A program made the position numbers and the translations under genes. The notes under the pieces are model-generated. The model did no database searches. It was not told where the DNA came from and worked only from the letters and a program-made list of their open reading frames with translations. This document shows positions 1 to 64,000 of a DNA stretch of 64,000 nt, one piece after another (the first letter of the stretch is position 1; the number at the start of each line of letters is the position of its first letter). Location of the stretch: the IMG/VR virus record IMGVR_UViG_3300028833_003520. The stretch is one strand, 5' to 3'. Origin of the DNA: a virus. Lineage: Duplodnaviria > Caudoviricetes.

Positions 1-619
1 CGGACAGATTGATGCTCTTCTTTGCTAAAGCGTCTGCAAGTTCGTTGAACTTGTCGCCTGTGTGTGACTTAATGTGTTCAAAAGTGAAATCACAAAGGTC
101 TTTGCAATCATCTGCGAAGTCTTGATAACACTTGGTAAAGACTTCGTTAGCCTTCCATTTGTGAGTCGCCCACATTTCAATGCCCATATAGTCGTAGCAA
201 ATCTTGCAAGACTTGAGGGCGTTCTTGATAGCATAGTTGAATGAAAATGTTGCGGCTTTGATTTCACCGAATACATTGCGAGATTTATGATGGTCGGCAG
301 AGCCGTAGAAACCTTCGATAAACTCGCCGTTCTTGGTGATGACAATACCGAAGCCAACTCGTTCGGTGTCGGTGTTGTAGGAACCATCGACATAGATAAC
401 AACATTATCAGTAGGGTTGATTTCCTTAGTAGTAAGGAGTTCAACCGTTGGTACACAGATTGAGTCGGTTGGTTCGGGTTCTTCGTAATAGTCATCAATC
501 AGTGTTTGAATGATGGTGTTTACTTTGAGGTATTTATGTTGTTCTGAAGGGTTGGCAACCCTGAGTGCAAGGATGCCTCTTTGGGTAATTTCTTTAAGTT
601 CGGATTTAGATATGTCCAT
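1..619 (-). CDS. rnhA: Ribonuclease HI (runs off the left edge; not in the ORF track)
   Basis: Manual translation from ATG 619 (TAATG overlap with the upstream gene): MDISKSEL...VIYVDGSY...RNVFGEI...CYDYMGI..W...HIKSHTGDKFNELADALAK, matching RNase HI D/E/D/H/D motifs. Confidence 0.88.
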   Translation of the reverse strand, partial: MDISKSELKEITQRGILALRVANPSEQHKYLKVNTIIQTLIDDYYEEPEPTDSICVPTVELLTTKEINPTDNVVIYVDGSYNTDTERVGFGIVITKNGEFIEGFYGSADHHKSRNVFGEIKAATFSFNYAIKNALKSCKICYDYMGIEMWATHKWKANEVFTKCYQDFADDCKDLCDFTFEHIKSHTGDKFNELADALAKKSINLS

Positions 620-1020
620 TATGTATTCTCCTTTTTTCTAAAGTAGAGTACCCAATATGGGTAACCGTTGTAGGCGTTACACGACTGCTCCATACCCGTT
701 AAGATTACTTCTTCTCCGAACAGGGCAGAGAGGAATTTGCTTATCTGTTCAGGTGGGTACATTATGTAAAACTGGCAAGTGCCACATATTTCTTCCCATA
801 ATGTACTGTAGTTAGGGTATTGCTGCATCAGTCGGTCAGACCACGCTTGATTATCACTCTGACGGTAGCCGTTCTTGTAAACGCAATAGTCAGAATAAGA
901 ATATGGATATTCTTCGGGAAGACGAATAGAAGGTTTGCCAGATATGGTTATATTGTAGTGAACAATCTGACCTTCTTCGTCAACATAGGCTCTACGAAAT
1001 TCTCTGTATGCTGAATCCAT
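619..1020 (-). CDS. Hypothetical protein
   Basis: ORF 619..1041; an AAAGGAG RBS supports the start MDSAY at 1020; coupled to rnhA. Confidence 0.7.
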   Translation of the reverse strand: MDSAYREFRRAYVDEEGQIVHYNITISGKPSIRLPEEYPYSYSDYCVYKNGYRQSDNQAWSDRLMQQYPNYSTLWEEICGTCQFYIMYPPEQISKFLSALFGEEVILTGMEQSCNAYNGYPYWVLYFRKKENT

Positions 1021-1193
1021 TTGATGTATTCTCCTTTTCATTGGTAAATGGCTCTATAGTCAATTAAGTTTTAGAGCCTTGTATTATTATTTATATCAAA
1101 AGTGGGCTGAATGACCGAACAGGTCATTTATTGCCTTTTTATAGTGCAATATTACCAAATACGTTATGCAAAATAACGGTTCTATAAAATATG

Positions 1194-1223
1194 TTGACAA
1201 ACAGTTAGGATTTATGATAGTAT
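1194..1223 (+). promoter_or_regulatory. Sigma70/SigA promoter of the ncRNA
   Basis: TTGACA (1194-1199), 18-bp spacer, TG-n-TAGTAT extended -10 (1215-1223). Confidence 0.7.
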
Positions 1224-1229
1224 AGCCAC

Positions 1230-1557
1230 AGGTTGATATTCCATTACGGATTGTCAAACTCCTTTCTTAGTTCGATGCTGATGAAGTATCAAAACGTAAG
1301 GATTGAAACTTGTACGTACTTGTGGATAAGGCTGTACGACTAACTGTGACAAGGTAAGGGACTTACCACCTTCGGTTTAAGCAGATTTTGGTTAGTCGAT
1401 GCAGACACACAAAACCGTTAAGCGATACGAAATACGCAAGTCTTTCGGAGTAAGCACAACATAACGGGTGTCTGTAGTAAAACAGTTAGCGTTTGAACCG
1501 AAGTTACGAATTAAGATGAAACGGCACCCATCAGGTAACTGGTGGGTGTTTACTTTT
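1230..1557 (+). ncRNA. Putative structured ncRNA (~330 nt), family unknown
   Basis: Lies between a promoter and an intrinsic terminator with no credible ORF. Nested helices CGACTAAC/GTTAGTCG, GGTAAG/CTTACC, GCAGACAC/GTGTCTGT, CCGTTA/TAACGG, plus a 5' hairpin. Confidence 0.6.
1524..1557 (+). terminator. Intrinsic terminator
   Basis: GCACCCATCAG-GTAA-CTGGTGGGTGT followed by TTACTTTT. Confidence 0.75.
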
Positions 1558-1728
1558 GCTCGGAAATATTTATTTACGAGCGTTTATAGAACATTTGACG
1601 TTATTCAAAATAACAATTTGGGAATGTTTTTCCGATTTATTACGGTTGATGATTATTTTGCATAAAATCGTCGATGTTAAAAATCCGACACCATATAGGT
1701 CAAATGTGACATTATTATTTCTTTTTTA

Positions 1729-1757
1729 TTGAAATATGAGGATATTTGTGGTATATT
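1729..1757 (+). promoter_or_regulatory. Adhesin promoter with operator half-site
   Basis: TTGAAA-17-TATATT, with TATGAG directly after the -35 box. Confidence 0.6.
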
Positions 1758-1850
1758 TACTTCGATATATCCATCCGCCACACTTATCAGACAGATTTGA
1801 GAAAATTTGACTGGTGAGGTGGTGAAAATCGTCAAGAAAGGAGAAGTGAA

Positions 1851-4800
1851 ATGGAGCATATCAATTCTTCGACGCTTAAGCCTAATGAGCAGAAGAATAC
1901 TCCGTCCTTTTGGCACAATCTTACTGACTTTAGCAAAAGTCCTGTTCTGCGTACTGTAAAAGCGATTAGAGATAATCGTAAAGTACGTAGATTTTTGGAT
2001 GTTAGCAGAAGTCCCGTGAGGTGCTGGTGGGTGGAGCACAAGATGTCGAGACGTGTGATTTCAGCCACACTTTCTGCATTTCTTGTGTTTGGTTCTTCAG
2101 GCATTACGGCTCTCGCAGCGTCACCAGATGACATCAACGGTACGACCGTTGTAGATGCCAATCAGGGTACTTCCGCAGTTATACTGAAGCCTGTAACTAA
2201 CGGAAAGTTAACCTTTATTGACAGTCCCGAAAGTTCGTTAGATGTTCCGAGTTCATCAAGAGTATCAATCAAGGTCACTGTTGAAGATGGTTACAAACTG
2301 TCAGGTATTGTAGCCGTTAACAACGAAGGTGAAGTTCTTGAAGGTCAACTTTATGATGATATTTTCACATTTATCGCAAAGGGAGTAAGTATTTCAGTTT
2401 ATGCAGAGTGCCTTGAGAAAGACCGTGTTGATGAAGCACAGGCACAGATAGATAATCTTAACGAGTTAATCGTTAAGACTTCTGATGCATCAATTCTTCT
2501 CTCAGGAAGCAATATTGTATCGCATTATGGTAACTTATATATTTTAAGTTATGACAATAGTGAGGATGCAAAGGCTGCATTCACTTACTACAGCAATGTA
2601 GCAGAGTTTGTTGATTTCAACACAGCAATGATTATTCAGGACGAAGAATTCTCTGATTATGGTATTGCGAACTCAAGTGAATGTGAGTCTGTTGCAGGTA
2701 CAAATGAATTAGAGAAACTTGATGAAGTTTCTGGTTCTGTACCTCAGGCTCCTGCAAAGACTATTGCCCTCATTGATACAGGTGTATCAGCAGATGCGAC
2801 TGTAGTAGATAGAGTATCTTTTATCGAGGGTAGTCTTGATGATGATAACGGACACGGTTCTGCTATGTACGATATCATTAAAGCCGAATATCCTGACGTT
2901 AATATCCTTTCTATTAAGGCTATGAACTCCGAAGGTATCGGTAAGGCTTCAACAATATATGCGGCTATTCAGTATGCAATCGAAGCAAAGGTTGATGTAA
3001 TTAACCTTTCTATTTCTGCATATAGCCGTGTAGAGAATGTGTTACTTCACGAGGCAATTCAACAGGCAACTGCCGCAGGCATTGTTGTCGTTGGTGCTGC
3101 AGGTAACTTGGATTCTAACGCCAAGTGGTTCTTGCCTGGTATGTATGATGAAGTAATCGTTGTAGGTGCGTCTGCACATTATCAGGAAGGCAATAATGAA
3201 ACATCTGAGGGAGTTTCTTCTTCTGATGTATGGTATCTTGAAAAGAATCCTGATTCTAATTATGGCGATACTGTAGATTATTTTGTTGATGCAAATTCCA
3301 CTTCTGAAGCATCCGCTATTATGGCGGCTTATATTGCGAAGAATGGTACAACGATACCTACAGGCAATGCTGTTACAGATAGGTTCCATTTAAGAGCAGA
3401 CCTTGATTATGATGAAGAGACATCTATGGATGACCCTTACATCAACAATTATGCCGACTTTGAAACTGCAATGCATTGGAGTCATATGAACCCCAGTAAT
3501 GCACCTTCAGAAATCACCGAGAACGGTGGTGGTGATGGTGACCTTAGAATTTGGTACAGTGAATTTATTCCTGGTGCTTCGTATTCAACATTCGTATATC
3601 GTCAGGCAGGTGTTTCGCAACAGTATGGTAACTTCAGTCAGTCAATATACTGTGCAGAAGCAGCACAGACGAACCCTATGGGTGGTTGGACACTTGAAAG
3701 AATTGGCGGTTCAGGTTGGGATGATAAGTGTAAACCTTGGTGTGGTCTTGGACCTGGCGGTGACGCTTATGACCTTATGATTGACTGGTGGAGAAGCCAT
3801 CAGGCTGAGATGGATGCAGCAGGTGTTACATTGACTATTCCAGCCACTATGAACGCAAGTCATATGAACACGGGACATACGTGGCCGAGTCAGGCTACGG
3901 ATGTTGATAGAGCCAATAGATTTTTCTATATGGTTGCCCATATGTGCATTGACCGTGCATATACAGGTTCTTGGCATCATTTGCCTGGTGGTAAGAATGG
4001 TAAGTTCGATGACCTTGTAAAAGCATTTTATAACTATGGTCTTGAAGTAATGAAAGACGATAGTGATGCATATACAGATTGGTGGTATAGAAGTTACAAG
4101 GTTAAGGGCAGAAGCGATGGTACTTATCAGCGTCTTTTGCTTGGTGGTGTTCGTAAGAATACTACACAGCCTGTATCTGTTCAGAAAGAAACATCTCGTG
4201 TAGGTTGGGATAATGCAAGAATGGCATTCTTTACAGGTGCATCAAATGTTAATACATCAGGTGTTAGATATTATGCTCCAATAACAGATGCGACATTTAG
4301 ACTTGCAGGAAGCAAGGCTTATCCAATTACACACGTTGGTAGTGATGGTAAAGTTGTTTGGGATAAGGTCGATAAAGGCGATTATATTCTTGTTGAGAAT
4401 GATGTACCAAGAGGTTATATTCGTGCAGACGATGTAAACTTCACTGTTGGTAATGAACCTGTCAGTTTGACTGTTACAAATATCCCTGTTGTAAGAGATG
4501 TGCCTCTTATTAAGACTTATGGTAATACTGCTTTGTCAGATAGTAACAGCAACTATAGTCTTGGTGGAGCCAAGTATGAACTTATTCCTACTTGGGGTAC
4601 AGATGCTCAAAAGCAGACTTATAAGTTTACTGTAACCACAGGCACAGACGGTAAGGCAACATTTACTAATGTTCCTTATGGTCGTTATATTTTGCACGAA
4701 ACACAAGCCTCAAAGGGTTGTGCGTGTGCTCCTGATATTTATGTATCAGTTACACCCGAAGGTATTTATCAGACAGGAAGTAATAACCAGACTGTAAATG

Positions 4801-7800
4801 CAGTTACTTCGACAGAAGTTTGCATTGACGACCCTGTTGATATTATCTTGAAGAAAGAAGCCGTTAATGGTAGTACAGAGGTCGGTGATGCAACTCTCGC
4901 AGGAGCAGAGTTTACAATCTACTTCTATGATGAGACAAATATCACAGATGATAATTATACGAATTATCAGCCTATTTTTACCATTGTGACTCAGACTGTT
5001 TATAAGAATGGACAGTATTTTGTTGAAATGTCTAAGGACTATCACGTTGGTAGTGATTACTGTATTAAGTCATTTACATATAATGCTTCTCCTGCTCATA
5101 CAATCGACGAGTTTTATAACGAAAATGAAGAATTTTTGTTCCCTGCAGGTACGGTAGTTATTAAAGAAACTTCTGCACCTACTGGATTTATAAATCCGTC
5201 AAACCTTGATGGTTGGGAAGTTGATTACTATGATAATAGTGGAAACAAACAACATAAGGTTCTTACAACATCTGATTCTGCGATTGTAATCAGAATCCCT
5301 ACAGTTGAAGGTGTTACACATTCACAGTCTTCCATTAACGCTTTTAATGAAGGTGATGCTACTATCACAGCCATTGAACAGCCGAAGATGATGGGTTATA
5401 AGATTACAAAGACAGATTGGCAGACAGGTAACGGTATTGGTCAGGGCGATGCAACTATCGGTCCTGTGACATATAATCTGACAAACCAGTCTGAAAACCC
5501 TGTATGGGTTGATAAGAATGGTAATGGTCAGGTTGATTCAGGTGAGACTTATAGTGTTGGAGCAATCATTGATACTGTCACGCTTAATCCTATTAAGGAT
5601 GCAAGCGGTAAGGTAACAGGCTTTGAGACTTATACTTCACCTTCGAAATATCTGTCATTCGGTACTTATGCAATCGAAGAGGTTGTAGCAGGTAATGATT
5701 ATGAAGTAGGTTATAATTATTATAATAATAGTTCTCCTACTGGTTTTTCACGTACATTCTCTGTAAGAGATTCGAGTGCAGATGTTTACAACCCGAACGC
5801 AACTGATGGATATGTATTTGACCTTACAACGAAGCCACTCATCGACGAAGTTGAGCGTGGTGGACTTAATGTAATTAAGTACGATTCAGAAATCGTTGCG
5901 GCTACAGGCAATACAACAACAGCAAGAACCCCTCAGGGTGATGCGACATTTGCAGGTGCAGAGTTCCAGATTATCAATATGAGCGATAAGCCTGTTTATC
6001 TGCCGAACTCAACGGTAGCAATCCCTGTTGGTGGCGTGGTAACGACAATCACCACAGATGCTAACGGATATGCAACTACAGGTACTTATGTATTGCCGAT
6101 TGGTACTTATGGCATCAAGGAGACTAAGGCTCCGACTGGATATACACTTAATAGTGGATATCTTGTAGATGCAAACGGTAACCCGACAACTACTGGTAAG
6201 ATTACTGATAAGGGTCAGCAGTTGAGTTTCGTATATATTCCGACAACAACAACTATCCCTTCAGGTCAGTTACCTGGTTGTCCTGAAACACCTGTTCGTG
6301 GTGGTATCTCTGTTTATAAGACAGATGGTCAGAGAGCAGGAGATAATAAGATTACTTCTGTCGCTACTAACGTAGGTCAGGGTGATGCAAGTCTTGCAGG
6401 ATATCGTTTCGAAATCGTTAATCAGTCTGCAAATCCCGTAGTTGTAAACAATGTTGTTTATAAATACGGTGAAGTTGTTATGACTATAACAACAGATGAG
6501 AACGGTAAGGCAACGACTGCGGCTGACGCTCTTCCTTATGGTACATATCTTGTAAGAGAGCAGTCTCAGGGTCAGCAGACAACTTCAGGCTACTATGTAG
6601 ATAGTTCTTGGAGCAAGACTGTTACAGTTCATACGAACGGACAGATTGAGTCTGTTGGTTATACTCTGAAAGGCAACACGCTGAATGTTACAAATCCTAC
6701 AAATCAGGTTGTATGGCGTGGTGGTGCGTTCTTTGACAAGATTGATATGGATAGAGCAAGTGCTCCTGCACAGGGTGATGCCACACTGAAGGGTGCTGAA
6801 ATCTCTATCTATAACGAGAGTAAGTATTCCGTAAAGGTTAACGGTACTTGGTATGAGCCTGGCGAAGTTTGCTTGAAGATTTATACTGATGCAGACGGTA
6901 GGGCAACTACTGGTACAAAGATTTTGCCTTATGGTACTTACAAAGCCGTAGAGACAAAGGCAAGCACAGGATATCTTGTAAATGATACTTGGGAGAAGAC
7001 ATTTAGCATCCGTACAGATGGACAGATGGTAGATTGTACTGATTCTCCTGTTCTTGAGCCTGTTGTAAGAGGCGACGTTCAGATTACGAAGTATGATGGC
7101 GAGTTAAACGCTTCTGAAGCAACTGGCGGTAACTCTCACGGTCAAAAGAAGGATGGCACAGACCTTAGCGGTATCGTGTTCAACGTATATAATGCATCAG
7201 CACTTGATGTATATGTTGATGATGTTTCTGGCATTTACGGTACAGGCAATGTCGTAACGTCCTCTAACGGTACTTGGTATGTTAAGGGTGCTCTTGTAAC
7301 AACTATCACGACACATTGGAATGATAGTGTTGGTGCCTATACTGCCGAAACAACCGACAGAACACTTCCTTATGGTACATATATCATTGAGGAGACTGGT
7401 TATCATAAGAATGGCGATAACTCAGTTACTTATGCAAATGAGTATTATCTCCTCACAGATACTAACCAGAGAGTCTTTGAAATTCGTGAGAATGGCAAGA
7501 CTGTTACTGTCGATACAGGCAAGAACCCTCTTACTTGGTCGAACCAAGTAGTTCGTGGTGATGTAGAGTTTGAGAAGAAGATTCAGACTAATGATGAACG
7601 TGACCAGAGCAGACTTTGGACTGCTTGGATTATCACCAATGTAGCAACAGGTGAGCGTCACGCAATCGTTACTTCTCCGAACGCAGAGTTTAACTCAAGT
7701 TCACCTCTCTTACATCCCGACGATAGTAATCCTGGTTATCTCCATACGAATAATACGAATGGAAATGACTGGATTCTTGCCAAGTATGATGCTGATGAGC

Positions 7801-10800
7801 CTATTAAGATGGAAGACACAGATTATACTTGTGGCGTTTGGTTCGGTCTTGGTGAAGACGGTACAATGTCAGCACCTAACGATAAGGTTGGTGCATTACC
7901 TTATGGTCACTATACTTTGACAGAGGTTCGTTCTGATACTAACGAAGAGTTTGAGAGACTTATCTCATTCGATTTCTATATCACAAGACCTTCTGTAGAA
8001 GTTGACCTTGGCACATTGACAAACAGAGACGATAGCAATCCTCAACTTATGACATCAGCAACTCACGATGAGACTGGTGTTCGTATGGGACCTGCTCTTG
8101 AAGAGACCATTATCAATGATATGTGTTCTTACAGTGGACTTAAAGTCGGTAAGAATTACATTATTCGTGGTTGTATGAAGGTTCGTGAGACAGGTGCAGC
8201 AGTCGTCGATAAGGATGGCAATGAAGTTACTTCCGCATCTGCGAAGTTCACTGTCGCAAAGGGCGGAGAAAATGGTTCTGTAGAAATTCCTTATATCTTT
8301 GATGCAAGGAATTACGAAGGACAGTCCGTTGTAGTCTTTGAGTATCTCTATGAGGTCAAAGCAGACGGAACAGAAGTGCTGAAAGCAGTTCATACCAATC
8401 TGAACGATGATGGTCAGACCGTCAAGTTCCCGAAGATTGGTACAGTAGCACTTTCAGATGCTACTGGTGAGCACGAAGTGCTTGCTGAAGGCACAGTAAC
8501 AGTGACAGATACAGTTGCTTATGAAGGCTTGATTCCTAACAAGTCTTATAAGGTTACAGGTACTTGGTTCGATACAACCGATAATGATGAGGTTCACGAT
8601 GCAAGTGGCAAGGTAGTTACACAGACTGTATCTTTCACACCGAAGACAGCAGACGGAACAGTTGATGTTCAGTTTACTTTCGATGCAACAAACCTTGCAG
8701 GTCATACAATCGTATGTTTCGAGGAGATTAAGTATCAGGGTCACACAGTGGCTATCCACGCTAATCTCAACGATACAGAGCAGATGATTGCATTCCCGAA
8801 GGTCGGTACAACAGCATTGTTTGATACTGGTCTTAAGATGAATGCGAAGTCTGATAACATCGTAATCAACGACGAAGTTGAGTACAGTGGTGTTATCGTC
8901 GGTAACACTTACGGTGTAAGTGGTAAACTTGTTGACCTTCAGGGCAACCCGATTAAGGGTGCTGACGGCAAGGAAGTAACAGCATCAGGTTCGTTTACGG
9001 CAACGGCTACATCAGGTAAGACATTGGTTACATTCAATTTTGATGGAACTAACCTTGATGTAAATGAAATCGTAGTCTTCGAACAGTTGCTTACTGCAAA
9101 GGGCAACGTAGTTGCTAAACACGAAGACCTTACAGACGAGAAGCAGACCGTATATTTCCCTGAAATCGGTACGACATTAACATACGGAACGACGGGATTA
9201 CACGAAGGCTGTGCTCTTGATTCTGTATCTCTGCCTGACGTAGTTCACTACAAGGGCTTGGTAGCAGGCGAAGAGTACGAATTGCAGGCAACATTGATGT
9301 ATGTTGATTCTCAGTCTGTAGTAAAGGACAAGGACGGTAAGGATGTAGTTGCTTCTGCAACATTTACAGCAGATGCGTCTGAAGGTGACGCAACAGTTAC
9401 ATTCACATTTAACGCTCTTGGACTTGAAGGACGTGATGTAGTTGCTTTCGAGAAACTGTTCTATACAGGAATCGAGATTGCAAATCACGAAGATTTCAAT
9501 GATGAGAACCAGACTGTTTCCTTCCCGAAGATTGAAACAGAGTTGGTTGCAACGGAGTCTGGCTTACACTTCGCAATGAAGGGTACGACAGTTGAATTGA
9601 CAGATACTATCGCTTATACGAACTTGACACCTGGCGTTGAGTACACAGCAAAGGGTCACTTGGTAGATGAGCAGGGTAATGCCGTAGGTAACGAGGCTAC
9701 TGCTACATTTACTCCTGATTCTGAGAATGGTATTGTAAAGGTAACATTGTCACTCGATACAACAAATGTTGAGGGTGGTAAGAAGTTCGTAGCATTCGAG
9801 TCTGTATATCGTGGTGAAGTTCTTGTAGCGAAGCACGAAGATTTGTCAGATGAGAATCAGACAGTAGTAGTACCTGAAATTCATACAACGGCTCATATTG
9901 ATACTTCTGATGGTATCAAGGTAACCGATACGGTGGATTATGTCGGTCTTATTCCTAACGTAACCTACACACTTGTAGGTAGGTTGGTTGACCAGAAGAC
10001 AGGTCAGGCTCTTATGAGACCTGATGGTGTAACGCAAGTTACAGCAACCGCATCGTTTGTTCCTACGACGGCTAATGGTTCAACAACTGTTGAATTCAAC
10101 GTAGCAGGAGTTGATATCGAAGTAGCAGTTGTATATGAGCATCTCTTTGTAGGTTCTGCAGAGATTGCAAACCACGAAGACCTTACAGATGAAGCACAGA
10201 CCATCTACAATCCTAAGATTGAGACCACAGTAGGTTATGCTGACGCTAATATCAATATGGCTCCTGCAAAGGCTGGCTTGGTAATTAACGATACAGTTTC
10301 CTATCGTAACTTCTTGATTGGTCAGGATTATGTAATGAAGGGCGTTCTTTTCGATAAGACAACGAACGAACTTACAAACATTACTGCTGAAGGTAAGTTT
10401 AAGCCTGAAGCACACGATGGTCAGATGGTTGTTACTTTCGAATTCGATGCATCTGCGTATGCAGGTCATACATTTGTAGTCTATGAGCAGGCGGTCATTC
10501 GTACAGAAGGACCTGACGGCAAAGTCATTGATACGAATGTCGTAAGACACGAGAATCCTGATGACGAGGCTCAGACAATTTATATCCCTGATATAAAGAC
10601 TACATTGGTCGATACAAAGACACAGACTCATACGGGTGCAAACGGTGAGGAAGTAGAACTGACTGATACAATTACATACACAAATCTTGTTGTAGGTAAG
10701 ACATATCAGGCAACAGGTGTATTGCATAACAAGGCAACAGGCGATGCTTGGCTTGATAAGGATGGTAAGGAAGTAACAGCAACAGCAGAGTTTACTCCTG

Positions 10801-12404
10801 AATCAACTAATGGAACGGTTGACGTTACATTCAAGTTTAGTGGTGTTGATGTTGCAGGTAAGTCTCTTGTAGCATTCGAGACACTGACGCACGAAGGTGT
10901 TGAGATTGCAGTTCACGCCGACATCAATGATGAGGCTCAGACTGTAACCTTCCCTGAAATCAAGACGAATGCTATTGATAGCGTAACTGGTACACATCAG
11001 TTGCATATCATTGAGACAGATGATGTTACAATCACTGTAACACCTGACTCTACGGCTAATGCAACAGCACCTACGACAACATCAACTAATTACGGTGATT
11101 CTCTCCGTGATGCAGCAGTCAATGCTTCTGCAGATTCAACTTCTGTTAATGGCAGAACAACTCCGAAGGAGTTTGCAAAGACTGTAACAGTCGAGATGTT
11201 CCAGGTTATCGAGTCTGCTTCAGACAAAGATAATACCTTTACTGCAACTGGTTATAAGGTTGTAGATGCAGTTGATACACAGCATCCGACAGTAACGCTT
11301 GATGGCGATTACAAGTTCGTCTTTGACTTCAAGACAGTCAAACTTGAAGGTACTGCAAAGTCCTTCAGTGCAATCGTTAACTGTTTGGATAAGGATGGTA
11401 ATACATTGAAGTCTAATACAATCTATCTTGATAATGTAGGCGAGACATTCTCTGCAAGCGTTATCGTACCTGTAGGTACAGTAAAGGTTGTATTCACCAA
11501 CGGTGGCACAACTTCAATGACAGACAATTCTGCTGTAGTCGCTCCTACAGAGCCTACGAAGGTCACAGTACCGAGTGGCGTAGTAAGCGAAGACAAGATT
11601 AAGATTGTCGATACCATTAGTTACTTCGGTCTCGTTAAGGGCGAGCAGTATTCTGCTACAGGACGCCTTATGGATAAGGCTACTGGTAAGGAATTAACGG
11701 ATGCCGATGGTAATATCTTTACATCAGTTCTGACCTTTAAGGCAGAAGCGGCTGATGGAGAGGTTCAGGTTGAGTTCACTGTACCTGCTAACTTGATTGT
11801 CGGTAAGAGTGTAGTAGTCTTCGAGCAGGTTGCTTCTAACGGCGTTGTTGTAGCAACACACGAGGACATCAACGATGAGAATCAGACCTTGTACGGTGCT
11901 AAGATTAGCACAGTCCTCACTGGTTCGGATAAGCGTTCCAAGACTGTTCCTCAGGCGAAGGATACGCAGATTGTTGATGCTATCACTTACGAGAATCTCG
12001 TAATTGGTGAAGAGTACAGGGTAGTTGGTCAGATTTATAACAAGACTGCTGGCAAGTTCGTTGACGGTAGCCGTGTTGAATCTACTTTCAAGCCTGAAAG
12101 CACAAGTGCAACAGTAACTCAGACTTTCGTAGTCGATACTTCAGAGATGAAGAAGAATGAGGTATTGGTATGTTACGAGACGGTTTACGATGCAAAGGGT
12201 AACCTTGTTGCTATCCACCACGATATGGATAGTGCAGAGCAGTCCGTAACAGTCAAGACGAACACTGTTGTTCAGACAGGTATTGCAACTTATGCAACAC
12301 CTATGATGTTGACAGCACTTGCTATGATGTTGTTGGCTATTATGAGTATCTTTGGTGTCGCAGGATATCGTAAGATAAGACTGTATCGAGCAAAGAGAAA
12401 GTAA
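1851..12404 (+). CDS. Giant sortase-anchored adhesin: S8 peptidase-like + thioester domain + SpaA/Cna-B isopeptide repeats + 10 T-Q ester-bond (VaFE) repeats
   Basis: Long signal region. IALIDTG/HGS/GAAGN/STSEA subtilase motifs. YC...YQRLL thioester pair. K-x-D...GAxF...YGTY-x-x-x-E repeats. Ten HxDxxDxxQ-type repeats. C-terminal VQTG, hydrophobic helix and basic tail. Confidence 0.85.
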   Translation: MEHINSSTLKPNEQKNTPSFWHNLTDFSKSPVLRTVKAIRDNRKVRRFLDVSRSPVRCWWVEHKMSRRVISATLSAFLVFGSSGITALAASPDDINGTTVVDANQGTSAVILKPVTNGKLTFIDSPESSLDVPSSSRVSIKVTVEDGYKLSGIVAVNNEGEVLEGQLYDDIFTFIAKGVSISVYAECLEKDRVDEAQAQIDNLNELIVKTSDASILLSGSNIVSHYGNLYILSYDNSEDAKAAFTYYSNVAEFVDFNTAMIIQDEEFSDYGIANSSECESVAGTNELEKLDEVSGSVPQAPAKTIALIDTGVSADATVVDRVSFIEGSLDDDNGHGSAMYDIIKAEYPDVNILSIKAMNSEGIGKASTIYAAIQYAIEAKVDVINLSISAYSRVENVLLHEAIQQATAAGIVVVGAAGNLDSNAKWFLPGMYDEVIVVGASAHYQEGNNETSEGVSSSDVWYLEKNPDSNYGDTVDYFVDANSTSEASAIMAAYIAKNGTTIPTGNAVTDRFHLRADLDYDEETSMDDPYINNYADFETAMHWSHMNPSNAPSEITENGGGDGDLRIWYSEFIPGASYSTFVYRQAGVSQQYGNFSQSIYCAEAAQTNPMGGWTLERIGGSGWDDKCKPWCGLGPGGDAYDLMIDWWRSHQAEMDAAGVTLTIPATMNASHMNTGHTWPSQATDVDRANRFFYMVAHMCIDRAYTGSWHHLPGGKNGKFDDLVKAFYNYGLEVMKDDSDAYTDWWYRSYKVKGRSDGTYQRLLLGGVRKNTTQPVSVQKETSRVGWDNARMAFFTGASNVNTSGVRYYAPITDATFRLAGSKAYPITHVGSDGKVVWDKVDKGDYILVENDVPRGYIRADDVNFTVGNEPVSLTVTNIPVVRDVPLIKTYGNTALSDSNSNYSLGGAKYELIPTWGTDAQKQTYKFTVTTGTDGKATFTNVPYGRYILHETQASKGCACAPDIYVSVTPEGIYQTGSNNQTVNAVTSTEVCIDDPVDIILKKEAVNGSTEVGDATLAGAEFTIYFYDETNITDDNYTNYQPIFTIVTQTVYKNGQYFVEMSKDYHVGSDYCIKSFTYNASPAHTIDEFYNENEEFLFPAGTVVIKETSAPTGFINPSNLDGWEVDYYDNSGNKQHKVLTTSDSAIVIRIPTVEGVTHSQSSINAFNEGDATITAIEQPKMMGYKITKTDWQTGNGIGQGDATIGPVTYNLTNQSENPVWVDKNGNGQVDSGETYSVGAIIDTVTLNPIKDASGKVTGFETYTSPSKYLSFGTYAIEEVVAGNDYEVGYNYYNNSSPTGFSRTFSVRDSSADVYNPNATDGYVFDLTTKPLIDEVERGGLNVIKYDSEIVAATGNTTTARTPQGDATFAGAEFQIINMSDKPVYLPNSTVAIPVGGVVTTITTDANGYATTGTYVLPIGTYGIKETKAPTGYTLNSGYLVDANGNPTTTGKITDKGQQLSFVYIPTTTTIPSGQLPGCPETPVRGGISVYKTDGQRAGDNKITSVATNVGQGDASLAGYRFEIVNQSANPVVVNNVVYKYGEVVMTITTDENGKATTAADALPYGTYLVREQSQGQQTTSGYYVDSSWSKTVTVHTNGQIESVGYTLKGNTLNVTNPTNQVVWRGGAFFDKIDMDRASAPAQGDATLKGAEISIYNESKYSVKVNGTWYEPGEVCLKIYTDADGRATTGTKILPYGTYKAVETKASTGYLVNDTWEKTFSIRTDGQMVDCTDSPVLEPVVRGDVQITKYDGELNASEATGGNSHGQKKDGTDLSGIVFNVYNASALDVYVDDVSGIYGTGNVVTSSNGTWYVKGALVTTITTHWNDSVGAYTAETTDRTLPYGTYIIEETGYHKNGDNSVTYANEYYLLTDTNQRVFEIRENGKTVTVDTGKNPLTWSNQVVRGDVEFEKKIQTNDERDQSRLWTAWIITNVATGERHAIVTSPNAEFNSSSPLLHPDDSNPGYLHTNNTNGNDWILAKYDADEPIKMEDTDYTCGVWFGLGEDGTMSAPNDKVGALPYGHYTLTEVRSDTNEEFERLISFDFYITRPSVEVDLGTLTNRDDSNPQLMTSATHDETGVRMGPALEETIINDMCSYSGLKVGKNYIIRGCMKVRETGAAVVDKDGNEVTSASAKFTVAKGGENGSVEIPYIFDARNYEGQSVVVFEYLYEVKADGTEVLKAVHTNLNDDGQTVKFPKIGTVALSDATGEHEVLAEGTVTVTDTVAYEGLIPNKSYKVTGTWFDTTDNDEVHDASGKVVTQTVSFTPKTADGTVDVQFTFDATNLAGHTIVCFEEIKYQGHTVAIHANLNDTEQMIAFPKVGTTALFDTGLKMNAKSDNIVINDEVEYSGVIVGNTYGVSGKLVDLQGNPIKGADGKEVTASGSFTATATSGKTLVTFNFDGTNLDVNEIVVFEQLLTAKGNVVAKHEDLTDEKQTVYFPEIGTTLTYGTTGLHEGCALDSVSLPDVVHYKGLVAGEEYELQATLMYVDSQSVVKDKDGKDVVASATFTADASEGDATVTFTFNALGLEGRDVVAFEKLFYTGIEIANHEDFNDENQTVSFPKIETELVATESGLHFAMKGTTVELTDTIAYTNLTPGVEYTAKGHLVDEQGNAVGNEATATFTPDSENGIVKVTLSLDTTNVEGGKKFVAFESVYRGEVLVAKHEDLSDENQTVVVPEIHTTAHIDTSDGIKVTDTVDYVGLIPNVTYTLVGRLVDQKTGQALMRPDGVTQVTATASFVPTTANGSTTVEFNVAGVDIEVAVVYEHLFVGSAEIANHEDLTDEAQTIYNPKIETTVGYADANINMAPAKAGLVINDTVSYRNFLIGQDYVMKGVLFDKTTNELTNITAEGKFKPEAHDGQMVVTFEFDASAYAGHTFVVYEQAVIRTEGPDGKVIDTNVVRHENPDDEAQTIYIPDIKTTLVDTKTQTHTGANGEEVELTDTITYTNLVVGKTYQATGVLHNKATGDAWLDKDGKEVTATAEFTPESTNGTVDVTFKFSGVDVAGKSLVAFETLTHEGVEIAVHADINDEAQTVTFPEIKTNAIDSVTGTHQLHIIETDDVTITVTPDSTANATAPTTTSTNYGDSLRDAAVNASADSTSVNGRTTPKEFAKTVTVEMFQVIESASDKDNTFTATGYKVVDAVDTQHPTVTLDGDYKFVFDFKTVKLEGTAKSFSAIVNCLDKDGNTLKSNTIYLDNVGETFSASVIVPVGTVKVVFTNGGTTSMTDNSAVVAPTEPTKVTVPSGVVSEDKIKIVDTISYFGLVKGEQYSATGRLMDKATGKELTDADGNIFTSVLTFKAEAADGEVQVEFTVPANLIVGKSVVVFEQVASNGVVVATHEDINDENQTLYGAKISTVLTGSDKRSKTVPQAKDTQIVDAITYENLVIGEEYRVVGQIYNKTAGKFVDGSRVESTFKPESTSATVTQTFVVDTSEMKKNEVLVCYETVYDAKGNLVAIHHDMDSAEQSVTVKTNTVVQTGIATYATPMMLTALAMMLLAIMSIFGVAGYRKIRLYRAKRK

Positions 12405-12428
12405 CTGCTCTATTTCACTTCTTGACGG

Positions 12429-12463
12429 TAACCCCTCGGCAATTGTCGAGGGGTTATCTATTT
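12429..12463 (+). terminator. Intrinsic terminator after the adhesin
   Basis: TAACCCCTCGGC-AATT-GTCGAGGGGTTA followed by TCTATTT. Confidence 0.7.
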
Positions 12464-12466
12464 GCA

Positions 12467-12495
12467 TTGACTTTTCTCATAAATGAGCATATAAT
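12467..12495 (+). promoter_or_regulatory. Promoter with palindromic operator in the spacer
   Basis: TTGACT-17-TATAAT; CTCATAAATGAG at 12476-12487. Confidence 0.8.
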
Positions 12496-12548
12496 GTGCT
12501 TATAAATTTATTTATAAAAAAATTTACGATTTCGAAAGGAGTGCAATT

Positions 12549-12842
12549 ATGGCACGTAGAGAGAAAGGTTACAAGGAATACAGCGATGAGGTAAAGAAAC
12601 TCGAAGAGAAGTTAAAGCAAGCCAAGGCGAATCAGAAAGCGGCTGAAAAGGTCGAGAAAGAAAAGATTCAGGGTGTCGTCTATGACGCTTGTTGCGAAGT
12701 CTTTGAGTACGATTTCTTCGGTATGAAGAAAGCAGAAGTCGTAGCGTATCTTAAAGAGCAGATGGGTAGCAAGCCTGTGGCTGCACCTGTGGCACAGCCT
12801 GTTGAACCTAAGGCTCCTTATAACCCTGCATCTGACTCTTAA
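12549..12842 (+). CDS. Small coiled-coil hypothetical protein
   Basis: Strong RBS (GAAAGGAG); Lys/Glu-rich helix. Confidence 0.75.
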   Translation: MARREKGYKEYSDEVKKLEEKLKQAKANQKAAEKVEKEKIQGVVYDACCEVFEYDFFGMKKAEVVAYLKEQMGSKPVAAPVAQPVEPKAPYNPASDS

Positions 12843-12862
12843 TATGAATTGAGGAAGTTAAT

Positions 12863-13702
12863 ATGGGAAGTGGACAGCCAGAAGTAAAACTCAAACCGAT
12901 TATTGAGTCTTATAATGTCGAAGAGGAGTACCTCTATAAAGATGTCTTCGAATTTATCGAAGGCGTAGCGACAGGACGAAGGTTCGTTTATACACTGAAG
13001 GCATTATATTTGGCTCGAAAGTTGCACAATGGTCAGTACAGAAACGGTATGGTCAAAATAAATGATGAACTTGTAAAATTGCCGTATGTACTACACGTCT
13101 TAAAGGTGTGTTCAACGCTGATGGATTTAGACCTTGATTTGAGTGACCACGACCTGGATGTGTTATATGCGTCAGCATTGCTTCACGATGTCCTTGAGGA
13201 CAGAAGTGACCTCTTCCCAAAAGGTGGCTATGAGTTAGTTTCGCAGTATGGTTTCGGCGAAGATATATATCGAGTAGTAAAACTGGTTACAAAGAGCCAC
13301 AATGCTTCCGAAGCAGAGTTGAATGAGTATTTTAACGCAATTAAACTGAATAAGTTAGCAATATTCGTTAAGATTGCCGACCGTAGCCATAATGTAGAGA
13401 GCCTTTCAGTAATGAAGGTCGAGCGACTTCACAGATATGTGAAGGAAACGAGAGATTATGTATATCCTCTATGCGATTATGGTCAGCAGAATTATCCTGA
13501 ACTTTCGAATGGATTCCGTATATTGAAATCGAAGATTGTCTCACTTACAGAGGAAACGGAGATACTGACAAGTATGTTTTCTCGTCAGGTATATGACAAG
13601 CAAGATGAGATAGATTCCTTGAGAAGTAGGATTGTAGAGTTAGAGAACCAAAATCTCGATTTACAGAACGAGATTAGTGAACTTAAGGGTAATCAGAAAT
13701 GA
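12863..13702 (+). CDS. HD-domain small alarmone hydrolase-like protein (RelA/SpoT hydrolase, Mesh1 family) with C-terminal coiled coil
   Basis: HNGQYR...PYVLH...ALLHDVLED...VKIADRSHN motifs; no synthetase domain. Confidence 0.8.
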   Translation: MGSGQPEVKLKPIIESYNVEEEYLYKDVFEFIEGVATGRRFVYTLKALYLARKLHNGQYRNGMVKINDELVKLPYVLHVLKVCSTLMDLDLDLSDHDLDVLYASALLHDVLEDRSDLFPKGGYELVSQYGFGEDIYRVVKLVTKSHNASEAELNEYFNAIKLNKLAIFVKIADRSHNVESLSVMKVERLHRYVKETRDYVYPLCDYGQQNYPELSNGFRILKSKIVSLTEETEILTSMFSRQVYDKQDEIDSLRSRIVELENQNLDLQNEISELKGNQK

Positions 13703-14148
13703 TACGAGAAATGGAAATCGGTCCGAATCACCCTGTCGATTTAGACAGCGTTGAGATGGTGAAGAGGGCATTTTTATACTTAAAATTCGGCTATGAGTTG
13801 AATTATAAAGCAGATGAAAGAAGTGAAGCATATAAGCGAATTTCTGTGCGTTATATAAACATCTTTAGGAAAAGGATAACAACAGTCAGAGATGCTTTAA
13901 GAGAGAAGGATGCTCCGTCAGAGATTGTATATCATTTTCAAGATGTTCTAAACGCTTGTTCTGCACCAAGAAACGATTGGGTTAATATCTATGATATAAC
14001 CGAGTTCTCGAAACGATATGAGAGAGTTCTTGATGATGTTGAAGCCGTGATAACACGGTATTTTGGAGAACTCGATTCAATCCGTAAAGGTATGACTGCG
14101 GATGTAGTAAAAACAACGGCTGAAATGAGAAATTTTTTAGGAGAATAA
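13699..14148 (+). CDS. Hypothetical protein
   Basis: ATGA overlap with the upstream gene. Confidence 0.7.
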   Translation: MIREMEIGPNHPVDLDSVEMVKRAFLYLKFGYELNYKADERSEAYKRISVRYINIFRKRITTVRDALREKDAPSEIVYHFQDVLNACSAPRNDWVNIYDITEFSKRYERVLDDVEAVITRYFGELDSIRKGMTADVVKTTAEMRNFLGE

Positions 14149-14151
14149 TAT

Positions 14152-14850
14152 ATGGCAAGTTTAGCAAAGGCAAATCCTGAGAAAGCAAAACTTTGGCATC
14201 CGACAAGAAACGGAAATCTTACACCTTATGATGTAGATGAAGATTCAGGCAGACTTGTTTGGTGGCAGTGTGCTTGTGGCTATGAATATATGGCACAAGT
14301 TAGGAGTAATTTTGATAAAAATCCTCGCTGTCCCCATTGTAACAAGAATGTGCGTCATTACGTTGCTGGCACTACGGCTCGACATTCAATTACTCCGAAA
14401 ATTGTTAATGTCGATACGGGAGAAGTTTTTGCGACGGCTACTGATGCTGCATTATTCTACGGTTTAGATGTCGGTCCTATCAATGCTTGCTGTAAGAGAG
14501 GTCTGACGGCTACTGCTAATGGGTATCATTGGAAGTACGTTTTTACAAAGAAAGATATAAAAGAACTCGAAAAACTGGAAAAGCCTTATTATAACGGACC
14601 TTATTATTCAGAAGAAGATTTGCCGCAGTTGATAGCAGATGTTTACTCTGCAGAAAACACAGATTCGGCGAAGAAGAATGTAGAAATGCAGGCAATCGAA
14701 ACCATAGGTTCGGCTTATTTGGAAGAGTTGAATGATGAGGAATTTTTCGACACTATCTATATGTCGAATAGTGAATTATCACATAGAATCAAAGAGATTT
14801 GTCAGAAGGCAAAACTCTATGATGAAATGATGAAGAAGGAAGGTAAGTAA
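14152..14850 (+). CDS. Zinc-ribbon (WHPTxN...VWWxC) protein with NUMOD1-like HTH segment
   Basis: LWHPTRNG...VWWQCACG...CPHC followed by TGEVF..ATDAA...I..CC.......GYHW. Confidence 0.65.
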   Translation: MASLAKANPEKAKLWHPTRNGNLTPYDVDEDSGRLVWWQCACGYEYMAQVRSNFDKNPRCPHCNKNVRHYVAGTTARHSITPKIVNVDTGEVFATATDAALFYGLDVGPINACCKRGLTATANGYHWKYVFTKKDIKELEKLEKPYYNGPYYSEEDLPQLIADVYSAENTDSAKKNVEMQAIETIGSAYLEELNDEEFFDTIYMSNSELSHRIKEICQKAKLYDEMMKKEGK

Positions 14851-14853
14851 CCT

Positions 14854-15177
14854 ATGTATCAGGCGGCAGGCTGGTTCCTTATGATGTTCGCAATTCCTTA
14901 TCTCTTTTATGTCTGTGAGACAGGCATACTATCGTTGATAGGCTTGCTGATTAGTAAGAAAGCCGTGAGAGCAAAACAAATTTTGCTGATAATATCTTGT
15001 GTTGAAAATGGTACGGCTTTATTCTTTGATTTTGTGATGTCAATATATGCGAAAGATTTTAATTCAGCATTGTTATTGATTATTTGGGGCGGAGCGTTTA
15101 TAAGGGTTAGTATTCTAATAGGACAAATAATCAATTATGTGATATGTAAGAAGAAAAAGATTGCAGGTTTCTGTTAA
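14854..15177 (+). CDS. Small membrane protein
   Basis: About three hydrophobic segments; RBS AAGGAAGG upstream. Confidence 0.6.
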   Translation: MYQAAGWFLMMFAIPYLFYVCETGILSLIGLLISKKAVRAKQILLIISCVENGTALFFDFVMSIYAKDFNSALLLIIWGGAFIRVSILIGQIINYVICKKKKIAGFC

Positions 15178-15190
15178 GAAGCCTGTTTTC
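15163..15190 (+). terminator. Intrinsic terminator
   Basis: GCAGGTTTCT-GTTA-AGAAGCCTGT then TTTC. Confidence 0.6.
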
Positions 15191-15193
15191 ATT

Positions 15194-15455
15194 TCTACGA
15201 ATTTATCGTGTTTGTTGAGGATGGGCAGGGTCCCTATCCGAGACGAAGGCGACACATTGGTTAACCGCACGGGCGTAGTCCGTGTGGGTTATGCAATGTA
15301 AAGCCAGGAACGAGCCGTAAATCGTAGCGAGGCACCAACAAACTATCGAGCAAGTTTCGCTTGCGACGATATTTTGTTCGAAATTACAACGAAGGACAGT
15401 ACGAGTTGTGTCTTGAACTAAGTTGTGGTGTATTACGGTTTATGCGTAATACTTC
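15194..15455 (+). other. Hairpin-chain element 1 (single-strand origin, oriT region or ncRNA)
   Basis: At least five consecutive hairpins with G-T wobbles on the + strand; shares loop motifs with 51545-51951. Confidence 0.5.
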
Positions 15456-15468
15456 AGAGAAAGAAAAA

Positions 15469-15563
15469 GTGTGCTAAAAGTGTGTCATTGAACTGAAAAA
15501 TTTCTTGATTTATCAGTGAATTAGTGATATATTTATATCGTAAATTTGGCACACTAATGACAC
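15469..15563 (+). promoter_or_regulatory. Sortase-operon promoter flanked by two inverted-repeat pairs
   Basis: TTGATT(15505)-17-TATATT(15528); GTGTGCTAAA/TTTGGCACAC and GTGTCATT/AATGACAC on either side. Confidence 0.6.
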
Positions 15564-15601
15564 GAGAGGTAGGAAATGCTGGTATTTAGTGAGGAGAAAA
15601 T

Positions 15602-16477
15602 ATGAGTAGAAACTCAAGGCATTTCATTTGGTTTGTAAGCATTTGTTGCTTATTGATGATGATAGTTGCAGGTTACATATTACTTCAAAATGTGAAGCAA
15701 GATAATCAGTTGCAGGAAGAGGAGCAAGTGATAGAGTCGTTAAGAGAAGAGGTCGTAATTACTCCTACACCTACGCCAACACCAACGGTGGAGACGAGTG
15801 TTACTGAGCCTGCCGAAGAGATAGACCCTTATCTTCTTGTTCGTATTGATTTTGACGAACTTCAGAGTCAAAATGCTGATTGCCAGAGATGGATAACGAT
15901 ACCTGATACAAATGTGGATTATCCTGTAATGGAAGAATCCGAATTTAAGCAAGACGGAGATTATTTCTATCTTCATCACGATTTTAATCGTAAGTGGAAA
16001 TCTTCGGGTTCGATATTTACGCTGCCAAGCACATTCAACGGAAATGAAGACGCACACCTCTTGGTGTTCGGTCATCATATGGTTGATAAGACAGTTGCTT
16101 TTAGCAACTTTAGGAACTACTTCTTAGACGAAGAAGATGCGATGGCACATCGTTACATCTATATGTACTATCCGAACCATTCGGAAAAATGGGTCGTATG
16201 GACAGTTGTAGAAGGAGTGAGTTCGGACAAGGTGTACACTATACCTTACACTCTTGGAACACAGGATTATCAAAATATGCTTGATGAATGTGCGAATAAG
16301 GGTGAGTTTCAATTAGTGGATGCTCCCACGAGTGAAACGAAAACGCTTATCTTAAGTACGTGTAATGGCAGACAGGCAGGACAGAAGTACCGACTGTATG
16401 TCGTCGCTGTACCTATGGCAAGATATTACTATGATATAGAAACATTAGTAAAGGAGAACTACTATGAAGCAGATTAA
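15602..16477 (+). CDS. srtB: Class B sortase
   Basis: N-terminal TM; WITIPDTNVDYPV, FGHHM (His), TLILSTC (Cys), downstream Arg. Confidence 0.85.
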   Translation: MSRNSRHFIWFVSICCLLMMIVAGYILLQNVKQDNQLQEEEQVIESLREEVVITPTPTPTPTVETSVTEPAEEIDPYLLVRIDFDELQSQNADCQRWITIPDTNVDYPVMEESEFKQDGDYFYLHHDFNRKWKSSGSIFTLPSTFNGNEDAHLLVFGHHMVDKTVAFSNFRNYFLDEEDAMAHRYIYMYYPNHSEKWVVWTVVEGVSSDKVYTIPYTLGTQDYQNMLDECANKGEFQLVDAPTSETKTLILSTCNGRQAGQKYRLYVVAVPMARYYYDIETLVKENYYEAD

Positions 16478-18104
16478 GAAGATTCTGTCACTTGTGTGTG
16501 TTGGAGCGTTAGCGTTGTCAATGCTAACAGCGTGCAACAATCCTACGCCTACTGAAACTTCTGTCACTATGACTGAAGACGATAATCAGATTAGGCTGAG
16601 ACTTGTTGAGGCAATCAACACAACGAAAGCCAATGAGAGTTTTGTTGTAACTGCATCGCATACTTATACGATGAATATGGCAAATTCTATGAATGGCATT
16701 TCAATTCCGACAGTGCTTCGAAGCAATTTTTCGGGTACTTATAAGTACAACAAAACTGTTGGCGATTTGTTCGTCAACGAAAATAATTATACAGTAACCG
16801 CAACAGACTCTACTGGTGCTCATCAGGAGACTCAGGAGTCAAGAAACTCCTATGTTGAAGTATTCAAGGCAGATACAAAGACGTTCTATTTCTCGCAGAC
16901 AGGCGATAATTCGCAGATGTATAGTGCGTCGTTCGATTTCAATTCGATGGTTGATGAGATTGTAACTGCATTGGTTGCAACAAGTGGTGATTATACAATT
17001 CTTGAATCGGCAAATCAGACAACGATTACGCAGTCGATTGCTGATGCTACGAAAGATGAAAATTTCCAAGCCGTAAGAGAAAAGTGGCACGATATGCTTA
17101 TGTCCGTAACTGAATATTCGTCTATGATGACGATTATTTCAGATGGTCTTATCACATACACTATTGATAATAAGACAGGCAACATTACTTGCATTGAGAT
17201 TAAGAATGTTAATATTACGGATAGTCAGGCAAAGAGTTTGTTCAGTGGTAACGACAGTCTTATTGTCGGTAATATCACTATGACTGCTTCAATGAAATGG
17301 ACATTTTCCGAATTCAATACTGTAACAGAAGACGATATTATGGTCTATAGAGACCAAATGAATAATGCAATCGAGCATACAGATAAGCCTTCTCCGACAC
17401 CTACTCCAGAGGTTGACCAGACGATTATTTCTTCGGATGGTTCGTTTGACCAAGTAGGTGTAGCAAATTACGAGTTAAAAGAAGACTTGCCTGCATCTTC
17501 ATTCAACGCTTTTCAGTATAATTCAGAAGATTATACTTTCCCTGTTGCGTTGAATACATTCATTGATAATGGTTGGAATTTTACAAATTACGACGAAGCA
17601 GATGGTTGTTTCTATTTCACAAATGAGGCTTATCCGTATGTTAAATTAGCCTTAGTCGGCAACGAAGGTGATACCGAGATTGATGAGTTGGCTATTAGTG
17701 GCGTATCAGGTATATCGGTCATTTGCACTGAGGCTATTAAGAACGGTGGTTCATCGTTCCCTGGCATAACCGTTACAAATGCAAATATTCACGTTGGAGA
17801 TACCGCAGTACACGTTCTTGAGACATTCGGTAAGCCTGATATGACAACGATTGGAGCCGAGTATGACACATATACTTATGCGGTTTACGACACTGAAGGT
17901 GTAACAGGCGAAATCCATATCGTTGCACAGTTCTATGTAACAATCCATCATATCAATGGTCAGCATCTTGTTGAGACTTATGGTGTTCAGTATCTTAAGA
18001 CAGTTGTGCAGAACACAGAGCCGACTGGAACTGAGCCTTCAAGCACAACAGATGCAACGGCAGAGACGACAACAAGTGCAACAACACAGACAAGCGGTAA
18101 TTAA
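16464..18104 (+). CDS. Lipoprotein of unknown function
   Basis: Basic N-terminus, hydrophobic stretch, lipobox LTAC; Thr-rich tail. Confidence 0.8.
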   Translation: MKQIKKILSLVCVGALALSMLTACNNPTPTETSVTMTEDDNQIRLRLVEAINTTKANESFVVTASHTYTMNMANSMNGISIPTVLRSNFSGTYKYNKTVGDLFVNENNYTVTATDSTGAHQETQESRNSYVEVFKADTKTFYFSQTGDNSQMYSASFDFNSMVDEIVTALVATSGDYTILESANQTTITQSIADATKDENFQAVREKWHDMLMSVTEYSSMMTIISDGLITYTIDNKTGNITCIEIKNVNITDSQAKSLFSGNDSLIVGNITMTASMKWTFSEFNTVTEDDIMVYRDQMNNAIEHTDKPSPTPTPEVDQTIISSDGSFDQVGVANYELKEDLPASSFNAFQYNSEDYTFPVALNTFIDNGWNFTNYDEADGCFYFTNEAYPYVKLALVGNEGDTEIDELAISGVSGISVICTEAIKNGGSSFPGITVTNANIHVGDTAVHVLETFGKPDMTTIGAEYDTYTYAVYDTEGVTGEIHIVAQFYVTIHHINGQHLVETYGVQYLKTVVQNTEPTGTEPSSTTDATAETTTSATTQTSGN

Positions 18105-18115
18105 GGAGTGTTAGT

Positions 18116-18451
18116 ATGGCTGTAAAGGAAACAAATCACAGAGTCACAGCGACTATCAGTGAAGACGAGTTTCAGCGTATGCAGTATTGGTCAGCAAGAG
18201 CAGGGCTTTCAATCAATGAGTTTTTGCGTGATGCGATAGAGGAAAAAATCAAGAGAGCCAATGGTGATTATGATTTACCTACGCTTGAACAGCAAAGGCT
18301 TAATCAATTGATTGAGGTTATTGTAGGTTTGCGTGATGATGTTAACAGATTAGGCGACATATTCCATACGGATATTGACGCTCTGAACAAACTCACAAAA
18401 GGCGATACAAAGTATCTTTCACACACTCTTGATGACGGTGATGTTGGCTAA
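18116..18451 (+). CDS. Ribbon-helix-helix DNA-binding protein (regulator or relaxosome accessory)
   Basis: RVTATIS strand, helix, GLSINEFLRDAIEE helix: CopG/Arc-like pattern. Confidence 0.75.
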   Translation: MAVKETNHRVTATISEDEFQRMQYWSARAGLSINEFLRDAIEEKIKRANGDYDLPTLEQQRLNQLIEVIVGLRDDVNRLGDIFHTDIDALNKLTKGDTKYLSHTLDDGDVG

Positions 18452-18468
18452 TGAAAGGGTGAAGATTT

Positions 18469-19239
18469 ATGGGATATGAATCAATGAAAGTACAGGCTAA
18501 CGAGGAAAAGTTACAGGCATTGAAAAATGCAGGTGAAATTCCGCAGACTGTGGAACTTCCTCGTAAGAGACCTGAACCGAAATTTGAAGATGAGCCTGTT
18601 CGACAAGTTGAAGAACAGCCTTCAAATTTAGAGGGTGATGCTGATGATTATGAGGTTGGCGGAAGTGGTTCGGGAAGTGCTAACGAACCGACAACTTCTG
18701 ATTATCGAGACTCAACGAAGTTAGAGCCTCAGATGCCTTCAGGTGGAACAAAGAGTTCGCCTGGACGTAAACCGAAGAATCGAATCACGGGTAAGGTCGT
18801 TCAGATAAGAGATTTTCCGAGAGATTTGATGGCTATAGCAAGAGCCGAATTTCCTAATGCTCAAAATCAGACAGATGCTTTAGCAGCGTATGTCTATGTT
18901 AAGTCTGGAAAGACGGGAATAGAGGTGTCTGATGAGGTTAAGGCGTTGGTCAAGACCTATGAAGGCGATAAAACTTTGCAGAATATCGAGGCTCGCTTGG
19001 AAGCGATTGAGAGCAATACCTTTGATACAAAGTCGCTTTTAAGAGAAGTATGGTATGGCATCTTGTATGTTATACGAGACAGACTTGGTATGAGAAAGCA
19101 CAATCCTGATACAGAGAAGGATGTGCAGTTCTTCGAGCGTGACGGTATTGCTATTCTTGGCGATACTTTACACGCACAGGTTATTGATAAGAAGAGACGA
19201 GATAAGCAAAGAGAAGGTTCATCTCATAAATATAGGTAA
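18469..19239 (+). CDS. Hypothetical protein, possible second RHH-type relaxosome accessory factor
   Basis: Disordered N-terminus, then VQIRDFP strand-helix-helix segment and coiled coil; adjacent to the RHH gene. Confidence 0.55.
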   Translation: MGYESMKVQANEEKLQALKNAGEIPQTVELPRKRPEPKFEDEPVRQVEEQPSNLEGDADDYEVGGSGSGSANEPTTSDYRDSTKLEPQMPSGGTKSSPGRKPKNRITGKVVQIRDFPRDLMAIARAEFPNAQNQTDALAAYVYVKSGKTGIEVSDEVKALVKTYEGDKTLQNIEARLEAIESNTFDTKSLLREVWYGILYVIRDRLGMRKHNPDTEKDVQFFERDGIAILGDTLHAQVIDKKRRDKQREGSSHKYR

Positions 19240-19256
19240 CGAAAGGAACATTAACG

Positions 19257-19595
19257 ATGGATAAGAAAGACAGAAACACTTATTCTTTTTATCAGATGGT
19301 TAACACAATAGGCATCATTATCGGTCTTATTGTTGTATTTATTGGTGTAACGTATTGTTCGGGTACAGCGAAGTGGATAGTTGAAGTTGTCGGAGTTGCC
19401 TTTGTCGTTATTTTCGGTCTTTTGGCTCATAACTTGAGTACACAGAAGACTGCTATCGAGAATGGCGAGATAGGCAAGGATAACGAGGAAGAGGAAGAAG
19501 AGTCTTTCGAAGCATCTGACGAGGAGAATATAGAGGAAGAAGTATCTTCTGACGAAGACAAAGCAACCATAACGTCTTTAATAGACGAAAAATAA
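19257..19595 (+). CDS. Two-TM membrane protein with acidic tail
   Basis: Two hydrophobic helices, Glu-rich C-terminus, RBS present. Confidence 0.75.
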   Translation: MDKKDRNTYSFYQMVNTIGIIIGLIVVFIGVTYCSGTAKWIVEVVGVAFVVIFGLLAHNLSTQKTAIENGEIGKDNEEEEEESFEASDEENIEEEVSSDEDKATITSLIDEK

Positions 19596-19610
19596 GGAAG
19601 GAGAACAGTT

Positions 19611-20171
19611 ATGGCGATTTTTGTGGACGGTTTATGGATTTCGGGTTTGACACTCCATATCCATCGAAAGGGAGCACCTATCCCTGCAGGAATGCAAGAA
19701 GATTACATCAAGATTAACGCTACACCTACGCAGATAAATGCGATTGCAGCCCTTTTGGGCTTGGGTTTTCGTAATGGCGATTTGTTGATGTATTCGGACG
19801 AGGACCTTCGTAACCATATTACGAAGAAAGAAGGCTTTAATTTTCAAATGGAATATGAAGCCATTAACTCTCGTGAGAGGAATGAGCGTCGCTCCATTCC
19901 TGTCGTTAGCCCACTTAATGAAAGTAAGTTGGTGAATGATATGGATATTACGAGGAATGGTGAGATGTACTTTTGGAAGCAAGAGGACGTAACAAAGCCG
20001 ATTAGTGATAGCAATACTCAACCTGTTGATAATTATGTCGATGAGGAAGGCAATGAGTATATGGATGTACCGATGTATGAAGGTAACATTGAGTATCTTG
20101 AAGACGAGGCATTGGCTGATGCTGATGCAAAGCCTGTATCAGAGGAGGGATTGGACGATGAAGAAGATTAA
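19611..20171 (+). CDS. Hypothetical protein
   Basis: RBS AAGGAG; acidic C-terminus. Confidence 0.75.
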   Translation: MAIFVDGLWISGLTLHIHRKGAPIPAGMQEDYIKINATPTQINAIAALLGLGFRNGDLLMYSDEDLRNHITKKEGFNFQMEYEAINSRERNERRSIPVVSPLNESKLVNDMDITRNGEMYFWKQEDVTKPISDSNTQPVDNYVDEEGNEYMDVPMYEGNIEYLEDEALADADAKPVSEEGLDDEED

Positions 20172-20424
20172 AACACTTGTATCTATCGGACTTGTAAGTG
20201 CGAGTTTACTGGGATTAGTAGCGTGTTCGGAAAAGATGCCACAGGGAGATTTTCCTGAATCCGATACAACTACTATGGTTGCAGAGACGACTATAGAGTC
20301 AACGACTGATGTTGAAGCCTCTATGTTCTATCGGGCGGCTTATGATAGGCTTATGCAGAAACTTTCTGAACGCCCGAAGATAGAGCCTAATCACTTAATT
20401 AAATGCGGTAATCGCCGAATTTAA
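20158..20424 (+). CDS. Short lipoprotein, possibly truncated
   Basis: Start MKKIK at 20158 with lipobox LVAC; only 88 aa. Confidence 0.6.
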   Translation: MKKIKTLVSIGLVSASLLGLVACSEKMPQGDFPESDTTTMVAETTIESTTDVEASMFYRAAYDRLMQKLSERPKIEPNHLIKCGNRRI

Positions 20425-20483
20425 TTAGGGAACAAATCCACTTGTAAAGAGGATTAAAAGTTCCCCAACATAAGTGAGAATTT

Positions 20484-20535
20484 GCTCATAAATAAGTCTT
20501 TTCTTATTGAAAAGGTGTGTCAATTATGTTACTAT
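20484..20535 (+). promoter_or_regulatory. Topoisomerase promoter with upstream operator
   Basis: GCTCATAAATAAG (20484-20496); TTGAAA(20507)-17-TACTAT. Confidence 0.6.
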
Positions 20536-20618
20536 TGGTTTGTGGAGTTTCCACCTGTTGACTTCACAAACTGTAAAAAGCCTTTACGACAAAGGTTACA
20601 GTAAAAGGAGAACGAAAG

Positions 20619-22787
20619 ATGATAGGTATTCTTAACGAAAAACCTTCCCAAATGCGTAACTTTGAGAAAGCATTAGGTGGCAATCGTGGCAAGTTCAATG
20701 GCGAAGATTATGTACTTGTAGCAGCGAGAGGTCACTTATATGAGTACGTTGACCCTGACAAGCAGGTTTCTCCTGCTCTTGCTGAACAGTACCACGCTTG
20801 GGACTTGAAGTATCTTCCTTGGGACGAAAAACAGTTTGCTTGGAAGAGAGAGAAGAAACCAGATACAGCATCCACTTTGAAGACCATCAAAGATGTACTT
20901 TCAAAATGTGATGAGATTTGTATCGCAACCGACGATGACCCTACGGGTGAAGGAGAGTTGCTTGCTTGGGAGATTCTTGATGAATTGAATTTACGACCTA
21001 AGAAGTGGTCTCGTATGTATTTTGAAGACGAAGCCGAGAGTTCTATTCAAGCGGCGTTTAAGAAGAGAAAGACAATTCCTTCGATGGACGAAGATATGGA
21101 CTACGTTAAGGCGAAGTATAGAAGCCAGTGGGATTTTATGTCTATGCAGTGGACTCGTATTGCTACAAGGTTTGGTGATGGAAGAACTGTACTTCGTCAG
21201 GGCAGACTTAAATCGGCAATGGTACTTATCGTAGGCGATGGACTCAAAGCCTACAATGAGTATAAGAAGGTTCCTTCTTACCAAAACAGATTTAAGGATG
21301 AAAATGGCAATATCTTTACGAGTAAAGATGAGCCTATTTTCCCGAAGGCAACCGATGTACCGAAGACTTATCACGATTCTGATGTAATCGTAGATAGCAA
21401 GGAAATGCGTTCTTCGGCTCCACCGAAGTTAATCGACCTTTCTACATTATCTTCAATGCTTGCAGGAAAGGGTGTTAAAGCAAAAGATGTCCTTGCGGTA
21501 TATCAGAAGATGTACGAGGCTCAGGTTGTATCTTATCCGAGAACCGAGGATAAGTGCATAACCAAAGAACAGTTCGACCAGTTGCTTCCGAAGATTGACG
21601 CTATCGCTAAACTTGTTGGTGTCGATACGAAGTTACTTACTCATAGAGCACCTCGTAAGACTCATATTAAGGACGGTATGGCACACGGTGCTAACAGACC
21701 TGGACTTAATGTACCGAAGTCAATGGACGATTTGGATAGGTTCGGTTCTTGTGCAAGGGATATTTACACTATTCTTGCAAGAAACTATCTCGCAATGCTT
21801 GGCGAGGATTATGAGTATGAGTTCCAGAAAGGTCATCTGAAGGATTATCCTGCATTCATAGGAACGGCTTCTGTTCCGAAGAAGATGGGTTATAAAGCAA
21901 TTTTCTCTGATATGGATGACGAGGAAGATACGAGCAAAGGTCTTGGAACAAGAGCAAAGCCGTATGTTCACGAGATTATCCCTCCGAGACCTCCGTACCC
22001 TACAATGAAGTGGCTTATGAAGCAACTTGAGAAGTATGATGTAGGTACGGGTGCTACGAGAACAAGCACGTATGCAGAGGTAACGAATGCTAAGTCGAAG
22101 ACAGCCTTGATGTCAGAGTCAAAGGGTAAGATTTCATTTACTCTTTGTGGCGAAATGAGTTATAAATTGCTGCCTGGAACGAATATCGGTGACCTTAAGA
22201 TTACCGAAAAAGTAATGGCTGATATGAAAGCCATTTCACAAGGTAAGGCGAATCTGAACGAATGTCTGAAAGATATACAGCGTATGGTTCGTGAAGATAT
22301 AGAAACTATGAAATCCAATAGTGCGACAATGAGAAAGGAGTTAGGCGTTATGGATAATTCACAGAAGGAGAAGTACACAGGTACTTGGAATGGCAAAGAG
22401 GTCTCATTCAACAAGGAGTGGAGTGGACACAAGTTTACGGATGCAGAGTGCGAGAAACTCTGTAATGGCGAAGTAATTGAGATTACGGCTGTCTCTAAAA
22501 AGACAGGTAAGCCTTTTACAGTTAAGGGTGCTCTTGCAGAAGATACTTACAATGGTAACCCCTTTGTCGGTTTCAAGCCTGACTTCAATAGTGGTAGCGT
22601 ACCTGCAGAGTGGTGCAAGCACAAGTTCACAGAGGATGAGAAAATCCTTCTTGAACAGGGCAAGATTGTCGAGGCAGATGACTTCGTAGGTAAGAAGGGA
22701 ACTGCATTTACCACAAGGGTTCGCTACGGTGAAAAGAAGGACGGTAGCAAGGGTATTATCCCTGAATTCGATAAAGAGAACTTCTAA
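20619..22787 (+). CDS. topB: Type IA DNA topoisomerase (TopB-like, conjugation-associated)
   Basis: TOPRIM EKPS, GHL, ATDxDxxGEGE, GRL, catalytic SYPRT, VGTGATR; two C-terminal WxxHxFTxxE repeats. Confidence 0.9.
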   Translation: MIGILNEKPSQMRNFEKALGGNRGKFNGEDYVLVAARGHLYEYVDPDKQVSPALAEQYHAWDLKYLPWDEKQFAWKREKKPDTASTLKTIKDVLSKCDEICIATDDDPTGEGELLAWEILDELNLRPKKWSRMYFEDEAESSIQAAFKKRKTIPSMDEDMDYVKAKYRSQWDFMSMQWTRIATRFGDGRTVLRQGRLKSAMVLIVGDGLKAYNEYKKVPSYQNRFKDENGNIFTSKDEPIFPKATDVPKTYHDSDVIVDSKEMRSSAPPKLIDLSTLSSMLAGKGVKAKDVLAVYQKMYEAQVVSYPRTEDKCITKEQFDQLLPKIDAIAKLVGVDTKLLTHRAPRKTHIKDGMAHGANRPGLNVPKSMDDLDRFGSCARDIYTILARNYLAMLGEDYEYEFQKGHLKDYPAFIGTASVPKKMGYKAIFSDMDDEEDTSKGLGTRAKPYVHEIIPPRPPYPTMKWLMKQLEKYDVGTGATRTSTYAEVTNAKSKTALMSESKGKISFTLCGEMSYKLLPGTNIGDLKITEKVMADMKAISQGKANLNECLKDIQRMVREDIETMKSNSATMRKELGVMDNSQKEKYTGTWNGKEVSFNKEWSGHKFTDAECEKLCNGEVIEITAVSKKTGKPFTVKGALAEDTYNGNPFVGFKPDFNSGSVPAEWCKHKFTEDEKILLEQGKIVEADDFVGKKGTAFTTRVRYGEKKDGSKGIIPEFDKENF

Positions 22788-22887
22788 TCGAATATTGTGA
22801 TGTTATAATCAAAGGCTATTGGCAGAGTTGCAGTTTTTGTGGCTCTGCTATAGTCGTAAAATATAAGGAAAGGAGATAAAACAAGCA

Positions 22888-23751
22888 ATGAAGGATAATT
22901 ACAGAATTCCTGCTGACCTTAACTCCAGTTACGGAGATATGGAGATTGCTATTCAGAATAAAGACGGCATCGGTCTTAAACCGTTGCCTATTAAGGTAAT
23001 CATATCGTATTTGGGGTCAGGTCTTGTATTGTTTTGGCTCGTTACACACTCTTTTATCGGTAATGGCTCATTACCGCAGATTGTTCTCTTTTGTATCGTC
23101 TGGCTTGCATTAACTTTTGTTCTTACTTCGTTTGATAAAACGAGAAGAATGAATGTGCAGACTATTCCTACACTTTTGGATTATCTTCCGAAAGCGAATA
23201 GGAATATTATTGTTCGTAGGACAAGTCCTGCGAACGATTTTATGCACATCGTTAAGATTTCGAAGATTAACGAGAACGGACTTATCGAATTTGCAGACGG
23301 AAACTACGGTTATCTGTATAGAATAACGGGTTCTGCCTCAATTCTCCTTTTTGAAGACGATAAGTCAGTTATTGTACAGAGGGTTGACTCATTTTTCCGT
23401 AAAATCGGTACTAATTGCGAAGTAAATTTCATTACTGTAAAGGAGCCTCAGCAGGTCTATAGGCAAGTGGCAGCACTCAAGCGTAAGTTTGACAAGTTGA
23501 CAATTGCAGATGATGAACTTCGTGCTCTCGCAATGGACCAATTTGATACTCTGAACAATTATGTTGGTCAGGAGTTTAAGTCAATCCATCAGTATCTTCT
23601 TTTAACTGCCGACAATCGTGAGGCATTAACGCAGAATAAGAATGTTCTGCAAGCAGAAATTGAAGGTTCGTCAAGAATGTTTAAGCAGTGTGTTGCTCTT
23701 TACGAGGAAGACATTATTCAGTTTTTTGCTTCAATTTATAGAAAGTCCTAA
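22888..23751 (+). CDS. Conjugation membrane protein (VirB3/PrgI-like N-terminus plus cytoplasmic domain)
   Basis: Two N-terminal TM helices; directly upstream of the VirB4-like gene. Confidence 0.55.
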   Translation: MKDNYRIPADLNSSYGDMEIAIQNKDGIGLKPLPIKVIISYLGSGLVLFWLVTHSFIGNGSLPQIVLFCIVWLALTFVLTSFDKTRRMNVQTIPTLLDYLPKANRNIIVRRTSPANDFMHIVKISKINENGLIEFADGNYGYLYRITGSASILLFEDDKSVIVQRVDSFFRKIGTNCEVNFITVKEPQQVYRQVAALKRKFDKLTIADDELRALAMDQFDTLNNYVGQEFKSIHQYLLLTADNREALTQNKNVLQAEIEGSSRMFKQCVALYEEDIIQFFASIYRKS

Positions 23752-23769
23752 GGAGAGAGGTCGTAAACA

Positions 23770-25659
23770 ATGGGAATTAGAGCAGACGCAAAAGAACGTA
23801 AGAAGAGGAAGAAGGAAGGTCGTTTCAATTTCGAATCCTATCCTCATCTTCTTGCTATGAAGCCTTCTGAGAAGTATGTATTTCATAGCGACTATTTTGA
23901 AATTGACGATTCTGTTGCAACGATATTGGCATTTTTCCATATCGAAGGTGCAACAGATAATTTTGGTGTGTTTTGGGGTATTAACCGTATTCCCTCTGGT
24001 CTTGACCAAGATGTTTCAACATATTGTTTCGAGGGCATTCATAGAATGGACGAGGGTTGGCTTGCAGGTCATCAGTCTCAGGCTGAATCTGTAGCACAGA
24101 TGAATGCGAAGGAGCAGGGTCAGGCTGGTACAAACACAACTAAAATGAATGCTTCTCGTAAGGAACAAGACCTTATGACAATAGCAAGAGAACTTCAGGA
24201 TGGTGCATCATATCTTCAGTGTCAGTATAGAATTATGGTTAAGGCACCTACTCTTGAGAAGTTGGATAAGGCTGTCGAGAAGATTGGCAGACTTTACATC
24301 GACCGATTTGCTACTCTTGAAGCCGTTCCTTATCACGGAGAGCAGAAAAGAGAGTTATCAACGCTGTTTTCACCTGTCGATAAGAAGTTAGGACACGGCT
24401 TCTACTATACGTCAACAGAGTATGCAGGTTCATATAGCATCGTTACTCACGGTCTCGAAGACCCTGGCGGAGAGTATGTTGGCTATATGATTGGTGATGT
24501 AAACAACTCTGCTGTGTTGTTTGATATCAACAAGTATGACCATCACGTTATCGTTGCAAACGAGAACTACGACGAAGAACTTGAAAGAGCACACGTCGCA
24601 GATGTGTGGGGTAGCAAGATTTCACAGTCTTGTCTTTTAGACGACCATCGAGTAGTACATATGATACTTGATGGTGCGAATCTTGATATCCTCGGACCTA
24701 AGTTCGATAATTTCACATATCGTCTTGACTTAAATCACGGTGATGTCAATATGTTCGAGATGTTCGGTGAAGTTGACGAAGAGTTGTCTATCTTCCCTCA
24801 GCAGATGCAGAAGTTAATTCTGATGGCAGAGCAGGCATACGAGTCAAACGAACACGATAGAGCAATCATCAGAGGTACTCTTGAGGAAATTGCGACAGAG
24901 TTCTATGTTCAGCAGAATATGTGGAAGCGTGATGCTAAAAGGCAGAGAGAGAAACTCCGTGTTGTAGGTATTCCTCACGACCAAGTACCGAAACTTCAGA
25001 TATTCGTATCATATCTTGATACAGAATATAAGAAGATGGCAAATACAAGCGTTCGTGATGACGAGAGACTTCACGCAGTATCAGTTCTTCGTGCAACATT
25101 CAAGAATATGCTTGATAACAATGGTGACTTGTTCAATACCATTACAAGCGACAGCATTGATGGAGCGAAGGCAGGTCGTAGAGTTATCTATGACTTCTCG
25201 CAACTTAAGTTGCGTGGTCAGGGTATTGCTATGGCACAGTTCGTCAATATCATTGGTTTTGCTGCAGGTAACCTTGGTCTTGGTGATACAATCATCATTC
25301 ACGGAGCAGAGACGATTGATAATAATGTCAAGAGTTATGTTAATACACAGTTCTCCAAACTGTGGGATAAGGGCGGAAGAGTAGTTTACCTTTACAACAA
25401 TATTGACAAGATGCTTGCAGATAAGGAATTCTCTCACTTTGACAAGGCAGATTATGTCATTATGGGTAATATGTCACAGTCCAATGTCGATGTTTATCAG
25501 AAGGAAATGGGACAGGAAATACCTCCTGACCTTGTAAATCTTGTAACGACAAAAGCCGACGCTATATGTTATATTAGAAGAGACTTTGATAATGTAGTTT
25601 TCCGTCAGAATCTACAGTTAGGCATCGACGCACATAGAAAGGAGAGAAATAGACTATGA
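23770..25659 (+). CDS. VirB4-like protein with degenerate Walker motifs
   Basis: Gene position plus a VirB4-like layout by eye (MVKAPTLEKLD..., VLFD-x-HVIV, VIYDFSQL); no GxxGxGK[ST] and no DE Walker B. Confidence 0.55.
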   Translation: MGIRADAKERKKRKKEGRFNFESYPHLLAMKPSEKYVFHSDYFEIDDSVATILAFFHIEGATDNFGVFWGINRIPSGLDQDVSTYCFEGIHRMDEGWLAGHQSQAESVAQMNAKEQGQAGTNTTKMNASRKEQDLMTIARELQDGASYLQCQYRIMVKAPTLEKLDKAVEKIGRLYIDRFATLEAVPYHGEQKRELSTLFSPVDKKLGHGFYYTSTEYAGSYSIVTHGLEDPGGEYVGYMIGDVNNSAVLFDINKYDHHVIVANENYDEELERAHVADVWGSKISQSCLLDDHRVVHMILDGANLDILGPKFDNFTYRLDLNHGDVNMFEMFGEVDEELSIFPQQMQKLILMAEQAYESNEHDRAIIRGTLEEIATEFYVQQNMWKRDAKRQREKLRVVGIPHDQVPKLQIFVSYLDTEYKKMANTSVRDDERLHAVSVLRATFKNMLDNNGDLFNTITSDSIDGAKAGRRVIYDFSQLKLRGQGIAMAQFVNIIGFAAGNLGLGDTIIIHGAETIDNNVKSYVNTQFSKLWDKGGRVVYLYNNIDKMLADKEFSHFDKADYVIMGNMSQSNVDVYQKEMGQEIPPDLVNLVTTKADAICYIRRDFDNVVFRQNLQLGIDAHRKERNRL

Positions 25660-28600
25660 TTAAGGTATCGAGAACACAGAAAATTATGGCAAGACTTGTA
25701 GGAGTTCTTGCTGTAGTTATGCTGTGTTTCGGCGTTACTTCAACTGTCGCACACGCAGATGGTATCTTAAACGACGTTTGGACCACAGGTGTAAACGCCG
25801 TTTCTTCCATCTGTAGAACGGTCGTAGGATGGGTCGGTGGTAGTGCAGTTGAAGGTGGCTCAGGTCAAGCCGCTGAGGAAGAGGGTGTTGCATCCGCAAT
25901 CGGCTTTGAGGATATTGGTAGATGGTCTGCCGCATATCTTTCAACGAATATGCAACCTGACGAAGATGGTGATGTACCTGGTGCTAAAGCCTTGAACCCT
26001 AACTATCAGGGTGATAAGGATGTTGATGCAGGAGACGCAGGTGTATTTGTAGCCTATGTCGGTAAGTCTTGGATTAGTTCACTCAACACGATTTCATCTG
26101 TTGGTGTTTCTTATTCAACATATTACAAGGTTCCTGTATCAAAGAATGGTAATAAGACTTCAAATTCCATTTATCAGTATTGTAACTATGGTTACGTATT
26201 GGGACAGATGGGACTTGATAAGTCATCTTCAGGTAGTGTATCTATTGGTTCGAAGATACAGGGTTATGTTGTTTTAGGTCTTTATTATGCAGCAATCGGC
26301 GTTGACGCATTGTTCTATGTCGTAATGAAGATACTTAAAGTTCTTAATCCGTTTATGTGGTTCGTCAAAGGTGTAAACACTGCCGTAGGTAATAATGCAG
26401 GAAGTGTTAAAACACCAGACGGCGGTACGGCTGACTGGTCGTTGATGCAAAATTATGATACTGACCCTGCATTTCAGAAGGACGGTCTTGCTGGGCTTGC
26501 CACAGGAGCCTTTAGTGGTCTTCAGGACTTCTTAGGTACTTGGTATGCTGCTATTTATGACTTCTCTTGGGCAGTTCTTGTTCCATTCTTCTTTGCGGCA
26601 CTTCTCGTATCACTTATTCTGTATAGACATACAGGAAAGTGGAAGAGTAAGTTAAAGAAGTATATTATCAGGGTTGCATTCTTGGTCATTGGTATTCCTT
26701 TACTTGGCGGTATTTATACAGCCGCATTGGACAAGATGTCTAATTCACTTAATCCAAATACTTCTCCTGCAACGAAGATTGTATGTTCGACATTTATTGA
26801 TTTCGAGGCTTGGGCTTCAAGAGGTAGATTATCGCTTTATACAAGAAGCACAAGTGGTACAACAATTACTACGGCAATGCCCTTAAATATTGATATTGCG
26901 GCAAGCGGTATGTATGAACCTACTGCTGTAGAACTTATCAATGTTAGAAATAGAGCGTATGAGATTAACAACACTTATGCGATGCCTATTGATATGGGTA
27001 ATCCTTTGTTTACATCGTATGATAATTCATCAGGACACGCTGTTGAAAATGTTTTGTCAACGTCTAATATGGATGTATCCGATAAAGCAACAGGTAACTG
27101 TGCAGCCGTTATCAATATGCTTACAAGATTCTCTGAAGGTAAGTATTATACGGCGGCTGAGTTTGAGGGTTCCGCAAAATCAGCACTGTCCAGTTGGATT
27201 TCAAGCGACGAGAAAGGTAACTGTGTACTTAATCAGTTTCAGACTATCTGTGACGTAAGTTCTTGGTGGGTTACAACAGATAGTGATGACGATGCATTTG
27301 AAGATGCTATCGAGTCTCACAGAAAGCGTTTCTCAAGCCTTAAGCACTTTGGTGATGAGCAGGAGAAGGGCGGAGACTTGCTTATCGAGAATAAAGGCTC
27401 CAAGAGTTACTATGTTAATATCTATGCAAATGGTGGTATTCAGTATAGTGATAAGAAGTTTACAGAAACTTCAGGTAGCCACGTTTATCCTTGGTTTGAC
27501 GTTAGTTATAAGACAATGCCTATTCCTGGCTATTCTGCACAGACTTATACGGCAACAGTGTTCTCTGCTAAATCAGAGACACCTTCACAGGCAGTTGAAC
27601 CTGGCATACACGATAACAATTCAAAGCCTTATGGTTTGTCAACTTGCTCAATGTATAATTATCTGAATACTTCATTCCACGATGGTATGACACTGTATTC
27701 GCCTTCTGATACTCCGACGCTTTGGGCGAGAGAGAATCATAGGTCAGTTAACATTGTAGGTAATGGCTTTGTTTCATTCCTTATGTGGCTTAACTGTGTA
27801 ACAATGCTTCTTTGCTATGCGGTAATCGGTTATTTCTATGGATTTGGTATGCTTCTTGCAAATATTGGAAGAACATTCCAAGTTGTTAAGGCAGTACCGT
27901 TCGCAATGCTTGGTAGTCTTAAGTCAATTGCAGAATTGATTACTTATACGATAGTAATGATTTTGGAAATCATCTTGACGATTTTCCTTTATTCATTCGT
28001 GGCAGAGATTATGTTTACAATCCCTGACCTTATTACTTCGCCTATGGCGGCTGCATTGAAGACTTCTTATGGTACACAAGGTAAGACAGCATATTCAATC
28101 ATTATGCCTGTTACCCTTATTGTTCTTATCATCTTCTATTCTTGGTTTATGGTAAAGGCAATCAAGATGCGTAAGAAGTTTATCAAGGCTATGGATGAAG
28201 CGGCACAGGAAATTGTTAACAAGTTTATCGGTGTTCGTGGTGACGCTCTTGCAGACGGTGCTCCTAATTCTTCTGCAAATGTTAATACAAAGAACAGTGG
28301 TGGATTTGGTAAGGGTGCTCTTGTTGGTGCAGGTGCAGGTCTTGGTGGTGCGGCTCTTCTTGGAGCAAACGGAAAGAAGGACGCTAAAACTAACGCTGAT
28401 GGCGTATCGGGTAGAGACGGTTCAAGCGGTAAGAATGGCAAGAATGGTTTTACAAAGAATGCCGAAGCCAACAAGAATCCGTTACTGCCTACAGGTGCAG
28501 CCTTAGGTTTGGCAAGTGGTGCTGGTTTCAGTGTTGATGCTGATGAAGACCTTAGGGATAGAGCAGTGGCAGGTAACCTCGACGGCAATCTTGACGGTGA

Positions 28601-29675
28601 GTATAACGAGAATTACGGTATGCTTACAGACGGTAAGGATGTTAGCGGTTACGATGAAACTGGTCTCCCGAAGGGTGGTTACGATGCTCAGGGCAATGCT
28701 CTTAATGAGTATGGTCAGCCTATTGACGCAGAAGGTAAGCCTCTTACAGATAAGTCAGGCAGACTTGTTTACTCTGATGCAAATGGTAACCTTGTTAACC
28801 AAGACGGTCATATCGTTGATAATTACGGTAATGTTGTTACTGATAAGCACGGCAAGCCTATTGAGGCAAATAGCAGACAGGCTAATAAGATGGCAGAGCA
28901 GGCACAGAAGCAGGTTTCTGCAAATCCTCAAGGTCCTGTGAATGGTAGATTACCGAATGGTGCTACTCCTTCTGGAGCACTTCCGAGTGGAGCAAATCCG
29001 ACTCAGACTGCACAGCAGGTAGGTCAGGCAGGATTACCGAGTGGTCAGAATGGACAAGTTCAGGCGAATGCACCTCAGGTACAGGCACCGAGAACTGTTC
29101 AGCAGACAGGTGCTCCTCATAAGCAGCCTTACAATCCTGCACAGAGCACACAACAGGTTCAGAGTGGTGTTCAGCAACCGAAGGTTCAGAATGTACAGCA
29201 GAATGCACAGCATACTGTTCGTAGCACACCTGTAACACCTACTCAGGTTAATAGACAGGCACAGAATGTTCAGCAACAGACTGCACAGTCAGTACCTCAG
29301 TCGCATCAGGTGGCTCAACAGCAGGCAATAAGGAATGCTCAACAGGCTCCTCAACAGAGTCAGACAAGACAGCCTTACAATCCTGCACAGCAGAATCGCC
29401 CTCAACAGACACAGCAAGCACCTCGTAGTGTAAGCGGTGGCAGAGTAGTATCACAGAATAATACTCCGAGGGTATCACAGCCTCAGATGCCTCAGCCGAG
29501 AGTTTCTCAGCCTCAAGCACCGAGAAATGTACCTCAACCTCAGGCAAGACCGCAGAATGTTCCTCAGCCGAAGGTTCAGAATGTACCTCAGCCTCAGGTT
29601 CCTCAGCCTCCGACGGGTGGTAGCGGAGTAAGGAATGCTCAGCCTAATCCCGATAAAAAGGGCGATGACAAGTAA
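25656..29675 (+). CDS. Extended VirB6-like polytopic membrane protein with Gly-rich and Gln/Pro-rich tail
   Basis: Signal peptide, two TM clusters separated by a large loop, DxxG repeats, PQ repeats; T4SS context. Confidence 0.65.
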   Translation: MIKVSRTQKIMARLVGVLAVVMLCFGVTSTVAHADGILNDVWTTGVNAVSSICRTVVGWVGGSAVEGGSGQAAEEEGVASAIGFEDIGRWSAAYLSTNMQPDEDGDVPGAKALNPNYQGDKDVDAGDAGVFVAYVGKSWISSLNTISSVGVSYSTYYKVPVSKNGNKTSNSIYQYCNYGYVLGQMGLDKSSSGSVSIGSKIQGYVVLGLYYAAIGVDALFYVVMKILKVLNPFMWFVKGVNTAVGNNAGSVKTPDGGTADWSLMQNYDTDPAFQKDGLAGLATGAFSGLQDFLGTWYAAIYDFSWAVLVPFFFAALLVSLILYRHTGKWKSKLKKYIIRVAFLVIGIPLLGGIYTAALDKMSNSLNPNTSPATKIVCSTFIDFEAWASRGRLSLYTRSTSGTTITTAMPLNIDIAASGMYEPTAVELINVRNRAYEINNTYAMPIDMGNPLFTSYDNSSGHAVENVLSTSNMDVSDKATGNCAAVINMLTRFSEGKYYTAAEFEGSAKSALSSWISSDEKGNCVLNQFQTICDVSSWWVTTDSDDDAFEDAIESHRKRFSSLKHFGDEQEKGGDLLIENKGSKSYYVNIYANGGIQYSDKKFTETSGSHVYPWFDVSYKTMPIPGYSAQTYTATVFSAKSETPSQAVEPGIHDNNSKPYGLSTCSMYNYLNTSFHDGMTLYSPSDTPTLWARENHRSVNIVGNGFVSFLMWLNCVTMLLCYAVIGYFYGFGMLLANIGRTFQVVKAVPFAMLGSLKSIAELITYTIVMILEIILTIFLYSFVAEIMFTIPDLITSPMAAALKTSYGTQGKTAYSIIMPVTLIVLIIFYSWFMVKAIKMRKKFIKAMDEAAQEIVNKFIGVRGDALADGAPNSSANVNTKNSGGFGKGALVGAGAGLGGAALLGANGKKDAKTNADGVSGRDGSSGKNGKNGFTKNAEANKNPLLPTGAALGLASGAGFSVDADEDLRDRAVAGNLDGNLDGEYNENYGMLTDGKDVSGYDETGLPKGGYDAQGNALNEYGQPIDAEGKPLTDKSGRLVYSDANGNLVNQDGHIVDNYGNVVTDKHGKPIEANSRQANKMAEQAQKQVSANPQGPVNGRLPNGATPSGALPSGANPTQTAQQVGQAGLPSGQNGQVQANAPQVQAPRTVQQTGAPHKQPYNPAQSTQQVQSGVQQPKVQNVQQNAQHTVRSTPVTPTQVNRQAQNVQQQTAQSVPQSHQVAQQQAIRNAQQAPQQSQTRQPYNPAQQNRPQQTQQAPRSVSGGRVVSQNNTPRVSQPQMPQPRVSQPQAPRNVPQPQARPQNVPQPKVQNVPQPQVPQPPTGGSGVRNAQPNPDKKGDDK

Positions 29676-29688
29676 TAGTGGATAAATG

Positions 29689-29774
29689 CTCATATATGGG
29701 GAGAATGCAATGTTTTCTCCATATATGAGAAATTCACATTTTCTGTTGACTTTGTGTAGAATGAACACTATAAT
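29689..29774 (+). promoter_or_regulatory. Pilin promoter with a double operator
   Basis: CTCATATATGG (29689) and CCATATATGAG (ending 29729) form an inverted repeat; TTGACT(29746)-17-TATAAT(29769). Confidence 0.75.
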
Positions 29775-29835
29775 AAATTTGTGAATGGGTGACCATTCAG
29801 ATTTTGCAAAATCTAAAGAAAGGAGAACGGTTGCT

Positions 29836-30246
29836 ATGGAACTTAACATTATCTCGATGGCGTGGGACATTAGTAATTTTCTTAAGAACGCTAAGAATAC
29901 ACTGTCAACTTGGGGTGGTTATCTCTTTATGCTTTTCGGTGTAGTTCTTATTATCGTCGGCATCTTCCAGATTGTTAAAAAGTTCGTTGCTCCGAATTCG
30001 GCACCTGGTGGTTGGGCTATGCCTATCGTTATGCTGATTATCGGCGGTGCTCTTGCAGTAGGCGGTTGGTCATTCGTCTTCAATATCGCTCAGGGCGGTA
30101 AGCAGACAATTGAAGACCTCGGTGCTGGTAAGCAAGATACAGCAGCAACAGGTGCTACAGTTAAGACCATTGTTAATATGCTTCCTTATTACAAGGATTG
30201 CCTTGCTAACATTGGTGTTCTGGACTTCATTAAAACAATGTTTTAA
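29836..30246 (+). CDS. VirB2/TrbC-like pilin subunit
   Basis: RBS AAGGAG before MELNII; two TM helices joined by a short basic loop; own promoter and terminator. Confidence 0.6.
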   Translation: MELNIISMAWDISNFLKNAKNTLSTWGGYLFMLFGVVLIIVGIFQIVKKFVAPNSAPGGWAMPIVMLIIGGALAVGGWSFVFNIAQGGKQTIEDLGAGKQDTAATGATVKTIVNMLPYYKDCLANIGVLDFIKTMF

Positions 30247-30278
30247 TTGAAATCGTAGCCTAAACGATAACAAACAAG

Positions 30279-30312
30279 AGTTCCTGTATGACAACATACA
30301 GGAACTTTTTTT
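30279..30312 (+). terminator. Intrinsic terminator
   Basis: AGTTCCTGTATG-ACAA-CATACAGGAACT-TTTTTT. Confidence 0.9.
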
Positions 30313-30336
30313 ATCCGTAGCAATATATCAAAAAAT

Positions 30337-30387
30337 GCTCATTTATGAAAGAAATGAGTTGAAAAGGATAAGTATTCGTGTTAGAAT
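30337..30387 (+). promoter_or_regulatory. Promoter with upstream operator
   Basis: GCTCATTTATGAA; TTGAAA(30359)-17-TAGAAT with TG extension. Confidence 0.65.
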
Positions 30388-30444
30388 CGGAAGTAGAATT
30401 TTGAATTGTGTTTATATCCATTTCAGGAAGGAGAATAGAGAAGA

Positions 30445-31740
30445 ATGAGCAAAGCAGGTAATCTTATTAAAAGATTAACGGATAAGCACCGTAAGATTGA
30501 AAGATTTGGCGTTTTGGCTCTTGTCGGAATTATTGCTCTCGGTAGTGTAACTGGCACAATCCTCGTTAAGAATTATAAGGATAAGCATCAGCAGTTATCA
30601 ACGCAAGCCGTTTATACTGTTGATTTTGAGATGTCTCGAAGTCACACTACGGGTAAGGTTGTTGATGTTTACACTAATGCAAACAAGACAAGTGCTCTCT
30701 TACTGTTGAAATTTGACGATATGGCTCATATGTCAACAGACGCAAACAATTATGTTTGCTTTTTAAGAGGTTACGACCCTAATAAGGGTAAGGAACCTCT
30801 TGAGTCACATCCTGCGTGTGCATTGTATGTATTTGGTACTACAGGCTATGTAGGACTTCATATGGTCGATAAAAACGGTTTCCCTAATCAGATTGAATAT
30901 CTGACTATTCGTAACGATAAGGAACTCGTAGAGGTCAATGATGGACAGGTTGCGGAGAGTGGAAGTCAGTATGATGTTTACGATTTGACCGATATTTATT
31001 TCAATCCTGGTGCTGCAGGAACAACTGTTGTTGAGTGTCTCAACAACGAGGTAGTTACTGTTAAGGATATGTATGAAGAGTGTATTGCTCGTTCAAGAGA
31101 GCAGGAACTCAGAGCCGTACTTGAAGATGATTTACTTCAGATGCGTACAACAATGGTACAGATATCCGAGTACGAGCAGAGACTCGTAAATATGGATATT
31201 GCTCTCAATACACCTTATGGTGCTATCGCAGGGGACTACATTGTTAATAAGGATGGCTTGACTGTTGGTAGTCTTGATTATCAGGCACAGTTAGCAGACT
31301 ATGTTGACGGAGAACATTTAAGGTTAATGTCAAATACAGTATGCGTTGGTGGTGTTGATTTCGATTGGTATAACGGAAGTATTCACGAAGGTTATATCAA
31401 CTCATTGAGAGGCGATATGACTCCACAGCAGTATATCAATAGTATTATGATACCACCTGAAGGTTCGGAAGATGATAAGCAGATTCCTGATAAGTGGTAT
31501 TTCTTGTCTTCTGGTCAAGAATTTACACTTGTAAGTCAGGGCGGTAAGTTTAATCAGACTGCAACTGATATTCAGACGCAGATTGGTTATTTGACAACCG
31601 CTTGGAATACTTACTATAGTATAAAGCAGAAGTATGAATGCACTGATTTAATCAATCTTCTTGACCTTGATTATGAGGTAATGAGTGTAGAGAATAACTT
31701 TACAATCAATAATAGAGCAAGTGCTTTTATTATCAGTTAA
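30445..31740 (+). CDS. Membrane-anchored conjugation protein of unknown function
   Basis: Single N-terminal TM; within the T4SS block. Confidence 0.7.
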   Translation: MSKAGNLIKRLTDKHRKIERFGVLALVGIIALGSVTGTILVKNYKDKHQQLSTQAVYTVDFEMSRSHTTGKVVDVYTNANKTSALLLLKFDDMAHMSTDANNYVCFLRGYDPNKGKEPLESHPACALYVFGTTGYVGLHMVDKNGFPNQIEYLTIRNDKELVEVNDGQVAESGSQYDVYDLTDIYFNPGAAGTTVVECLNNEVVTVKDMYEECIARSREQELRAVLEDDLLQMRTTMVQISEYEQRLVNMDIALNTPYGAIAGDYIVNKDGLTVGSLDYQAQLADYVDGEHLRLMSNTVCVGGVDFDWYNGSIHEGYINSLRGDMTPQQYINSIMIPPEGSEDDKQIPDKWYFLSSGQEFTLVSQGGKFNQTATDIQTQIGYLTTAWNTYYSIKQKYECTDLINLLDLDYEVMSVENNFTINNRASAFIIS

Positions 31741-31783
31741 TGGAACAACCTATTTTTACAATAGGTAGGACGAGGTAGTAACT

Positions 31784-33784
31784 ATGGCGTTTCAGAAGAA
31801 TTCTGATAAAACCAATAGCGACGAGAGAGACCAGTCACAGGCTAATGAGAATGAGAAGGACACTACAAGGTCCAATAGTTCTTCAGAGAGTGACAAGGGT
31901 TCCTCGGATAAGGGTGAAAAATCTAATGAACAGCCTGAACGCAAGTCAGAAAAATCTGGCTTGCGTAAGGTCGTTCCAAATGTAGATGGTGATGCTCATA
32001 AAGAAGCCAAGAAAAAAGCCGAAGAGGAAGAGAAGAAAGAAAAGAAGAGTCTAAATAAGGTGGCTCGTAAAGCAGGTTCTTCTGCGGCGGCATACGGTGC
32101 TAAGAGTTTTATTGCTATGCAGATAGCAAATGCTCTTAAGGTTCTCTTGATGATGCTTATGCAGTTAATGAATGCTATTGCGTCTGCAATTAGTACGGTT
32201 GTAGCAGGAGTAGTTCATTTTATTGCTTCAGTTGCCGTAGCGTTTGGTGTAACTATGCTTACGGCTACTTTAGGTCTCGTAGGCTTTTTCGTAGGCGGTG
32301 TTATTTTAGTCGGTGGTACAGTAGCATCAAATTCTCAACAGACCACAGAAATTAAGACTGACGCAGTTCTTCCTGATGACCCTTGTGAGGGGCGTGAAGA
32401 TACTCAATATACGGCAGTCGGTGATGATACAAGCCAAGAAGAACGAGCAAGAATGGTTTACAATTTCTTTGGAAACTATTATAAGACCAATACGAAGGAG
32501 AAGGTCGCAGGTATTCTTGGCAACTGGTCTGTAGAGTCAGGTATTACTTTCTTCAAGATGGAAGGAAGTCCGTCATCAGATAAGATGATACTGTATGGTA
32601 ATGACGAGAAGGCGTTGGATAACTATACGTCAGGATGGTTATTCCCGACTTATTACAGAGGATGGGGAGCATCCGCTTGTTCTACATCATATTCAAGTTT
32701 TCCTGGTCAGACGAGGACGCATTCTAATACTCATCATAATTTAGCAACATCAGCCTATGTTGCTCATAATAACGGTAAATCAATGTTTGTACCTGGTATT
32801 GGTATTGGACAGTGGACAGGACAAAGAGGTAAGGACCTTCTCAACCTTGCGGCAAATACCGACGGTTACGATTGGTATGATGCCGAAATTCAGTTGGCGT
32901 ATATGGTATCTATTGATAGCAGAGCAAATTGGGTTCAGAATTGGGCAAATACTGCAACAGGAAATCCCGAAGAAGGTGCTAAACAATTCGGATATGGTTG
33001 GGAAGGCGATATTAGTGGTTCTGAAAATGCTCGTGTAAATGCGGCAAAAGAATGGTTTATTAAGATAGCGGCTTGGGATGCTGATATCAATTATTACAAT
33101 ACTGTTGTAACGATTGCAGGTGACGCATTTAGGGCAGCCGCAGGTGCAAATAATGCACAGAATCACGAAGATGAATGTACTGAGGAAGAGTTAACTTACG
33201 GTACAACAGTTGCAGAGAGAATGTCTGCATATTGTTGGGATAGTCACTCTCAGTCTTGTGATGATTTTATTCAGGCTTGGACTGCAAGAGGAAAGCCAAT
33301 GGGTACTTATAATAATCATCCGATTAAGGAGCCTTGGGGTACTGTCTGTGGTACAGACCTGTATATTCAAGTTCATCAAGCCGTATTCCCTGGCGATGGC
33401 TTGTATGCATCTTGTGACCGAAGCGTAGCGTGTGCGGTTAGATGGGCAGGACTTGATGATAACTTCCCTGCAGGTGGTTGTGGTACATTGATTAACTGGA
33501 TGTCTGCCAGTAGCAAGTGGAAGAATGTTAAGAGTGATATTCATAGCGAGTCGGATTTAATGCCTGGCGATATTCTTATTAGAAGTACGCACGTTATTAT
33601 GTATCTTGGTTCGGATGCGGTATTGAAGTATCACCCTAATGCTGAAGCAAGTTGGGTTTATGGTTCGGGTTCGTATGGTGATAGACCACCGAATGTTCAA
33701 GGTGATAACTGGTCTGGTTACGATTATGTTTTCAGAAATGTTCAGCCAGAATCGAATTCGAAGTGGTTTAATATAATCGAATAA
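31784..33784 (+). CDS. VirB1-like peptidoglycan hydrolase (phage tail lysozyme + Cys/His amidase domain)
   Basis: VAGILGNWSVESG...GIGIGQWT..R lysozyme motif; SCDRSV...PGDI...HVIMY amidase motif; TM region. Confidence 0.8.
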   Translation: MAFQKNSDKTNSDERDQSQANENEKDTTRSNSSSESDKGSSDKGEKSNEQPERKSEKSGLRKVVPNVDGDAHKEAKKKAEEEEKKEKKSLNKVARKAGSSAAAYGAKSFIAMQIANALKVLLMMLMQLMNAIASAISTVVAGVVHFIASVAVAFGVTMLTATLGLVGFFVGGVILVGGTVASNSQQTTEIKTDAVLPDDPCEGREDTQYTAVGDDTSQEERARMVYNFFGNYYKTNTKEKVAGILGNWSVESGITFFKMEGSPSSDKMILYGNDEKALDNYTSGWLFPTYYRGWGASACSTSYSSFPGQTRTHSNTHHNLATSAYVAHNNGKSMFVPGIGIGQWTGQRGKDLLNLAANTDGYDWYDAEIQLAYMVSIDSRANWVQNWANTATGNPEEGAKQFGYGWEGDISGSENARVNAAKEWFIKIAAWDADINYYNTVVTIAGDAFRAAAGANNAQNHEDECTEEELTYGTTVAERMSAYCWDSHSQSCDDFIQAWTARGKPMGTYNNHPIKEPWGTVCGTDLYIQVHQAVFPGDGLYASCDRSVACAVRWAGLDDNFPAGGCGTLINWMSASSKWKNVKSDIHSESDLMPGDILIRSTHVIMYLGSDAVLKYHPNAEASWVYGSGSYGDRPPNVQGDNWSGYDYVFRNVQPESNSKWFNIIE

Positions 33785-33794
33785 ACAATGCTGA

Positions 33795-33860
33795 AAATGC
33801 TCATAAATGTGTTGATTTTGTAATGCGAGAGTGTTATAATTCATTCATAAATGAGCATTT
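33795..33860 (+). promoter_or_regulatory. Promoter bracketed by two operators
   Basis: AAAATGCTCATAAATG...TTGATT(33812)-17-TATAAT(33835)...TTCATAAATGAGCATTTT. Confidence 0.75.
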
Positions 33861-33889
33861 TCTTAATTATCACAAGGAGATAAAAGGAT

Positions 33890-34987
33890 ATGAACAGAGA
33901 GGAAAGAAGAAGGCAGAACAAAGCAGAAGCCGACAGACTTGCTCAAGAGACGCTTGACAATATGAAAGCCAAGCGAGAGGCTCGTAAAGAATCAATTCAA
34001 ACAAAATGGGAAAATGCAGATAAAGGTAAGGTTATCAAGATTGGGATTATTGTTGTTTCAGCAGTTCTCAGTCTTATTGGTATTCTTGCAATTATATCTG
34101 CGAATAACCGTGTAGATGTTCTCAATGGTCAGATTGCAGAAATGCAGACTCAGATTGCTACGAAGCAGAGTGAGATTGATGCAATTGATTTGACACCTAT
34201 TGAGCAACAGTTAATTCAAGACACAATGAATACTTGCTTACAGCAAGGTTCAGAGGTGGCTGATTTACAGAATCAGTATTATAACGTACTGGATATGCAG
34301 AAATACGGTTTTAGTGAGAACAATGTCAATGAAATCGAAAGAATTTCAGGTGAGTTGTCCAAGTATTTCGGTGGTAGTAATGAAGATGCAACAGCATATT
34401 GGTTCACGACTCAGGAGTCAGACCATACAAAGTTTACTTGGCAGTTTGAAACAACATACGGTTTTCACGGTGACACTATAGATGTTATGTGGACTTGTTA
34501 CAAAAATGCCGATTCCTCTGGTGCATTAAGTGATGAACTTTTGGCGTATGCCGTTGGTGTTTATAATGTAGCGACGGGTAAGTTTACGAATGTTAACTTT
34601 ACTGTAACTAACTGTGGTAAGGCTTTACAGGGTTATTCTACAGACACAGATTGTGACGAGCAGCCGAAGGTTGATATGACAATCGACGCTGACGGAGATG
34701 GAAAGACTGACCTCAATGTCGATACAGATGGTGACGGTGTACCTGATACAAATATTGACGCAGACGGCAATGGTGTTATCGACGTTATGGAAGGCACAGA
34801 TGCTCAGTATGAGCGTGATGAAGATAGAGGAGAGGAAACTGCTCCAACCGAAACGACTACGCCTACTGATGCGACTACAACGACTTCTGCAACTGTAGAT
34901 GACGATGATGAAGATGACGACGATGAGCCGACAACAACAACTGCATTCGATTCTTATGAGCAGGATGCAGATAGGGGAGAGGAGTAA
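33890..34987 (+). CDS. Bitopic conjugation protein (VirB8-like?) with DxDG[DN]G calcium-binding-like repeats
   Basis: TM, coiled coil, globular domain; three DxDGxG repeats; acidic/Thr tail. Confidence 0.6.
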   Translation: MNREERRRQNKAEADRLAQETLDNMKAKREARKESIQTKWENADKGKVIKIGIIVVSAVLSLIGILAIISANNRVDVLNGQIAEMQTQIATKQSEIDAIDLTPIEQQLIQDTMNTCLQQGSEVADLQNQYYNVLDMQKYGFSENNVNEIERISGELSKYFGGSNEDATAYWFTTQESDHTKFTWQFETTYGFHGDTIDVMWTCYKNADSSGALSDELLAYAVGVYNVATGKFTNVNFTVTNCGKALQGYSTDTDCDEQPKVDMTIDADGDGKTDLNVDTDGDGVPDTNIDADGNGVIDVMEGTDAQYERDEDRGEETAPTETTTPTDATTTTSATVDDDDEDDDDEPTTTTAFDSYEQDADRGEE

Positions 34988-34991
34988 GAGT

Positions 34992-35615
34992 ATGAAAGAA
35001 GTTCTTAGGGATTTATTCAATATTAAGACGTTTATTCCGTTGATTATAGCCATCGGCATTATCGTAGTTGGTAATTTTTATTCCAAGCAGAATGTCGGTG
35101 CAGCAGAAGCACAGTTAACACAACTTCAAGGACAGTATGCTGAACTTGAAAATCAGTATGCACAGAAGAAATCTTCGCAAACGCAGGCAAATCAGCAGGC
35201 AATTAAACTTGCTACTGGTGTCGAAGAGGAGCGTAAGAACACTGATGACAGCAAGATAACTACTCTTATGTCTGATGTTGTTACTTGGAGTTCTTATGCC
35301 GAGTATTGCACGAAGAGACAGAATTTTATTGACACCTATGGTGGCAATGAGGATTTTCTGAATATGTTTTTCCCTGAAATAGCAGTCGCAGTATCAGCCG
35401 ATGGTACAGAATATAACACTATTGATACTTTAGGTTTGAAACTCCAGTTTTCAAGTATGAAGAGTTATATTATCAATATTTCGGGTACGACATATTCATA
35501 TTTCGCACTCGTAAATGTTACACGAGATGGCGATACGGCTTCAACACAGCAGTTTGCGATAACGTATAGTACAGATGCAAGCGGCAATGTATTGAATTTG
35601 AAGGGAATTATGTAA
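34992..35615 (+). CDS. Bitopic conjugation protein (VirB8/TcpC-like?)
   Basis: RBS GAGGAG before MKEVLR; TM, coiled coil, and a C-terminus resembling an NTF2-like fold. Confidence 0.55.
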   Translation: MKEVLRDLFNIKTFIPLIIAIGIIVVGNFYSKQNVGAAEAQLTQLQGQYAELENQYAQKKSSQTQANQQAIKLATGVEEERKNTDDSKITTLMSDVVTWSSYAEYCTKRQNFIDTYGGNEDFLNMFFPEIAVAVSADGTEYNTIDTLGLKLQFSSMKSYIINISGTTYSYFALVNVTRDGDTASTQQFAITYSTDASGNVLNLKGIM

Positions 35616-35666
35616 ATGAATAGAAAAACCGTCAGAAGTGAAAATAGTGAAAGGAGCAGTAAGAAT

Positions 35667-36062
35667 ATGGGTACTATGTCCAAAACGAAGTCTTATGCAA
35701 AAGTGAAGGAGACCAAGTTGAAACTTCAGAAAGATGCTACTTGGCAGACAACAAAGACTGGAATTTTCAAGGCTTTGATGTTTGTTGGTCGTTGGATAGC
35801 AACAACCTTCTGTATCTATTTAGTTTCAATGATTTCAATCACAGGTCTTATTCCTTTTACAGTTGCGTATCTTGCAGGTCAGTCGGGTATGTCCGTTGGA
35901 ACTGATGCTGTAACAAGTGTAACGACTTGGGTATGCCCGTCAGTAGGAGCGACGATTATTATTTCAATCGTAACAGCAGTTATTGATGTGCAGATTTATA
36001 AGTTCTTTAAGAAGCAGTTCTCGTATCAGAGACTTGAGGATAAGAAGAACGACAAAAAGTGA
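35667..36062 (+). CDS. Two-TM membrane protein
   Basis: RBS AAGGAG before MGTMSK. Confidence 0.7.
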   Translation: MGTMSKTKSYAKVKETKLKLQKDATWQTTKTGIFKALMFVGRWIATTFCIYLVSMISITGLIPFTVAYLAGQSGMSVGTDAVTSVTTWVCPSVGATIIISIVTAVIDVQIYKFFKKQFSYQRLEDKKNDKK

Positions 36063-36070
36063 TAGGTTTA

Positions 36071-36120
36071 TTGCTTTTTAAGGCAGTTTAATCTATAATC
36101 AGTAATGTCTGATATATGAG
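36071..36120 (+). promoter_or_regulatory. Promoter with downstream operator
   Basis: TTGCTT-17-TATAAT(36094); TGATATATGAG at 36110-36120. Confidence 0.6.
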
Positions 36121-36155
36121 TAGATTATGATAATTTTTCAGAAAGGAGTTAGAGA

Positions 36156-37175
36156 ATGAAAGTCATAGGGCACAGTTTGAACCATACGTATTCTCGTCAG
36201 GCAAGTACATTCCTTCCCGAAAGTGAACTTATTCACCAGACTGGTGTGGAATGTAATGCAAACTTTCGTATCTCAAAAGCATTCTTAGCATATCACGGTG
36301 AAGAGGCTTGCTATAGACCTTATTTCCTTCTTATCGGAAGATTAGAGAATGTACGAGCACAGTTCCCCGAAGGTATCACAGAGGTTGAGTACGAAGATAG
36401 CGATACGCCTGAAGTTCAGGTCAACTATGAGTTGGAAAATGAACAGTTGGAGCATATGTATCGAAAAGGTGTATTTCCTAATCTCGACCAGTTACAGGAA
36501 TTTCTGTCAAGAAGGAATGATAAGTTAGGGGTCAGACCTGAGACAGTTGTTACACCGTCAATTATGAATGACAATAGGTATGATGATATTCCTGTTACTT
36601 GTTCTGTACTTGTGATAAAGCGTCAATCTCAGAATGATGCACCTATCATATTCGTACAGCCTGAGAAGCCATTTGATATCGTCATTACGAAGGAAACTTC
36701 GGGATATGACCTTGTAGATTATATGGAACCGTTTGAGCAGGATGAACTCAATATTGAAGATAGGTCTTATGCTAAACTCGACGAAGACATTAAGTATTTC
36801 GAGCCTCAGAAGGAAGAAGAGCCTGTCGAAGTTATCGAGAAGTCTGAAGATGAGAAGATGGTTGATAAGATTTTCGGTGTTACAAAACCTCGTGTTGATA
36901 AACACATCGAAGATGATAAGGAGTTGCTCGCTCGTGCAAACGAGGCTGCAGAAGCAGTTGAAAACGAGAATACTTCTTATGAGTCCACCTTTGAACAGTT
37001 GATGCTTGAAGAGTCCGATGAGCCAACGGCAAATGAAGTATCGACGAAGACAGAAGAAACAAGACGTGGACCTCTTTCTATGGATGAGATTATGTCTCGT
37101 CAGCAGAAGGCTCAGAGCCTTGCAGACAAGGTTAAAGAGTCAGACGAAGACGGAATCCAGTCTTCAAAGGAGTAA
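36156..37175 (+). CDS. Hypothetical acidic protein
   Basis: Strong RBS AGAAAGGAG; 339 aa. Confidence 0.8.
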   Translation: MKVIGHSLNHTYSRQASTFLPESELIHQTGVECNANFRISKAFLAYHGEEACYRPYFLLIGRLENVRAQFPEGITEVEYEDSDTPEVQVNYELENEQLEHMYRKGVFPNLDQLQEFLSRRNDKLGVRPETVVTPSIMNDNRYDDIPVTCSVLVIKRQSQNDAPIIFVQPEKPFDIVITKETSGYDLVDYMEPFEQDELNIEDRSYAKLDEDIKYFEPQKEEEPVEVIEKSEDEKMVDKIFGVTKPRVDKHIEDDKELLARANEAAEAVENENTSYESTFEQLMLEESDEPTANEVSTKTEETRRGPLSMDEIMSRQQKAQSLADKVKESDEDGIQSSKE

Positions 37176-37219
37176 TCCGCTATTAAAGTGCGACGGCACT
37201 TATAAAATAGATAAGGAAT

Positions 37220-37258
37220 GGCTATTGCGTTCACCCCTGGGCACAGTAGCCGTTTTTT
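37220..37258 (+). terminator. Probable terminator
   Basis: GGCTATTG...CAGTAGCC followed by GTTTTTT. Confidence 0.55.
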
Positions 37259-37354
37259 ATTGCTATTAAAAAGAATGGTTGAAAAATTTAATTGAGACCA
37301 CGATTTCCGTGAATAATTAAAGCCTGCTTTAATTACGTTTGTAGCACTATTTTG

Positions 37355-37390
37355 TTGACTTTCTCCATATATGGTGTTATAGTGTTTTTA
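37355..37390 (+). promoter_or_regulatory. Cargo-operon promoter, copy 1
   Basis: TTGACT-ttctCCATATATGGtgt-TATAGT-gttttta; near-identical to 54114 and 58593. Confidence 0.85.
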
Positions 37391-37427
37391 TAGTATAAAC
37401 ACAACAGTAAGTTGGGAGGAAATAAAT

Positions 37428-38183
37428 ATGGTCGAGATAATTGATAAGAACGATGCACCTGAAGCAGTCAAGAATGCGAAGGTAGTAGGTGGTTCAACAT
37501 TTTTCGATGCCGACACTTCGGAAAGATTTGAGGCTGAGCCTAAATCTGTAAAATCGACTGGTAAGACGATTTCGAAGGTCGTAACAAGAGAGAATATCGA
37601 AGAGGCATACGCATCTGCACAGCAGATTGCGGTTGATGCTCAGACTCCCGAAGATGTGAATAAGGGACCTCTCAAGGCTTATGAAGGTAAGTATGATTAC
37701 AAATACTTATCTCGTGAGACTGTCGATATTATGCATAAGAATGCAAGTACAGGAGCAATTTCTGCAAAGGAGTCGCTTAACTCCGTACCGTATGCAATTA
37801 AGTTAGGTACTGCTATTAGTTCGGAGAACTATGGTACAGCAGTTCTTACAGGTATTCAGATGTTACCTGGCGTTATTCGTCAGAAGACCGCACAGTATAA
37901 GAATATGATTGGTTCGGTTGAAGGTTATCAGTCTTATAAAAAGGATATCGAGGGTCTTTCGAAAGAAGAGAGAAAGTTGGCTCGTAAAGAACTGGCAGAA
38001 TGTCAGGTTAAGGCTTTAGAGCATCTCGATTCTGCTGATAAGCAACTCTTCAAGGAGAAAGCGGCTCAAGGTATCGACAAGGGCGTTGAGGCTCTTGCAA
38101 GCAGAGCAGACCGTGTAAAGAGGGCAGAATCCATCGCTCCGTCTGGTGCGTCAGCAGATTATGGCGTAGAACTCGGAGGCTAA
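37428..38183 (+). CDS. Hypothetical protein
   Basis: RBS GGGAGG; first gene after the cargo promoter. Confidence 0.8.
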   Translation: MVEIIDKNDAPEAVKNAKVVGGSTFFDADTSERFEAEPKSVKSTGKTISKVVTRENIEEAYASAQQIAVDAQTPEDVNKGPLKAYEGKYDYKYLSRETVDIMHKNASTGAISAKESLNSVPYAIKLGTAISSENYGTAVLTGIQMLPGVIRQKTAQYKNMIGSVEGYQSYKKDIEGLSKEERKLARKELAECQVKALEHLDSADKQLFKEKAAQGIDKGVEALASRADRVKRAESIAPSGASADYGVELGG

Positions 38184-38184
38184 T

Positions 38185-39213
38185 ATGATTAAACACCATA
38201 AAGGACCTCTTGGGGAGTTCGATTACGATAATTCGATTTGGGAAATTAAATCGACGAGGAATGATTTTGACCCTGCTAATCCCATAATGACTATGGAATA
38301 TAAGTTGAAGGGCAATATCAATGGCTCGGAGATAGAAATACCTTATGGTCTTGTAAAAGCAGATAATCTTTTCAAAGATTGTTCCATACAGACACCACCT
38401 TCAATACCTGCAACTGTTAAAAGTTGTAGAAGTATGTTTGAAGGTTGTTCAGGACTGCGTAAGGCTCCCATTATCCCGAAAGGGGTTAAGGATTGTCATA
38501 GTATGTTTAACGGTTGTATATCGTTAAGAGAGGCTCCTCCGAAAATTCCTGACACTGTTCGGGATTGTCGTTTTATGTTTAACCTCTGTGAGAGTCTGAA
38601 GTCAGGTTCGCCGATGGAAGATACTTTACCGAATGAGCCTGTTCATTGTGACGCAATGTACTATGGCTGTACGCATCTGACAGAGGCTCCGAGAATGGGT
38701 CTGTATGTAGATTCTATGGCTTTTACTTTCAACGATTGCAAGAAGTTGAAATATCCACCTGTTCTTCCTAAAAAGGTTGAGACATTAGCAGGTTGTTTCA
38801 AGGGTTGTGAAAGACTTGAAATGGCACCAAGTATTGGTGAAGGCTGCGTTAAAATGGGTCAGACTTTTAGCGGTTGTAAGAAGTTGGTTTATCCGCCTAC
38901 AATCCCTTATACGACGAGATATATGGAAGGATGTTTTGAGGGTTGTAAGAGTTTAACAACCGTTCCTGCTATTCCACCGTCTGTGGAAACAAGTTCTTCT
39001 CTTACGGTGTTTAGCGGATGTTCGCAGAATGTTCAAGACAAAGGCGAATGGGCATTCAAGAACAGAGGTTGTGATTTTGAGCAGTATGGCGTTGTTTCGA
39101 AGCCCAGTCACCGTATCAGAGGTGATGGTAAGAGGAAACTTCCTTCGGTTGATACGAAGGACTCAGATGAGCCAAATAAGAACCCGAATGATGGCGATTT
39201 TGGTAATTCATAA
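38185..39213 (+). CDS. Cytoplasmic BspA/DUF285-like leucine-rich repeat protein with RKLP C-terminal tag
   Basis: About nine 22-aa MFxGCxxLxxxPxIPxxV repeats; no signal peptide. Confidence 0.8.
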   Translation: MIKHHKGPLGEFDYDNSIWEIKSTRNDFDPANPIMTMEYKLKGNINGSEIEIPYGLVKADNLFKDCSIQTPPSIPATVKSCRSMFEGCSGLRKAPIIPKGVKDCHSMFNGCISLREAPPKIPDTVRDCRFMFNLCESLKSGSPMEDTLPNEPVHCDAMYYGCTHLTEAPRMGLYVDSMAFTFNDCKKLKYPPVLPKKVETLAGCFKGCERLEMAPSIGEGCVKMGQTFSGCKKLVYPPTIPYTTRYMEGCFEGCKSLTTVPAIPPSVETSSSLTVFSGCSQNVQDKGEWAFKNRGCDFEQYGVVSKPSHRIRGDGKRKLPSVDTKDSDEPNKNPNDGDFGNS

Positions 39214-39238
39214 TATAGAAAGGAACTGGTAACGTAGT

Positions 39239-39625
39239 ATGGATAAGAAAGAAGTCAAAAAGAAGATGGCTCAGATGAGCAAGGCAGAGCAACAGCAGGC
39301 TGAAGCCGAGGCAAAGAAGGCTGAAAAGAAGCGTAAAGAAGCCGAAGCACGAAGGAATGCCGAAGTCAAAAAGAGACGCATTGCAGAGCAACAGGCTCGT
39401 GAAGAGGCAGAACGCAGACAGAGAGCCGAAAGGTTTGCCGAAAGTCAGGGCAAGACTGTCGATAGCAAGCCTGCCCGTATAAGAGGCGAAAAACCTGAGG
39501 CGAATGTTCGTAATCGTCGTACAGAGGCGGCTAATGAGCGTCTCAAGATTGCAAAGATTGAGAATAATAAAGCCGAGCAGGAAGCCGAAGGCGAGCGTGT
39601 AAAGATAGGCAAGCGATACGTTTAA
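39239..39625 (+). CDS. Highly charged helical protein
   Basis: K/E/R/A-rich; RBS GAAAGGA. Confidence 0.7.
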   Translation: MDKKEVKKKMAQMSKAEQQQAEAEAKKAEKKRKEAEARRNAEVKKRRIAEQQAREEAERRQRAERFAESQGKTVDSKPARIRGEKPEANVRNRRTEAANERLKIAKIENNKAEQEAEGERVKIGKRYV

Positions 39626-39660
39626 GTAGAGTTTGATATATAACTCACTGGTGGGTTTTA

Positions 39661-39732
39661 CATATATGGGGAAAGTGGTGGTACTCTGTATCGCCACTTT
39701 TTCTTGATATATGAGAGTATGTGTACTATAAT
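39661..39732 (+). promoter_or_regulatory. Operator, terminator-like hairpin and promoter of the relaxase operon
   Basis: CATATATGGG; GAAAGTGGTGGTAC/GTATCGCCACTTTT hairpin; TTGATA(39704)-TATGAG...-TATAAT(39727). Confidence 0.75.
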
Positions 39733-39786
39733 GGGAAACAGATAGTATAAGACAAAATAGCACACTTGTGCATTTAGGAGCAAAAT

Positions 39787-40110
39787 ATGGTACAACCACG
39801 ATGGGGCAATGAGAATCAAACTAATATGTCTTCAATGGTAGATTTTCAACGAAATCTCGAACTTACCAGAATGACACAAGCAACTCAAGCATTAAATGAG
39901 ATTGAAGAAGAGAGACTAATGTTGGAAAAGGCTCAGGCTATGAATGATATGTCTATCTATGAAGACTATATTAGACGGAGAAATGAACGGAAAGCAACAG
40001 AGCAAAACCGTTTGGCAAAAGCAAATAAAGTAATAATTATGATTGGGATTACAGTAGGAATTGTTGGCATTATACTTTTGCTTATAATGTGGGCTTTGTT
40101 TGCATATTAA
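39787..40110 (+). CDS. Small protein with C-terminal TM helix
   Basis: RBS AGGAG; hydrophobic C-terminus. Confidence 0.7.
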   Translation: MVQPRWGNENQTNMSSMVDFQRNLELTRMTQATQALNEIEEERLMLEKAQAMNDMSIYEDYIRRRNERKATEQNRLAKANKVIIMIGITVGIVGIILLLIMWALFAY

Positions 40111-40121
40111 GGAGTGGTTTA

Positions 40122-42365
40122 ATGGGTTTGAAACAATCCGTTGTAATAGTCAACGAGTTTTCTATAAAGAATAAATCGGGTAAGGGTGGTTCACGAGGTG
40201 GAACACCTGGCGACTATGTAACACGATATATGGCTCGTCCTAAAGCAACCGAGGATTTGACACCTGTAAGGTTACAGGACACAGACAAGTTCATTACGAG
40301 ATATATGGCTCGTAAGGAAGCGTCTGAGCAGTGCATTTCAGTCGAAGACGAAAAGGAGCGTATGCGTGAGGCTCAGAAGTTCGGCGGCATAGCCTTTGGT
40401 TATGGCGACGTTTCTTTGTCTGACAGTAAACTTCGTTACGCCAGTAAGGATATACAGAAGGAATTCGAAAGGGGAAAGACGGTCTTAAAGACAGTCTTGT
40501 CTTTTGACGAAGAATACCTCAAATCTAACGGAATCGTTGACGAAGACTTCGAGTTCAAGGAACGAGGAGACTATCGTGGTAACATCGACCAAATGAAACT
40601 CCGTATGGCTATAATGAATGGCTTGGATAAAATGAGCAAAGACTATGATGACTTACGTTATGTAGGCGTTATACAGGTCGATACGGCTCATATACATTGC
40701 CATTTGGCTATGGTGGATGCAGGTCGAGGTAACATTATGCCTGACGGCACGCAAAGAGGGAAACTGTCTGAAAAGAACAAGCGTGATTTGAGGAGAGGAA
40801 TTGATAATTTCCTTGACGAGAAGAAGAAAGTCTTAATGATGACGAGTAATGTCTCAAGAGACAAGAGGAATGCCTTGTGCTATATCAAAAAGTTTACTCA
40901 TAAGACGATGGATGAACACGGTACTCCGCAACTTCTTATGGCTTGTCTTCCTGAAGACAAGAATCTGTGGCGTGCATCGACTAATCGCAAGGAGATGAGA
41001 AAGGCTAATGCAATAGTCAGAGATTATGTAGAAGAGGTATTGAAACAGCCCGATTCAGGTTATGAAGAGGCTATGGAGTCCATACTTCAGTATGCAGATG
41101 AGCGTCGTAGCCGTGAAGACTTGGACAACAAAGAGTATCGTATGTTGTGCAAAAATGGTCGAGAGCAGTTGGTCGAAGACTGTATGAACGGTGTTTATGC
41201 AGTATTGAAGCAAATTCCTGATGAAGAGCGTACTGTTAAGACACCTCTGCTTGATACGATGAGTATGGATTACGAAGAACTGAGCACGAAGGCACAAAGT
41301 GACGAGATGTCGATGTTCGGTTTCAGACTTCGTTCATATAATAACCGTCTGGAATATCATAAGAAGGAAATGAATAAATACCACGAGTATGTACGAATGT
41401 ACGAAGATACTCCTGATGCGGCACGTTCTTCTAAAGTGCTGTATGACTTCTTCAAGGAAGAAGAGGAGTATAATCAGAAACTCGTCGGTAAATATAGGCA
41501 TTTCCTTTCTTTCGCAATCCCTGATGAGAAATATGAGGACGATTTTACAGAACTAATGCAGTATCGTGGAAGGATGACCAATTTAAGACGATTAAAGGAC
41601 GATAAGTCCTTAAAGCGTATGAATCCTGACCGTGCTGAAGAAGAAGGACGTAAAATCTACGGACAAGCAGGCGGTAGATATGCTGCGACAAATCCAAATA
41701 TTCTTGAAACCCGACTCATCAATATGAGATTGAGATACAATCGAATGGAAGAGGATTTTAAGATGAAACTGTCCGAATACGGAATGGTAATGGGTATTAA
41801 GGACGGTAAGATGGTTGTTGAAAGGGGAGAACAGTTCCCATTTGATGATGTTAAGGCTTTAGACTTACATCACCTCGGTTACGATTGGCAGGAAGATATT
41901 ATTATTGCAAAACGAAATGTTGATAACTTCATTGAGGCGACAGACAATCGTTATGAGAAGTATCAGGCTGCAGTACAGTATCTTAAAGATTCTGACCAGG
42001 AGTTGATGATAGACCAGTTGCCTACTAAGGATATTCAGGCTATGAAGGAACTCGCAGACAGTTTGAGAACAAACCCTGTCTTGCCGAAGAGTGATGTCTA
42101 TGAAGGATATAAGCACGACGGTCGTACTGTAAGCCTTGATTTCGATTACGGCGAGGATATGCAACGAGCAGTTAAGATGACCGTTAGAAGCGTCGCAAAT
42201 GCTCCAGATTTCGACGAGAGGCGTTCTACGAGGTCTGTACCTGTTATTCCTGCTGAAGCACCTATAGAGCCTTCTGGAAGGCGTACAGGACGTAATGTAC
42301 CTGATGTTGGTAATAAAAGCCCTGATAACGATTTGGATTCTGTCAGAAGACAGAGAGGCGAATGA
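40122..42365 (+). CDS. Relaxase, MobL-like HUH family
   Basis: RBS AAGGAG before MGLKQS; N-terminal YVTRYMAR tyrosine motif (duplicated), KTVLSFDxxYL, VIQVDTAHIHCH HUH motif. Confidence 0.8.
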   Translation: MGLKQSVVIVNEFSIKNKSGKGGSRGGTPGDYVTRYMARPKATEDLTPVRLQDTDKFITRYMARKEASEQCISVEDEKERMREAQKFGGIAFGYGDVSLSDSKLRYASKDIQKEFERGKTVLKTVLSFDEEYLKSNGIVDEDFEFKERGDYRGNIDQMKLRMAIMNGLDKMSKDYDDLRYVGVIQVDTAHIHCHLAMVDAGRGNIMPDGTQRGKLSEKNKRDLRRGIDNFLDEKKKVLMMTSNVSRDKRNALCYIKKFTHKTMDEHGTPQLLMACLPEDKNLWRASTNRKEMRKANAIVRDYVEEVLKQPDSGYEEAMESILQYADERRSREDLDNKEYRMLCKNGREQLVEDCMNGVYAVLKQIPDEERTVKTPLLDTMSMDYEELSTKAQSDEMSMFGFRLRSYNNRLEYHKKEMNKYHEYVRMYEDTPDAARSSKVLYDFFKEEEEYNQKLVGKYRHFLSFAIPDEKYEDDFTELMQYRGRMTNLRRLKDDKSLKRMNPDRAEEEGRKIYGQAGGRYAATNPNILETRLINMRLRYNRMEEDFKMKLSEYGMVMGIKDGKMVVERGEQFPFDDVKALDLHHLGYDWQEDIIIAKRNVDNFIEATDNRYEKYQAAVQYLKDSDQELMIDQLPTKDIQAMKELADSLRTNPVLPKSDVYEGYKHDGRTVSLDFDYGEDMQRAVKMTVRSVANAPDFDERRSTRSVPVIPAEAPIEPSGRRTGRNVPDVGNKSPDNDLDSVRRQRGE

Positions 42366-42679
42366 TGGAACTGACCAAGGATGCCGCAAAGATTTGTGCC
42401 ATAATTACGGGAGTGATGCTGACCGCAGTTACTTTTGCTTTTGTTATTTTTGTGTTCCGTTTTCAAACTGATAATCAGTATGTAGAACAGTTGGTTCGGG
42501 CAGGAGCACAAATAAGCGACGATATGACATATATAGACGCTCGTGAACAATTAGACAAATCGTCTTCTATTCTTATGGGGTTCGGTGTGTTAGAGTTGTT
42601 ATTGACATCTATTTTTGGTATTTGCTTAAGAGCAGGATTTGTACCTAAGAAGGAGACGAAAAAAGAATGCGAGCGTTAG
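42362..42679 (+). CDS. Small two-TM protein
   Basis: ATGA overlap with the relaxase gene. Confidence 0.65.
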   Translation: MMELTKDAAKICAIITGVMLTAVTFAFVIFVFRFQTDNQYVEQLVRAGAQISDDMTYIDAREQLDKSSSILMGFGVLELLLTSIFGICLRAGFVPKKETKKECER

Positions 42680-43011
42680 TTAATTATGTGGACGCAAATG
42701 ACGGTTTGACAGAAGCAAGGGTTGTAAATGTGTTGACCGTAGGTCGTAACAACATAGGACCGAAAGGTTCTGCATTTACAATCCGCATATCAGACGGATT
42801 ATTGATTTTTAATCATAATGAAAGTCTGATACACAATGATACTTATAAGAAAGTTCTTCAGGAACTTCTTAATAAGGGATATGTTGATTTGACAGCGTAT
42901 GGCGAGTTTGTTGATAAACATACAGCAAGGCGTGAATACGAGGCAGATGGCATATCAGTATTTATACCTAATAGGGAGGACTTCAAAAATGAGCAGAATG
43001 ACCGAGAATGA
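42667..43011 (+). CDS. Hypothetical protein
   Basis: RBS AAGGAG; part of an overlapping gene chain. Confidence 0.65.
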   Translation: MRALVNYVDANDGLTEARVVNVLTVGRNNIGPKGSAFTIRISDGLLIFNHNESLIHNDTYKKVLQELLNKGYVDLTAYGEFVDKHTARREYEADGISVFIPNREDFKNEQNDRE

Positions 43012-43213
43012 GAAAGTGCTTGATTCGTTGAAAATGAATCCTAATCAGGATGAATGGGAATTAACAACGGATGTTAACACAGCAAAATGTATGCTTTTAG
43101 CAGACATTTCGAAGAGTCTTGCAATCCTGGCAGACAAGGTTGAAGAAGAGCGACGCAACAGAGACGGTGCTTCGGCATTTATGAATGACAAGCGTTATGG
43201 AAACGGACAGTAA
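42989..43213 (+). CDS. Hypothetical protein
   Basis: RBS GGGAGG before MSRMTE. Confidence 0.6.
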   Translation: MSRMTENEKVLDSLKMNPNQDEWELTTDVNTAKCMLLADISKSLAILADKVEEERRNRDGASAFMNDKRYGNGQ

Positions 43214-43226
43214 GGAGTGATTATGT

Positions 43227-43784
43227 ATGCCAAAGAAGCGATTGAATAGTCCTGTATATACTTTAGGACGAATGGTTCGCTGCAGAATGACAGAGGATAG
43301 TACCTCTGGAACTCTGTATTCTTATGGACGATACAAAACCAAAATAAAGGTCGAAGATTTGCCTGAAGACTATATCAAATGTCACGCTCGTGTATTTTGG
43401 TATTTATTTGGTTTTGTTAAAACATCAGGTGTTAAAAGCGTTGCTTTTACTTATTGTAAGGAAAATCACGTTTTTAAGGATGACTATCTTTATATCGGCT
43501 ATCAGGGTCCCTTGGTTCCTGTATATTCGGAATATTTAGAGGGGTATATATGCGATTATAAAGATGGTGAACATAGCAGTCTTTGTGTCGATGGAAGCGA
43601 CATAGTAAGATTGGTATTGGCTATCGAGAAGTATTCTCCTGATGTAGATACATCTGAGGTTAGAAGACTTATTGACGAGAAGATAGAATATCTTCGTACA
43701 AAAGAGACGGATTACTATAAGAGTTGCTTCAACACAACAGAAAAGATAGATATCTTTGAGTTGTGGGGAAAGGATGGTTATTGA
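43227..43784 (+). CDS. Hypothetical protein
   Basis: RBS AAGGAG; 185 aa. Confidence 0.7.
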   Translation: MPKKRLNSPVYTLGRMVRCRMTEDSTSGTLYSYGRYKTKIKVEDLPEDYIKCHARVFWYLFGFVKTSGVKSVAFTYCKENHVFKDDYLYIGYQGPLVPVYSEYLEGYICDYKDGEHSSLCVDGSDIVRLVLAIEKYSPDVDTSEVRRLIDEKIEYLRTKETDYYKSCFNTTEKIDIFELWGKDGY

Positions 43785-43785
43785 T

Positions 43786-43998
43786 ATGTTTGGATATTGG
43801 ATTCAGATTATTGCCCTGGTAGCGTTTGCAGTTGGATATCTTATCTTCATAGGTTGCGGAGTGATGAACGCAGCAAGCGAGAAGATTAAGTTTGTTCCCA
43901 ATGATGGTGTTTACGATGTGTCAGCCTGCATTGGTGGACTCAGCGTAATAATGTTTCTGATTGGCGTAGTTGTTAATCACGGATTGTTCTTTATGTGA
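43786..43998 (+). CDS. Small two-TM protein
   Basis: Start MFGYWI; hydrophobic. Confidence 0.55.
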   Translation: MFGYWIQIIALVAFAVGYLIFIGCGVMNAASEKIKFVPNDGVYDVSACIGGLSVIMFLIGVVVNHGLFFM

Positions 43999-44005
43999 GG
44001 TGAAT

Positions 44006-44353
44006 ATGGATAACTGGATGCGAAACCTTCGAAATACTATTACTGTGTGGGGTCCAAGTCTTATCTGGACAATAATCTGTTTGGTGATTGTTTTAACACT
44101 CATTATTTTGTGTATTATTACACTTGTTCGTTTGTGTAAAGTTTTAGGAAAAATTCAAGGATTTTTTGAAGAACTTGAAGCAAATGGAGCCACGCTTGCA
44201 CAAGTAACTTATGCAAAAGCCGTAAGTCTTAAAACGATTGCAGAAACAACCGATGATATTGCAGATGAAACTGAAGGTTTGAAAGTTGTTACTGAGGCAA
44301 TTGGTTATGAAGATATGAGTGTTTATGAAAATTATAAGAAAGGGCGTGACTGA
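44006..44353 (+). CDS. Single-TM protein
   Basis: RBS GAGGTG before MDNWMR. Confidence 0.6.
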   Translation: MDNWMRNLRNTITVWGPSLIWTIICLVIVLTLIILCIITLVRLCKVLGKIQGFFEELEANGATLAQVTYAKAVSLKTIAETTDDIADETEGLKVVTEAIGYEDMSVYENYKKGRD

Positions 44354-44354
44354 T

Positions 44355-44639
44355 ATGAGCAGGCAAAGGCGGAGCATAAAAGCCACACCAAATTGGATAA
44401 TACCTGATACTGTTGAAAGAGATAAAACTTTAGTTATAAGAATTGTAATTATTGTTGTTTTATTAAGTATTCTCATCCCTATATTAACTATGTGTGGTTT
44501 TGAATATAATATGAATATTGCTCAAGGCGGTAAGCAGACAATTGAAGACCTTATGGGTTCTGGTAAGACAGATACAAGTGCAACAGGTGTACAACCTTGG
44601 GAAACAGTTCAAGGAGCAACTGGTCAAACAATTAAGTAA
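44355..44639 (+). CDS. Single-TM protein carrying a copy of the pilin's NIAQGGKQTIEDL segment
   Basis: 44514-44589 aligns with 30082-30154. Confidence 0.65.
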   Translation: MSRQRRSIKATPNWIIPDTVERDKTLVIRIVIIVVLLSILIPILTMCGFEYNMNIAQGGKQTIEDLMGSGKTDTSATGVQPWETVQGATGQTIK

Positions 44640-44660
44640 TTTAGATTATAATAAAACAAT

Positions 44661-45533
44661 ATGGATGCAGTTAAGAAACAATTAAAAATTTGGAGAATTG
44701 ATAATATTATAATTGCATTTGTAATGTCGGTTACAGTTAGTGCTTTTTGGGAAGTCAGAATGCACGGTTTTAGTCTATTTATAGGATTTTTCTTTTTAAT
44801 TGCAGTGTTAATCACTTTATGCAAAGCATATAAGTTTAATCCTTTCGTATCATTTGAACCTATTGTATTCATAATTGATATTACGAATAAGCGAAATGTT
44901 GATTATGATGAATACATAAATAACTGGGTTTTTAATAATGAAAATTACGATTTTAAGATTGAAAGAGAATCACATTTATCAACTTGGGAGAGTAATTGTA
45001 AGGATATAATTGACAGAGAAATATTCTTTAAGAAACATAGATTAAACCAGTATGCGATTGTGAAGCAGCAGGTGACCGATTATCATTATCCAATATTTCA
45101 ATGGAATTTTGTTCGTTATCATACTCGATATCGACAAGTTAATTATCAACGATATTCTTATGCTGTTGATGATTTGGATTATATTGTACAAAAATCGTAT
45201 ATTGATACTTGGGAATTAGATGCTATATGTGAAGAAAGAATACGCCAAAATGAAGAAAGTTTCGAAAGAACGCAACGCTTTTTAGAAAATAATAAGTATT
45301 GGCTTCGTTCTCGTTCTCGTTCGGTAGGACCTAAACAGCGTCAGCGTATTTTGAGAAGAGATAACTTTACTTGTCAATTATGTGGTGCAAAAGGTCCTGG
45401 TGCTGGTGGTAGTGCTGAATTAGAAGTTGACCACAAATTACCTTTTAGTTTAGGTGGAAGCGATAAAGATAGTAATTTGTGGACATTATGTAAAGATTGT
45501 AATAGAGGGAAGAGTAATGATTATATAGATTGA
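44661..45533 (+). CDS. Membrane-anchored HNH endonuclease
   Basis: Two N-terminal TMs; C-terminal RD..TCQLCG...EVDHK.P...GG....NLWTLC..CN. Confidence 0.8.
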   Translation: MDAVKKQLKIWRIDNIIIAFVMSVTVSAFWEVRMHGFSLFIGFFFLIAVLITLCKAYKFNPFVSFEPIVFIIDITNKRNVDYDEYINNWVFNNENYDFKIERESHLSTWESNCKDIIDREIFFKKHRLNQYAIVKQQVTDYHYPIFQWNFVRYHTRYRQVNYQRYSYAVDDLDYIVQKSYIDTWELDAICEERIRQNEESFERTQRFLENNKYWLRSRSRSVGPKQRQRILRRDNFTCQLCGAKGPGAGGSAELEVDHKLPFSLGGSDKDSNLWTLCKDCNRGKSNDYID

Positions 45534-45564
45534 CGCTTAAGAAGCGATATACTATAATAATTAC

Positions 45565-45635
45565 AATTCTTTTCGTCATTAGTTCGCTGGTCAAGATAGT
45601 TAAACAGAATCACGTTTCGTGGTTCTGTTTTTCTT
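45565..45635 (+). ncRNA. Putative ~70-nt small RNA
   Basis: TTGACG(45530)-17-TATAAT(45553) promoter followed within ~45 nt by the terminator AAACAGAATCACG-TTT-CGTGGTTCTGTTT-TTC; no ORF. Confidence 0.4.
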
Positions 45636-45678
45636 TGTTCAGATATATTTATCGTACCATTAAAAGTACATAAATCTC

Positions 45679-45707
45679 TTGATATATGAGGAGATTCGTG
45701 CTATAAT
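45679..45707 (+). promoter_or_regulatory. recD2 operon promoter with operator half-site
   Basis: TTGATA-TATGAG...-TATAAT, 17-bp spacer. Confidence 0.8.
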
Positions 45708-45747
45708 ACGAATGTACTTAACCTATTGGCAAATGGAGAATATATCA

Positions 45748-48132
45748 ATGAGTGAGTTAGTAGAAATCACTGGAACAATAACGAAATTTTTTAAGGACTG
45801 TCCGAAGGATAATGGATGGTTTGGTTGTTATTTTAAGTTGGAAAACGGTCTTCAAGTGAAGATGACTGGGGTATGCAAGAATATCGAACTTGACACAGGT
45901 AAGGTTTACGATGTACTTGCAGATAAAGAATCCAGTCCGAAATATGGCGACCAGTACACAGTAAAGCATATCTCTAATTCGACGAAGAGTATGAGTTCGA
46001 AAGAAATCATACGCTATTTCTCTTCATCGTTATTTGACGGAATTGGTAAAGCCACAGCGATTAAGTTATACAAAGAGTTCGGTAGAGACATCTATGATGT
46101 TATCGAGAACGAGCCAGATAAGTTAAGAGCAATTGGTATTTCAGAGAAGAAGATAGTTATTTTACAGAATGGTGTGCAGAGCAATACGACCTATGGGCGT
46201 ATATTGCGAGTAGCACCTATGCTTTCCGATAAAGTAGTAGATAACCTTATCTCGTCTTTTGGTAGGAAAGCAGCAGACTATCTCACGGACAATCCGTATG
46301 ACATACTTTATATGGAACCGAAGGTTGTAGGATATACATTCAAGTTAGCAGACCAAATAGCGTTGGGAAACGGTATGGATAAGTCTGATGCTCGTAGAGT
46401 AAAAGAATGTATGAAGTATGCTTGTCACGAGTTCTGTACGGATTATGCGTGTTCTTATCTGAATCTGTCTGATATGACTGAATATCAGCAGTATCTTAAG
46501 GCTTCTATGGAACTCATAGACAGTACGCAGGTTCACGCAAGGAATGTCGAAGATTATATTACAGAGTTCCTTAAAAAGCCCGTCAAAGGACTTATCGTCG
46601 AAGAATGTGATACACAGTATCATATGTATGTTGAAGATAAACACGAAGTCGAAAAGCAGTTAGCATTCTCGCTCGCTATGATGATTAAATCTGAAGGAAA
46701 GTTTAAGAACAATCATAAGGAACTTAATAGGCTTCTTGATGAATATTGTACTAACTTGCCGAAAGATAGAAGATTAGACCAAGAGCAGATTGCGGCTATT
46801 AAGATGGCTCTGACTAATAAGATTTCTGTTATAACAGGCGGTCCTGGAAGGGGTAAAACAACTGTTTTAGAGGCTGTTATCAGAATATGGGAACAGTTGA
46901 CGCATAAAGAGCCTGTGCTTTTAGCACCGACAGGAAAAGCAGTTTGTAGATTGAATGAGGCAACAGGAAAGACCAACGGTATGACAGTTGCTCGAATGAT
47001 TTTCCGTTCTATGATGCCGTCAACGGCTGCTCAGGATGAGCGTCTGTTCGCAAATAACCTCGTTATTGTGGATGAATGCTCAATGATAGGAATGAGAACG
47101 GCATTGGATATGATTCACTTGTTCAACGATAGTTTCGTTGTACTTGTCGGAGACGTTGACCAGTTGCCTTCGATTGAGTATGGGCAGTTTTTCAAGGATG
47201 TCTGTAAGACACCCTCTATGCCCAAGACAAGACTTCTTGTAAACCATCGTGGTACAGGTCTTATCGTACCGAATGCTGATAAAATCAACAGAGGTATGAT
47301 TGCAGAGAAGTTGGATTGGGATTATATCAATCAGTCTTTCGTACTGTATCAGTATAACGAAGATAACACGAAGTTTACTGACCATATCGTTAGTGAGTAT
47401 ATGGAGAAGATTACAAAGAACGGTAAGGTCGATTACAAGGCTATGAAGGATGTATGTATCTTGTGTCCTTCACAGAAGTACACGACAGGCTCAAGGTTCA
47501 TTAACTATATCCTTCAGGAGAAATTAAATCCTGAAAAACCGAGTGCAGGTATGAAAGACAGAGGATATATGATTCCTGGCACGGTGTATAAGATTAACGA
47601 TGTTACTTTAACGAATTTACGAGTTGGAGACAGAGTAATCTATACTAAAAATCATCCTGATTTCGTATATCGAAAGAAGGAAAGTGACGGCACCGTGATT
47701 AAGGATTGTGGTATTGCAAATGGCGATTGTGGACTCATTACGGGCGTTAAGAAAGAATTGATTACGGTCGATGGTTTCACAGATTTCGATTACATTATTC
47801 AGTTCTATACTGATGATGGAAGAGAATTCGAAATTGAGTCTCAGTATTTCGAGGAGTTTGAGTTGGCTTATGCGATAACAATTCATAAGTCGCAAGGTAG
47901 TGAGTATAAAACAGTTATCATTTCTGCAATGTGTGTGCTCACAAATTGGGGAAACTTTTCGAATCGAAATTTGATGTACACAGCCGTTACAAGAGCGAAA
48001 TTAAATCTCATTATTGTAGGTTCGGTTGATGCATTTAACAAGTGTATTTTGACCGTAGCAATGGAACGAAATTCAGCGTTATCTGATAAGATAGAAGCGT
48101 TCGCAAATATTATACTCGAAGAGGAGAATTAA
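45748..48132 (+). CDS. recD2: RecD2-like SF1B DNA helicase
   Basis: HhH GIGKATA, Walker A GGPGRGKT, LAPTGKA, VDECSM, GDVDQLP, AYAITIHKSQGSE, YTAVTRA; GGAG RBS supports the start MSELVE. Confidence 0.92.
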   Translation: MSELVEITGTITKFFKDCPKDNGWFGCYFKLENGLQVKMTGVCKNIELDTGKVYDVLADKESSPKYGDQYTVKHISNSTKSMSSKEIIRYFSSSLFDGIGKATAIKLYKEFGRDIYDVIENEPDKLRAIGISEKKIVILQNGVQSNTTYGRILRVAPMLSDKVVDNLISSFGRKAADYLTDNPYDILYMEPKVVGYTFKLADQIALGNGMDKSDARRVKECMKYACHEFCTDYACSYLNLSDMTEYQQYLKASMELIDSTQVHARNVEDYITEFLKKPVKGLIVEECDTQYHMYVEDKHEVEKQLAFSLAMMIKSEGKFKNNHKELNRLLDEYCTNLPKDRRLDQEQIAAIKMALTNKISVITGGPGRGKTTVLEAVIRIWEQLTHKEPVLLAPTGKAVCRLNEATGKTNGMTVARMIFRSMMPSTAAQDERLFANNLVIVDECSMIGMRTALDMIHLFNDSFVVLVGDVDQLPSIEYGQFFKDVCKTPSMPKTRLLVNHRGTGLIVPNADKINRGMIAEKLDWDYINQSFVLYQYNEDNTKFTDHIVSEYMEKITKNGKVDYKAMKDVCILCPSQKYTTGSRFINYILQEKLNPEKPSAGMKDRGYMIPGTVYKINDVTLTNLRVGDRVIYTKNHPDFVYRKKESDGTVIKDCGIANGDCGLITGVKKELITVDGFTDFDYIIQFYTDDGREFEIESQYFEEFELAYAITIHKSQGSEYKTVIISAMCVLTNWGNFSNRNLMYTAVTRAKLNLIIVGSVDAFNKCILTVAMERNSALSDKIEAFANIILEEEN

Positions 48133-48136
48133 CAAG

Positions 48137-48382
48137 ATGGAACCGATTAGTGGTATTGTAACAAGACCTATACCTGATTATTCGAAGCGAATAGAGGAAG
48201 AAAGAGCAAAAAATAGACCTGAAAGCGAACTTTTTGTTAACTGTCCACAGTGGATGCGTGAGACATATTTAAGGGACAGAGCAGAGTTGTTAAAAACAGG
48301 CACATTGTGCATCTATGACCCAACGGGTACGTTTACACCTGAACTTTTTGATAGACTGATTAACCGCTTATTGAACGGCTAA
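48137..48382 (+). CDS. Hypothetical protein
   Basis: RBS GAGGAG. Confidence 0.65.
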   Translation: MEPISGIVTRPIPDYSKRIEEERAKNRPESELFVNCPQWMRETYLRDRAELLKTGTLCIYDPTGTFTPELFDRLINRLLNG

Positions 48383-48399
48383 AAGAAAGGAGCAAGAAT

Positions 48400-48789
48400 A
48401 TGGCTTTTATAGAAGGTGATAATTTAGTTATTATTGTAACCCCTTTGATAAAAGAGGTTGCAGAAGTATTGAGGAAAAAGATGCCTGAAATCTCTGAAAT
48501 CGAAAGTTATGTTAGAGCATATCGGTTTATCGAATTGGACGATTATCATAGTGATTATTTTCATCATCGTGCCAATGAAGAGTGTTGCTTGGAAGCGTTT
48601 GATATGAAGGAAGACTATGGTGATGAGCCATTTAAGTTTAATGAATACAGCACCCCTATTGCAATCAATGAGCCTTATTTTTCTGAATATCTTGGCGATA
48701 TTATTAAAAATATGAGTTATCGTGTAGGTGTTTGTTATGATTATCAAAAGCATCTTGATAATGGTACGGTGATAATCAGAGAGGAGTAA
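48400..48789 (+). CDS. Hypothetical protein
   Basis: RBS AAAGGAG. Confidence 0.7.
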   Translation: MAFIEGDNLVIIVTPLIKEVAEVLRKKMPEISEIESYVRAYRFIELDDYHSDYFHHRANEECCLEAFDMKEDYGDEPFKFNEYSTPIAINEPYFSEYLGDIIKNMSYRVGVCYDYQKHLDNGTVIIREE

Positions 48790-49004
48790 TGCTTATGAAA
48801 AAGATGTTTAGAGTTACTGTGAGGTTCCCTCATCAAAAGTATGCGAAGAAAGACCATTATCACTATTATATTGTACTTGCTAAAAGTGAAGATGATGCAA
48901 TAGCAAAAGTACAAAAAGAATTTCGCCACGATATATCAGATTATAGTTTTCACGCTTGGGAATGCGATGAGGATGTTGTATTTGTGAATGGTGAAGACCA
49001 TTGA
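48789..49004 (+). CDS. Hypothetical protein
   Basis: TAATG coupling; RBS GAGGAG. Confidence 0.65.
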   Translation: MLMKKMFRVTVRFPHQKYAKKDHYHYYIVLAKSEDDAIAKVQKEFRHDISDYSFHAWECDEDVVFVNGEDH

Positions 49005-49021
49005 GAGAAGGAGTAAAGGAA

Positions 49022-49192
49022 ATGACTTATCGAAATTATCTGCAGACGACAACGGATGATGAATTTGTCAAGACAAGAGTGATAGCCGAAGTCGCAAGAC
49101 AATATCCAGAGTATGATAAGTTACCTCGTCATAAGCAGTTGGAACTTTGCCGTAAAATACTTGATACAGAAATGGAAGGAACAAATAAATGA
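49022..49192 (+). CDS. Hypothetical protein
   Basis: RBS before MTYRNY. Confidence 0.6.
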   Translation: MTYRNYLQTTTDDEFVKTRVIAEVARQYPEYDKLPRHKQLELCRKILDTEMEGTNK

Positions 49193-49497
49193 CTTGTATC
49201 TTACTGATGTTTTCATTTATCAATCTCTTGTTTGATTCAGTGAACAAGAATAGACGTGCTTTTATGAGTGTCTTTTGCGATATGACGCTTTTCGCTATTA
49301 CATTTGTGCATTGCGTTAATGCGTTGAAAGCGTGTGATTGGAGTGCAGGGTGTATTTTTGCAATAGCAACAATAAACTTTGGAGTTATCGTGTATCACGA
49401 TTACTACTACAATTATATTTTCAAAGACACGAAGAAAGATAAAGCAAATGAAATAGAAGAAGATAAGCAAAGTGAAAACGATACAGGAGAGGACTAA
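49189..49497 (+). CDS. Small membrane protein
   Basis: Hydrophobic segments; ATGA overlap. Confidence 0.6.
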   Translation: MTCILLMFSFINLLFDSVNKNRRAFMSVFCDMTLFAITFVHCVNALKACDWSAGCIFAIATINFGVIVYHDYYYNYIFKDTKKDKANEIEEDKQSENDTGED

Positions 49498-49700
49498 TGG
49501 GTTACGAAACACCAGGTTTCAAAGACCGATGGGAACAATTAAGGACTTGTCCTTGCTGCGGAAAAACTTATAAGCAAATCTGTTCGGAGCAGGCGGCAGG
49601 TTTTCGAGAAAAGGATTTTGATGTATGCCCTTATTGCAGTTTTACTGTGAGGTCGAGTACAAAATTTGAGTTTAATAATTATGAGTTAGAAAAGGAGTGA
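49497..49700 (+). CDS. Small zinc-ribbon protein
   Basis: CPCC...CPYC. Confidence 0.65.
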   Translation: MGYETPGFKDRWEQLRTCPCCGKTYKQICSEQAAGFREKDFDVCPYCSFTVRSSTKFEFNNYELEKE

Positions 49701-50053
49701 TAAAAATGTCAATCGAAGAATTGTATGAGCAGGTATTTGATGAACAGGGGAATGTTAAACCTTGCGGTCGTAAGATTTGTCAGGAACTTATGACGGCTTG
49801 TGAACAGATTATTCACGAACCTTGTGGCGATAAGGAAAATGGCTTTATGAATGTTGAAAAAGTCAAGGAAGCCTATCGTAAGTATTTAATAACGAAAGCA
49901 CAAATTGAACCTGAATTTCCGACACCTCAGATGGAGAAGACTGCGGCAGAATTCTGTAAGGAATTTGACGAAAAAGTTATGGCTCCCTTGAGAGAATGTC
50001 AGGAAACGAATTATCAGACTATTACTCAGGTTAATAAGCCTATCAATGAATAA
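49697..50053 (+). CDS. Hypothetical protein
   Basis: RBS AAAGGAG; coupled to the upstream gene. Confidence 0.65.
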   Translation: MIKMSIEELYEQVFDEQGNVKPCGRKICQELMTACEQIIHEPCGDKENGFMNVEKVKEAYRKYLITKAQIEPEFPTPQMEKTAAEFCKEFDEKVMAPLRECQETNYQTITQVNKPINE

Positions 50054-50065
50054 AGGTGAATTGTT

Positions 50066-51259
50066 ATGGGAATTTTGGTGACTGAAGATTTGATGTATAA
50101 CAATTGTGAAAATATGTATTCTCGTTTAGTTGAAACTGGTGAGTGGAACATTATTCGTGAGTGGGATTTTGAAGCCAATGGTTTTTCTTTGAAGGATTTA
50201 GAAAGCGTTTGTTTTAGACACGATTTCTATTTTAGATGTCCGAATGGGCATTTGTTTAAGGATAGTTTTTGGCATACTGGTTGTCCTGAATGTAAGACTT
50301 ATTTTGATATGAGATTTGGTCGTAGAAATAAGTTAACAATGGAGTTTGATGCATTGAAAAAGCGGTATGGCGAAGAGTCATTAAATCCTTTGATTTATAC
50401 GAATGAATCTGCTTATAATGAGTATATTGCTTTGATTGAAAAATATCCACAGTGGGCGTGCAAATATATATTGCCAACAGCCCCTTTTTCAGAAATGAAA
50501 AAGGTATATCCTGTTGCTGATGAGTTTATTACTCAACTTATAATGAGCGATGATGGTCATTCTGTTACGAATTCAGGCATTGGTACATACTTAATTGGCG
50601 GAAATAGCAGAAAGTATGATACATATATGAGGCAGTATGTGCGTATTTTATATCAAGATGAAATAAAATTACCTTTCAAAATTGCTCGTCGGTTGTTAAG
50701 TCATAATACACAGTGTTATGGTGATGACTATGAAGCCGAAGCAAATTCTGCTGCTCTTGAAGAATGTGATAAAAGTTGTTCTGTAAAAGAGCACGTTATT
50801 GAGTTTTCATCTATTTTCTTAAATCGTTTGGAAAATCTTATAGTGTCAAGTGATAAAATACAGTCTAATGTGCCATTATGTGATGCATTACAGGAATTGT
50901 ATGATACGATGAACGATAGTTCTATGAAGCCGAATAAAAAGTGGCTTGAGTTGGATAATCTTGAGTTCATTAAGAAGTGTAATAAATATGAACACAATAT
51001 TCGTAAGGCTGTAGAATTTTTGAATGAAAATCCTAAGAAATCGTCAAAGCCGTTTCGTGTAGTAGATTTGAAATTACGTCAAAAGATACTCAGACGTGAC
51101 AACTTTACGTGTCAACTTTGTGGTGCTAAAGCACCTGATGTCAGGGTAGAGGTTGACCATAAAGTTCCTTATAGTAAAGGCGGTGAGACAGTAGAGAGTA
51201 ATCTTTGGACACTATGCTGGGAATGTAATCACGGAAAGAGTAATAATTATATAGATTGA
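50066..51259 (+). CDS. Zinc-ribbon + C-terminal HNH endonuclease
   Basis: EWDFEAN...CPNGH...CPEC; HNH domain highly similar to that of 44661..45533. Confidence 0.8.
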   Translation: MGILVTEDLMYNNCENMYSRLVETGEWNIIREWDFEANGFSLKDLESVCFRHDFYFRCPNGHLFKDSFWHTGCPECKTYFDMRFGRRNKLTMEFDALKKRYGEESLNPLIYTNESAYNEYIALIEKYPQWACKYILPTAPFSEMKKVYPVADEFITQLIMSDDGHSVTNSGIGTYLIGGNSRKYDTYMRQYVRILYQDEIKLPFKIARRLLSHNTQCYGDDYEAEANSAALEECDKSCSVKEHVIEFSSIFLNRLENLIVSSDKIQSNVPLCDALQELYDTMNDSSMKPNKKWLELDNLEFIKKCNKYEHNIRKAVEFLNENPKKSSKPFRVVDLKLRQKILRRDNFTCQLCGAKAPDVRVEVDHKVPYSKGGETVESNLWTLCWECNHGKSNNYID

Positions 51260-51267
51260 GGTGTAAT

Positions 51268-51543
51268 ATGACACAGACAATTGAGGAAATCAGAAAGCAA
51301 TACGGTAAAGATAAGAACGCTCTTCTTGAGGCTTATGTTAATAAGATAAAAGAGCGTTTGAAAGAAATTCATCTTGACGGTCTCGTTAGACGTAAAGAAG
51401 ATGGAAGAATCGGTTGGTTGGAAACCGATTATTATGGAGCGTTGTGTTTTTATCCGAGAACAAAGGAAGGCAAGAAGAGTATTAACCAAAATGGAACTAC
51501 GTATCACGTAGAAACGTCCTTTGAGCCTTATGTCGAAGAATAA
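51268..51543 (+). CDS. Hypothetical protein
   Basis: RBS GAGGTG before MTQTIE. Confidence 0.65.
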   Translation: MTQTIEEIRKQYGKDKNALLEAYVNKIKERLKEIHLDGLVRRKEDGRIGWLETDYYGALCFYPRTKEGKKSINQNGTTYHVETSFEPYVEE

Positions 51544-51544
51544 A

Positions 51545-51951
51545 AATGTAGTTGTTTTGTCAAAGCACCAAAACACGATACATAACTTGATGTTAATTGA
51601 TTCTCCGATTTTATCGGGTGAATGACGCAGAAGGGGAATGGGCGAAGCAAGGTACACAAGTGGAGTGAAGCGACAACGCAGGGTCCGTAGCGTTGCCATT
51701 ATGGTTCCTTCAAGGAATGGCTTGCTTGTAGTAGCGGTGCGACGGAAAATAGGCTCTTTCCGAGCAAACTTCTGGGTCGGTACGACTTAGAAGTTAGGCG
51801 TAGAGTTATTAAGTAACACAGTGACATCAGCGTGTTACGAAGAAAGTATCGTGACGAATAGTCAATTATCAAACACATAAGCGTGATTGATGAGAAGAAA
51901 ATAGTTGGTATGTATCTCGGTTTATGCGAGAGACAATTAGAGCATATTGTC
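51545..51951 (+). other. Hairpin-chain element 2 (single-strand origin or ncRNA)
   Basis: About ten consecutive hairpins, e.g. AACTTCTGGGTC/GACTTAGAAGTT, CAACGC/GCGTTG, TCTCG-GTTTATG-CGAGA. Confidence 0.55.
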
Positions 51952-51990
51952 GAATGTTAATGAGAGTGATAAAATATGCTCATAAACGAG
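51940..51990 (+). promoter_or_regulatory. Promoter with operator
   Basis: TTGTCG(51947)-17-TAAAAT(51970); GAGCATATT/AATATGCTC inverted repeat; GCTCATAAACGAG. Confidence 0.6.
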
Positions 51991-52009
51991 GAGAAAGGAG
52001 CACTAACAA

Positions 52010-52171
52010 ATGGCACGCCAAAAACCTATTAAGAATGAACTTGAGAGAATAATAGAGGAAGAAGGATATCGCCCTTGTTTATTTAATCACGAGTGTTTTG
52101 GGTTTGCGTGTTCTAAATATCGTGACTGTGAGTTGCGAGGTGTTACAGTGCGAGGTAATAAGAAAGAATGA
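52010..52171 (+). CDS. 53-aa Cys-containing protein (not in the ORF track)
   Basis: RBS AGAAAGGAG; MARQKPIKNEL...C..C..C..C; ATGA overlap with the next gene. Confidence 0.6.
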   Translation: MARQKPIKNELERIIEEEGYRPCLFNHECFGFACSKYRDCELRGVTVRGNKKE

Positions 52172-52527
52172 TAATGTTTTGTATATGCAATGATTGTGGT
52201 TCACAAACAGAGTTGGATTGCAATGTTCACATAGGTTTTTTGAGAGGTACACAATTTGAGTACCTCTTATCTAATCCGAATTTCACGGAAGAACGCTTTC
52301 AAAATTGGTGGAAAGTGATGTGGGATAATCATCAGATTGCTTGGTGCGAAGACCAAGACGTAATTAACCGTTTCGGCGGTGATGTTGCTGCTTACGGCGG
52401 TACATACGATGAGGAAACTATGAGAATGAAAAATCCGACGGATTTATTCTTGGATGAAGTTGATAGATACACTCAGAATGGGTGTGTCTGTCCAGTATGT
52501 GGTTCGAAAAATAACCGATTGCGTTGA
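52168..52527 (+). CDS. Zinc-binding hypothetical protein
   Basis: CNDC near the N-terminus and CPVC near the C-terminus. Confidence 0.65.
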   Translation: MIMFCICNDCGSQTELDCNVHIGFLRGTQFEYLLSNPNFTEERFQNWWKVMWDNHQIAWCEDQDVINRFGGDVAAYGGTYDEETMRMKNPTDLFLDEVDRYTQNGCVCPVCGSKNNRLR

Positions 52528-52541
52528 AAGGGGCGTTTACA

Positions 52542-53180
52542 GTGAAGAGTCTTGACAAAGTTTTTTATCGAAACAAAACAAAAAGAACACCAAATACTAT
52601 GCTTGATAGGTTCTTTTGGCTTAATCCAAATCTGTCAGGTGAAAAGGCTTGGGGTGATAGTTCAAATGTCACCTACGAGAATATCTATAAGATAGCGACT
52701 TTTGTAAACGATTTTCACGGGCAGGCTTGGGGAACATCACTTCATAGAAGTGTATTCAAGATTGCAGGGTATAGGTGTCTTTGCCAAATCGAAACACCAT
52801 ATCTTTTGACGTGGAAAGAGTCCTTAAATATACATAAACCCGAAGATGTAGAAATGCGTATTCGGTTTATTTTTAATGATGACCATTATGCAAGTCTGCT
52901 TGATTTTGGTCGTAGTTATTTGATTGCTCATATAGGTGAACTGCCACAGGAAACGGAAGCCTTGCGAGAGTTTCTTGACGAGCGTATTGCAGAATGTGCT
53001 CGTCAGTTCTGTAAAGAACTTCTGTGGATTCTCGGTAATATTACCGAGGAGAAGACTGGATATCGTTCACCTGAAGAGTTAGACGAAATCAAATGCAGCG
53101 AAGAGTCGATTACAGAAGAATATGTTCGCTTATTTGGTCAGAGAGTTAAGGACGATGGGAGAGTAACAGACGATGCCTGA
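52542..53180 (+). CDS. Hypothetical protein
   Basis: Long ORF; GTG start after AAGGGG (start uncertain). Confidence 0.65.
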   Translation: MKSLDKVFYRNKTKRTPNTMLDRFFWLNPNLSGEKAWGDSSNVTYENIYKIATFVNDFHGQAWGTSLHRSVFKIAGYRCLCQIETPYLLTWKESLNIHKPEDVEMRIRFIFNDDHYASLLDFGRSYLIAHIGELPQETEALREFLDERIAECARQFCKELLWILGNITEEKTGYRSPEELDEIKCSEESITEEYVRLFGQRVKDDGRVTDDA

Positions 53181-54054
53181 TTATACATATGAGATATGGG
53201 GTGGTAAAAAGATTTATGCGAGGAGCCATAGTCTTGAAATAATTACTGAAAGGTTGCAGGAATTATGGAACACTCCTGTTGGAAGTAGGCAAGAAGCCTT
53301 TACAATAAAGCGAGTGGAAAAACAACACCCACATATGCCAGGGCATTCTTTAGAGAAAAATAGTTTAGCCAAGAGGTTTCCGAAGGTTGCTAAACTGTGG
53401 CATCCAACAAAGAACGATTGCCTAACACCGTCTGATGTTTTTCCTTATAGTAAAACAAAGGTATGGTGGCAATGTAAAAAAGGACACGAGTATTTTATGG
53501 CTATCGACAGTATGGTAAGTGGTGCGAAATGTCCTTGCTGTACTCTTAGGCAAGCGGTGCCAGGAGAGACTGATTTGGCTACAACGCATCCTGATGTTGC
53601 CAAACTATGGCATCCAACAAAGAATGGCGATTTAACACCATTACTTGTGACCGAGAGGTCTGCAGAGAAAGTTTGGTGGCAGTGTGAAAAAGGTCACGAA
53701 TGGGAAGAGCGTATAAATGTTCGTGTTTCAAGAAAGTCCAGTTGCCCTTATTGTAGCGGTACGAGGCTTATAAAGGGCGAGAATGATATTGAAACGCTTT
53801 ATCCCGAAATCGCAAAAGAATGGAAAGATACGAGGCTGAACGGTGGTCTGAAACCCTCAGAATGCACGGAACGTACATTTAAGAATGTATGGTGGCAGTG
53901 CAGCAAGTGTGGAACAACTTATCAGGCTTCGGTCTTTAGACGAGTGAAGGGGTGGCAGAAGTGTCCGACTTGTTATCCTAATGAAGATAATATAATTTCT
54001 CCGAAACGAGCGTATGATGGTTATACGACAATAAGGAGAAAATCAAATAAATAG
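53173..54054 (+). CDS. Protein with three tandem zinc-ribbon (WHPTKN...VWWQC...CPxC) repeats
   Basis: Three repeats; same domain as 14152..14850. Confidence 0.8.
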   Translation: MPDYTYEIWGGKKIYARSHSLEIITERLQELWNTPVGSRQEAFTIKRVEKQHPHMPGHSLEKNSLAKRFPKVAKLWHPTKNDCLTPSDVFPYSKTKVWWQCKKGHEYFMAIDSMVSGAKCPCCTLRQAVPGETDLATTHPDVAKLWHPTKNGDLTPLLVTERSAEKVWWQCEKGHEWEERINVRVSRKSSCPYCSGTRLIKGENDIETLYPEIAKEWKDTRLNGGLKPSECTERTFKNVWWQCSKCGTTYQASVFRRVKGWQKCPTCYPNEDNIISPKRAYDGYTTIRRKSNK

Positions 54055-54068
54055 TTAAAAAGTTAAAT

Positions 54069-54106
54069 GAAAACCTCAAATGTTAAAATTTGGGGTTTTT
54101 CTTTTT
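54069..54106 (+). terminator. Intrinsic terminator
   Basis: GAAAACCTCAAAT/ATTTGGGGTTTTT plus T tract. Confidence 0.75.
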
Positions 54107-54113
54107 GATTTAA

Positions 54114-54149
54114 TTGACAATCTCCATATATGGTGTTATAGTGTTTTTA
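54114..54149 (+). promoter_or_regulatory. Cargo-operon promoter, copy 2
   Basis: TTGACA-atctCCATATATGGtgt-TATAGT-gttttta. Confidence 0.85.
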
Positions 54150-54182
54150 GATTGCAAAACTATGCATAGAAGGAGATTTGCT

Positions 54183-55127
54183 ATGTTAATTGGTCCTGAT
54201 TTCAAATCGTCTAATACGCCTGACGCAATAGTGCGTTGGTACGATAAAGCCGATGTATTTCGTGTAAATAAAGAGGGCGATATTCTTCAGGTTGATTCTG
54301 ATGCGAATGCAAAGCAGCCTGGTTATTTTATACGTATGTGCATATCTGATATGACAGAGAATAGTGAGCGTTCTTATTTAAGATTTGGATTGTTTCATAC
54401 GGATGCTCCTGATGAGCCTTTGTTTATGGGTGCTCCGTTGACAGGATTGCCTGCTAATGCAATGAAGGAATTGTTAGTGACGGAAGGCAAAATCAACGAC
54501 AACGGTAAACAGTTTCTTAAGTATTTCAAGGCAGACTGTGATAACAATCAATCTGTTATTAAGGGACAGTATAAGACTGCAAAAGCCTATCACGATTTTG
54601 TTACTAAGCGTGAAGGCGAGGGTGTTTATGATTATGGTTGTTATGATATGTCAGATGAACTCGGACAGTTTTCAGACGTAGTTGAGAAGAATAAACATAA
54701 ACATCCATTTGAGTATGGATTTATCAATCTTTCAGATAAGGAAGCAGACCAATTAGGTATTCCTCATAATGAAGTATCATCTGCAGAACTTCTTTATGAG
54801 ATACCATACAATAGGAAAGATAGGGTTCGTTTGTTTGCGTCTATGAAGGCTCCTTTAGAGGGAGAGTATGAGAGAGATAGACAGTTTGTTCCTGTATCTG
54901 AATTAGGCAAGGATAAAGAGTTATTAGCGTGGCAGATGGCAGTGGATTATTATCAGATTTATTGTTCAAAGATGTCTCATCGAGTTTGTAATACATCTAA
55001 TTTTAGCCTTATGCCTGATTCTGTAAAGAATGAAATTCAAGAGCAAGAACACGCTGAATCAAAAGAAAGACGGTTGCCAAATGTTCCTGAATCACAGGAA
55101 GATAATCAAACACAGTTAGGAGAATAA
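54183..55127 (+). CDS. Hypothetical protein with RRLP C-terminal tag
   Basis: RBS before MLIGPD; N-terminal domain similar to the C-terminal domain of 55989..57263. Confidence 0.8.
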   Translation: MLIGPDFKSSNTPDAIVRWYDKADVFRVNKEGDILQVDSDANAKQPGYFIRMCISDMTENSERSYLRFGLFHTDAPDEPLFMGAPLTGLPANAMKELLVTEGKINDNGKQFLKYFKADCDNNQSVIKGQYKTAKAYHDFVTKREGEGVYDYGCYDMSDELGQFSDVVEKNKHKHPFEYGFINLSDKEADQLGIPHNEVSSAELLYEIPYNRKDRVRLFASMKAPLEGEYERDRQFVPVSELGKDKELLAWQMAVDYYQIYCSKMSHRVCNTSNFSLMPDSVKNEIQEQEHAESKERRLPNVPESQEDNQTQLGE

Positions 55128-55129
55128 AA

Positions 55130-55231
55130 ATGATTATTGTTTTTGAAGAATTACAAGTTAGTTCAAGTGATGGTGATTATGTTCCCACTGATGAGGAATT
55201 AGCAGAGTTATATAATGATGTAGGAGAATAG
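55130..55231 (+). CDS. 33-aa acidic peptide (not in the ORF track)
   Basis: AGGAG RBS; MIIVFEELQVSSSDGDYVPTDEELAELYNDVGE; exactly fills the gap between two genes. Confidence 0.55.
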   Translation: MIIVFEELQVSSSDGDYVPTDEELAELYNDVGE

Positions 55232-55235
55232 TATT

Positions 55236-55985
55236 ATGGGTATTGGAACACCTTATGGTTACAATGGTGAGATAAAACGGCTTTATGATAAAGACGATAA
55301 GACTCCATCATATATAACACCAACTTTTATGCAGAATAAAACATTGGGTGATATTCAGACGTTTGTTCAAGATGATACAAGTAATATAAGGAGTGATAAG
55401 ACAATGGCTAATAACAAGAAGAAAGCACTGAAGAAGCAGACAGTTATCGTTGATAAGAACGATAAGAAGACAATCGAGATACTTAAAGAACAAAATATCA
55501 ATGTGGTCGAAGCATCACATTCGGATTTTGTTAGAATGAAGAAAGAGGCTCAGATGTCGCCTTTGAAGAAGGCAGGCGAGGTAGCGAAAACGGTTCTTGA
55601 ACCGAAGCCTATTTCGGCTAAATCCATTTCGGTTGCTTCAACGCAAGATAAGCCTGCACAGTTCAAGACGGGTAATGCTGTTATTGATACGATACTTGAT
55701 AAAGACGCAGGCGTTAGCAAGGATGGTCCTACACCGTCTCTTCAGATTGGTGTCGTTAAGAAGGATGGTGCTACACCTTCTGTTGCAGAGCAACTGAAGG
55801 ATAGAGTTCCTATGCTTCACGGTCGTGAGAGAGTGAAGTCTCCTACGGAGAGAATGATTGTTCCTGCTGGGCAGTATGCTGGACCTGATGGTGATTTCGA
55901 TGGTACAACTGTGGATGTTAAGAAGCGTAAGTTACCGAATGTGCCGACGGCAAATGATGGTACACAGCAGCAGTTAGGAGAATAA
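55236..55985 (+). CDS. Hypothetical protein with RKLP C-terminal tag (alternative in-frame start at 55404)
   Basis: RBS before both ATG 55236 and ATG 55404. Confidence 0.75.
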   Translation: MGIGTPYGYNGEIKRLYDKDDKTPSYITPTFMQNKTLGDIQTFVQDDTSNIRSDKTMANNKKKALKKQTVIVDKNDKKTIEILKEQNINVVEASHSDFVRMKKEAQMSPLKKAGEVAKTVLEPKPISAKSISVASTQDKPAQFKTGNAVIDTILDKDAGVSKDGPTPSLQIGVVKKDGATPSVAEQLKDRVPMLHGRERVKSPTERMIVPAGQYAGPDGDFDGTTVDVKKRKLPNVPTANDGTQQQLGE

Positions 55986-55988
55986 TCT

Positions 55989-57263
55989 ATGGCTATTCAG
56001 AAGTACAATGGAGAGTTAGGTAAATTTGAGTATGATGATACTCAATTTGAAATATGCAATGGTGTAGTTAATGGAGACATTTATCTACATTACATCGGTA
56101 AGGAAACGGATGGCTCGAAGATTACAATTCCTTATGGCATCGAAGATGCTAATAAAATGTTTAAGGACACGGCTATCAAGACTGCTCCAACAATCCCCGA
56201 TAGCGTTAAGGTATGTAATGAAATGTTTTGCGGTTGCAATAAGTTGGTAGAGGCATCAGAAATACCGACAAATGTACGGTCTTGTTACCATATGTTTTAT
56301 GGTTGCAAATCGTTAAAAGAGCCGCCTTATATTCACGATGGACCTGAAGACTGTCGTGGAATGTTTCAGAACTGTAGCCATCTTGAAGTTGGTGCAGAAT
56401 TACCAAATACTGCAACAAAAGTTTCAATGGTTTTTTGCGGTTGTGGTTCTATGAAGAGTGCTCCTGATATGCCAAACATTATGCGTATCAAGTCTATGGA
56501 TAGTGCGTTTATGGGATGTAAATCTTTGGAAAGAGCATTTATCCCTGATGGTGTGGAAGATTGTAGTTTTATGTTTAACGGATGTACTTCTCTTAAAGAA
56601 GCACCTGCAGTACCATCGTCTGTTATTAAGACAAGTTATATGTTTGACAGATGTACTGATGAGATACAGGGTCAAGGCAAGTGGAATATTGAACATAGAA
56701 ATAGACGTGCTTCTCAGGATGAGCCGAAGGCTTTGAGAGATGCAAGGCAGGCTATGATTATGAAAAAGCAGCAGGATAAAATGCAGAGATATGTTTATGC
56801 AGAAGGTAAGACCTGTAACGGTCACGACTTGGCATTTGCTTTCGATATGTATCACGATAATGTTGTACGTTTTAGAAAGGGTAGGTTATTTCAAGAGAGA
56901 AGAGATATGAACGATAAGGGTAATTACTTTGCTCGTATAATGCAGGTCACTAACGGTGACCCGTATGCAAGAGATTCTCTTATCGTAATGTTCCACGATG
57001 ATATGCCTTCAACGCCACTTTATGCAGAGCATTTTGGCTTGTGCGATGGTACTCTTAAAAAGCATCTGTACGACCAGAATGGTTCGTTCACGAATCTTGG
57101 CAATGATATGATGCTTGATTTCTTAAATGGTGATTTTAAGAAGAATGTACCAGAGGTGGTCAAGTATAAGGATAAGTTGATGAAGAATCCGAAACTCAAC
57201 GAGCGTAGATTACCTGATTATCCTAAGGAGAATGAAGGTAATGATAAACAGTATGGAGAGTGA
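55989..57263 (+). CDS. BspA-like LRR protein + unknown domain + RRLP tag
   Basis: About seven MFxGCxxL repeats; no signal peptide. Confidence 0.8.
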   Translation: MAIQKYNGELGKFEYDDTQFEICNGVVNGDIYLHYIGKETDGSKITIPYGIEDANKMFKDTAIKTAPTIPDSVKVCNEMFCGCNKLVEASEIPTNVRSCYHMFYGCKSLKEPPYIHDGPEDCRGMFQNCSHLEVGAELPNTATKVSMVFCGCGSMKSAPDMPNIMRIKSMDSAFMGCKSLERAFIPDGVEDCSFMFNGCTSLKEAPAVPSSVIKTSYMFDRCTDEIQGQGKWNIEHRNRRASQDEPKALRDARQAMIMKKQQDKMQRYVYAEGKTCNGHDLAFAFDMYHDNVVRFRKGRLFQERRDMNDKGNYFARIMQVTNGDPYARDSLIVMFHDDMPSTPLYAEHFGLCDGTLKKHLYDQNGSFTNLGNDMMLDFLNGDFKKNVPEVVKYKDKLMKNPKLNERRLPDYPKENEGNDKQYGE

Positions 57264-57271
57264 CAATCCAA

Positions 57272-57961
57272 ATGATTAAATGGCGAAGACAAGAAGTTGA
57301 TTGCCACGAGCAACGAAGTAATTCGGTCACAACAACTATTTATAAGTTTCACTTAGGTTCAACGGCTGCTAAAGCCGTTGGTGCTTATTGTGACGAAGAA
57401 AATCATCAGTATGGTGATTTGACTTATATTACTTCGAATAGTCCTGAGATACAGTCCAACATATTCGTAGATATGTCTGTAAACGATATTCTGGATAATT
57501 TTAGCGATAATGAGAAAATGATAGATACTATCATTTACGACCAGAATAACGATTACTGTATTAGTAAGGAAACGAAGACAGGCGATAGAATGATAAAAGT
57601 GCCGTTTTCTTATTTACCTTCTGACCAATGTTATTTGGCTCATAATATCGTTTTAGCAAATATGCGTGTTTGCTTTGGCGATAGTTTTAAGTTAGATGAT
57701 AGAGTACATAACATTGCAGTTGAAAGAAGCAGTGACAAGGATTGTAGTAAAATGAATATCTCTACAAACGGTTACTGTTGGATTTCAGGTTCTCCCAGTG
57801 ATGGTAATAATTATCATAGGTATGTTGACGCATATCGTGATAACGATGAAGGAAGACATAACCTACGAGACTTTTATGATAATACACCGTCAAAGTTTAG
57901 GCGTATGCCAAGTGTTCCGATAGATAACTCGAATGTATTCCAGGCACAGGTTGGTGGTTGA
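57272..57961 (+). CDS. Hypothetical protein with RRMP C-terminal tag
   Basis: ORF coupled to the upstream gene; start at 57260 or 57272. Confidence 0.75.
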   Translation: MIKWRRQEVDCHEQRSNSVTTTIYKFHLGSTAAKAVGAYCDEENHQYGDLTYITSNSPEIQSNIFVDMSVNDILDNFSDNEKMIDTIIYDQNNDYCISKETKTGDRMIKVPFSYLPSDQCYLAHNIVLANMRVCFGDSFKLDDRVHNIAVERSSDKDCSKMNISTNGYCWISGSPSDGNNYHRYVDAYRDNDEGRHNLRDFYDNTPSKFRRMPSVPIDNSNVFQAQVGG

Positions 57962-57962
57962 T

Positions 57963-58589
57963 ATGGCTATTAAACAGTATGATGGTCAGTTAGGTAAGTT
58001 TGAGTACGATGATACAGAGTTTAAGCATCTTATTTTCAGAGACGGACGTAAGGAGTGCCTGATGTATATCGGCAATGAGTCAGACGGCTCGAAAATTAAA
58101 ATACCACAAGGAATCAAGGATTGTTCCTTTATGTTTGATAGGTGTGAATCGTTAGAGACACCACCTGTGATTCCTGAAGGTGTAGAAGATTGCAGTGTTA
58201 TGTTTTCTGATTGCAGAAACTTAGAAGTTCCACCGATTATACCTTCATCAGTAAAGAAATGCGATGCAATGTTTTACTATGCAAGGTGTATGCGTGAATC
58301 ACCTGTAATTCCTGAAGGTGTAGAAGATTGTACCTTGATGTTTCAGGGTTGTTATAATATGCGTTCGGCTCCCGTAATACCTCATAGCGTTAAGGACACG
58401 ACTTGTATGTTTTGCGTATGCTCACGTAAGGTAAGCGAAGCAGGGGAGTGGAATATTGAGCACAGAGGTCAGTCTTATGAGAGCGTTCAGAAACGCCATA
58501 GGGATGCCGAAAACAAACTCAAAGAGTTTGAGGAAAAAGAAGAATCAAGCACGAAATCTCGCCGAGGTTTTCATCTCCCATTCTTTTGA
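57963..58589 (+). CDS. Short BspA-like LRR protein lacking the canonical tag
   Basis: MAIKQYDGQLGKFEYDD N-cap shared with 55989 and 38185; four to five repeats. Confidence 0.8.
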   Translation: MAIKQYDGQLGKFEYDDTEFKHLIFRDGRKECLMYIGNESDGSKIKIPQGIKDCSFMFDRCESLETPPVIPEGVEDCSVMFSDCRNLEVPPIIPSSVKKCDAMFYYARCMRESPVIPEGVEDCTLMFQGCYNMRSAPVIPHSVKDTTCMFCVCSRKVSEAGEWNIEHRGQSYESVQKRHRDAENKLKEFEEKEESSTKSRRGFHLPFF

Positions 58590-58592
58590 GAA

Positions 58593-58621
58593 TTGACTTT
58601 CTCCATATATGGAGTTAGAAT
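58593..58621 (+). promoter_or_regulatory. Cargo-operon promoter, copy 3
   Basis: TTGACT-tt-CTCCATATATGGAG (perfect 14-bp palindrome)-t-TAGAAT. Confidence 0.85.
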
Positions 58622-58657
58622 AACTTTAGATATTGATAGAAAGGAAAGTAGTGGGTT

Positions 58658-60163
58658 ATGGCAGATATAGATGAAAAGAATTATCAACAGCATCATTATG
58701 ATGATTATGCCAAGTTAAATGGGTTCTACAATGATGAGGAGTACAATAATTCTTACATTAACGGACTTTCTACGAAGTATGTTAAGGATTATAAGAATTA
58801 TAAATCAGCCCTTATTTCAGTTCCTACTGAAGTATCGTCTAATGGTAGAGCCTTAATTACATTCAAGAATTATAATGAGGCGGTCAAAGGCAAAGGTTAT
58901 GTCAATCTGAGGTTCCCTCAGAATTACGAGATTAAGACCATCTGTAAGGATGCCGATAATAAAGATGTCATTTATCATATGACGGCAGACCAGTTGAACG
59001 AGTGTCGTTCGGCTGCGAAGAATAAGACAGATGAAGTCTTAAAGTCAGTTACGTTTGACTTTGCTGATGAGAGCAAGATTAAGTGTCGATTTGATTTTGA
59101 TGATTATAGTCGTCAGTATGACCTTAAAGACCTTAATAGTGCTCTTGAGTATCTGCAGATTAGAAATTCTGCAAAGAATCTTATCACTGACGATACGATG
59201 ATTTACGCAAGAGTTAATAAAGCGTATTGCACGAAGGATTTCCAAGACAAGATGTCCTACTACTCTGGCGACAATTATTGCTTCGAATTAGGTATGCTTA
59301 AAGACACATACAATAAGGGATGTGGCTTGAATGTCAACATTCCTTTTGATGAGAAGTATAATCATTTCAATAGCGTATTAGGAACTGCGACAGACTCGCT
59401 TACATTGTCCCTGACAAATCATTATGAGAGGAGTTTACCTCGTGATGATAAGGAAGGAGATTGGACTATTACAGAGTCTCACAGCGACGTAGCCGCAGCA
59501 TACAGAATACCGTCGGTGCTGGCAACGGCTGGTGTGGGTATGCGTTTTGAAACTCGTGAAGATGCAGATATGCAGGCACGGTCTTCAATGAGTGATTTAG
59601 TGTTAGCGATGAACGATAAGGAAAAGGTAGAGCCTACCGAAACAAGTAGGTACGGAAAGATGCCTATCGAGTATTTCCTTGTTCATATCTCTGATAGAGA
59701 TAGTTATGTCTTATGTGCAGGTCCGAAGGGTGCTTCTGAAGGACTTGACGGAAGACGTTTACCGAGTGTAGGCGGAGTACCTATGTACGAAGGATTCGTT
59801 GGTATGACGAAGCGTCATTTCGGAGGTTTTGGATTAGGCGACACAGTATGTATCGCAAAGGAGAACAAAAACGGAGAAACGGCATTGGAGCCTATTGACG
59901 CAGTACCTTTGGTACAGCAGTCAGTTGTCAAAGATGAAGGTAAGTTCTTGGAATTAGAGCATTCACTTTTACAGAAATTACCGTTAGAAGTCAGACAAGC
60001 AGAGGTTGAGAATAAAAAGAAGAATGCTCCAGATACTAAACCTTGGATAAGGGAATTAAGTGTAGGAGTAGATTCTGATGTTAAATCACCAAAGCCAAAG
60101 AAGAGGCGACTGCCTGATAGAACGTATGAACCTGGTGTTGAAACACCTGAACTTGAGTTGTAA
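58658..60163 (+). CDS. Hypothetical 501-aa protein with RRLP C-terminal tag
   Basis: Monocistronic; ends KKRRLPDRTYEPGVETPELEL; also has an internal GRRLPSV. Confidence 0.8.
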   Translation: MADIDEKNYQQHHYDDYAKLNGFYNDEEYNNSYINGLSTKYVKDYKNYKSALISVPTEVSSNGRALITFKNYNEAVKGKGYVNLRFPQNYEIKTICKDADNKDVIYHMTADQLNECRSAAKNKTDEVLKSVTFDFADESKIKCRFDFDDYSRQYDLKDLNSALEYLQIRNSAKNLITDDTMIYARVNKAYCTKDFQDKMSYYSGDNYCFELGMLKDTYNKGCGLNVNIPFDEKYNHFNSVLGTATDSLTLSLTNHYERSLPRDDKEGDWTITESHSDVAAAYRIPSVLATAGVGMRFETREDADMQARSSMSDLVLAMNDKEKVEPTETSRYGKMPIEYFLVHISDRDSYVLCAGPKGASEGLDGRRLPSVGGVPMYEGFVGMTKRHFGGFGLGDTVCIAKENKNGETALEPIDAVPLVQQSVVKDEGKFLELEHSLLQKLPLEVRQAEVENKKKNAPDTKPWIRELSVGVDSDVKSPKPKKRRLPDRTYEPGVETPELEL

Positions 60164-60189
60164 TCGACATCTGAAATGAAAACATTATT

Positions 60190-60227
60190 ATCCGAGTCAC
60201 GGCGTATTTGTGGCTCGGATTTCTTTT
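60190..60227 (+). terminator. Intrinsic terminator
   Basis: ATCCGAGTCACG/TGTGGCTCGGAT then TTCTTTT. Confidence 0.75.
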
Positions 60228-60268
60228 ATGCTGTTTTCAGTAAAAGATGAGAGATTAAGGGTTTTTCG

Positions 60269-60297
60269 TTGATATATGAGTGAATTTATAGTAAAAT
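60269..60297 (+). promoter_or_regulatory. Promoter with operator half-site
   Basis: TTGATA-TATGAG...-TAAAAT, 17-bp spacer. Confidence 0.75.
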
Positions 60298-60333
60298 AAT
60301 ACGAAAGTATTCTATAAAGAAAGGCATATATCA

Positions 60334-60906
60334 ATGGCAAATTTATTAAGTTTCACACGCCCAATTAGCGAGATAACTAATATAACAGATTTCAGGTGGT
60401 TGATGTCGGGAAACTGTATAATGTTCGGTAATGGTAGGTTCGACGGATTCTGTGCTTGGTACGGTAGATTTGATGGTATGCAAGGTGATACAGAGATTAT
60501 GTGCTGTGCTCCGCAGGATATGTATTATTTTAATATCGTAGAGTATCTTGGAAGAACTGTTGGCTATCAGAAGGTCTATGAAGATATTAAGCATTTCTAT
60601 GAGCATACAAATAATAAAGTGAATGACAAGGTGGTTGATACGATTCGAAAAATTGCGGCTGAATACGGTCGTAATATGGATTTTGCGTATAATGCATTTA
60701 TGCAGATTTATTACGGTATGATAGCCGAAGAGAATAAGGAAAACCGCATACTTGGTAAAGCAATCAAACTCAATGGTTTGCATAGAGTTTTGATTGAGAA
60801 AGTTCCAATAGAGATAGCGGTAAAGGAATGTTGCGGTCAGCCTTATACCGAAATACAGAAACAATGTCAGGCTAATGGTATTAGACGGTTTGTTTCGTAT
60901 GAGTAA
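60334..60906 (+). CDS. Hypothetical protein
   Basis: RBS AGAAAGG; 190 aa. Confidence 0.75.
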   Translation: MANLLSFTRPISEITNITDFRWLMSGNCIMFGNGRFDGFCAWYGRFDGMQGDTEIMCCAPQDMYYFNIVEYLGRTVGYQKVYEDIKHFYEHTNNKVNDKVVDTIRKIAAEYGRNMDFAYNAFMQIYYGMIAEENKENRILGKAIKLNGLHRVLIEKVPIEIAVKECCGQPYTEIQKQCQANGIRRFVSYE

Positions 60907-60927
60907 AAGGAAGGAGTGTCGTAAATT

Positions 60928-61731
60928 ATGAATATGACAGAGTTTAAGGCAGTGCAGAATATGACATATCTTGAATATTGTGATTATCTGCAAGGCAAAT
61001 ATGGTATAGGTTTGGCTGATTATATGACAAAATCATATAATCCTAATCCGAAGTGTAAGAGGACGAAAGAGGGTCTTATTGCTCATCATAAGATGGAAGA
61101 TAGGGCAATTATGATAGCCGACAAGAATCAGGCTCAATTGTACCCTTTTGAATATCAGAGAAAGGAGAATATTGTTTACTGCGATTATCTTGAGCATTTA
61201 TGGCTTCATATACTAATTTGTAATTATCCTGAAATTCCTATATATGAGTTATCAGAAGAAAAATGCAAGGCATTCGTAAATCAGGATGATTGGGATTCTT
61301 TGTCAAAAGAACAGCAAGCAGAACTACGAACCGAGTTAAGTCGTAAATTGACACTTGAGAGAACTACTATGATTGAACTTGGAGAAAAACCTAATTTAGT
61401 AGGTGTAGGTGGTGTAGTTAACTTTATTGTTCCTGAGTTAAATGATTTATATTCTGGATGGCAGACAAACCAAGAATGGCGTAAAAAATGTCACGACAAG
61501 ATTATACAAGATAAGGATGTGTATCTTCAGTTAATTAGAGAGTTCATTAGTACGGCGTTGGAATATCAAAAGTCTTACTTTGTTGAAGGAAAGAATAAGG
61601 CTTATGACGTACCTAATGTTTTGTTTACAAGTTATAACAATGAGTTCGGACTTTGGGACATAAGCCGCAATGAACCACTATTTAAGGAAATTCAGTCAAT
61701 ATTTGATGAAGTTAAAAAATTATACGACTGA
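60928..61731 (+). CDS. Hypothetical protein with a possible HNH-like motif
   Basis: IAHHKME...NIVYC...EHLWLH spacing resembles a His-Me finger. Confidence 0.55.
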   Translation: MNMTEFKAVQNMTYLEYCDYLQGKYGIGLADYMTKSYNPNPKCKRTKEGLIAHHKMEDRAIMIADKNQAQLYPFEYQRKENIVYCDYLEHLWLHILICNYPEIPIYELSEEKCKAFVNQDDWDSLSKEQQAELRTELSRKLTLERTTMIELGEKPNLVGVGGVVNFIVPELNDLYSGWQTNQEWRKKCHDKIIQDKDVYLQLIREFISTALEYQKSYFVEGKNKAYDVPNVLFTSYNNEFGLWDISRNEPLFKEIQSIFDEVKKLYD

Positions 61732-61754
61732 ATATGCGAAAAGGCGGAATAAAT

Positions 61755-62420
61755 ATGGATGAATATAAGTATTGTGGCGTAGAGTTGGTTCCTGAGATTT
61801 TTTGTGAATTGATGATGCAATTATATGTAGGAGAGATTTTTAGTCGTCAAGAGTGCGTGGATAAAATAGTTAATTATCATAAGGCACACGGTGGGTTATG
61901 CAATAGAAAAAGTTATATAGATACGTTCAAGCGTTCGACACTTTTATTGCGAAGAAAAGGATATGATGTATCGAATGTTTCGTATGGTATGTGGAAAATA
62001 GGGAAGTCAGACGCTTTTATTTCGTATCGTAGTTTGCTTCGTAGCAATAGTATGAGTGAAAATGATTTTGAGGATGAAAAGTGTACAGAGATTGGTTCTG
62101 GTAATGAGACAATATATGTATATTATTATGTGACATATCGTAAATATGCTCTATTACAAGGTAAATCGGAGTGGTGCTGTAAGATTGGAATGACAACTAA
62201 AAATATTTGGGATAGGATATATTCTCAATCGGCTACTTGTTTTCCTGAAGAACCATATGTTGCTTTAATAATAAGATGCAATGATGCACGTAAGTTAGAA
62301 CAAACTATTCATAATATACTTAAAATGAAAAATAAGCAGATAGAAACGGCTCCTGGCAAGGAATGGTTTATAACATCTCCCTCAGAAGTAAAATCTATAT
62401 ATGAGAGTATTATAATGTAA
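61755..62420 (+). CDS. GIY-YIG (T5orf172-like) nuclease-domain protein
   Basis: IYVY...KIGMT...RI...LEQTIH...GKEWF. Confidence 0.75.
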   Translation: MDEYKYCGVELVPEIFCELMMQLYVGEIFSRQECVDKIVNYHKAHGGLCNRKSYIDTFKRSTLLLRRKGYDVSNVSYGMWKIGKSDAFISYRSLLRSNSMSENDFEDEKCTEIGSGNETIYVYYYVTYRKYALLQGKSEWCCKIGMTTKNIWDRIYSQSATCFPEEPYVALIIRCNDARKLEQTIHNILKMKNKQIETAPGKEWFITSPSEVKSIYESIIM

Positions 62421-62444
62421 TCGAGAAATGACAAAGCAATAAAA

Positions 62445-62479
62445 GAAAAAGCCCTCAACTTATGGTTGAGGGTTTCTTC
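62445..62479. terminator. Bidirectional terminator between convergent genes
   Basis: AAAAAGCCCTCAAC-TTATG-GTTGAGGGTTTCTT. Confidence 0.75.
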
Positions 62480-62509
62480 TGTGTATATTGGAAGTTAGCC
62501 TGGATGGGT

Positions 62510-63139
62510 TTACTTACGATTAGCGGAAGCAATAGCCTCACGCTCCATAGCAGTAGCCATTCTTGCGGCGTTTGCTTCTTTATATTCTTGCATCTTCTTG
62601 TTGTTTGCTGCTGAAGTCGTTTTTGCAGCCTTCATAGGCTGAACGTGAGCAGGTACTATGATGTCCACATTATCCTCTACTACATCAAGCGGTTCGGATT
62701 CCTTCTGACTTGCGGAGTTTGAGTCAGGACCATTTGTAATTGTGCTTGACTGTTCATTTGTCGGTATTTCTGTAACGTCTGCCTGTTCTTTTGTTGCTGT
62801 TTCTCCGCCGTTGCGAAATCGGTGAATAGCACCTGTGATGAAATCGTTAGTGAGTTTGCACTCGTTTTCAGGATAGTGCTCAACGATGTTCTTTGCGATG
62901 CCAGGCAGGTCTTCTTCTGATGTGCAGTAGCCAAGAATAGTTGCGAGAAGGTCATACCTTGAAACTTCTTGCTGTCCACACCAGAAACTCTTAATCTCTT
63001 CAAGGTATTCTTCCTCTTCAGTGTCACCAGTGGAAACAGGCATTGGTATCATATCTTTGCCGTGTCCTGCAATGATGTCAAGCAGAAGTGTTTCAACAAT
63101 TACGGAAGTAATGTCCTTGATAGTGCTGTACTTGCTCAT
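62510..63139 (-). CDS. Hypothetical protein
   Basis: RBS GAAAGGAG on the - strand; 209 aa. Confidence 0.75.
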   Translation of the reverse strand: MSKYSTIKDITSVIVETLLLDIIAGHGKDMIPMPVSTGDTEEEEYLEEIKSFWCGQQEVSRYDLLATILGYCTSEEDLPGIAKNIVEHYPENECKLTNDFITGAIHRFRNGGETATKEQADVTEIPTNEQSSTITNGPDSNSASQKESEPLDVVEDNVDIIVPAHVQPMKAAKTTSAANNKKMQEYKEANAARMATAMEREAIASANRK

Positions 63140-63389
63140 AGTGAGAGACTCCTTTCGATTTAATAAACTTGTTTTATATTCTATAAAAAGTTTGGTACGA
63201 AATCAATGAGATTTTTCTTGATATACAAGGGATTTTATAATAAACTTATCTTATGAAAAAGATGTTCATAAATCAACTTAAATATATCAAAGAAAACCCA
63301 GAAATTGCTCTCCTTTACGTCTTTTGCGTAGGAGGTTTAGCATTTTGCGGTTGGTTTTTCGTGATGTTGATTCGAGAGGGAGTGCTGTT

Positions 63390-63737
63390 ATGACTGACCA
63401 AGAAAAAGAACAGATGTTATTGGAAGAGCGATATGCGACTATAAGGAGTCAGGTAAGAGATGCCTATGTCAGTTATAATGTTTGGAAAAGGGAAAGAGCA
63501 AATAATAGTCAGTATATCGAGGAATTAAGTCATAAGAAGAATCTTTTTAATTTCATTTCCATCAATAAGCAGATAAAAGAGGCTTTGAAATGGAATGAGG
63601 AATTGGATAAAAAGATACAAGAGATTGAGGATAAGTTGAAGCCTTACGACGATGAGATGAAAGAAATTGAATCAAAGTTAGGTGGTCGGCTCGAAGCCTT
63701 ATACGGAAGAGAACAAGGCTGGTGGATTAAGAAGTAA
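63390..63737 (+). CDS. Coiled-coil hypothetical protein
   Basis: RBS GAGGGAG before MTDQEK. Confidence 0.65.
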   Translation: MTDQEKEQMLLEERYATIRSQVRDAYVSYNVWKRERANNSQYIEELSHKKNLFNFISINKQIKEALKWNEELDKKIQEIEDKLKPYDDEMKEIESKLGGRLEALYGREQGWWIKK

Positions 63738-63904
63738 TCACTTATCAGAAATGTGCATTAGAAAAAGCGTGTAACCTATTGAAACTGTTAAGGCAAATAG
63801 GATAGCGATTAGTTTCATAATGTACCTCTTGAAAAAATCGAATTTGATATATAGATAGTACCATTATTGGATAGCGATATCAATAAAAGATGTCGCTATT
63901 TTGC

Positions 63905-63933
63905 TTGATATATGAGGATTTTTGTTGTAAAAT
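63905..63933 (+). promoter_or_regulatory. Promoter with operator half-site
   Basis: TTGATA-TATGAG...-TAAAAT; a gene starts at ATG 63966 and runs off the window. Confidence 0.7.
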
Positions 63934-64000
63934 TAGTTATACTCTTGAAAGGGGTTTATGCATTTATGAGTAAGACAGAAAAATCATTTCTAACGAGGTT

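Follow-up and report, generated by a model that had tools for sequence, protein, structure and literature searches.

Near-consensus sigma-A promoters with a palindromic candidate operator in their spacers head the units of tail-bearing proteins on a rumen megaplasmid

In the 64-kb window that we have analysed (i.e. the whole stretch of DNA under study) from an uncultured rumen megaplasmid, two independent marks, a promoter with a candidate operator and a relaxase-like C-terminal tail, select the same set of variable genes. Our preferred reading, to which we assign a probability of about 0.6, is that the promoters are copies of one host-sigma-A promoter with a palindromic operator in the spacer, through which a dimeric repressor would switch all the cargo units, i.e. 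that these units form a cargo or establishment regulon. To our knowledge, little is known about the genes that help Gram-positive conjugative elements to settle in new hosts, or about their control, and the plasmids p576 and pLS20 provide almost the only worked examples of such establishment genes. The outcome of the comparison is a list, open to testing, of proteins that are candidates for transfer or for establishment, cytoplasmic LRR proteins among them, together with a 40-bp promoter that can serve as bait for their regulator.

The common promoter block and its palindromic spacer

The promoter sequences that an earlier note had placed at positions 37355, 54114 and 58593 of the window are all present there, and the near-identity that it had ascribed to them is confirmed by alignment, which delimits a common block of approximately 37 bp on the plus strand (P1, 37355-37391; P2, 54114-54150; P3, 58593-58629); the flanks on both sides of the block are unrelated among the three. 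The promoters, which lie up to 21 kb apart, share one architecture: a −35 hexamer TTGAC(T/A), a 17-bp spacer and a −10 hexamer TATAGT or TAGAAT. P1 combines TTGACT with TATAGT (predicted start at about 37390), P2 combines TTGACA with TATAGT (predicted start at about 54149), and P3 combines TTGACT with TAGAAT (predicted start at about 58628); the −10 hexamer is TG-extended in P1 and P2. In all three, 10-11 of the 12 hexamer positions match the sigma-70/sigma-A consensus and the spacer is 17 bp long; as read from their sequence, P1, P2 and P3 are near-consensus sigma-70/sigma-A promoters.

When the window is searched for TTGACNNTCTCCATATATGG with up to three mismatches, exactly three matches are found, against 0.08 expected, and three copies were obtained in none of 100 shuffles. 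The 64-kb window holds no further copy of the promoter, while the loose ends of contigs reveal at least two more outside it, i.e. at least five on the whole element, the size of which is 243 kb. The backbone genes have a different conserved promoter class, cTTGATATATGAG, that is found in relatives too, and thus the palindrome marks a separate promoter class.

The palindrome CCATATATGG is invariant and is located at the same spacer position in P1, P2 and P3. The surrounding 16 nt, TCTCCATATATGG(T/A)GT, contain a single position that varies among the copies, and the variant seen in the third copy lengthens the palindrome to CTCCATATATGGAG, a perfect palindrome of 14 bp (58601-58614, plus strand). 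The corresponding candidate operators are located at 37362-37377 in the spacer region of P1 (TCTCCATATATGGTGT) and at 54121-54136 in P2, both on the plus strand. Promoter spacers are normally free to vary between promoters; since the spacer is here the best conserved part of the block, and is palindromic as well, we count this conservation in favour of a candidate operator.

In the mechanism that we propose, the 17-bp spacer of each copy of the host-sigma-A promoter would be filled by this fixed palindromic operator, and each copy would open a terminator-bounded cassette of variable cargo genes; a dimeric DNA-binding protein, seated on the palindrome between the −35 and −10 hexamers, would block RNA polymerase, and a single repressor protein would in this way switch every cargo cassette together. 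We infer here that the palindrome is bound, that its binding represses, and at what time the switch would open.

The palindrome core, CATATATG, also occurs beyond the promoters: there are seven occurrences in the window, six of which fall in its 5.5 kb of intergenic DNA, against 0.12 expected, a number that was reached in none of 2000 simulations. Three of these sites are additional to the promoter copies and are located just upstream of the T4SS-operon promoter and of the relaxase promoter. At 29690-29728 (plus strand), the operator-like inverted arms TCATATATGGGGAGAA / TTCTCCATATATGA form an 18-bp hairpin, and the pilin-like/T4SS operon has its promoter (TTGACT-17-TATAAT) 20-55 bp downstream of them; these arms are possibly an auxiliary site for the same putative regulator, or a terminator. 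At 39660-39669, the operator-like ACATATATGG adjoins the terminator at the end of the first unit. All three extra core sites could be merely pieces of terminator hairpins.

A reading of the palindrome as a hairpin in RNA or single-stranded DNA has been rejected, since the folds of the 41-nt promoter blocks do not surpass those of their shuffles (z = +0.9 and −1.4). In plasmid leading regions, the Frpo-type single-strand promoter regenerates its −35 and −10 hexamers within a long, imperfect hairpin of the strand that is transferred; the blocks show no such fold here, and their hexamers have the register of an ordinary duplex.

The units behind the promoters and the C-terminal tail of their products

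The terminator-bounded stretches that follow the promoters extend over 37428-39625 (unit 1) and over 54183-58589 and 58658-60163 (units 2 and 3), and contain nine genes, all on the plus strand. As no terminator precedes P3, which is an internal promoter, the three promoter sites represent two loci rather than three.

Just before P1, a terminator-like hairpin with a U-run (37206-37267, plus strand) closes the upstream T4SS gene block; the fold of 37176-37270 has an energy of −35.8 kcal/mol (z = −4.7). Unit 1 consists of a gene for a 251-aa protein without assigned function (37428-38183), a BspA-type LRR (LRR_5) paralog (38185-39213) and a highly charged long-helix protein of 128 aa (39239-39625), and it ends at a second terminator-like hairpin (39668-39704, plus strand; −28.5 kcal/mol, z = −4.3), directly after which the class-B relaxase promoter is located (39704-39732). 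In relatives, the homolog of the gene at 36156 is found directly before the relaxase, and unit 1 is therefore a cassette that has been inserted into a conserved backbone.

P2 is immediately preceded by an intrinsic terminator (54069-54100, plus strand) and is followed by five genes: 54183-55127 (314 aa), the true start of which is the ATG at 54183 and not the TTG within the −35 box of P2; 55236-55985 (249 aa); 55989-57263, an LRR_5/DUF285 paralog of 424 aa; 57260-57961 (233 aa); and 57933-58589, the third LRR paralog (218 aa, repeat family D3), the stop codon of which is situated 3 nt upstream of P3. Unit 3 consists of a single gene (58658-60163, 501 aa), and an intrinsic terminator ends it (60190-60220, plus strand). 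Comparison of the cargo proteins with Pfam, PHROGs, the PDB (by sequence) and the ESM Atlas returned only LRR_5/DUF285, for the LRR proteins; the cassettes would encode soluble proteins without assigned function, including the three BspA-type LRR paralogs, most of them with an R-R-L-P...x-G-E tail.

The census of this tail was conducted by regular expression over all six frames of the window, the strict form being the two-part pattern [RK][RK]x(L/M)P ... xG(E/G/N)-end. Strict tails occur only on the LRR protein of unit 1 (38185-39213) and on the first four proteins of unit 2 (54183-55127, 55236-55985, 55989-57263 and 57260-57961), i.e. on 5/9 unit genes and on 0/50 others (Fisher p = 2.5e-5); a DNA signal that is independent of the protein tail does, as had been claimed, group the same genes in this window. 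Looser tails are found on the first protein of unit 1 (37428-38183, ...KRAESIAP...VELGG) and on the unit 3 protein (58658-60163, KKRRLPDR...ELEL), and when strict and loose tails are taken together, they mark 7/9 unit genes and 2/50 others (p = 3.5e-6). The third LRR protein (57933-58589) ends in ...SRRGFHLPFF, which is the first tail box only, and the tail is absent from the long-helix protein of unit 1.

The stronger wording of the earlier note, according to which the three promoters drive exactly the tagged operons and the LRR paralogs, is correct in that all five strict tails and all three LRR_5 paralogs of the window are located inside the units. The word "exactly" goes too far on three points: the two unit genes just mentioned have no full tail, the three sites are two loci, and the MobL relaxase (40122-42365), located outside the units behind a promoter of a different class, has a tail-like end, ...RNVPDV...RQRGE. 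Relaxases of this MobL family end in the same kind of tail, and therefore the cargo tail is probably a signal for the transfer machine. The units look like one co-controlled cargo set, kin to the plasmid establishment regulons that have already been described. Should the tail prove to be a transfer signal, the units would make up the first cargo regulon of a Gram-positive T4SS that is defined by its promoters; otherwise, they would add another case of plasmid genes under coordinated control, through a new operator.

Relatives of the relaxase with 60-70% identity are found in metagenome assemblies, and none of the 80 relaxase-anchored loci that we have examined carries CCATATATGG or a strict tail. 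A 25-nt pattern of the promoter gave zero matches in genome, viral and metagenome contigs; a looser 20-nt pattern gave four isolated matches in unrelated phyla, which is chance level, and megablast of 37000-46000 against plasmids gave no match.

RNA-library cover of the units, the putative regulator and other readings of the spacer

Evidence from RNA consists of contigs from sheep-rumen RNA libraries, which, as contigs of RNA runs, may contain DNA. Unit 1 is covered by a contig from about 37344 to about 39672, with an inferred end within the unit 1 terminator hairpin; around P1, the contigs reach 11-83 nt upstream of the −35 box. Units 2 and 3 are covered by one contig over 54171-60077, another contig begins at 54166, and P3 is bridged. 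Contigs of one sample start at 54166 and 54171, and a start at 58644 comes from another study; these positions are located 15-22 nt past the predicted starts, and are to be read as contig ends, which cannot prove a start. The ends of the RNA-library contigs fit the predicted unit boundaries. The stretch 53999-54165 has no cover in two runs (X4 and X5), both from one sample, and this gap is not counted as evidence; short joints with 24-nt sides in a 3%-diverged DNA run (X7) were set aside as repeat artefacts.

The contigs, which are silent on levels and on true transcript starts, lean towards expression of the units in established hosts. Contig depth is 27-72 over the units versus 7.6 over the upstream gene, values that are not used for ranking genes; should these depths carry information, they would point to units that are expressed in established hosts, a misfit with tight repression.

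A DNA-binding regulator was sought in the ORFs, small ORFs and intergenic mini-ORFs of the window (Pfam, PHROGs and PDB scans), and no HTH or RHH protein was found; the ORF scans gave only a weak NikA/RHH-like match (18116-18451), for the product of which an accessory role in the relaxosome is likelier than a regulatory one. There is also no small regulator gene behind P1, P2 or P3, as the proteins encoded first behind them, of 251, 314 and 501 aa, lack a DNA-binding domain. The gene of the proposed repressor would most likely be located elsewhere on the 243-kb element.

The cover of the units by RNA-library contigs in natural communities, and the fact that no regulator was found within the window, would also suit another explanation, namely that the block is merely a strong constitutive promoter cassette that has spread with its cargo by duplication or recombination, with the palindrome as a passenger that no regulator reads. 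The paralogous LRR genes show that duplication has happened, and unit 1 is an insertion, but we consider this explanation unlikely: a duplicated cassette does not sit well with a 37-bp block that has unrelated flanks on both sides, or with the first genes of the three units, which are not paralogs; variation among the copies is hexamer-proximal and not in the palindrome, where the sole change extends the dyad; and operator-like copies exist also outside the promoter cores.

Positive control, in which the spacer would be read by an element-encoded sigma factor or activator, or by a single-chain RNA polymerase of the element itself, and would not be a repressor site, appears quite improbable: MerR-type activators, which bind in the spacer, require over-long spacers of 19-20 bp, whereas the spacers here are 17 bp, and the hexamers and their spacing are already near-optimal for host sigma-A, with an extended −10 in two copies. 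What speaks for this explanation is that the element has at least two promoter classes in which sequence outside the hexamers is conserved.

Recognition of the site by a host regulator is very doubtful; NrdR would be the best candidate, and through it the expression of the cargo would be linked to the nucleotide pool of the host. In the 16-bp NrdR box, positions C4, A6, A8, T9, T11 and G13 are highly conserved (PMC13584703), and TCTCCATATATGGTGT matches six of the six, sharing the core C-N-ATATAT-N-G, and the six positions are matched in all three promoter copies; those positions alone, however, match 23 16-mers in the window, and have little specificity. NrdR sites need two boxes with a 15-16 bp linker, but no box with at least 5/6 matches is found at ±31-32 bp of any promoter. 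Furthermore, the affinity drops 5- to 10-fold when C at position 5 is combined with G at position 12 (PMC13584703), and this combination is counted against NrdR.

Far-fetched, lastly, is a palindrome that acts as the recombination core for cassette insertion or exchange: the inserted unit 1 has CCATATATGG on its left (37365) and ACATATATGG on its right (39660), but the arms do not reach the length of known tyrosine- or serine-recombinase sites, there is no recombinase gene next to them, the right ends of units 2 and 3 have no matching site, and the fixed register within a canonical promoter would be left unexplained.

Relation to known regulons

For the cargo or establishment regulon that we prefer, the closest known case is the Reg576/EGeRS2 regulon of p576, and the KorA/OA regulon of IncP-1 is also close; the operator described here differs from both in sequence and in position, and no bacterial operator with the sequence CCATATATGG was found in a search of the literature. 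Reg576/EGeRS2 is the establishment regulon of the Bacillus pumilus plasmid p576, of the pLS20 family of MobL-relaxase plasmids, where the establishment genes are transiently expressed in recipients (PMC6294495, PMC8708921). Each system is carried by a Gram-positive conjugative plasmid that has a relaxase of the MobL type. In each, multiple small operons are headed by several strong sigma-A promoters that have an operator in common; the genes of these operons are variable, mostly without assigned function and apart from the conserved transfer operon, and the regulon is defined by a conserved upstream sequence. As its operator, Reg576 has a direct dual heptamer, TTATCCCnnTTATCCC, located just upstream of the −35 hexamer and sometimes downstream of the start (PMC6294495, PMC8708921), whereas the candidate operator here is a 10-14-bp palindrome inside the spacer; with up to three mismatches, the dual heptamer has 7 matches in the window versus 5.3 expected, none near a promoter. 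In further contrast to p576, the window gave no RHH-type homolog of Reg, none of the three promoter copies precedes a small regulator gene, and the proteins share a C-terminal tail, which is unreported for p576.

KorA/OA is the global regulon of the IncP-1 plasmids RP4/RK2, in which a small dimeric plasmid-encoded repressor acts on a palindromic operator in the cores of scattered promoters (PMC2665229). The likeness lies in the same palindrome overlapping the cores of several dispersed promoters of a conjugative plasmid; the differences lie in the Gram-negative host of KorA, in the unrelated operator sequence, and in the controlled genes, as KorA, together with KorB, controls replication, partition and transfer backbone genes and not variable cargo cassettes.

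A more far-reaching version, which we put forward tentatively and hold to be less probable than the regulon as such, is an effector regulon, in which the operator-controlled promoters would mark relaxase-like-tailed products that travel to recipients via the mating channel, and the regulator would also touch the T4SS and relaxase promoters via weaker sites; if it is true, promoter and tail would list the complete protein cargo of the conjugation system. Among known secretion systems, the PmrA box with Dot/Icm effectors and the hrp box with type III effectors are cases of one gene set that has both a promoter motif and a secretion signal; those promoters are activator- or sigma-dependent and serve the chromosomal effectors of pathogens. 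As in such systems, a promoter element and a terminal protein signal independently mark unrelated genes here, and each predicts the other; the difference is that the promoter here is canonical for sigma-A, has a probable repressor site and belongs to a Gram-positive conjugative plasmid, and that the export of the tailed proteins is hypothetical. In a distant relative (G002:C28), a shared promoter type of its own heads LRR homologs and proteins with R-E-I-P-x-V tails.

A common promoter with a probable operator

Matches to the sequence TTGACNNTCTCCATATATGG occur in the whole window, with up to three mismatches allowed, at positions 37355, 54114 and 58593 only (promoters P1, P2 and P3); 0.08 matches are expected by chance, and three matches were obtained in none of 100 shuffles. 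The three promoter sites that had been proposed in the earlier note are present at these positions. All three are near-consensus sigma-70/sigma-A promoters, with TTGAC(T/A) at -35, a 17-bp spacer, TATAGT or TAGAAT at -10, and a TG-extended -10 in P1 and P2. When the three copies are aligned together with 100-nt flanks, no more than about 37 bp prove common to all of them, which rules out a segmental duplication as their origin. The spacer, ordinarily the free-varying part of promoters, is their most conserved part: TCTCCATATATGG(T/A)GT has a single variable position among the three copies, and the variant of P3 lengthens the 10-bp palindrome into the perfect 14-mer CTCCATATATGGAG.

Of the seven copies of the 8-bp core CATATATG in the window, six are intergenic; for these 5.5 kb of intergenic sequence the expected number is 0.12, and six were reached in 0 of 2000 simulations. 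An inverted pair, TCATATATGGGGAGAA / TTCTCCATATATGA, is located at 29690-29728, between the gene of a 1339-aa protein and the promoter (TTGACT-17-TATAAT) of the pilin-like/T4SS operon, 20-55 bp upstream of the latter. Both arms repeat the cargo operator sequence, with a 13-nt identity to P1 and P3, and the pair gives an 18-bp hairpin on folding (-28.6 kcal/mol, z = -6.7); it may serve as a terminator, as a pair of auxiliary operators, or as both. Another site, ACATATATGG (39660), precedes the relaxase promoter by 35 bp. A putative regulator of P1-P3 may use the sites outside these promoters as weak auxiliary sites, or they may simply be parts of terminators.

Cargo units and the C-terminal tail

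The limits of the gene sets behind the promoters are set by strong hairpins with U-runs at four places: just upstream of P1 (37206-37267), after the gene at 39239-39625 (39668-39704), just upstream of P2 (54069-54100) and after the gene at 58658-60163 (60190-60220). Unit 1 (37428-39625) comprises three genes, unit 2 (54183-58589) five, and unit 3 (58658-60163) one, the last being placed behind P3 as an internal promoter, with no terminator at the junction of units 2 and 3. The hairpin at 39668-39704 excludes the relaxase operon, which has its own promoter (39704-39732), from unit 1.

According to the earlier note, the promoters drive exactly the operons that hold the tagged proteins and the LRR paralogs; this grouping is largely right, but overstated. 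A six-frame regular-expression search of the window has found the strict tail, a two-part C-terminal motif, on five proteins, every one encoded within the units (five of nine unit genes vs none of 50 others, p = 2.5e-5); two further unit proteins have loose tails, and all three LRR_5 paralogs lie within units. On the other side, the gene at 39239-39625 in unit 1 encodes no tail, the relaxase (40122-42365), outside the units, has the tail-like end RNVPDV...RQRGE, and the third LRR paralog (57933-58589) ends in SRRGFHLPFF, with the first tail box only, 3 nt upstream of the -35 of P3; its tail may have been cut off by the arriving P3 cassette. Effector regulons of secretion systems similarly couple a promoter mark with a protein terminal signal.

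The region is contained in three sheep-rumen runs from two studies, recorded as metatranscriptomes. In the first (X4), a single contig covers units 2 and 3 (54171-60077), bridging P3; a contig of X5, from the same sample, begins at 54166 with adapter sequence abutting, and one of X6, from the other study, begins at 58644. The predicted transcript starts (54149 and 58628) precede these contig starts by 15-22 nt, although contigs give neither levels nor true transcript ends, and DNA carry-over is possible. The X4 contig with P1 spans approximately 37344-39672, as placed by its length and two anchoring matches, i.e. unit 1 to its terminator; the P1 contigs reach 11 nt (X4) and 83 nt (X6) upstream of the -35. 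A cattle DNA run (X7), about 3% diverged, is continuous through P2. Loose contig ends in the RNA runs and X7 contain at least two more promoter copies with other flanks; thus, the promoter family is larger than three copies and persists in a diverged relative.

Putative regulation and known systems

The discrete cassettes all open with a canonical, near-optimal host promoter whose spacer is filled by an invariant dyad. This anatomy is best accounted for by a putative dimeric repressor (probability roughly 0.6), which would bind the spacer dyad and occlude RNA polymerase, providing one switch common to all cargo units. It is unlikely that the copies are just a promoter cassette lacking any regulator, and positive control by a factor of the element is improbable. 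Reading of the site by the host NrdR is also quite improbable: all six key box positions are matched, but these six positions have low specificity, and the obligatory second box is absent. The palindrome is very improbably a recombination core, and folding rules it out as an RNA or ssDNA hairpin.

Among known systems, the Reg576/EGeRS2 establishment regulon of p576, a plasmid of the family that defined the MobL relaxases, comes closest: four strong sigma-A promoters with a common RHH-repressor operator head variable small operons that are transiently expressed in recipients (PMC6294495, PMC8708921). In contrast, the window has no dual heptamer, the defining operator of that regulon, and no self-regulated repressor gene behind P1, P2 or P3; the locus is therefore an analogue of Reg576/EGeRS2, not a member. 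The classic analogue with a palindromic operator is KorA/OA of IncP-1 (PMC2665229). A plasmid regulon defined by a common promoter-operator is thus a design already known in kind; the sequence and the placement of the operator are new, and its link to a common protein tail is unusual.

With regard to timing, three observations lean towards expression in donors alongside transfer: cargo proteins are tailed, two transfer promoters have possible auxiliary sites, and the units turn up in community RNA libraries. The p576 precedent leans, by analogy, towards a zygotic derepression that would be transient in new recipients; the two are compatible.

A distant relative, contig G002:C28 of a Lachnospiraceae MAG, encodes an HD-domain protein 54% identical to that of the window, two LRR N-domain homologs and a homolog of gene 49697. 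It carries five minus-strand promoters, TTGACA-N2-13-TATATTATATATTATATA (50845, 43161, 40078, 39311 and 10120), where the AT block doubles as the -10 and its distance to the -35 varies; behind them are the genes of both LRR homologs, of a 2495-aa protein and of an R-E-I-P-x-V-tailed protein (50190-50753). The sequence differs, but the design, a common promoter type at the head of cargo genes, looks the same, which is suggestive, though not proof.

The transfer backbone and its promoters

The window, the transfer region of a Gram-positive-type conjugative element, has genes for an adhesin of 3517 aa (TQ and SpaA domains), a sortase, a topoisomerase III, a lysozyme-domain protein, the MobL relaxase (40122-42365) and a RecD2-like helicase. 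The relaxase has 1337 homologs at E below 1e-20, and the family-wide end, ...RTVxLDxDY...VQSVQFGE or QLE (proteins P0001-P0120), resembles the cargo tail RRLPxVP...QLGE; this two-part end fits the idea that the cargo tail may mimic the signal by which the relaxase itself is recognised. Loci of Clostridia and Actinobacteria that are anchored on the relaxase retain the gene order of the backbone (genes 25656, 29785, 30445, 31784, 33890, 34899, 36156, relaxase), with the homolog of 36156 immediately upstream of the relaxase and no homologs of 37428, 38185 and 39239; by this comparison, unit 1 is a cassette inserted in the conserved backbone.

A second promoter family, class B (cTTGATATATGAG-N11-TGnTAtAAT), is represented seven to eight times: upstream of the adhesin (1723-1757), sortase (15499-15533) and RecD2 helicase (45673-45707) genes and the relaxase operon (39698-39732), at 60263-60297, 63212-63246 and 63899-63933, and, as a weak copy, at 36108. 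Relatives carry its box too (TTGATAAATGAG three times in locus L004; an identical 13-mer at G002:C28 52821); this box may represent an extended -35 common to the family or a second operator. Since class B heads backbone genes and occurs in relatives as well, the promoter classes of backbone genes and cargo units are distinct. RNA-library contigs of two runs begin at 60321 and 60335, 24-38 nt downstream of a class-B -10, with the ATG of the DUF7004 gene at 60334; either the leader is very short or coverage is cut.

A third promoter type, at 12467-12495 (TTGACT, spacer TTTCTCATAAATGAGCA, TATAAT), has a CTCAT/ATGAG dyad at the same spacer centre as the cargo palindrome; this dyad type is also found in G002:C28 (41713 and 50111). 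The operon behind it encodes HD-domain and DUF4379 proteins, among others; none of its proteins has the full tail, and 13699-14148 ends in ...FLGE.

The two HNH endonuclease genes share an 89-nt repeat (45467-45555 and 51193-51281, 73% identity) that comprises their 3' ends and the adjoining downstream sequence, suggesting that the HNH cassettes were duplicated.

Follow-up and report, generated by a model that had tools for sequence, protein, structure and literature searches.

The window, by which we mean the whole 64-kb stretch of DNA that was analysed, is part of a 243-kb metagenomic contig from the rumen, and the element is a conjugative megaplasmid of ~240 kb with an atypical transfer system. 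The window genes listed next are all on the plus strand. The first is a gene for a 342-aa BspA-type LRR_5 protein (protein 1, 38185-39213), the tail of which (39130-39210) carries the box RKLP at 39133, 26 aa before the C-terminus, and closes with F-G-N-S. Downstream is the gene for a MobL relaxase (40089-42365; 747 aa from the likely start at 40122; Pfam MobL, E 1.7e-62). Five further proteins with such a tail are encoded downstream. Protein 2 (54183-55127) has 314 aa if counted from 54183, which orthologues indicate as the likely true start, the longest ORF beginning at 54114; RRLPNVP stands at 55068 in its tail (55062-55124), 19 aa from the end, and the terminus is Q-L-G-E. Protein 3 (55236-55985; 249 aa, no family) has the same terminus, and RKLPNVP at 55926 in its tail (55920-55982) is again 19 aa from the end. 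Protein 4 (55989-57263; 424 aa) combines an LRR_5 domain with a 140-aa C-terminal domain, and its tail (57204-57260) starts with RRLPDYP, 19 aa from the end, and closes with Q-Y-G-E. For protein 5 (57272-57961; 229 aa) the longest ORF begins at 57260 and orthologues point to 57272 as the likely true start; its tail (57893-57958) carries RRMPSVP at 57899, 20 aa before the C-terminus, and terminates in Q-V-G-G. Protein 6 (58658-60163; 501 aa, no family) has a tail (60098-60160) with the terminus E-L-E-L and, 19 aa before the C-terminus, RRLPDR at 60104; a second copy, RRLPSV, is internal (59753-59770). Situated between the genes for proteins 5 and 6 is one for a 208-aa LRR-family paralogue of proteins 1 and 4 (57963-58589) that has no tag; it serves as a natural control, indicating that the fold of the LRR family does not include the tail. 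The putative cargo proteins matched no informative family.

Six-frame translation of the whole window gives eight matches to R[RK][LM]P, seven of which are in credible plus-strand ORFs, all at 38-60 kb; six of these lie 19-26 residues from a C-terminus, and the seventh is the internal copy at 59753 in the 501-aa protein. From residue shuffles of 61 ORFs, 0.044 proteins would be expected to carry the motif among their last 30 aa; six do, a C-terminal excess with a Poisson P of about 1e-11. The positions of the six motifs and their distances to the C-terminus are all as an earlier note on this DNA had given them, and its description of the carriers as proteins without signal peptides is accurate as well, since no signal-peptide-like or membrane-spanning stretch was found in any of the six. 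It had further claimed that most of the bodies are unrelated, and indeed only proteins 1 and 4 are related (LRR_5 paralogues, E 8e-41). The six carriers represent five unrelated body families, the four non-LRR carriers are alike in their tails only, and likeness between carriers is confined to 21-38 residues.

The tag consists of two parts. The first is a basic box, [KR][RK][LMV]P, often continued by x-[VY]-P; after a spacer of 13-20 polar or acidic residues comes the second, a hydrophobic or aromatic residue with G-[E/N/G] at the extreme C-terminus. In five of the six window tags L, Y, V or F occupies position -3 or -4, and the sixth has L at -2 and -4. The last 15 residues, right after the basic cluster, have a net charge of -1 to -4. 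The tail is probably disordered, as suggested by a pLDDT below 50 for residues 293-314 in the AF2 model of protein 2. The Arg, Leu and Pro codons of the box differ from copy to copy and the spacer varies at synonymous sites, which argues for selection on the peptide rather than on the DNA. In five orthologues of protein 2 the last 21 residues are invariant; one of these is 72% identical overall and has a 9-aa indel directly before the tail, yet all 21 tail residues are the same (0.72^21 ~ 0.001). In a relative, L002, protein 4 (167 aa there) has lost its LRR part and retained the tail. Thus, the tag is real, non-random, selected at the peptide level and able to survive domain loss.

Its distribution is that of a lineage-specific peptide. 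Three further tagged proteins (181, 530 and 119 aa) are encoded on the same contig, downstream of the window. L069, a 235-kb relative with a relaxase 69% identical to that of the window, has four tagged proteins, three of which lack a counterpart at that position in the window, so that the carrier set differs between relatives. An LRR_5 homologue of protein 1 in L069 (394 aa, 33% identical) has RRLP 27 aa from the end and the terminus Y-G-N-T; the spacer has changed, but both the box and the aromatic-G-N terminus persist. The expectation that the motif would be conserved in homologous elements is borne out for the diverged L069, where it sits on other proteins, but not for seven more distant relatives, in which no tag was found. 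Altogether, at least ten proteins bear the tag within a single family of conjugative megaplasmids of ~240 kb, and these proteins belong to about eight families that are unrelated to one another.

The tagged genes cluster beside transfer genes, and the transfer module is syntenic with that of an actinobacterial conjugative plasmid. As the earlier note had supposed, the VirD4 coupling protein is encoded outside the window; its gene lies about 21-25 kb farther downstream on this contig, together with that of a Clp-like ATPase, and a coiled-coil protein is also encoded on the contig. The coupling protein is a giant of 1458 aa with the domains T4SS-DNA_transf, TrwB_AAD_bind and TraG-D_C. The Clp-like ATPase has two rings with intact Walker motifs, lacks the ClpP-docking tripeptide [ILV]-G-[FL], and has both pore-loop tyrosine segments replaced or deleted, so that it is not an obvious threading unfoldase.

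The best explanation, to which we give somewhat less than an even chance, is that the tag is a recruitment signal, an address label for the coupling protein of the transfer machine. One common partner would read the tail, the best candidate being the VirD4-type protein, and tagged proteins would be brought to the channel and then exported or co-transferred with DNA; receptor, translocation and cargo role are what we infer. This reading is supported by the presence of the MobL relaxase, the transfer synteny, the Clp-like ATPase and the giant VirD4 on one element, and by the unrelatedness of the carriers, the untagged paralogue and the recurrence of the tag in L069. For VirD4-dependent substrates, C-terminal, unstructured signals are the rule, and conjugative systems do move plasmid proteins, which must unfold (PMC8406263, PMC5826034). 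Against it, relatives in which no such tag was seen have a VirD4 core with 70-79% identity; the tag would therefore need to be read either by one of the variable stretches of VirD4 (residues 51-300, 901-950 or 1200-1458) or by a lineage-specific adaptor. The missing pore-loop tyrosines of the neighbouring Clp-like ATPase also count against it.

Recruitment by VirD4 is weakened by the relaxase, the one certain substrate. A pair of basic boxes, RRSTRSVP and RNVP (the latter at 42291, 24 aa before the C-terminus), does occur in its C-terminal tail (42219-42362), which terminates in R-G-E and reads as quoted in the earlier note; however, this tail, with what was there taken for degenerate copies of the motif, reaches only 2.6 bits against the tag profile, which is noise level. 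Conservation of the motif in the relaxases of related elements, also raised there, is not borne out by the L069 relaxase, in which the R-x-hydrophobic-P box is absent. In favour of a link, relaxases of the MobL family possess a conserved C-terminal tail of their own, including a basic cluster after which 36 of 120 family members, as compared to 0 of 120 coupling proteins, end in Q-hydrophobic-G-[E/D/N/S/G], an end motif that was defined after both the tags and the relaxases had been seen; within the window, only four tagged proteins have this terminus. A profile-profile comparison of the tags with the relaxase-family tails was not significant (E 0.8), so that the link to the relaxase, although the family tail is often tag-like at its end, is weakly supported. 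In the fuller form of the recruitment reading, which we consider possible yet somewhat more doubtful than recruitment as such, a megaplasmid family of rumen and gut Clostridia would possess a linear C-terminal delivery signal (basic R-x-hydrophobic-P box, acidic spacer, aromatic-G-E end) by which its VirD4 machine would send plasmid proteins, a dozen or more in a set that can change, into the recipient along with the DNA.

A shared docking or degron motif, mentioned as the alternative in the earlier note, is retained here in the form of two separate rivals. A tail that keeps many proteins attached to a single abundant partner, itself encoded by the element, inside the donor cell, with no role in secretion, is unlikely, albeit the most serious of these. 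Clamp-binding and SSB-tail motifs are models for such hub docking, and a single short linear motif near the terminus of many unrelated proteins has the typical appearance of a hub motif. Moreover, four of the six boxes (RRLPNVP, RKLPNVP, RRLPDYP, RRMPSVP) fit +xΦPxΦP, the class I proline-rich (SH3-type) ligand pattern, and large nucleic-acid machinery is among the element's own gene products; candidate partners are its coiled-coil, RNA-polymerase-like and HU-type proteins, or a hub for replication or partition. None of the candidates has a recognisable peptide-binding domain, though, the only SH3-like match being the structural SH3_13 domain of a RecD2-like helicase, below the Pfam cut-off. 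It is also unusual for simple docking motifs to stand at a fixed distance from the free C-terminus and to include a conserved extreme end, and the location of the tagged genes beside transfer genes is not what hub docking would suggest.

Regulated proteolysis or remodelling of short-lived proteins by an AAA+ machine of the host or the element, with the tail as a C-terminal degron or stability switch, is quite unlikely. The ssrA tag, a two-part C-terminal degron read by SspB and ClpX, offers a parallel: it too has an upstream adaptor-binding box, a constrained spacer and a recognised extreme C-terminus, and the apparent disorder of the tail and the Clp-family ATPase on the element would fit. 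However, the residues are different, no tail ends in known degron residues such as LAA, and ssrA is added co-translationally whereas the megaplasmid tag is encoded in the genome. The Clp-like ATPase of the element, unlike a ClpP-coupled threading unfoldase, has neither docking loop nor pore-loop tyrosines, and it is hard to explain why at least ten plasmid genes would be kept for shared instability.

Export for surface display or release instead of injection, for example of mating adhesins, by the same machine or another route, is very unlikely as a separate mechanism and is better seen as a variant of recruitment to the transfer machine. BspA-type LRR proteins usually occur on cell surfaces, two of the six carriers are LRR_5 proteins without signal peptides, and the element invests heavily in surface functions, with a sortase and a 3517-aa wall-anchored protein that has a true sorting signal of the VQTG type; adhesin-like features are missing in most carriers, however, and their tails have no sortase-type sorting signal.

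An origin at the nucleotide level (constraint at the 3' ends of coupled genes, a nascent-peptide element that the fixed distance to the stop codon would place in the exit tunnel at termination, or a duplicated 3' segment) is hardly credible in view of the codon differences in box and spacer: the terminal G-E or G-G does overlap the Shine-Dalgarno sequence of a downstream gene 6-14 nt away in four of the six tags, so that the end motif may in part reflect ribosome-binding sites, but in two tagged genes the box keeps its distance although no downstream gene is closely coupled, the 33%-identical homologue of protein 1 shares its aromatic-G-N end and has no ribosome-binding site there, and the G-E reading frame is constant among tags, which a ribosome-binding site alone does not require.

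Little is understood about how conjugation machines select the proteins that they transfer, least of all in Gram-positive-type systems, for which, to our knowledge, no consensus protein-substrate signal is known. A short, sequence-defined tag would make this choice directly testable. If the tag is indeed a delivery signal, it would give Gram-positive-type conjugation systems their first type IV signal defined by sequence, the set of injected or co-transferred proteins could be predicted directly from genomes and metagenomes, and the cargo would point to what a giant plasmid needs at entry, e.g. establishment, counter-defence or competition; the tag could also become a handle for protein delivery between bacteria. 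Should the motif serve docking or stability instead, it still defines a co-regulated protein set in a widespread, unstudied megaplasmid family.

It is useful to compare the tag with known C-terminal signals. A sortase sorting signal was rejected, as no T-G follows L-P, a hydrophobic segment is lacking and the end is acidic. In the Legionella Dot/Icm (type IVB) system the signal is a Glu-rich E-block together with a hydrophobic residue close to the end; DotM, part of the coupling complex, binds it. Among the last ~20 residues of the window tags there is likewise an acidic or polar stretch, with a hydrophobic or aromatic residue 2-4 positions from the end, and the tags, too, sit on unrelated proteins; Dot/Icm signals, however, have no known counterpart of the fixed-distance basic R-x-hydrophobic-P box, and general Pfam scans of the element named no DotL or DotM family, its coupling protein being of the VirD4 type.

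According to a citing source, the signals of Agrobacterium VirE2, VirE3 and VirF are C-terminal and net-positive with a loose Arg pattern (Vergunst et al. 2005, cited in PMC8406263). Like these, the tag is short, probably unstructured and C-terminal, contains arginines, lies within the last ~50 residues of unrelated soluble proteins and occurs with a VirD4-type coupling protein on the same element. The likeness to Agrobacterium effectors proposed earlier holds for the position and the basic cluster, but is imperfect because the extreme C-terminus is net negative and not positive or Arg-rich; furthermore, the tag has a discrete basic-Pro box and a conserved extreme end, and its host is a Gram-positive-type conjugative megaplasmid. 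The toxins of the Xanthomonas T4SS carry XVIPCD, a folded domain of about 120 aa that is bound by the all-alpha domain of VirD4 (PMC8740702), whereas the tag is a linear peptide of 20-27 aa, and toxin-immunity pairs are not evident on the megaplasmid; like XVIPCD, however, the tag is a common C-terminal module that would define a cargo set predictable from sequence. Finally, the F-plasmid proteins ParA, ParB, SSB, PsiB and PsiA travel with the DNA and aid establishment (PMC8406263). No common linear tag is known for these substrates, whereas here the tag is the sole evidence; what the F plasmid shares with our proposal is that soluble plasmid proteins would accompany the DNA to help it become established.

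The R[RK][LM]P motif occurs eight times in a six-frame translation of the 64-kb window. Six of these occurrences (39133, 55068, 55926, 57204, 57899 and 60104) lie 19-26 residues ahead of stop codons, as the earlier note had reported; the other two are internal to the 501-aa protein (59753) and in a non-coding frame of the opposite strand. The 38-60 kb region lies inside a long series of plus-strand genes. With residue shuffles of the 61 predicted proteins, 0.044 motif-bearing tails would be expected, against the six observed (P about 1e-11). As claimed, the carriers lack signal peptides; they lack membrane segments too, and their last 15 residues, directly after the basic cluster, are net negative. 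The claim that most of their bodies are unrelated also held in an all-against-all BLAST comparison: the tail is the sole similarity among the four non-LRR carriers, and the other two (38185-39213 and 55989-57263) are BspA-type LRR_5 paralogues, of which a third (57963-58589) is untagged. The 167-aa protein P0001, considered as a new body joined to an old tail, was rejected, as it is the 424-aa LRR carrier without its LRR domain. As to function, an AF2 model of the 314-aa protein (pLDDT 57) was too poor for a fold search, a look-up of the 501-aa protein in the ESM Atlas gave nothing informative, and matches in PHROGs were solely to function-unknown families.

Two proteins show unusual arrangements of the box. 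In the 501-aa protein (window 59753-59800), the internal RRLPSV is followed by G-G-V-P, some 12 residues further on by Y-E-G-F, and then by Met; this stretch resembles the tail of a 119-aa tagged protein (RRLPEVGGVEP), and the 501-aa protein may be a fusion of two once-separate tagged genes. A 182-aa protein (L010:12273-12821 and L012:84-632, retrieved contig pieces) carries a basic RRKLP box at residues 7-11 in addition to RRNMP 32 residues from its end; no other case of an N-terminal box was seen.

The tag is best written as [KR][RK][LMV]P, a polar or acidic spacer of 13-20 residues, and then G-[E/N/G] preceded by a hydrophobic or aromatic residue. In four of the six genes, the codons for the terminal G-E or G-G overlap GGAG or GGTGG, a ribosome-binding site for the next gene, which starts 6-14 nt on, so part of the end motif could be a footprint of this site. 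Against a pure footprint, the reading frame of G-E or G-G is constant, and the 342-aa LRR protein ends in F-G-N-S where there is no ribosome-binding site; a relative's homologue of that protein, only 33% identical, ends in Y-G-N-T and has kept RRLP 27 residues from its end with a wholly changed spacer. An adjoining 33-codon open reading frame (55128-55235), annotated as a gene on public contigs, begins 2 nt beyond the stop codon of the 314-aa gene, whose last codons contain the GGAG that it uses.

The window corresponds, in reverse complement, to part of a 243,497-bp JGI metagenome contig. Near-identical contigs were found in several other metagenomes, and no DNA near-identical to the window was found in PLSDB. 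The window encodes a wall-anchored protein of 3517 aa (1851-12404), whose C-terminus is a VQTG-type sorting signal (V-V-Q-T-G, then a hydrophobic segment, then a basic tail), and, 3 kb downstream, a sortase (15602-16477). Besides a topoisomerase, a MobL relaxase (40089-42365, plus strand), a RecD2-like helicase and HNH nucleases, there is a block of transfer genes (22888-37175) with a seven-segment membrane protein of 1339 aa, a lysozyme-domain protein and several bitopic proteins. A Walker A motif is missing from all 13 open reading frames scanned at 22.9-40.1 kb, so a VirB4-type ATPase is not evident there. The membrane block and relaxase show synteny to a 639-kb Streptomyces plasmid, in its transfer region; Streptomyces plasmid NZ_CP109461 has the transfer backbone in common and no such tails. 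Past the window, about 20 kb of the contig are free of tags, after which come a two-ring Clp-like ATPase of 606 aa (L008:10285-12105, on a piece of the same contig), a coiled-coil protein of 763 aa, the VirD4-type coupling protein that the earlier note had placed outside the window (1458 aa, L008:14566-18939, about 21-25 kb past the window end), an RNA-polymerase-like protein of 2136 aa (L009:10703-17113) and HU-type proteins. The order from Clp-like ATPase to polymerase-like protein is kept in VirD4-bearing relatives, and in most relatives (L029-L034 and contig 1 of genome G001) a protein of 2100-2800 aa with a weak match to the RNA polymerase Rpb1 domain directly follows VirD4.

Further along the contig, the tag recurs on proteins of 181, 530 and 119 aa, with a looser case of 338 aa. 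When a profile built from nine tails was applied to about 110 kb of the element, tagged proteins scored 21-46 bits and all else at most 5 bits, the top scorers all being in the training set; the polymerase-like protein, with the tail RRTIETP, had no C-terminal match. The tag is present in the window's own lineage, and also in a 235.5-kb contig (relaxase 69% and VirD4 core 93% identical), where four proteins near the relaxase are tagged, three of them lacking an equivalent at the corresponding position of the window. The original observation is both confirmed and extended.

Elsewhere, no tag was found among 528 predicted proteins of seven more distant relatives, and the tail profile gave chance-level matches only, none at a real C-terminus, in five whole genomes with related VirD4 genes and in 401 Oscillospiraceae genomes. 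Lachnospiraceae bacterium A4 is among the bacteria that carry a relative, and its element, too, showed no tag. Relaxase-centred loci of two more lineages (relaxases 66% and 59% identical) have no basic-proline box, and acidic protein ends with an aromatic residue are frequent there. With tail alignment A3, word-based searching of 5.8 billion proteins recovered the element's own family only. Alignment A4, run as a profile against 1.84 billion representatives, gave nine matches at E <= 0.001, namely seven from the element's family, an unrelated repeat protein and a 59-aa fragment whose tail is the same; a profile of 30 positions is blind to diverged tails. Searches of JGI metagenome contigs and IMG/VR with the tagged proteins gave no matches, GTDB genomes searched with the relaxase alone yielded no relative, and no description of this tag was found in the published literature. 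Other tail k-mers in common were sought de novo, by a weak method, in two distant relatives (G001 contig 1 and contig 38 of genome G003), and nothing clear emerged. In more distant relatives lacking the basic-proline box (loci L072, L074, L061 and L030-L034), many transfer-region proteins have acidic C-terminal runs in which a residue 1-3 positions from the end is aromatic or hydrophobic (e.g. ...M-Q-F-Q, ...D-E-Y-I, ...M-Q-Y-D), and these ends may represent a looser and older version of the tag signal.

The distribution of the tag is much narrower than that of the VirD4 core. In this low-GC element, the core (about residues 300-1200) has 70-79% identity with its counterparts on plasmids of Arthrobacter, Nocardiopsis, Streptomyces and Kribbella, far above the relaxase (45%); full-length matches in Lachnospiraceae, Oscillospiraceae, Erysipelotrichaceae and actinobacterial genomes are 55-73% identical in the best segment. 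Some relatives carry intein or homing-endonuclease domains inside VirD4. A tag confined to one lineage calls for a reader confined to it as well, so the candidates for this role are the VirD4 regions that vary (residues 51-300, 901-950 and 1200-1458) or a putative adaptor. A complex prediction with VirD4 residues 760-1458 (40-row alignment) and a 45-aa tail, run without controls, scored 0.00 and is evidence neither way.

The Clp-like ATPase bears on two further ideas, namely that an unfoldase feeds VirD4 and that the tag is a degron. Among solved structures it best matches the translocon-associated Hsp101, and both Walker A and Walker B motifs are kept. In the alignment with Hsp101, the first-ring pore-loop tyrosine is replaced and a 12-residue segment with the second-ring pore loop is deleted, and the ClpP-docking tripeptide is absent. 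The protein is therefore not an obvious threading unfoldase, nor an obvious partner of a protease, which weakens both ideas.

The codons for the box Arg, Leu and Pro differ between the aligned 3' ends, and the spacer differs throughout, which excludes both a recent duplication of DNA and an element acting at the nucleotide level as the origin of the tails. In five orthologues of the 314-aa protein, one of them just 72% identical overall, all 21 tail residues are invariant, and there is a 9-residue indel immediately before the tail. Between the window and L002, a very close relative, bodies and tails are conserved to an equal degree, and the comparison is for that reason uninformative.

Regarding the relaxase, the 120 closest homologues (P0135-P0254) have a conserved C-terminal module of about 45 aa, in which a basic cluster is followed by [RK]-T-[VI]-x-L-[DG]-x-D-Y, then by a helix-like stretch and lastly by an end of the type Q-[LF]-G-[ED]. 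In its wider form Q-hydrophobic-G-[E/D/N/S/G], this end, a pattern defined after both tags and relaxases had been seen, is present in 36 of these 120 interrelated and hence not independent relaxases, in none of 120 coupling proteins, and within the window in four tagged proteins only. The window's relaxase is missing the helix-like stretch, and its remaining tail, where G-R-N-V-P-D-V lies 24 residues from the end and is followed by a polar spacer and a terminal R-G-E, reads like a variant tag. The earlier note had seen two degenerate copies in this tail; the sequence is as stated there, but the tag profile gives it 2.6 bits, among the non-tagged proteins. The shared end of the relaxase family and this tag-like remainder suggest, on thin evidence, that the tags imitate the relaxase's own putative recruitment tail; a profile-profile comparison of tags and relaxase-family tails was not significant (E 0.8). 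The paper defining MobL mentions no C-terminal signal or module (PMC5313138).

The best available reading, by context and analogy, is that the tag may serve as a co-transfer signal, which we regard as nearly, if not quite, probable. Plasmid proteins are moved by conjugative systems, and the substrates must unfold (PMC8406263, PMC5826034). In Xanthomonas, effectors are recognised via the C-terminus, and the recognition module is a folded domain (PMC8740702).
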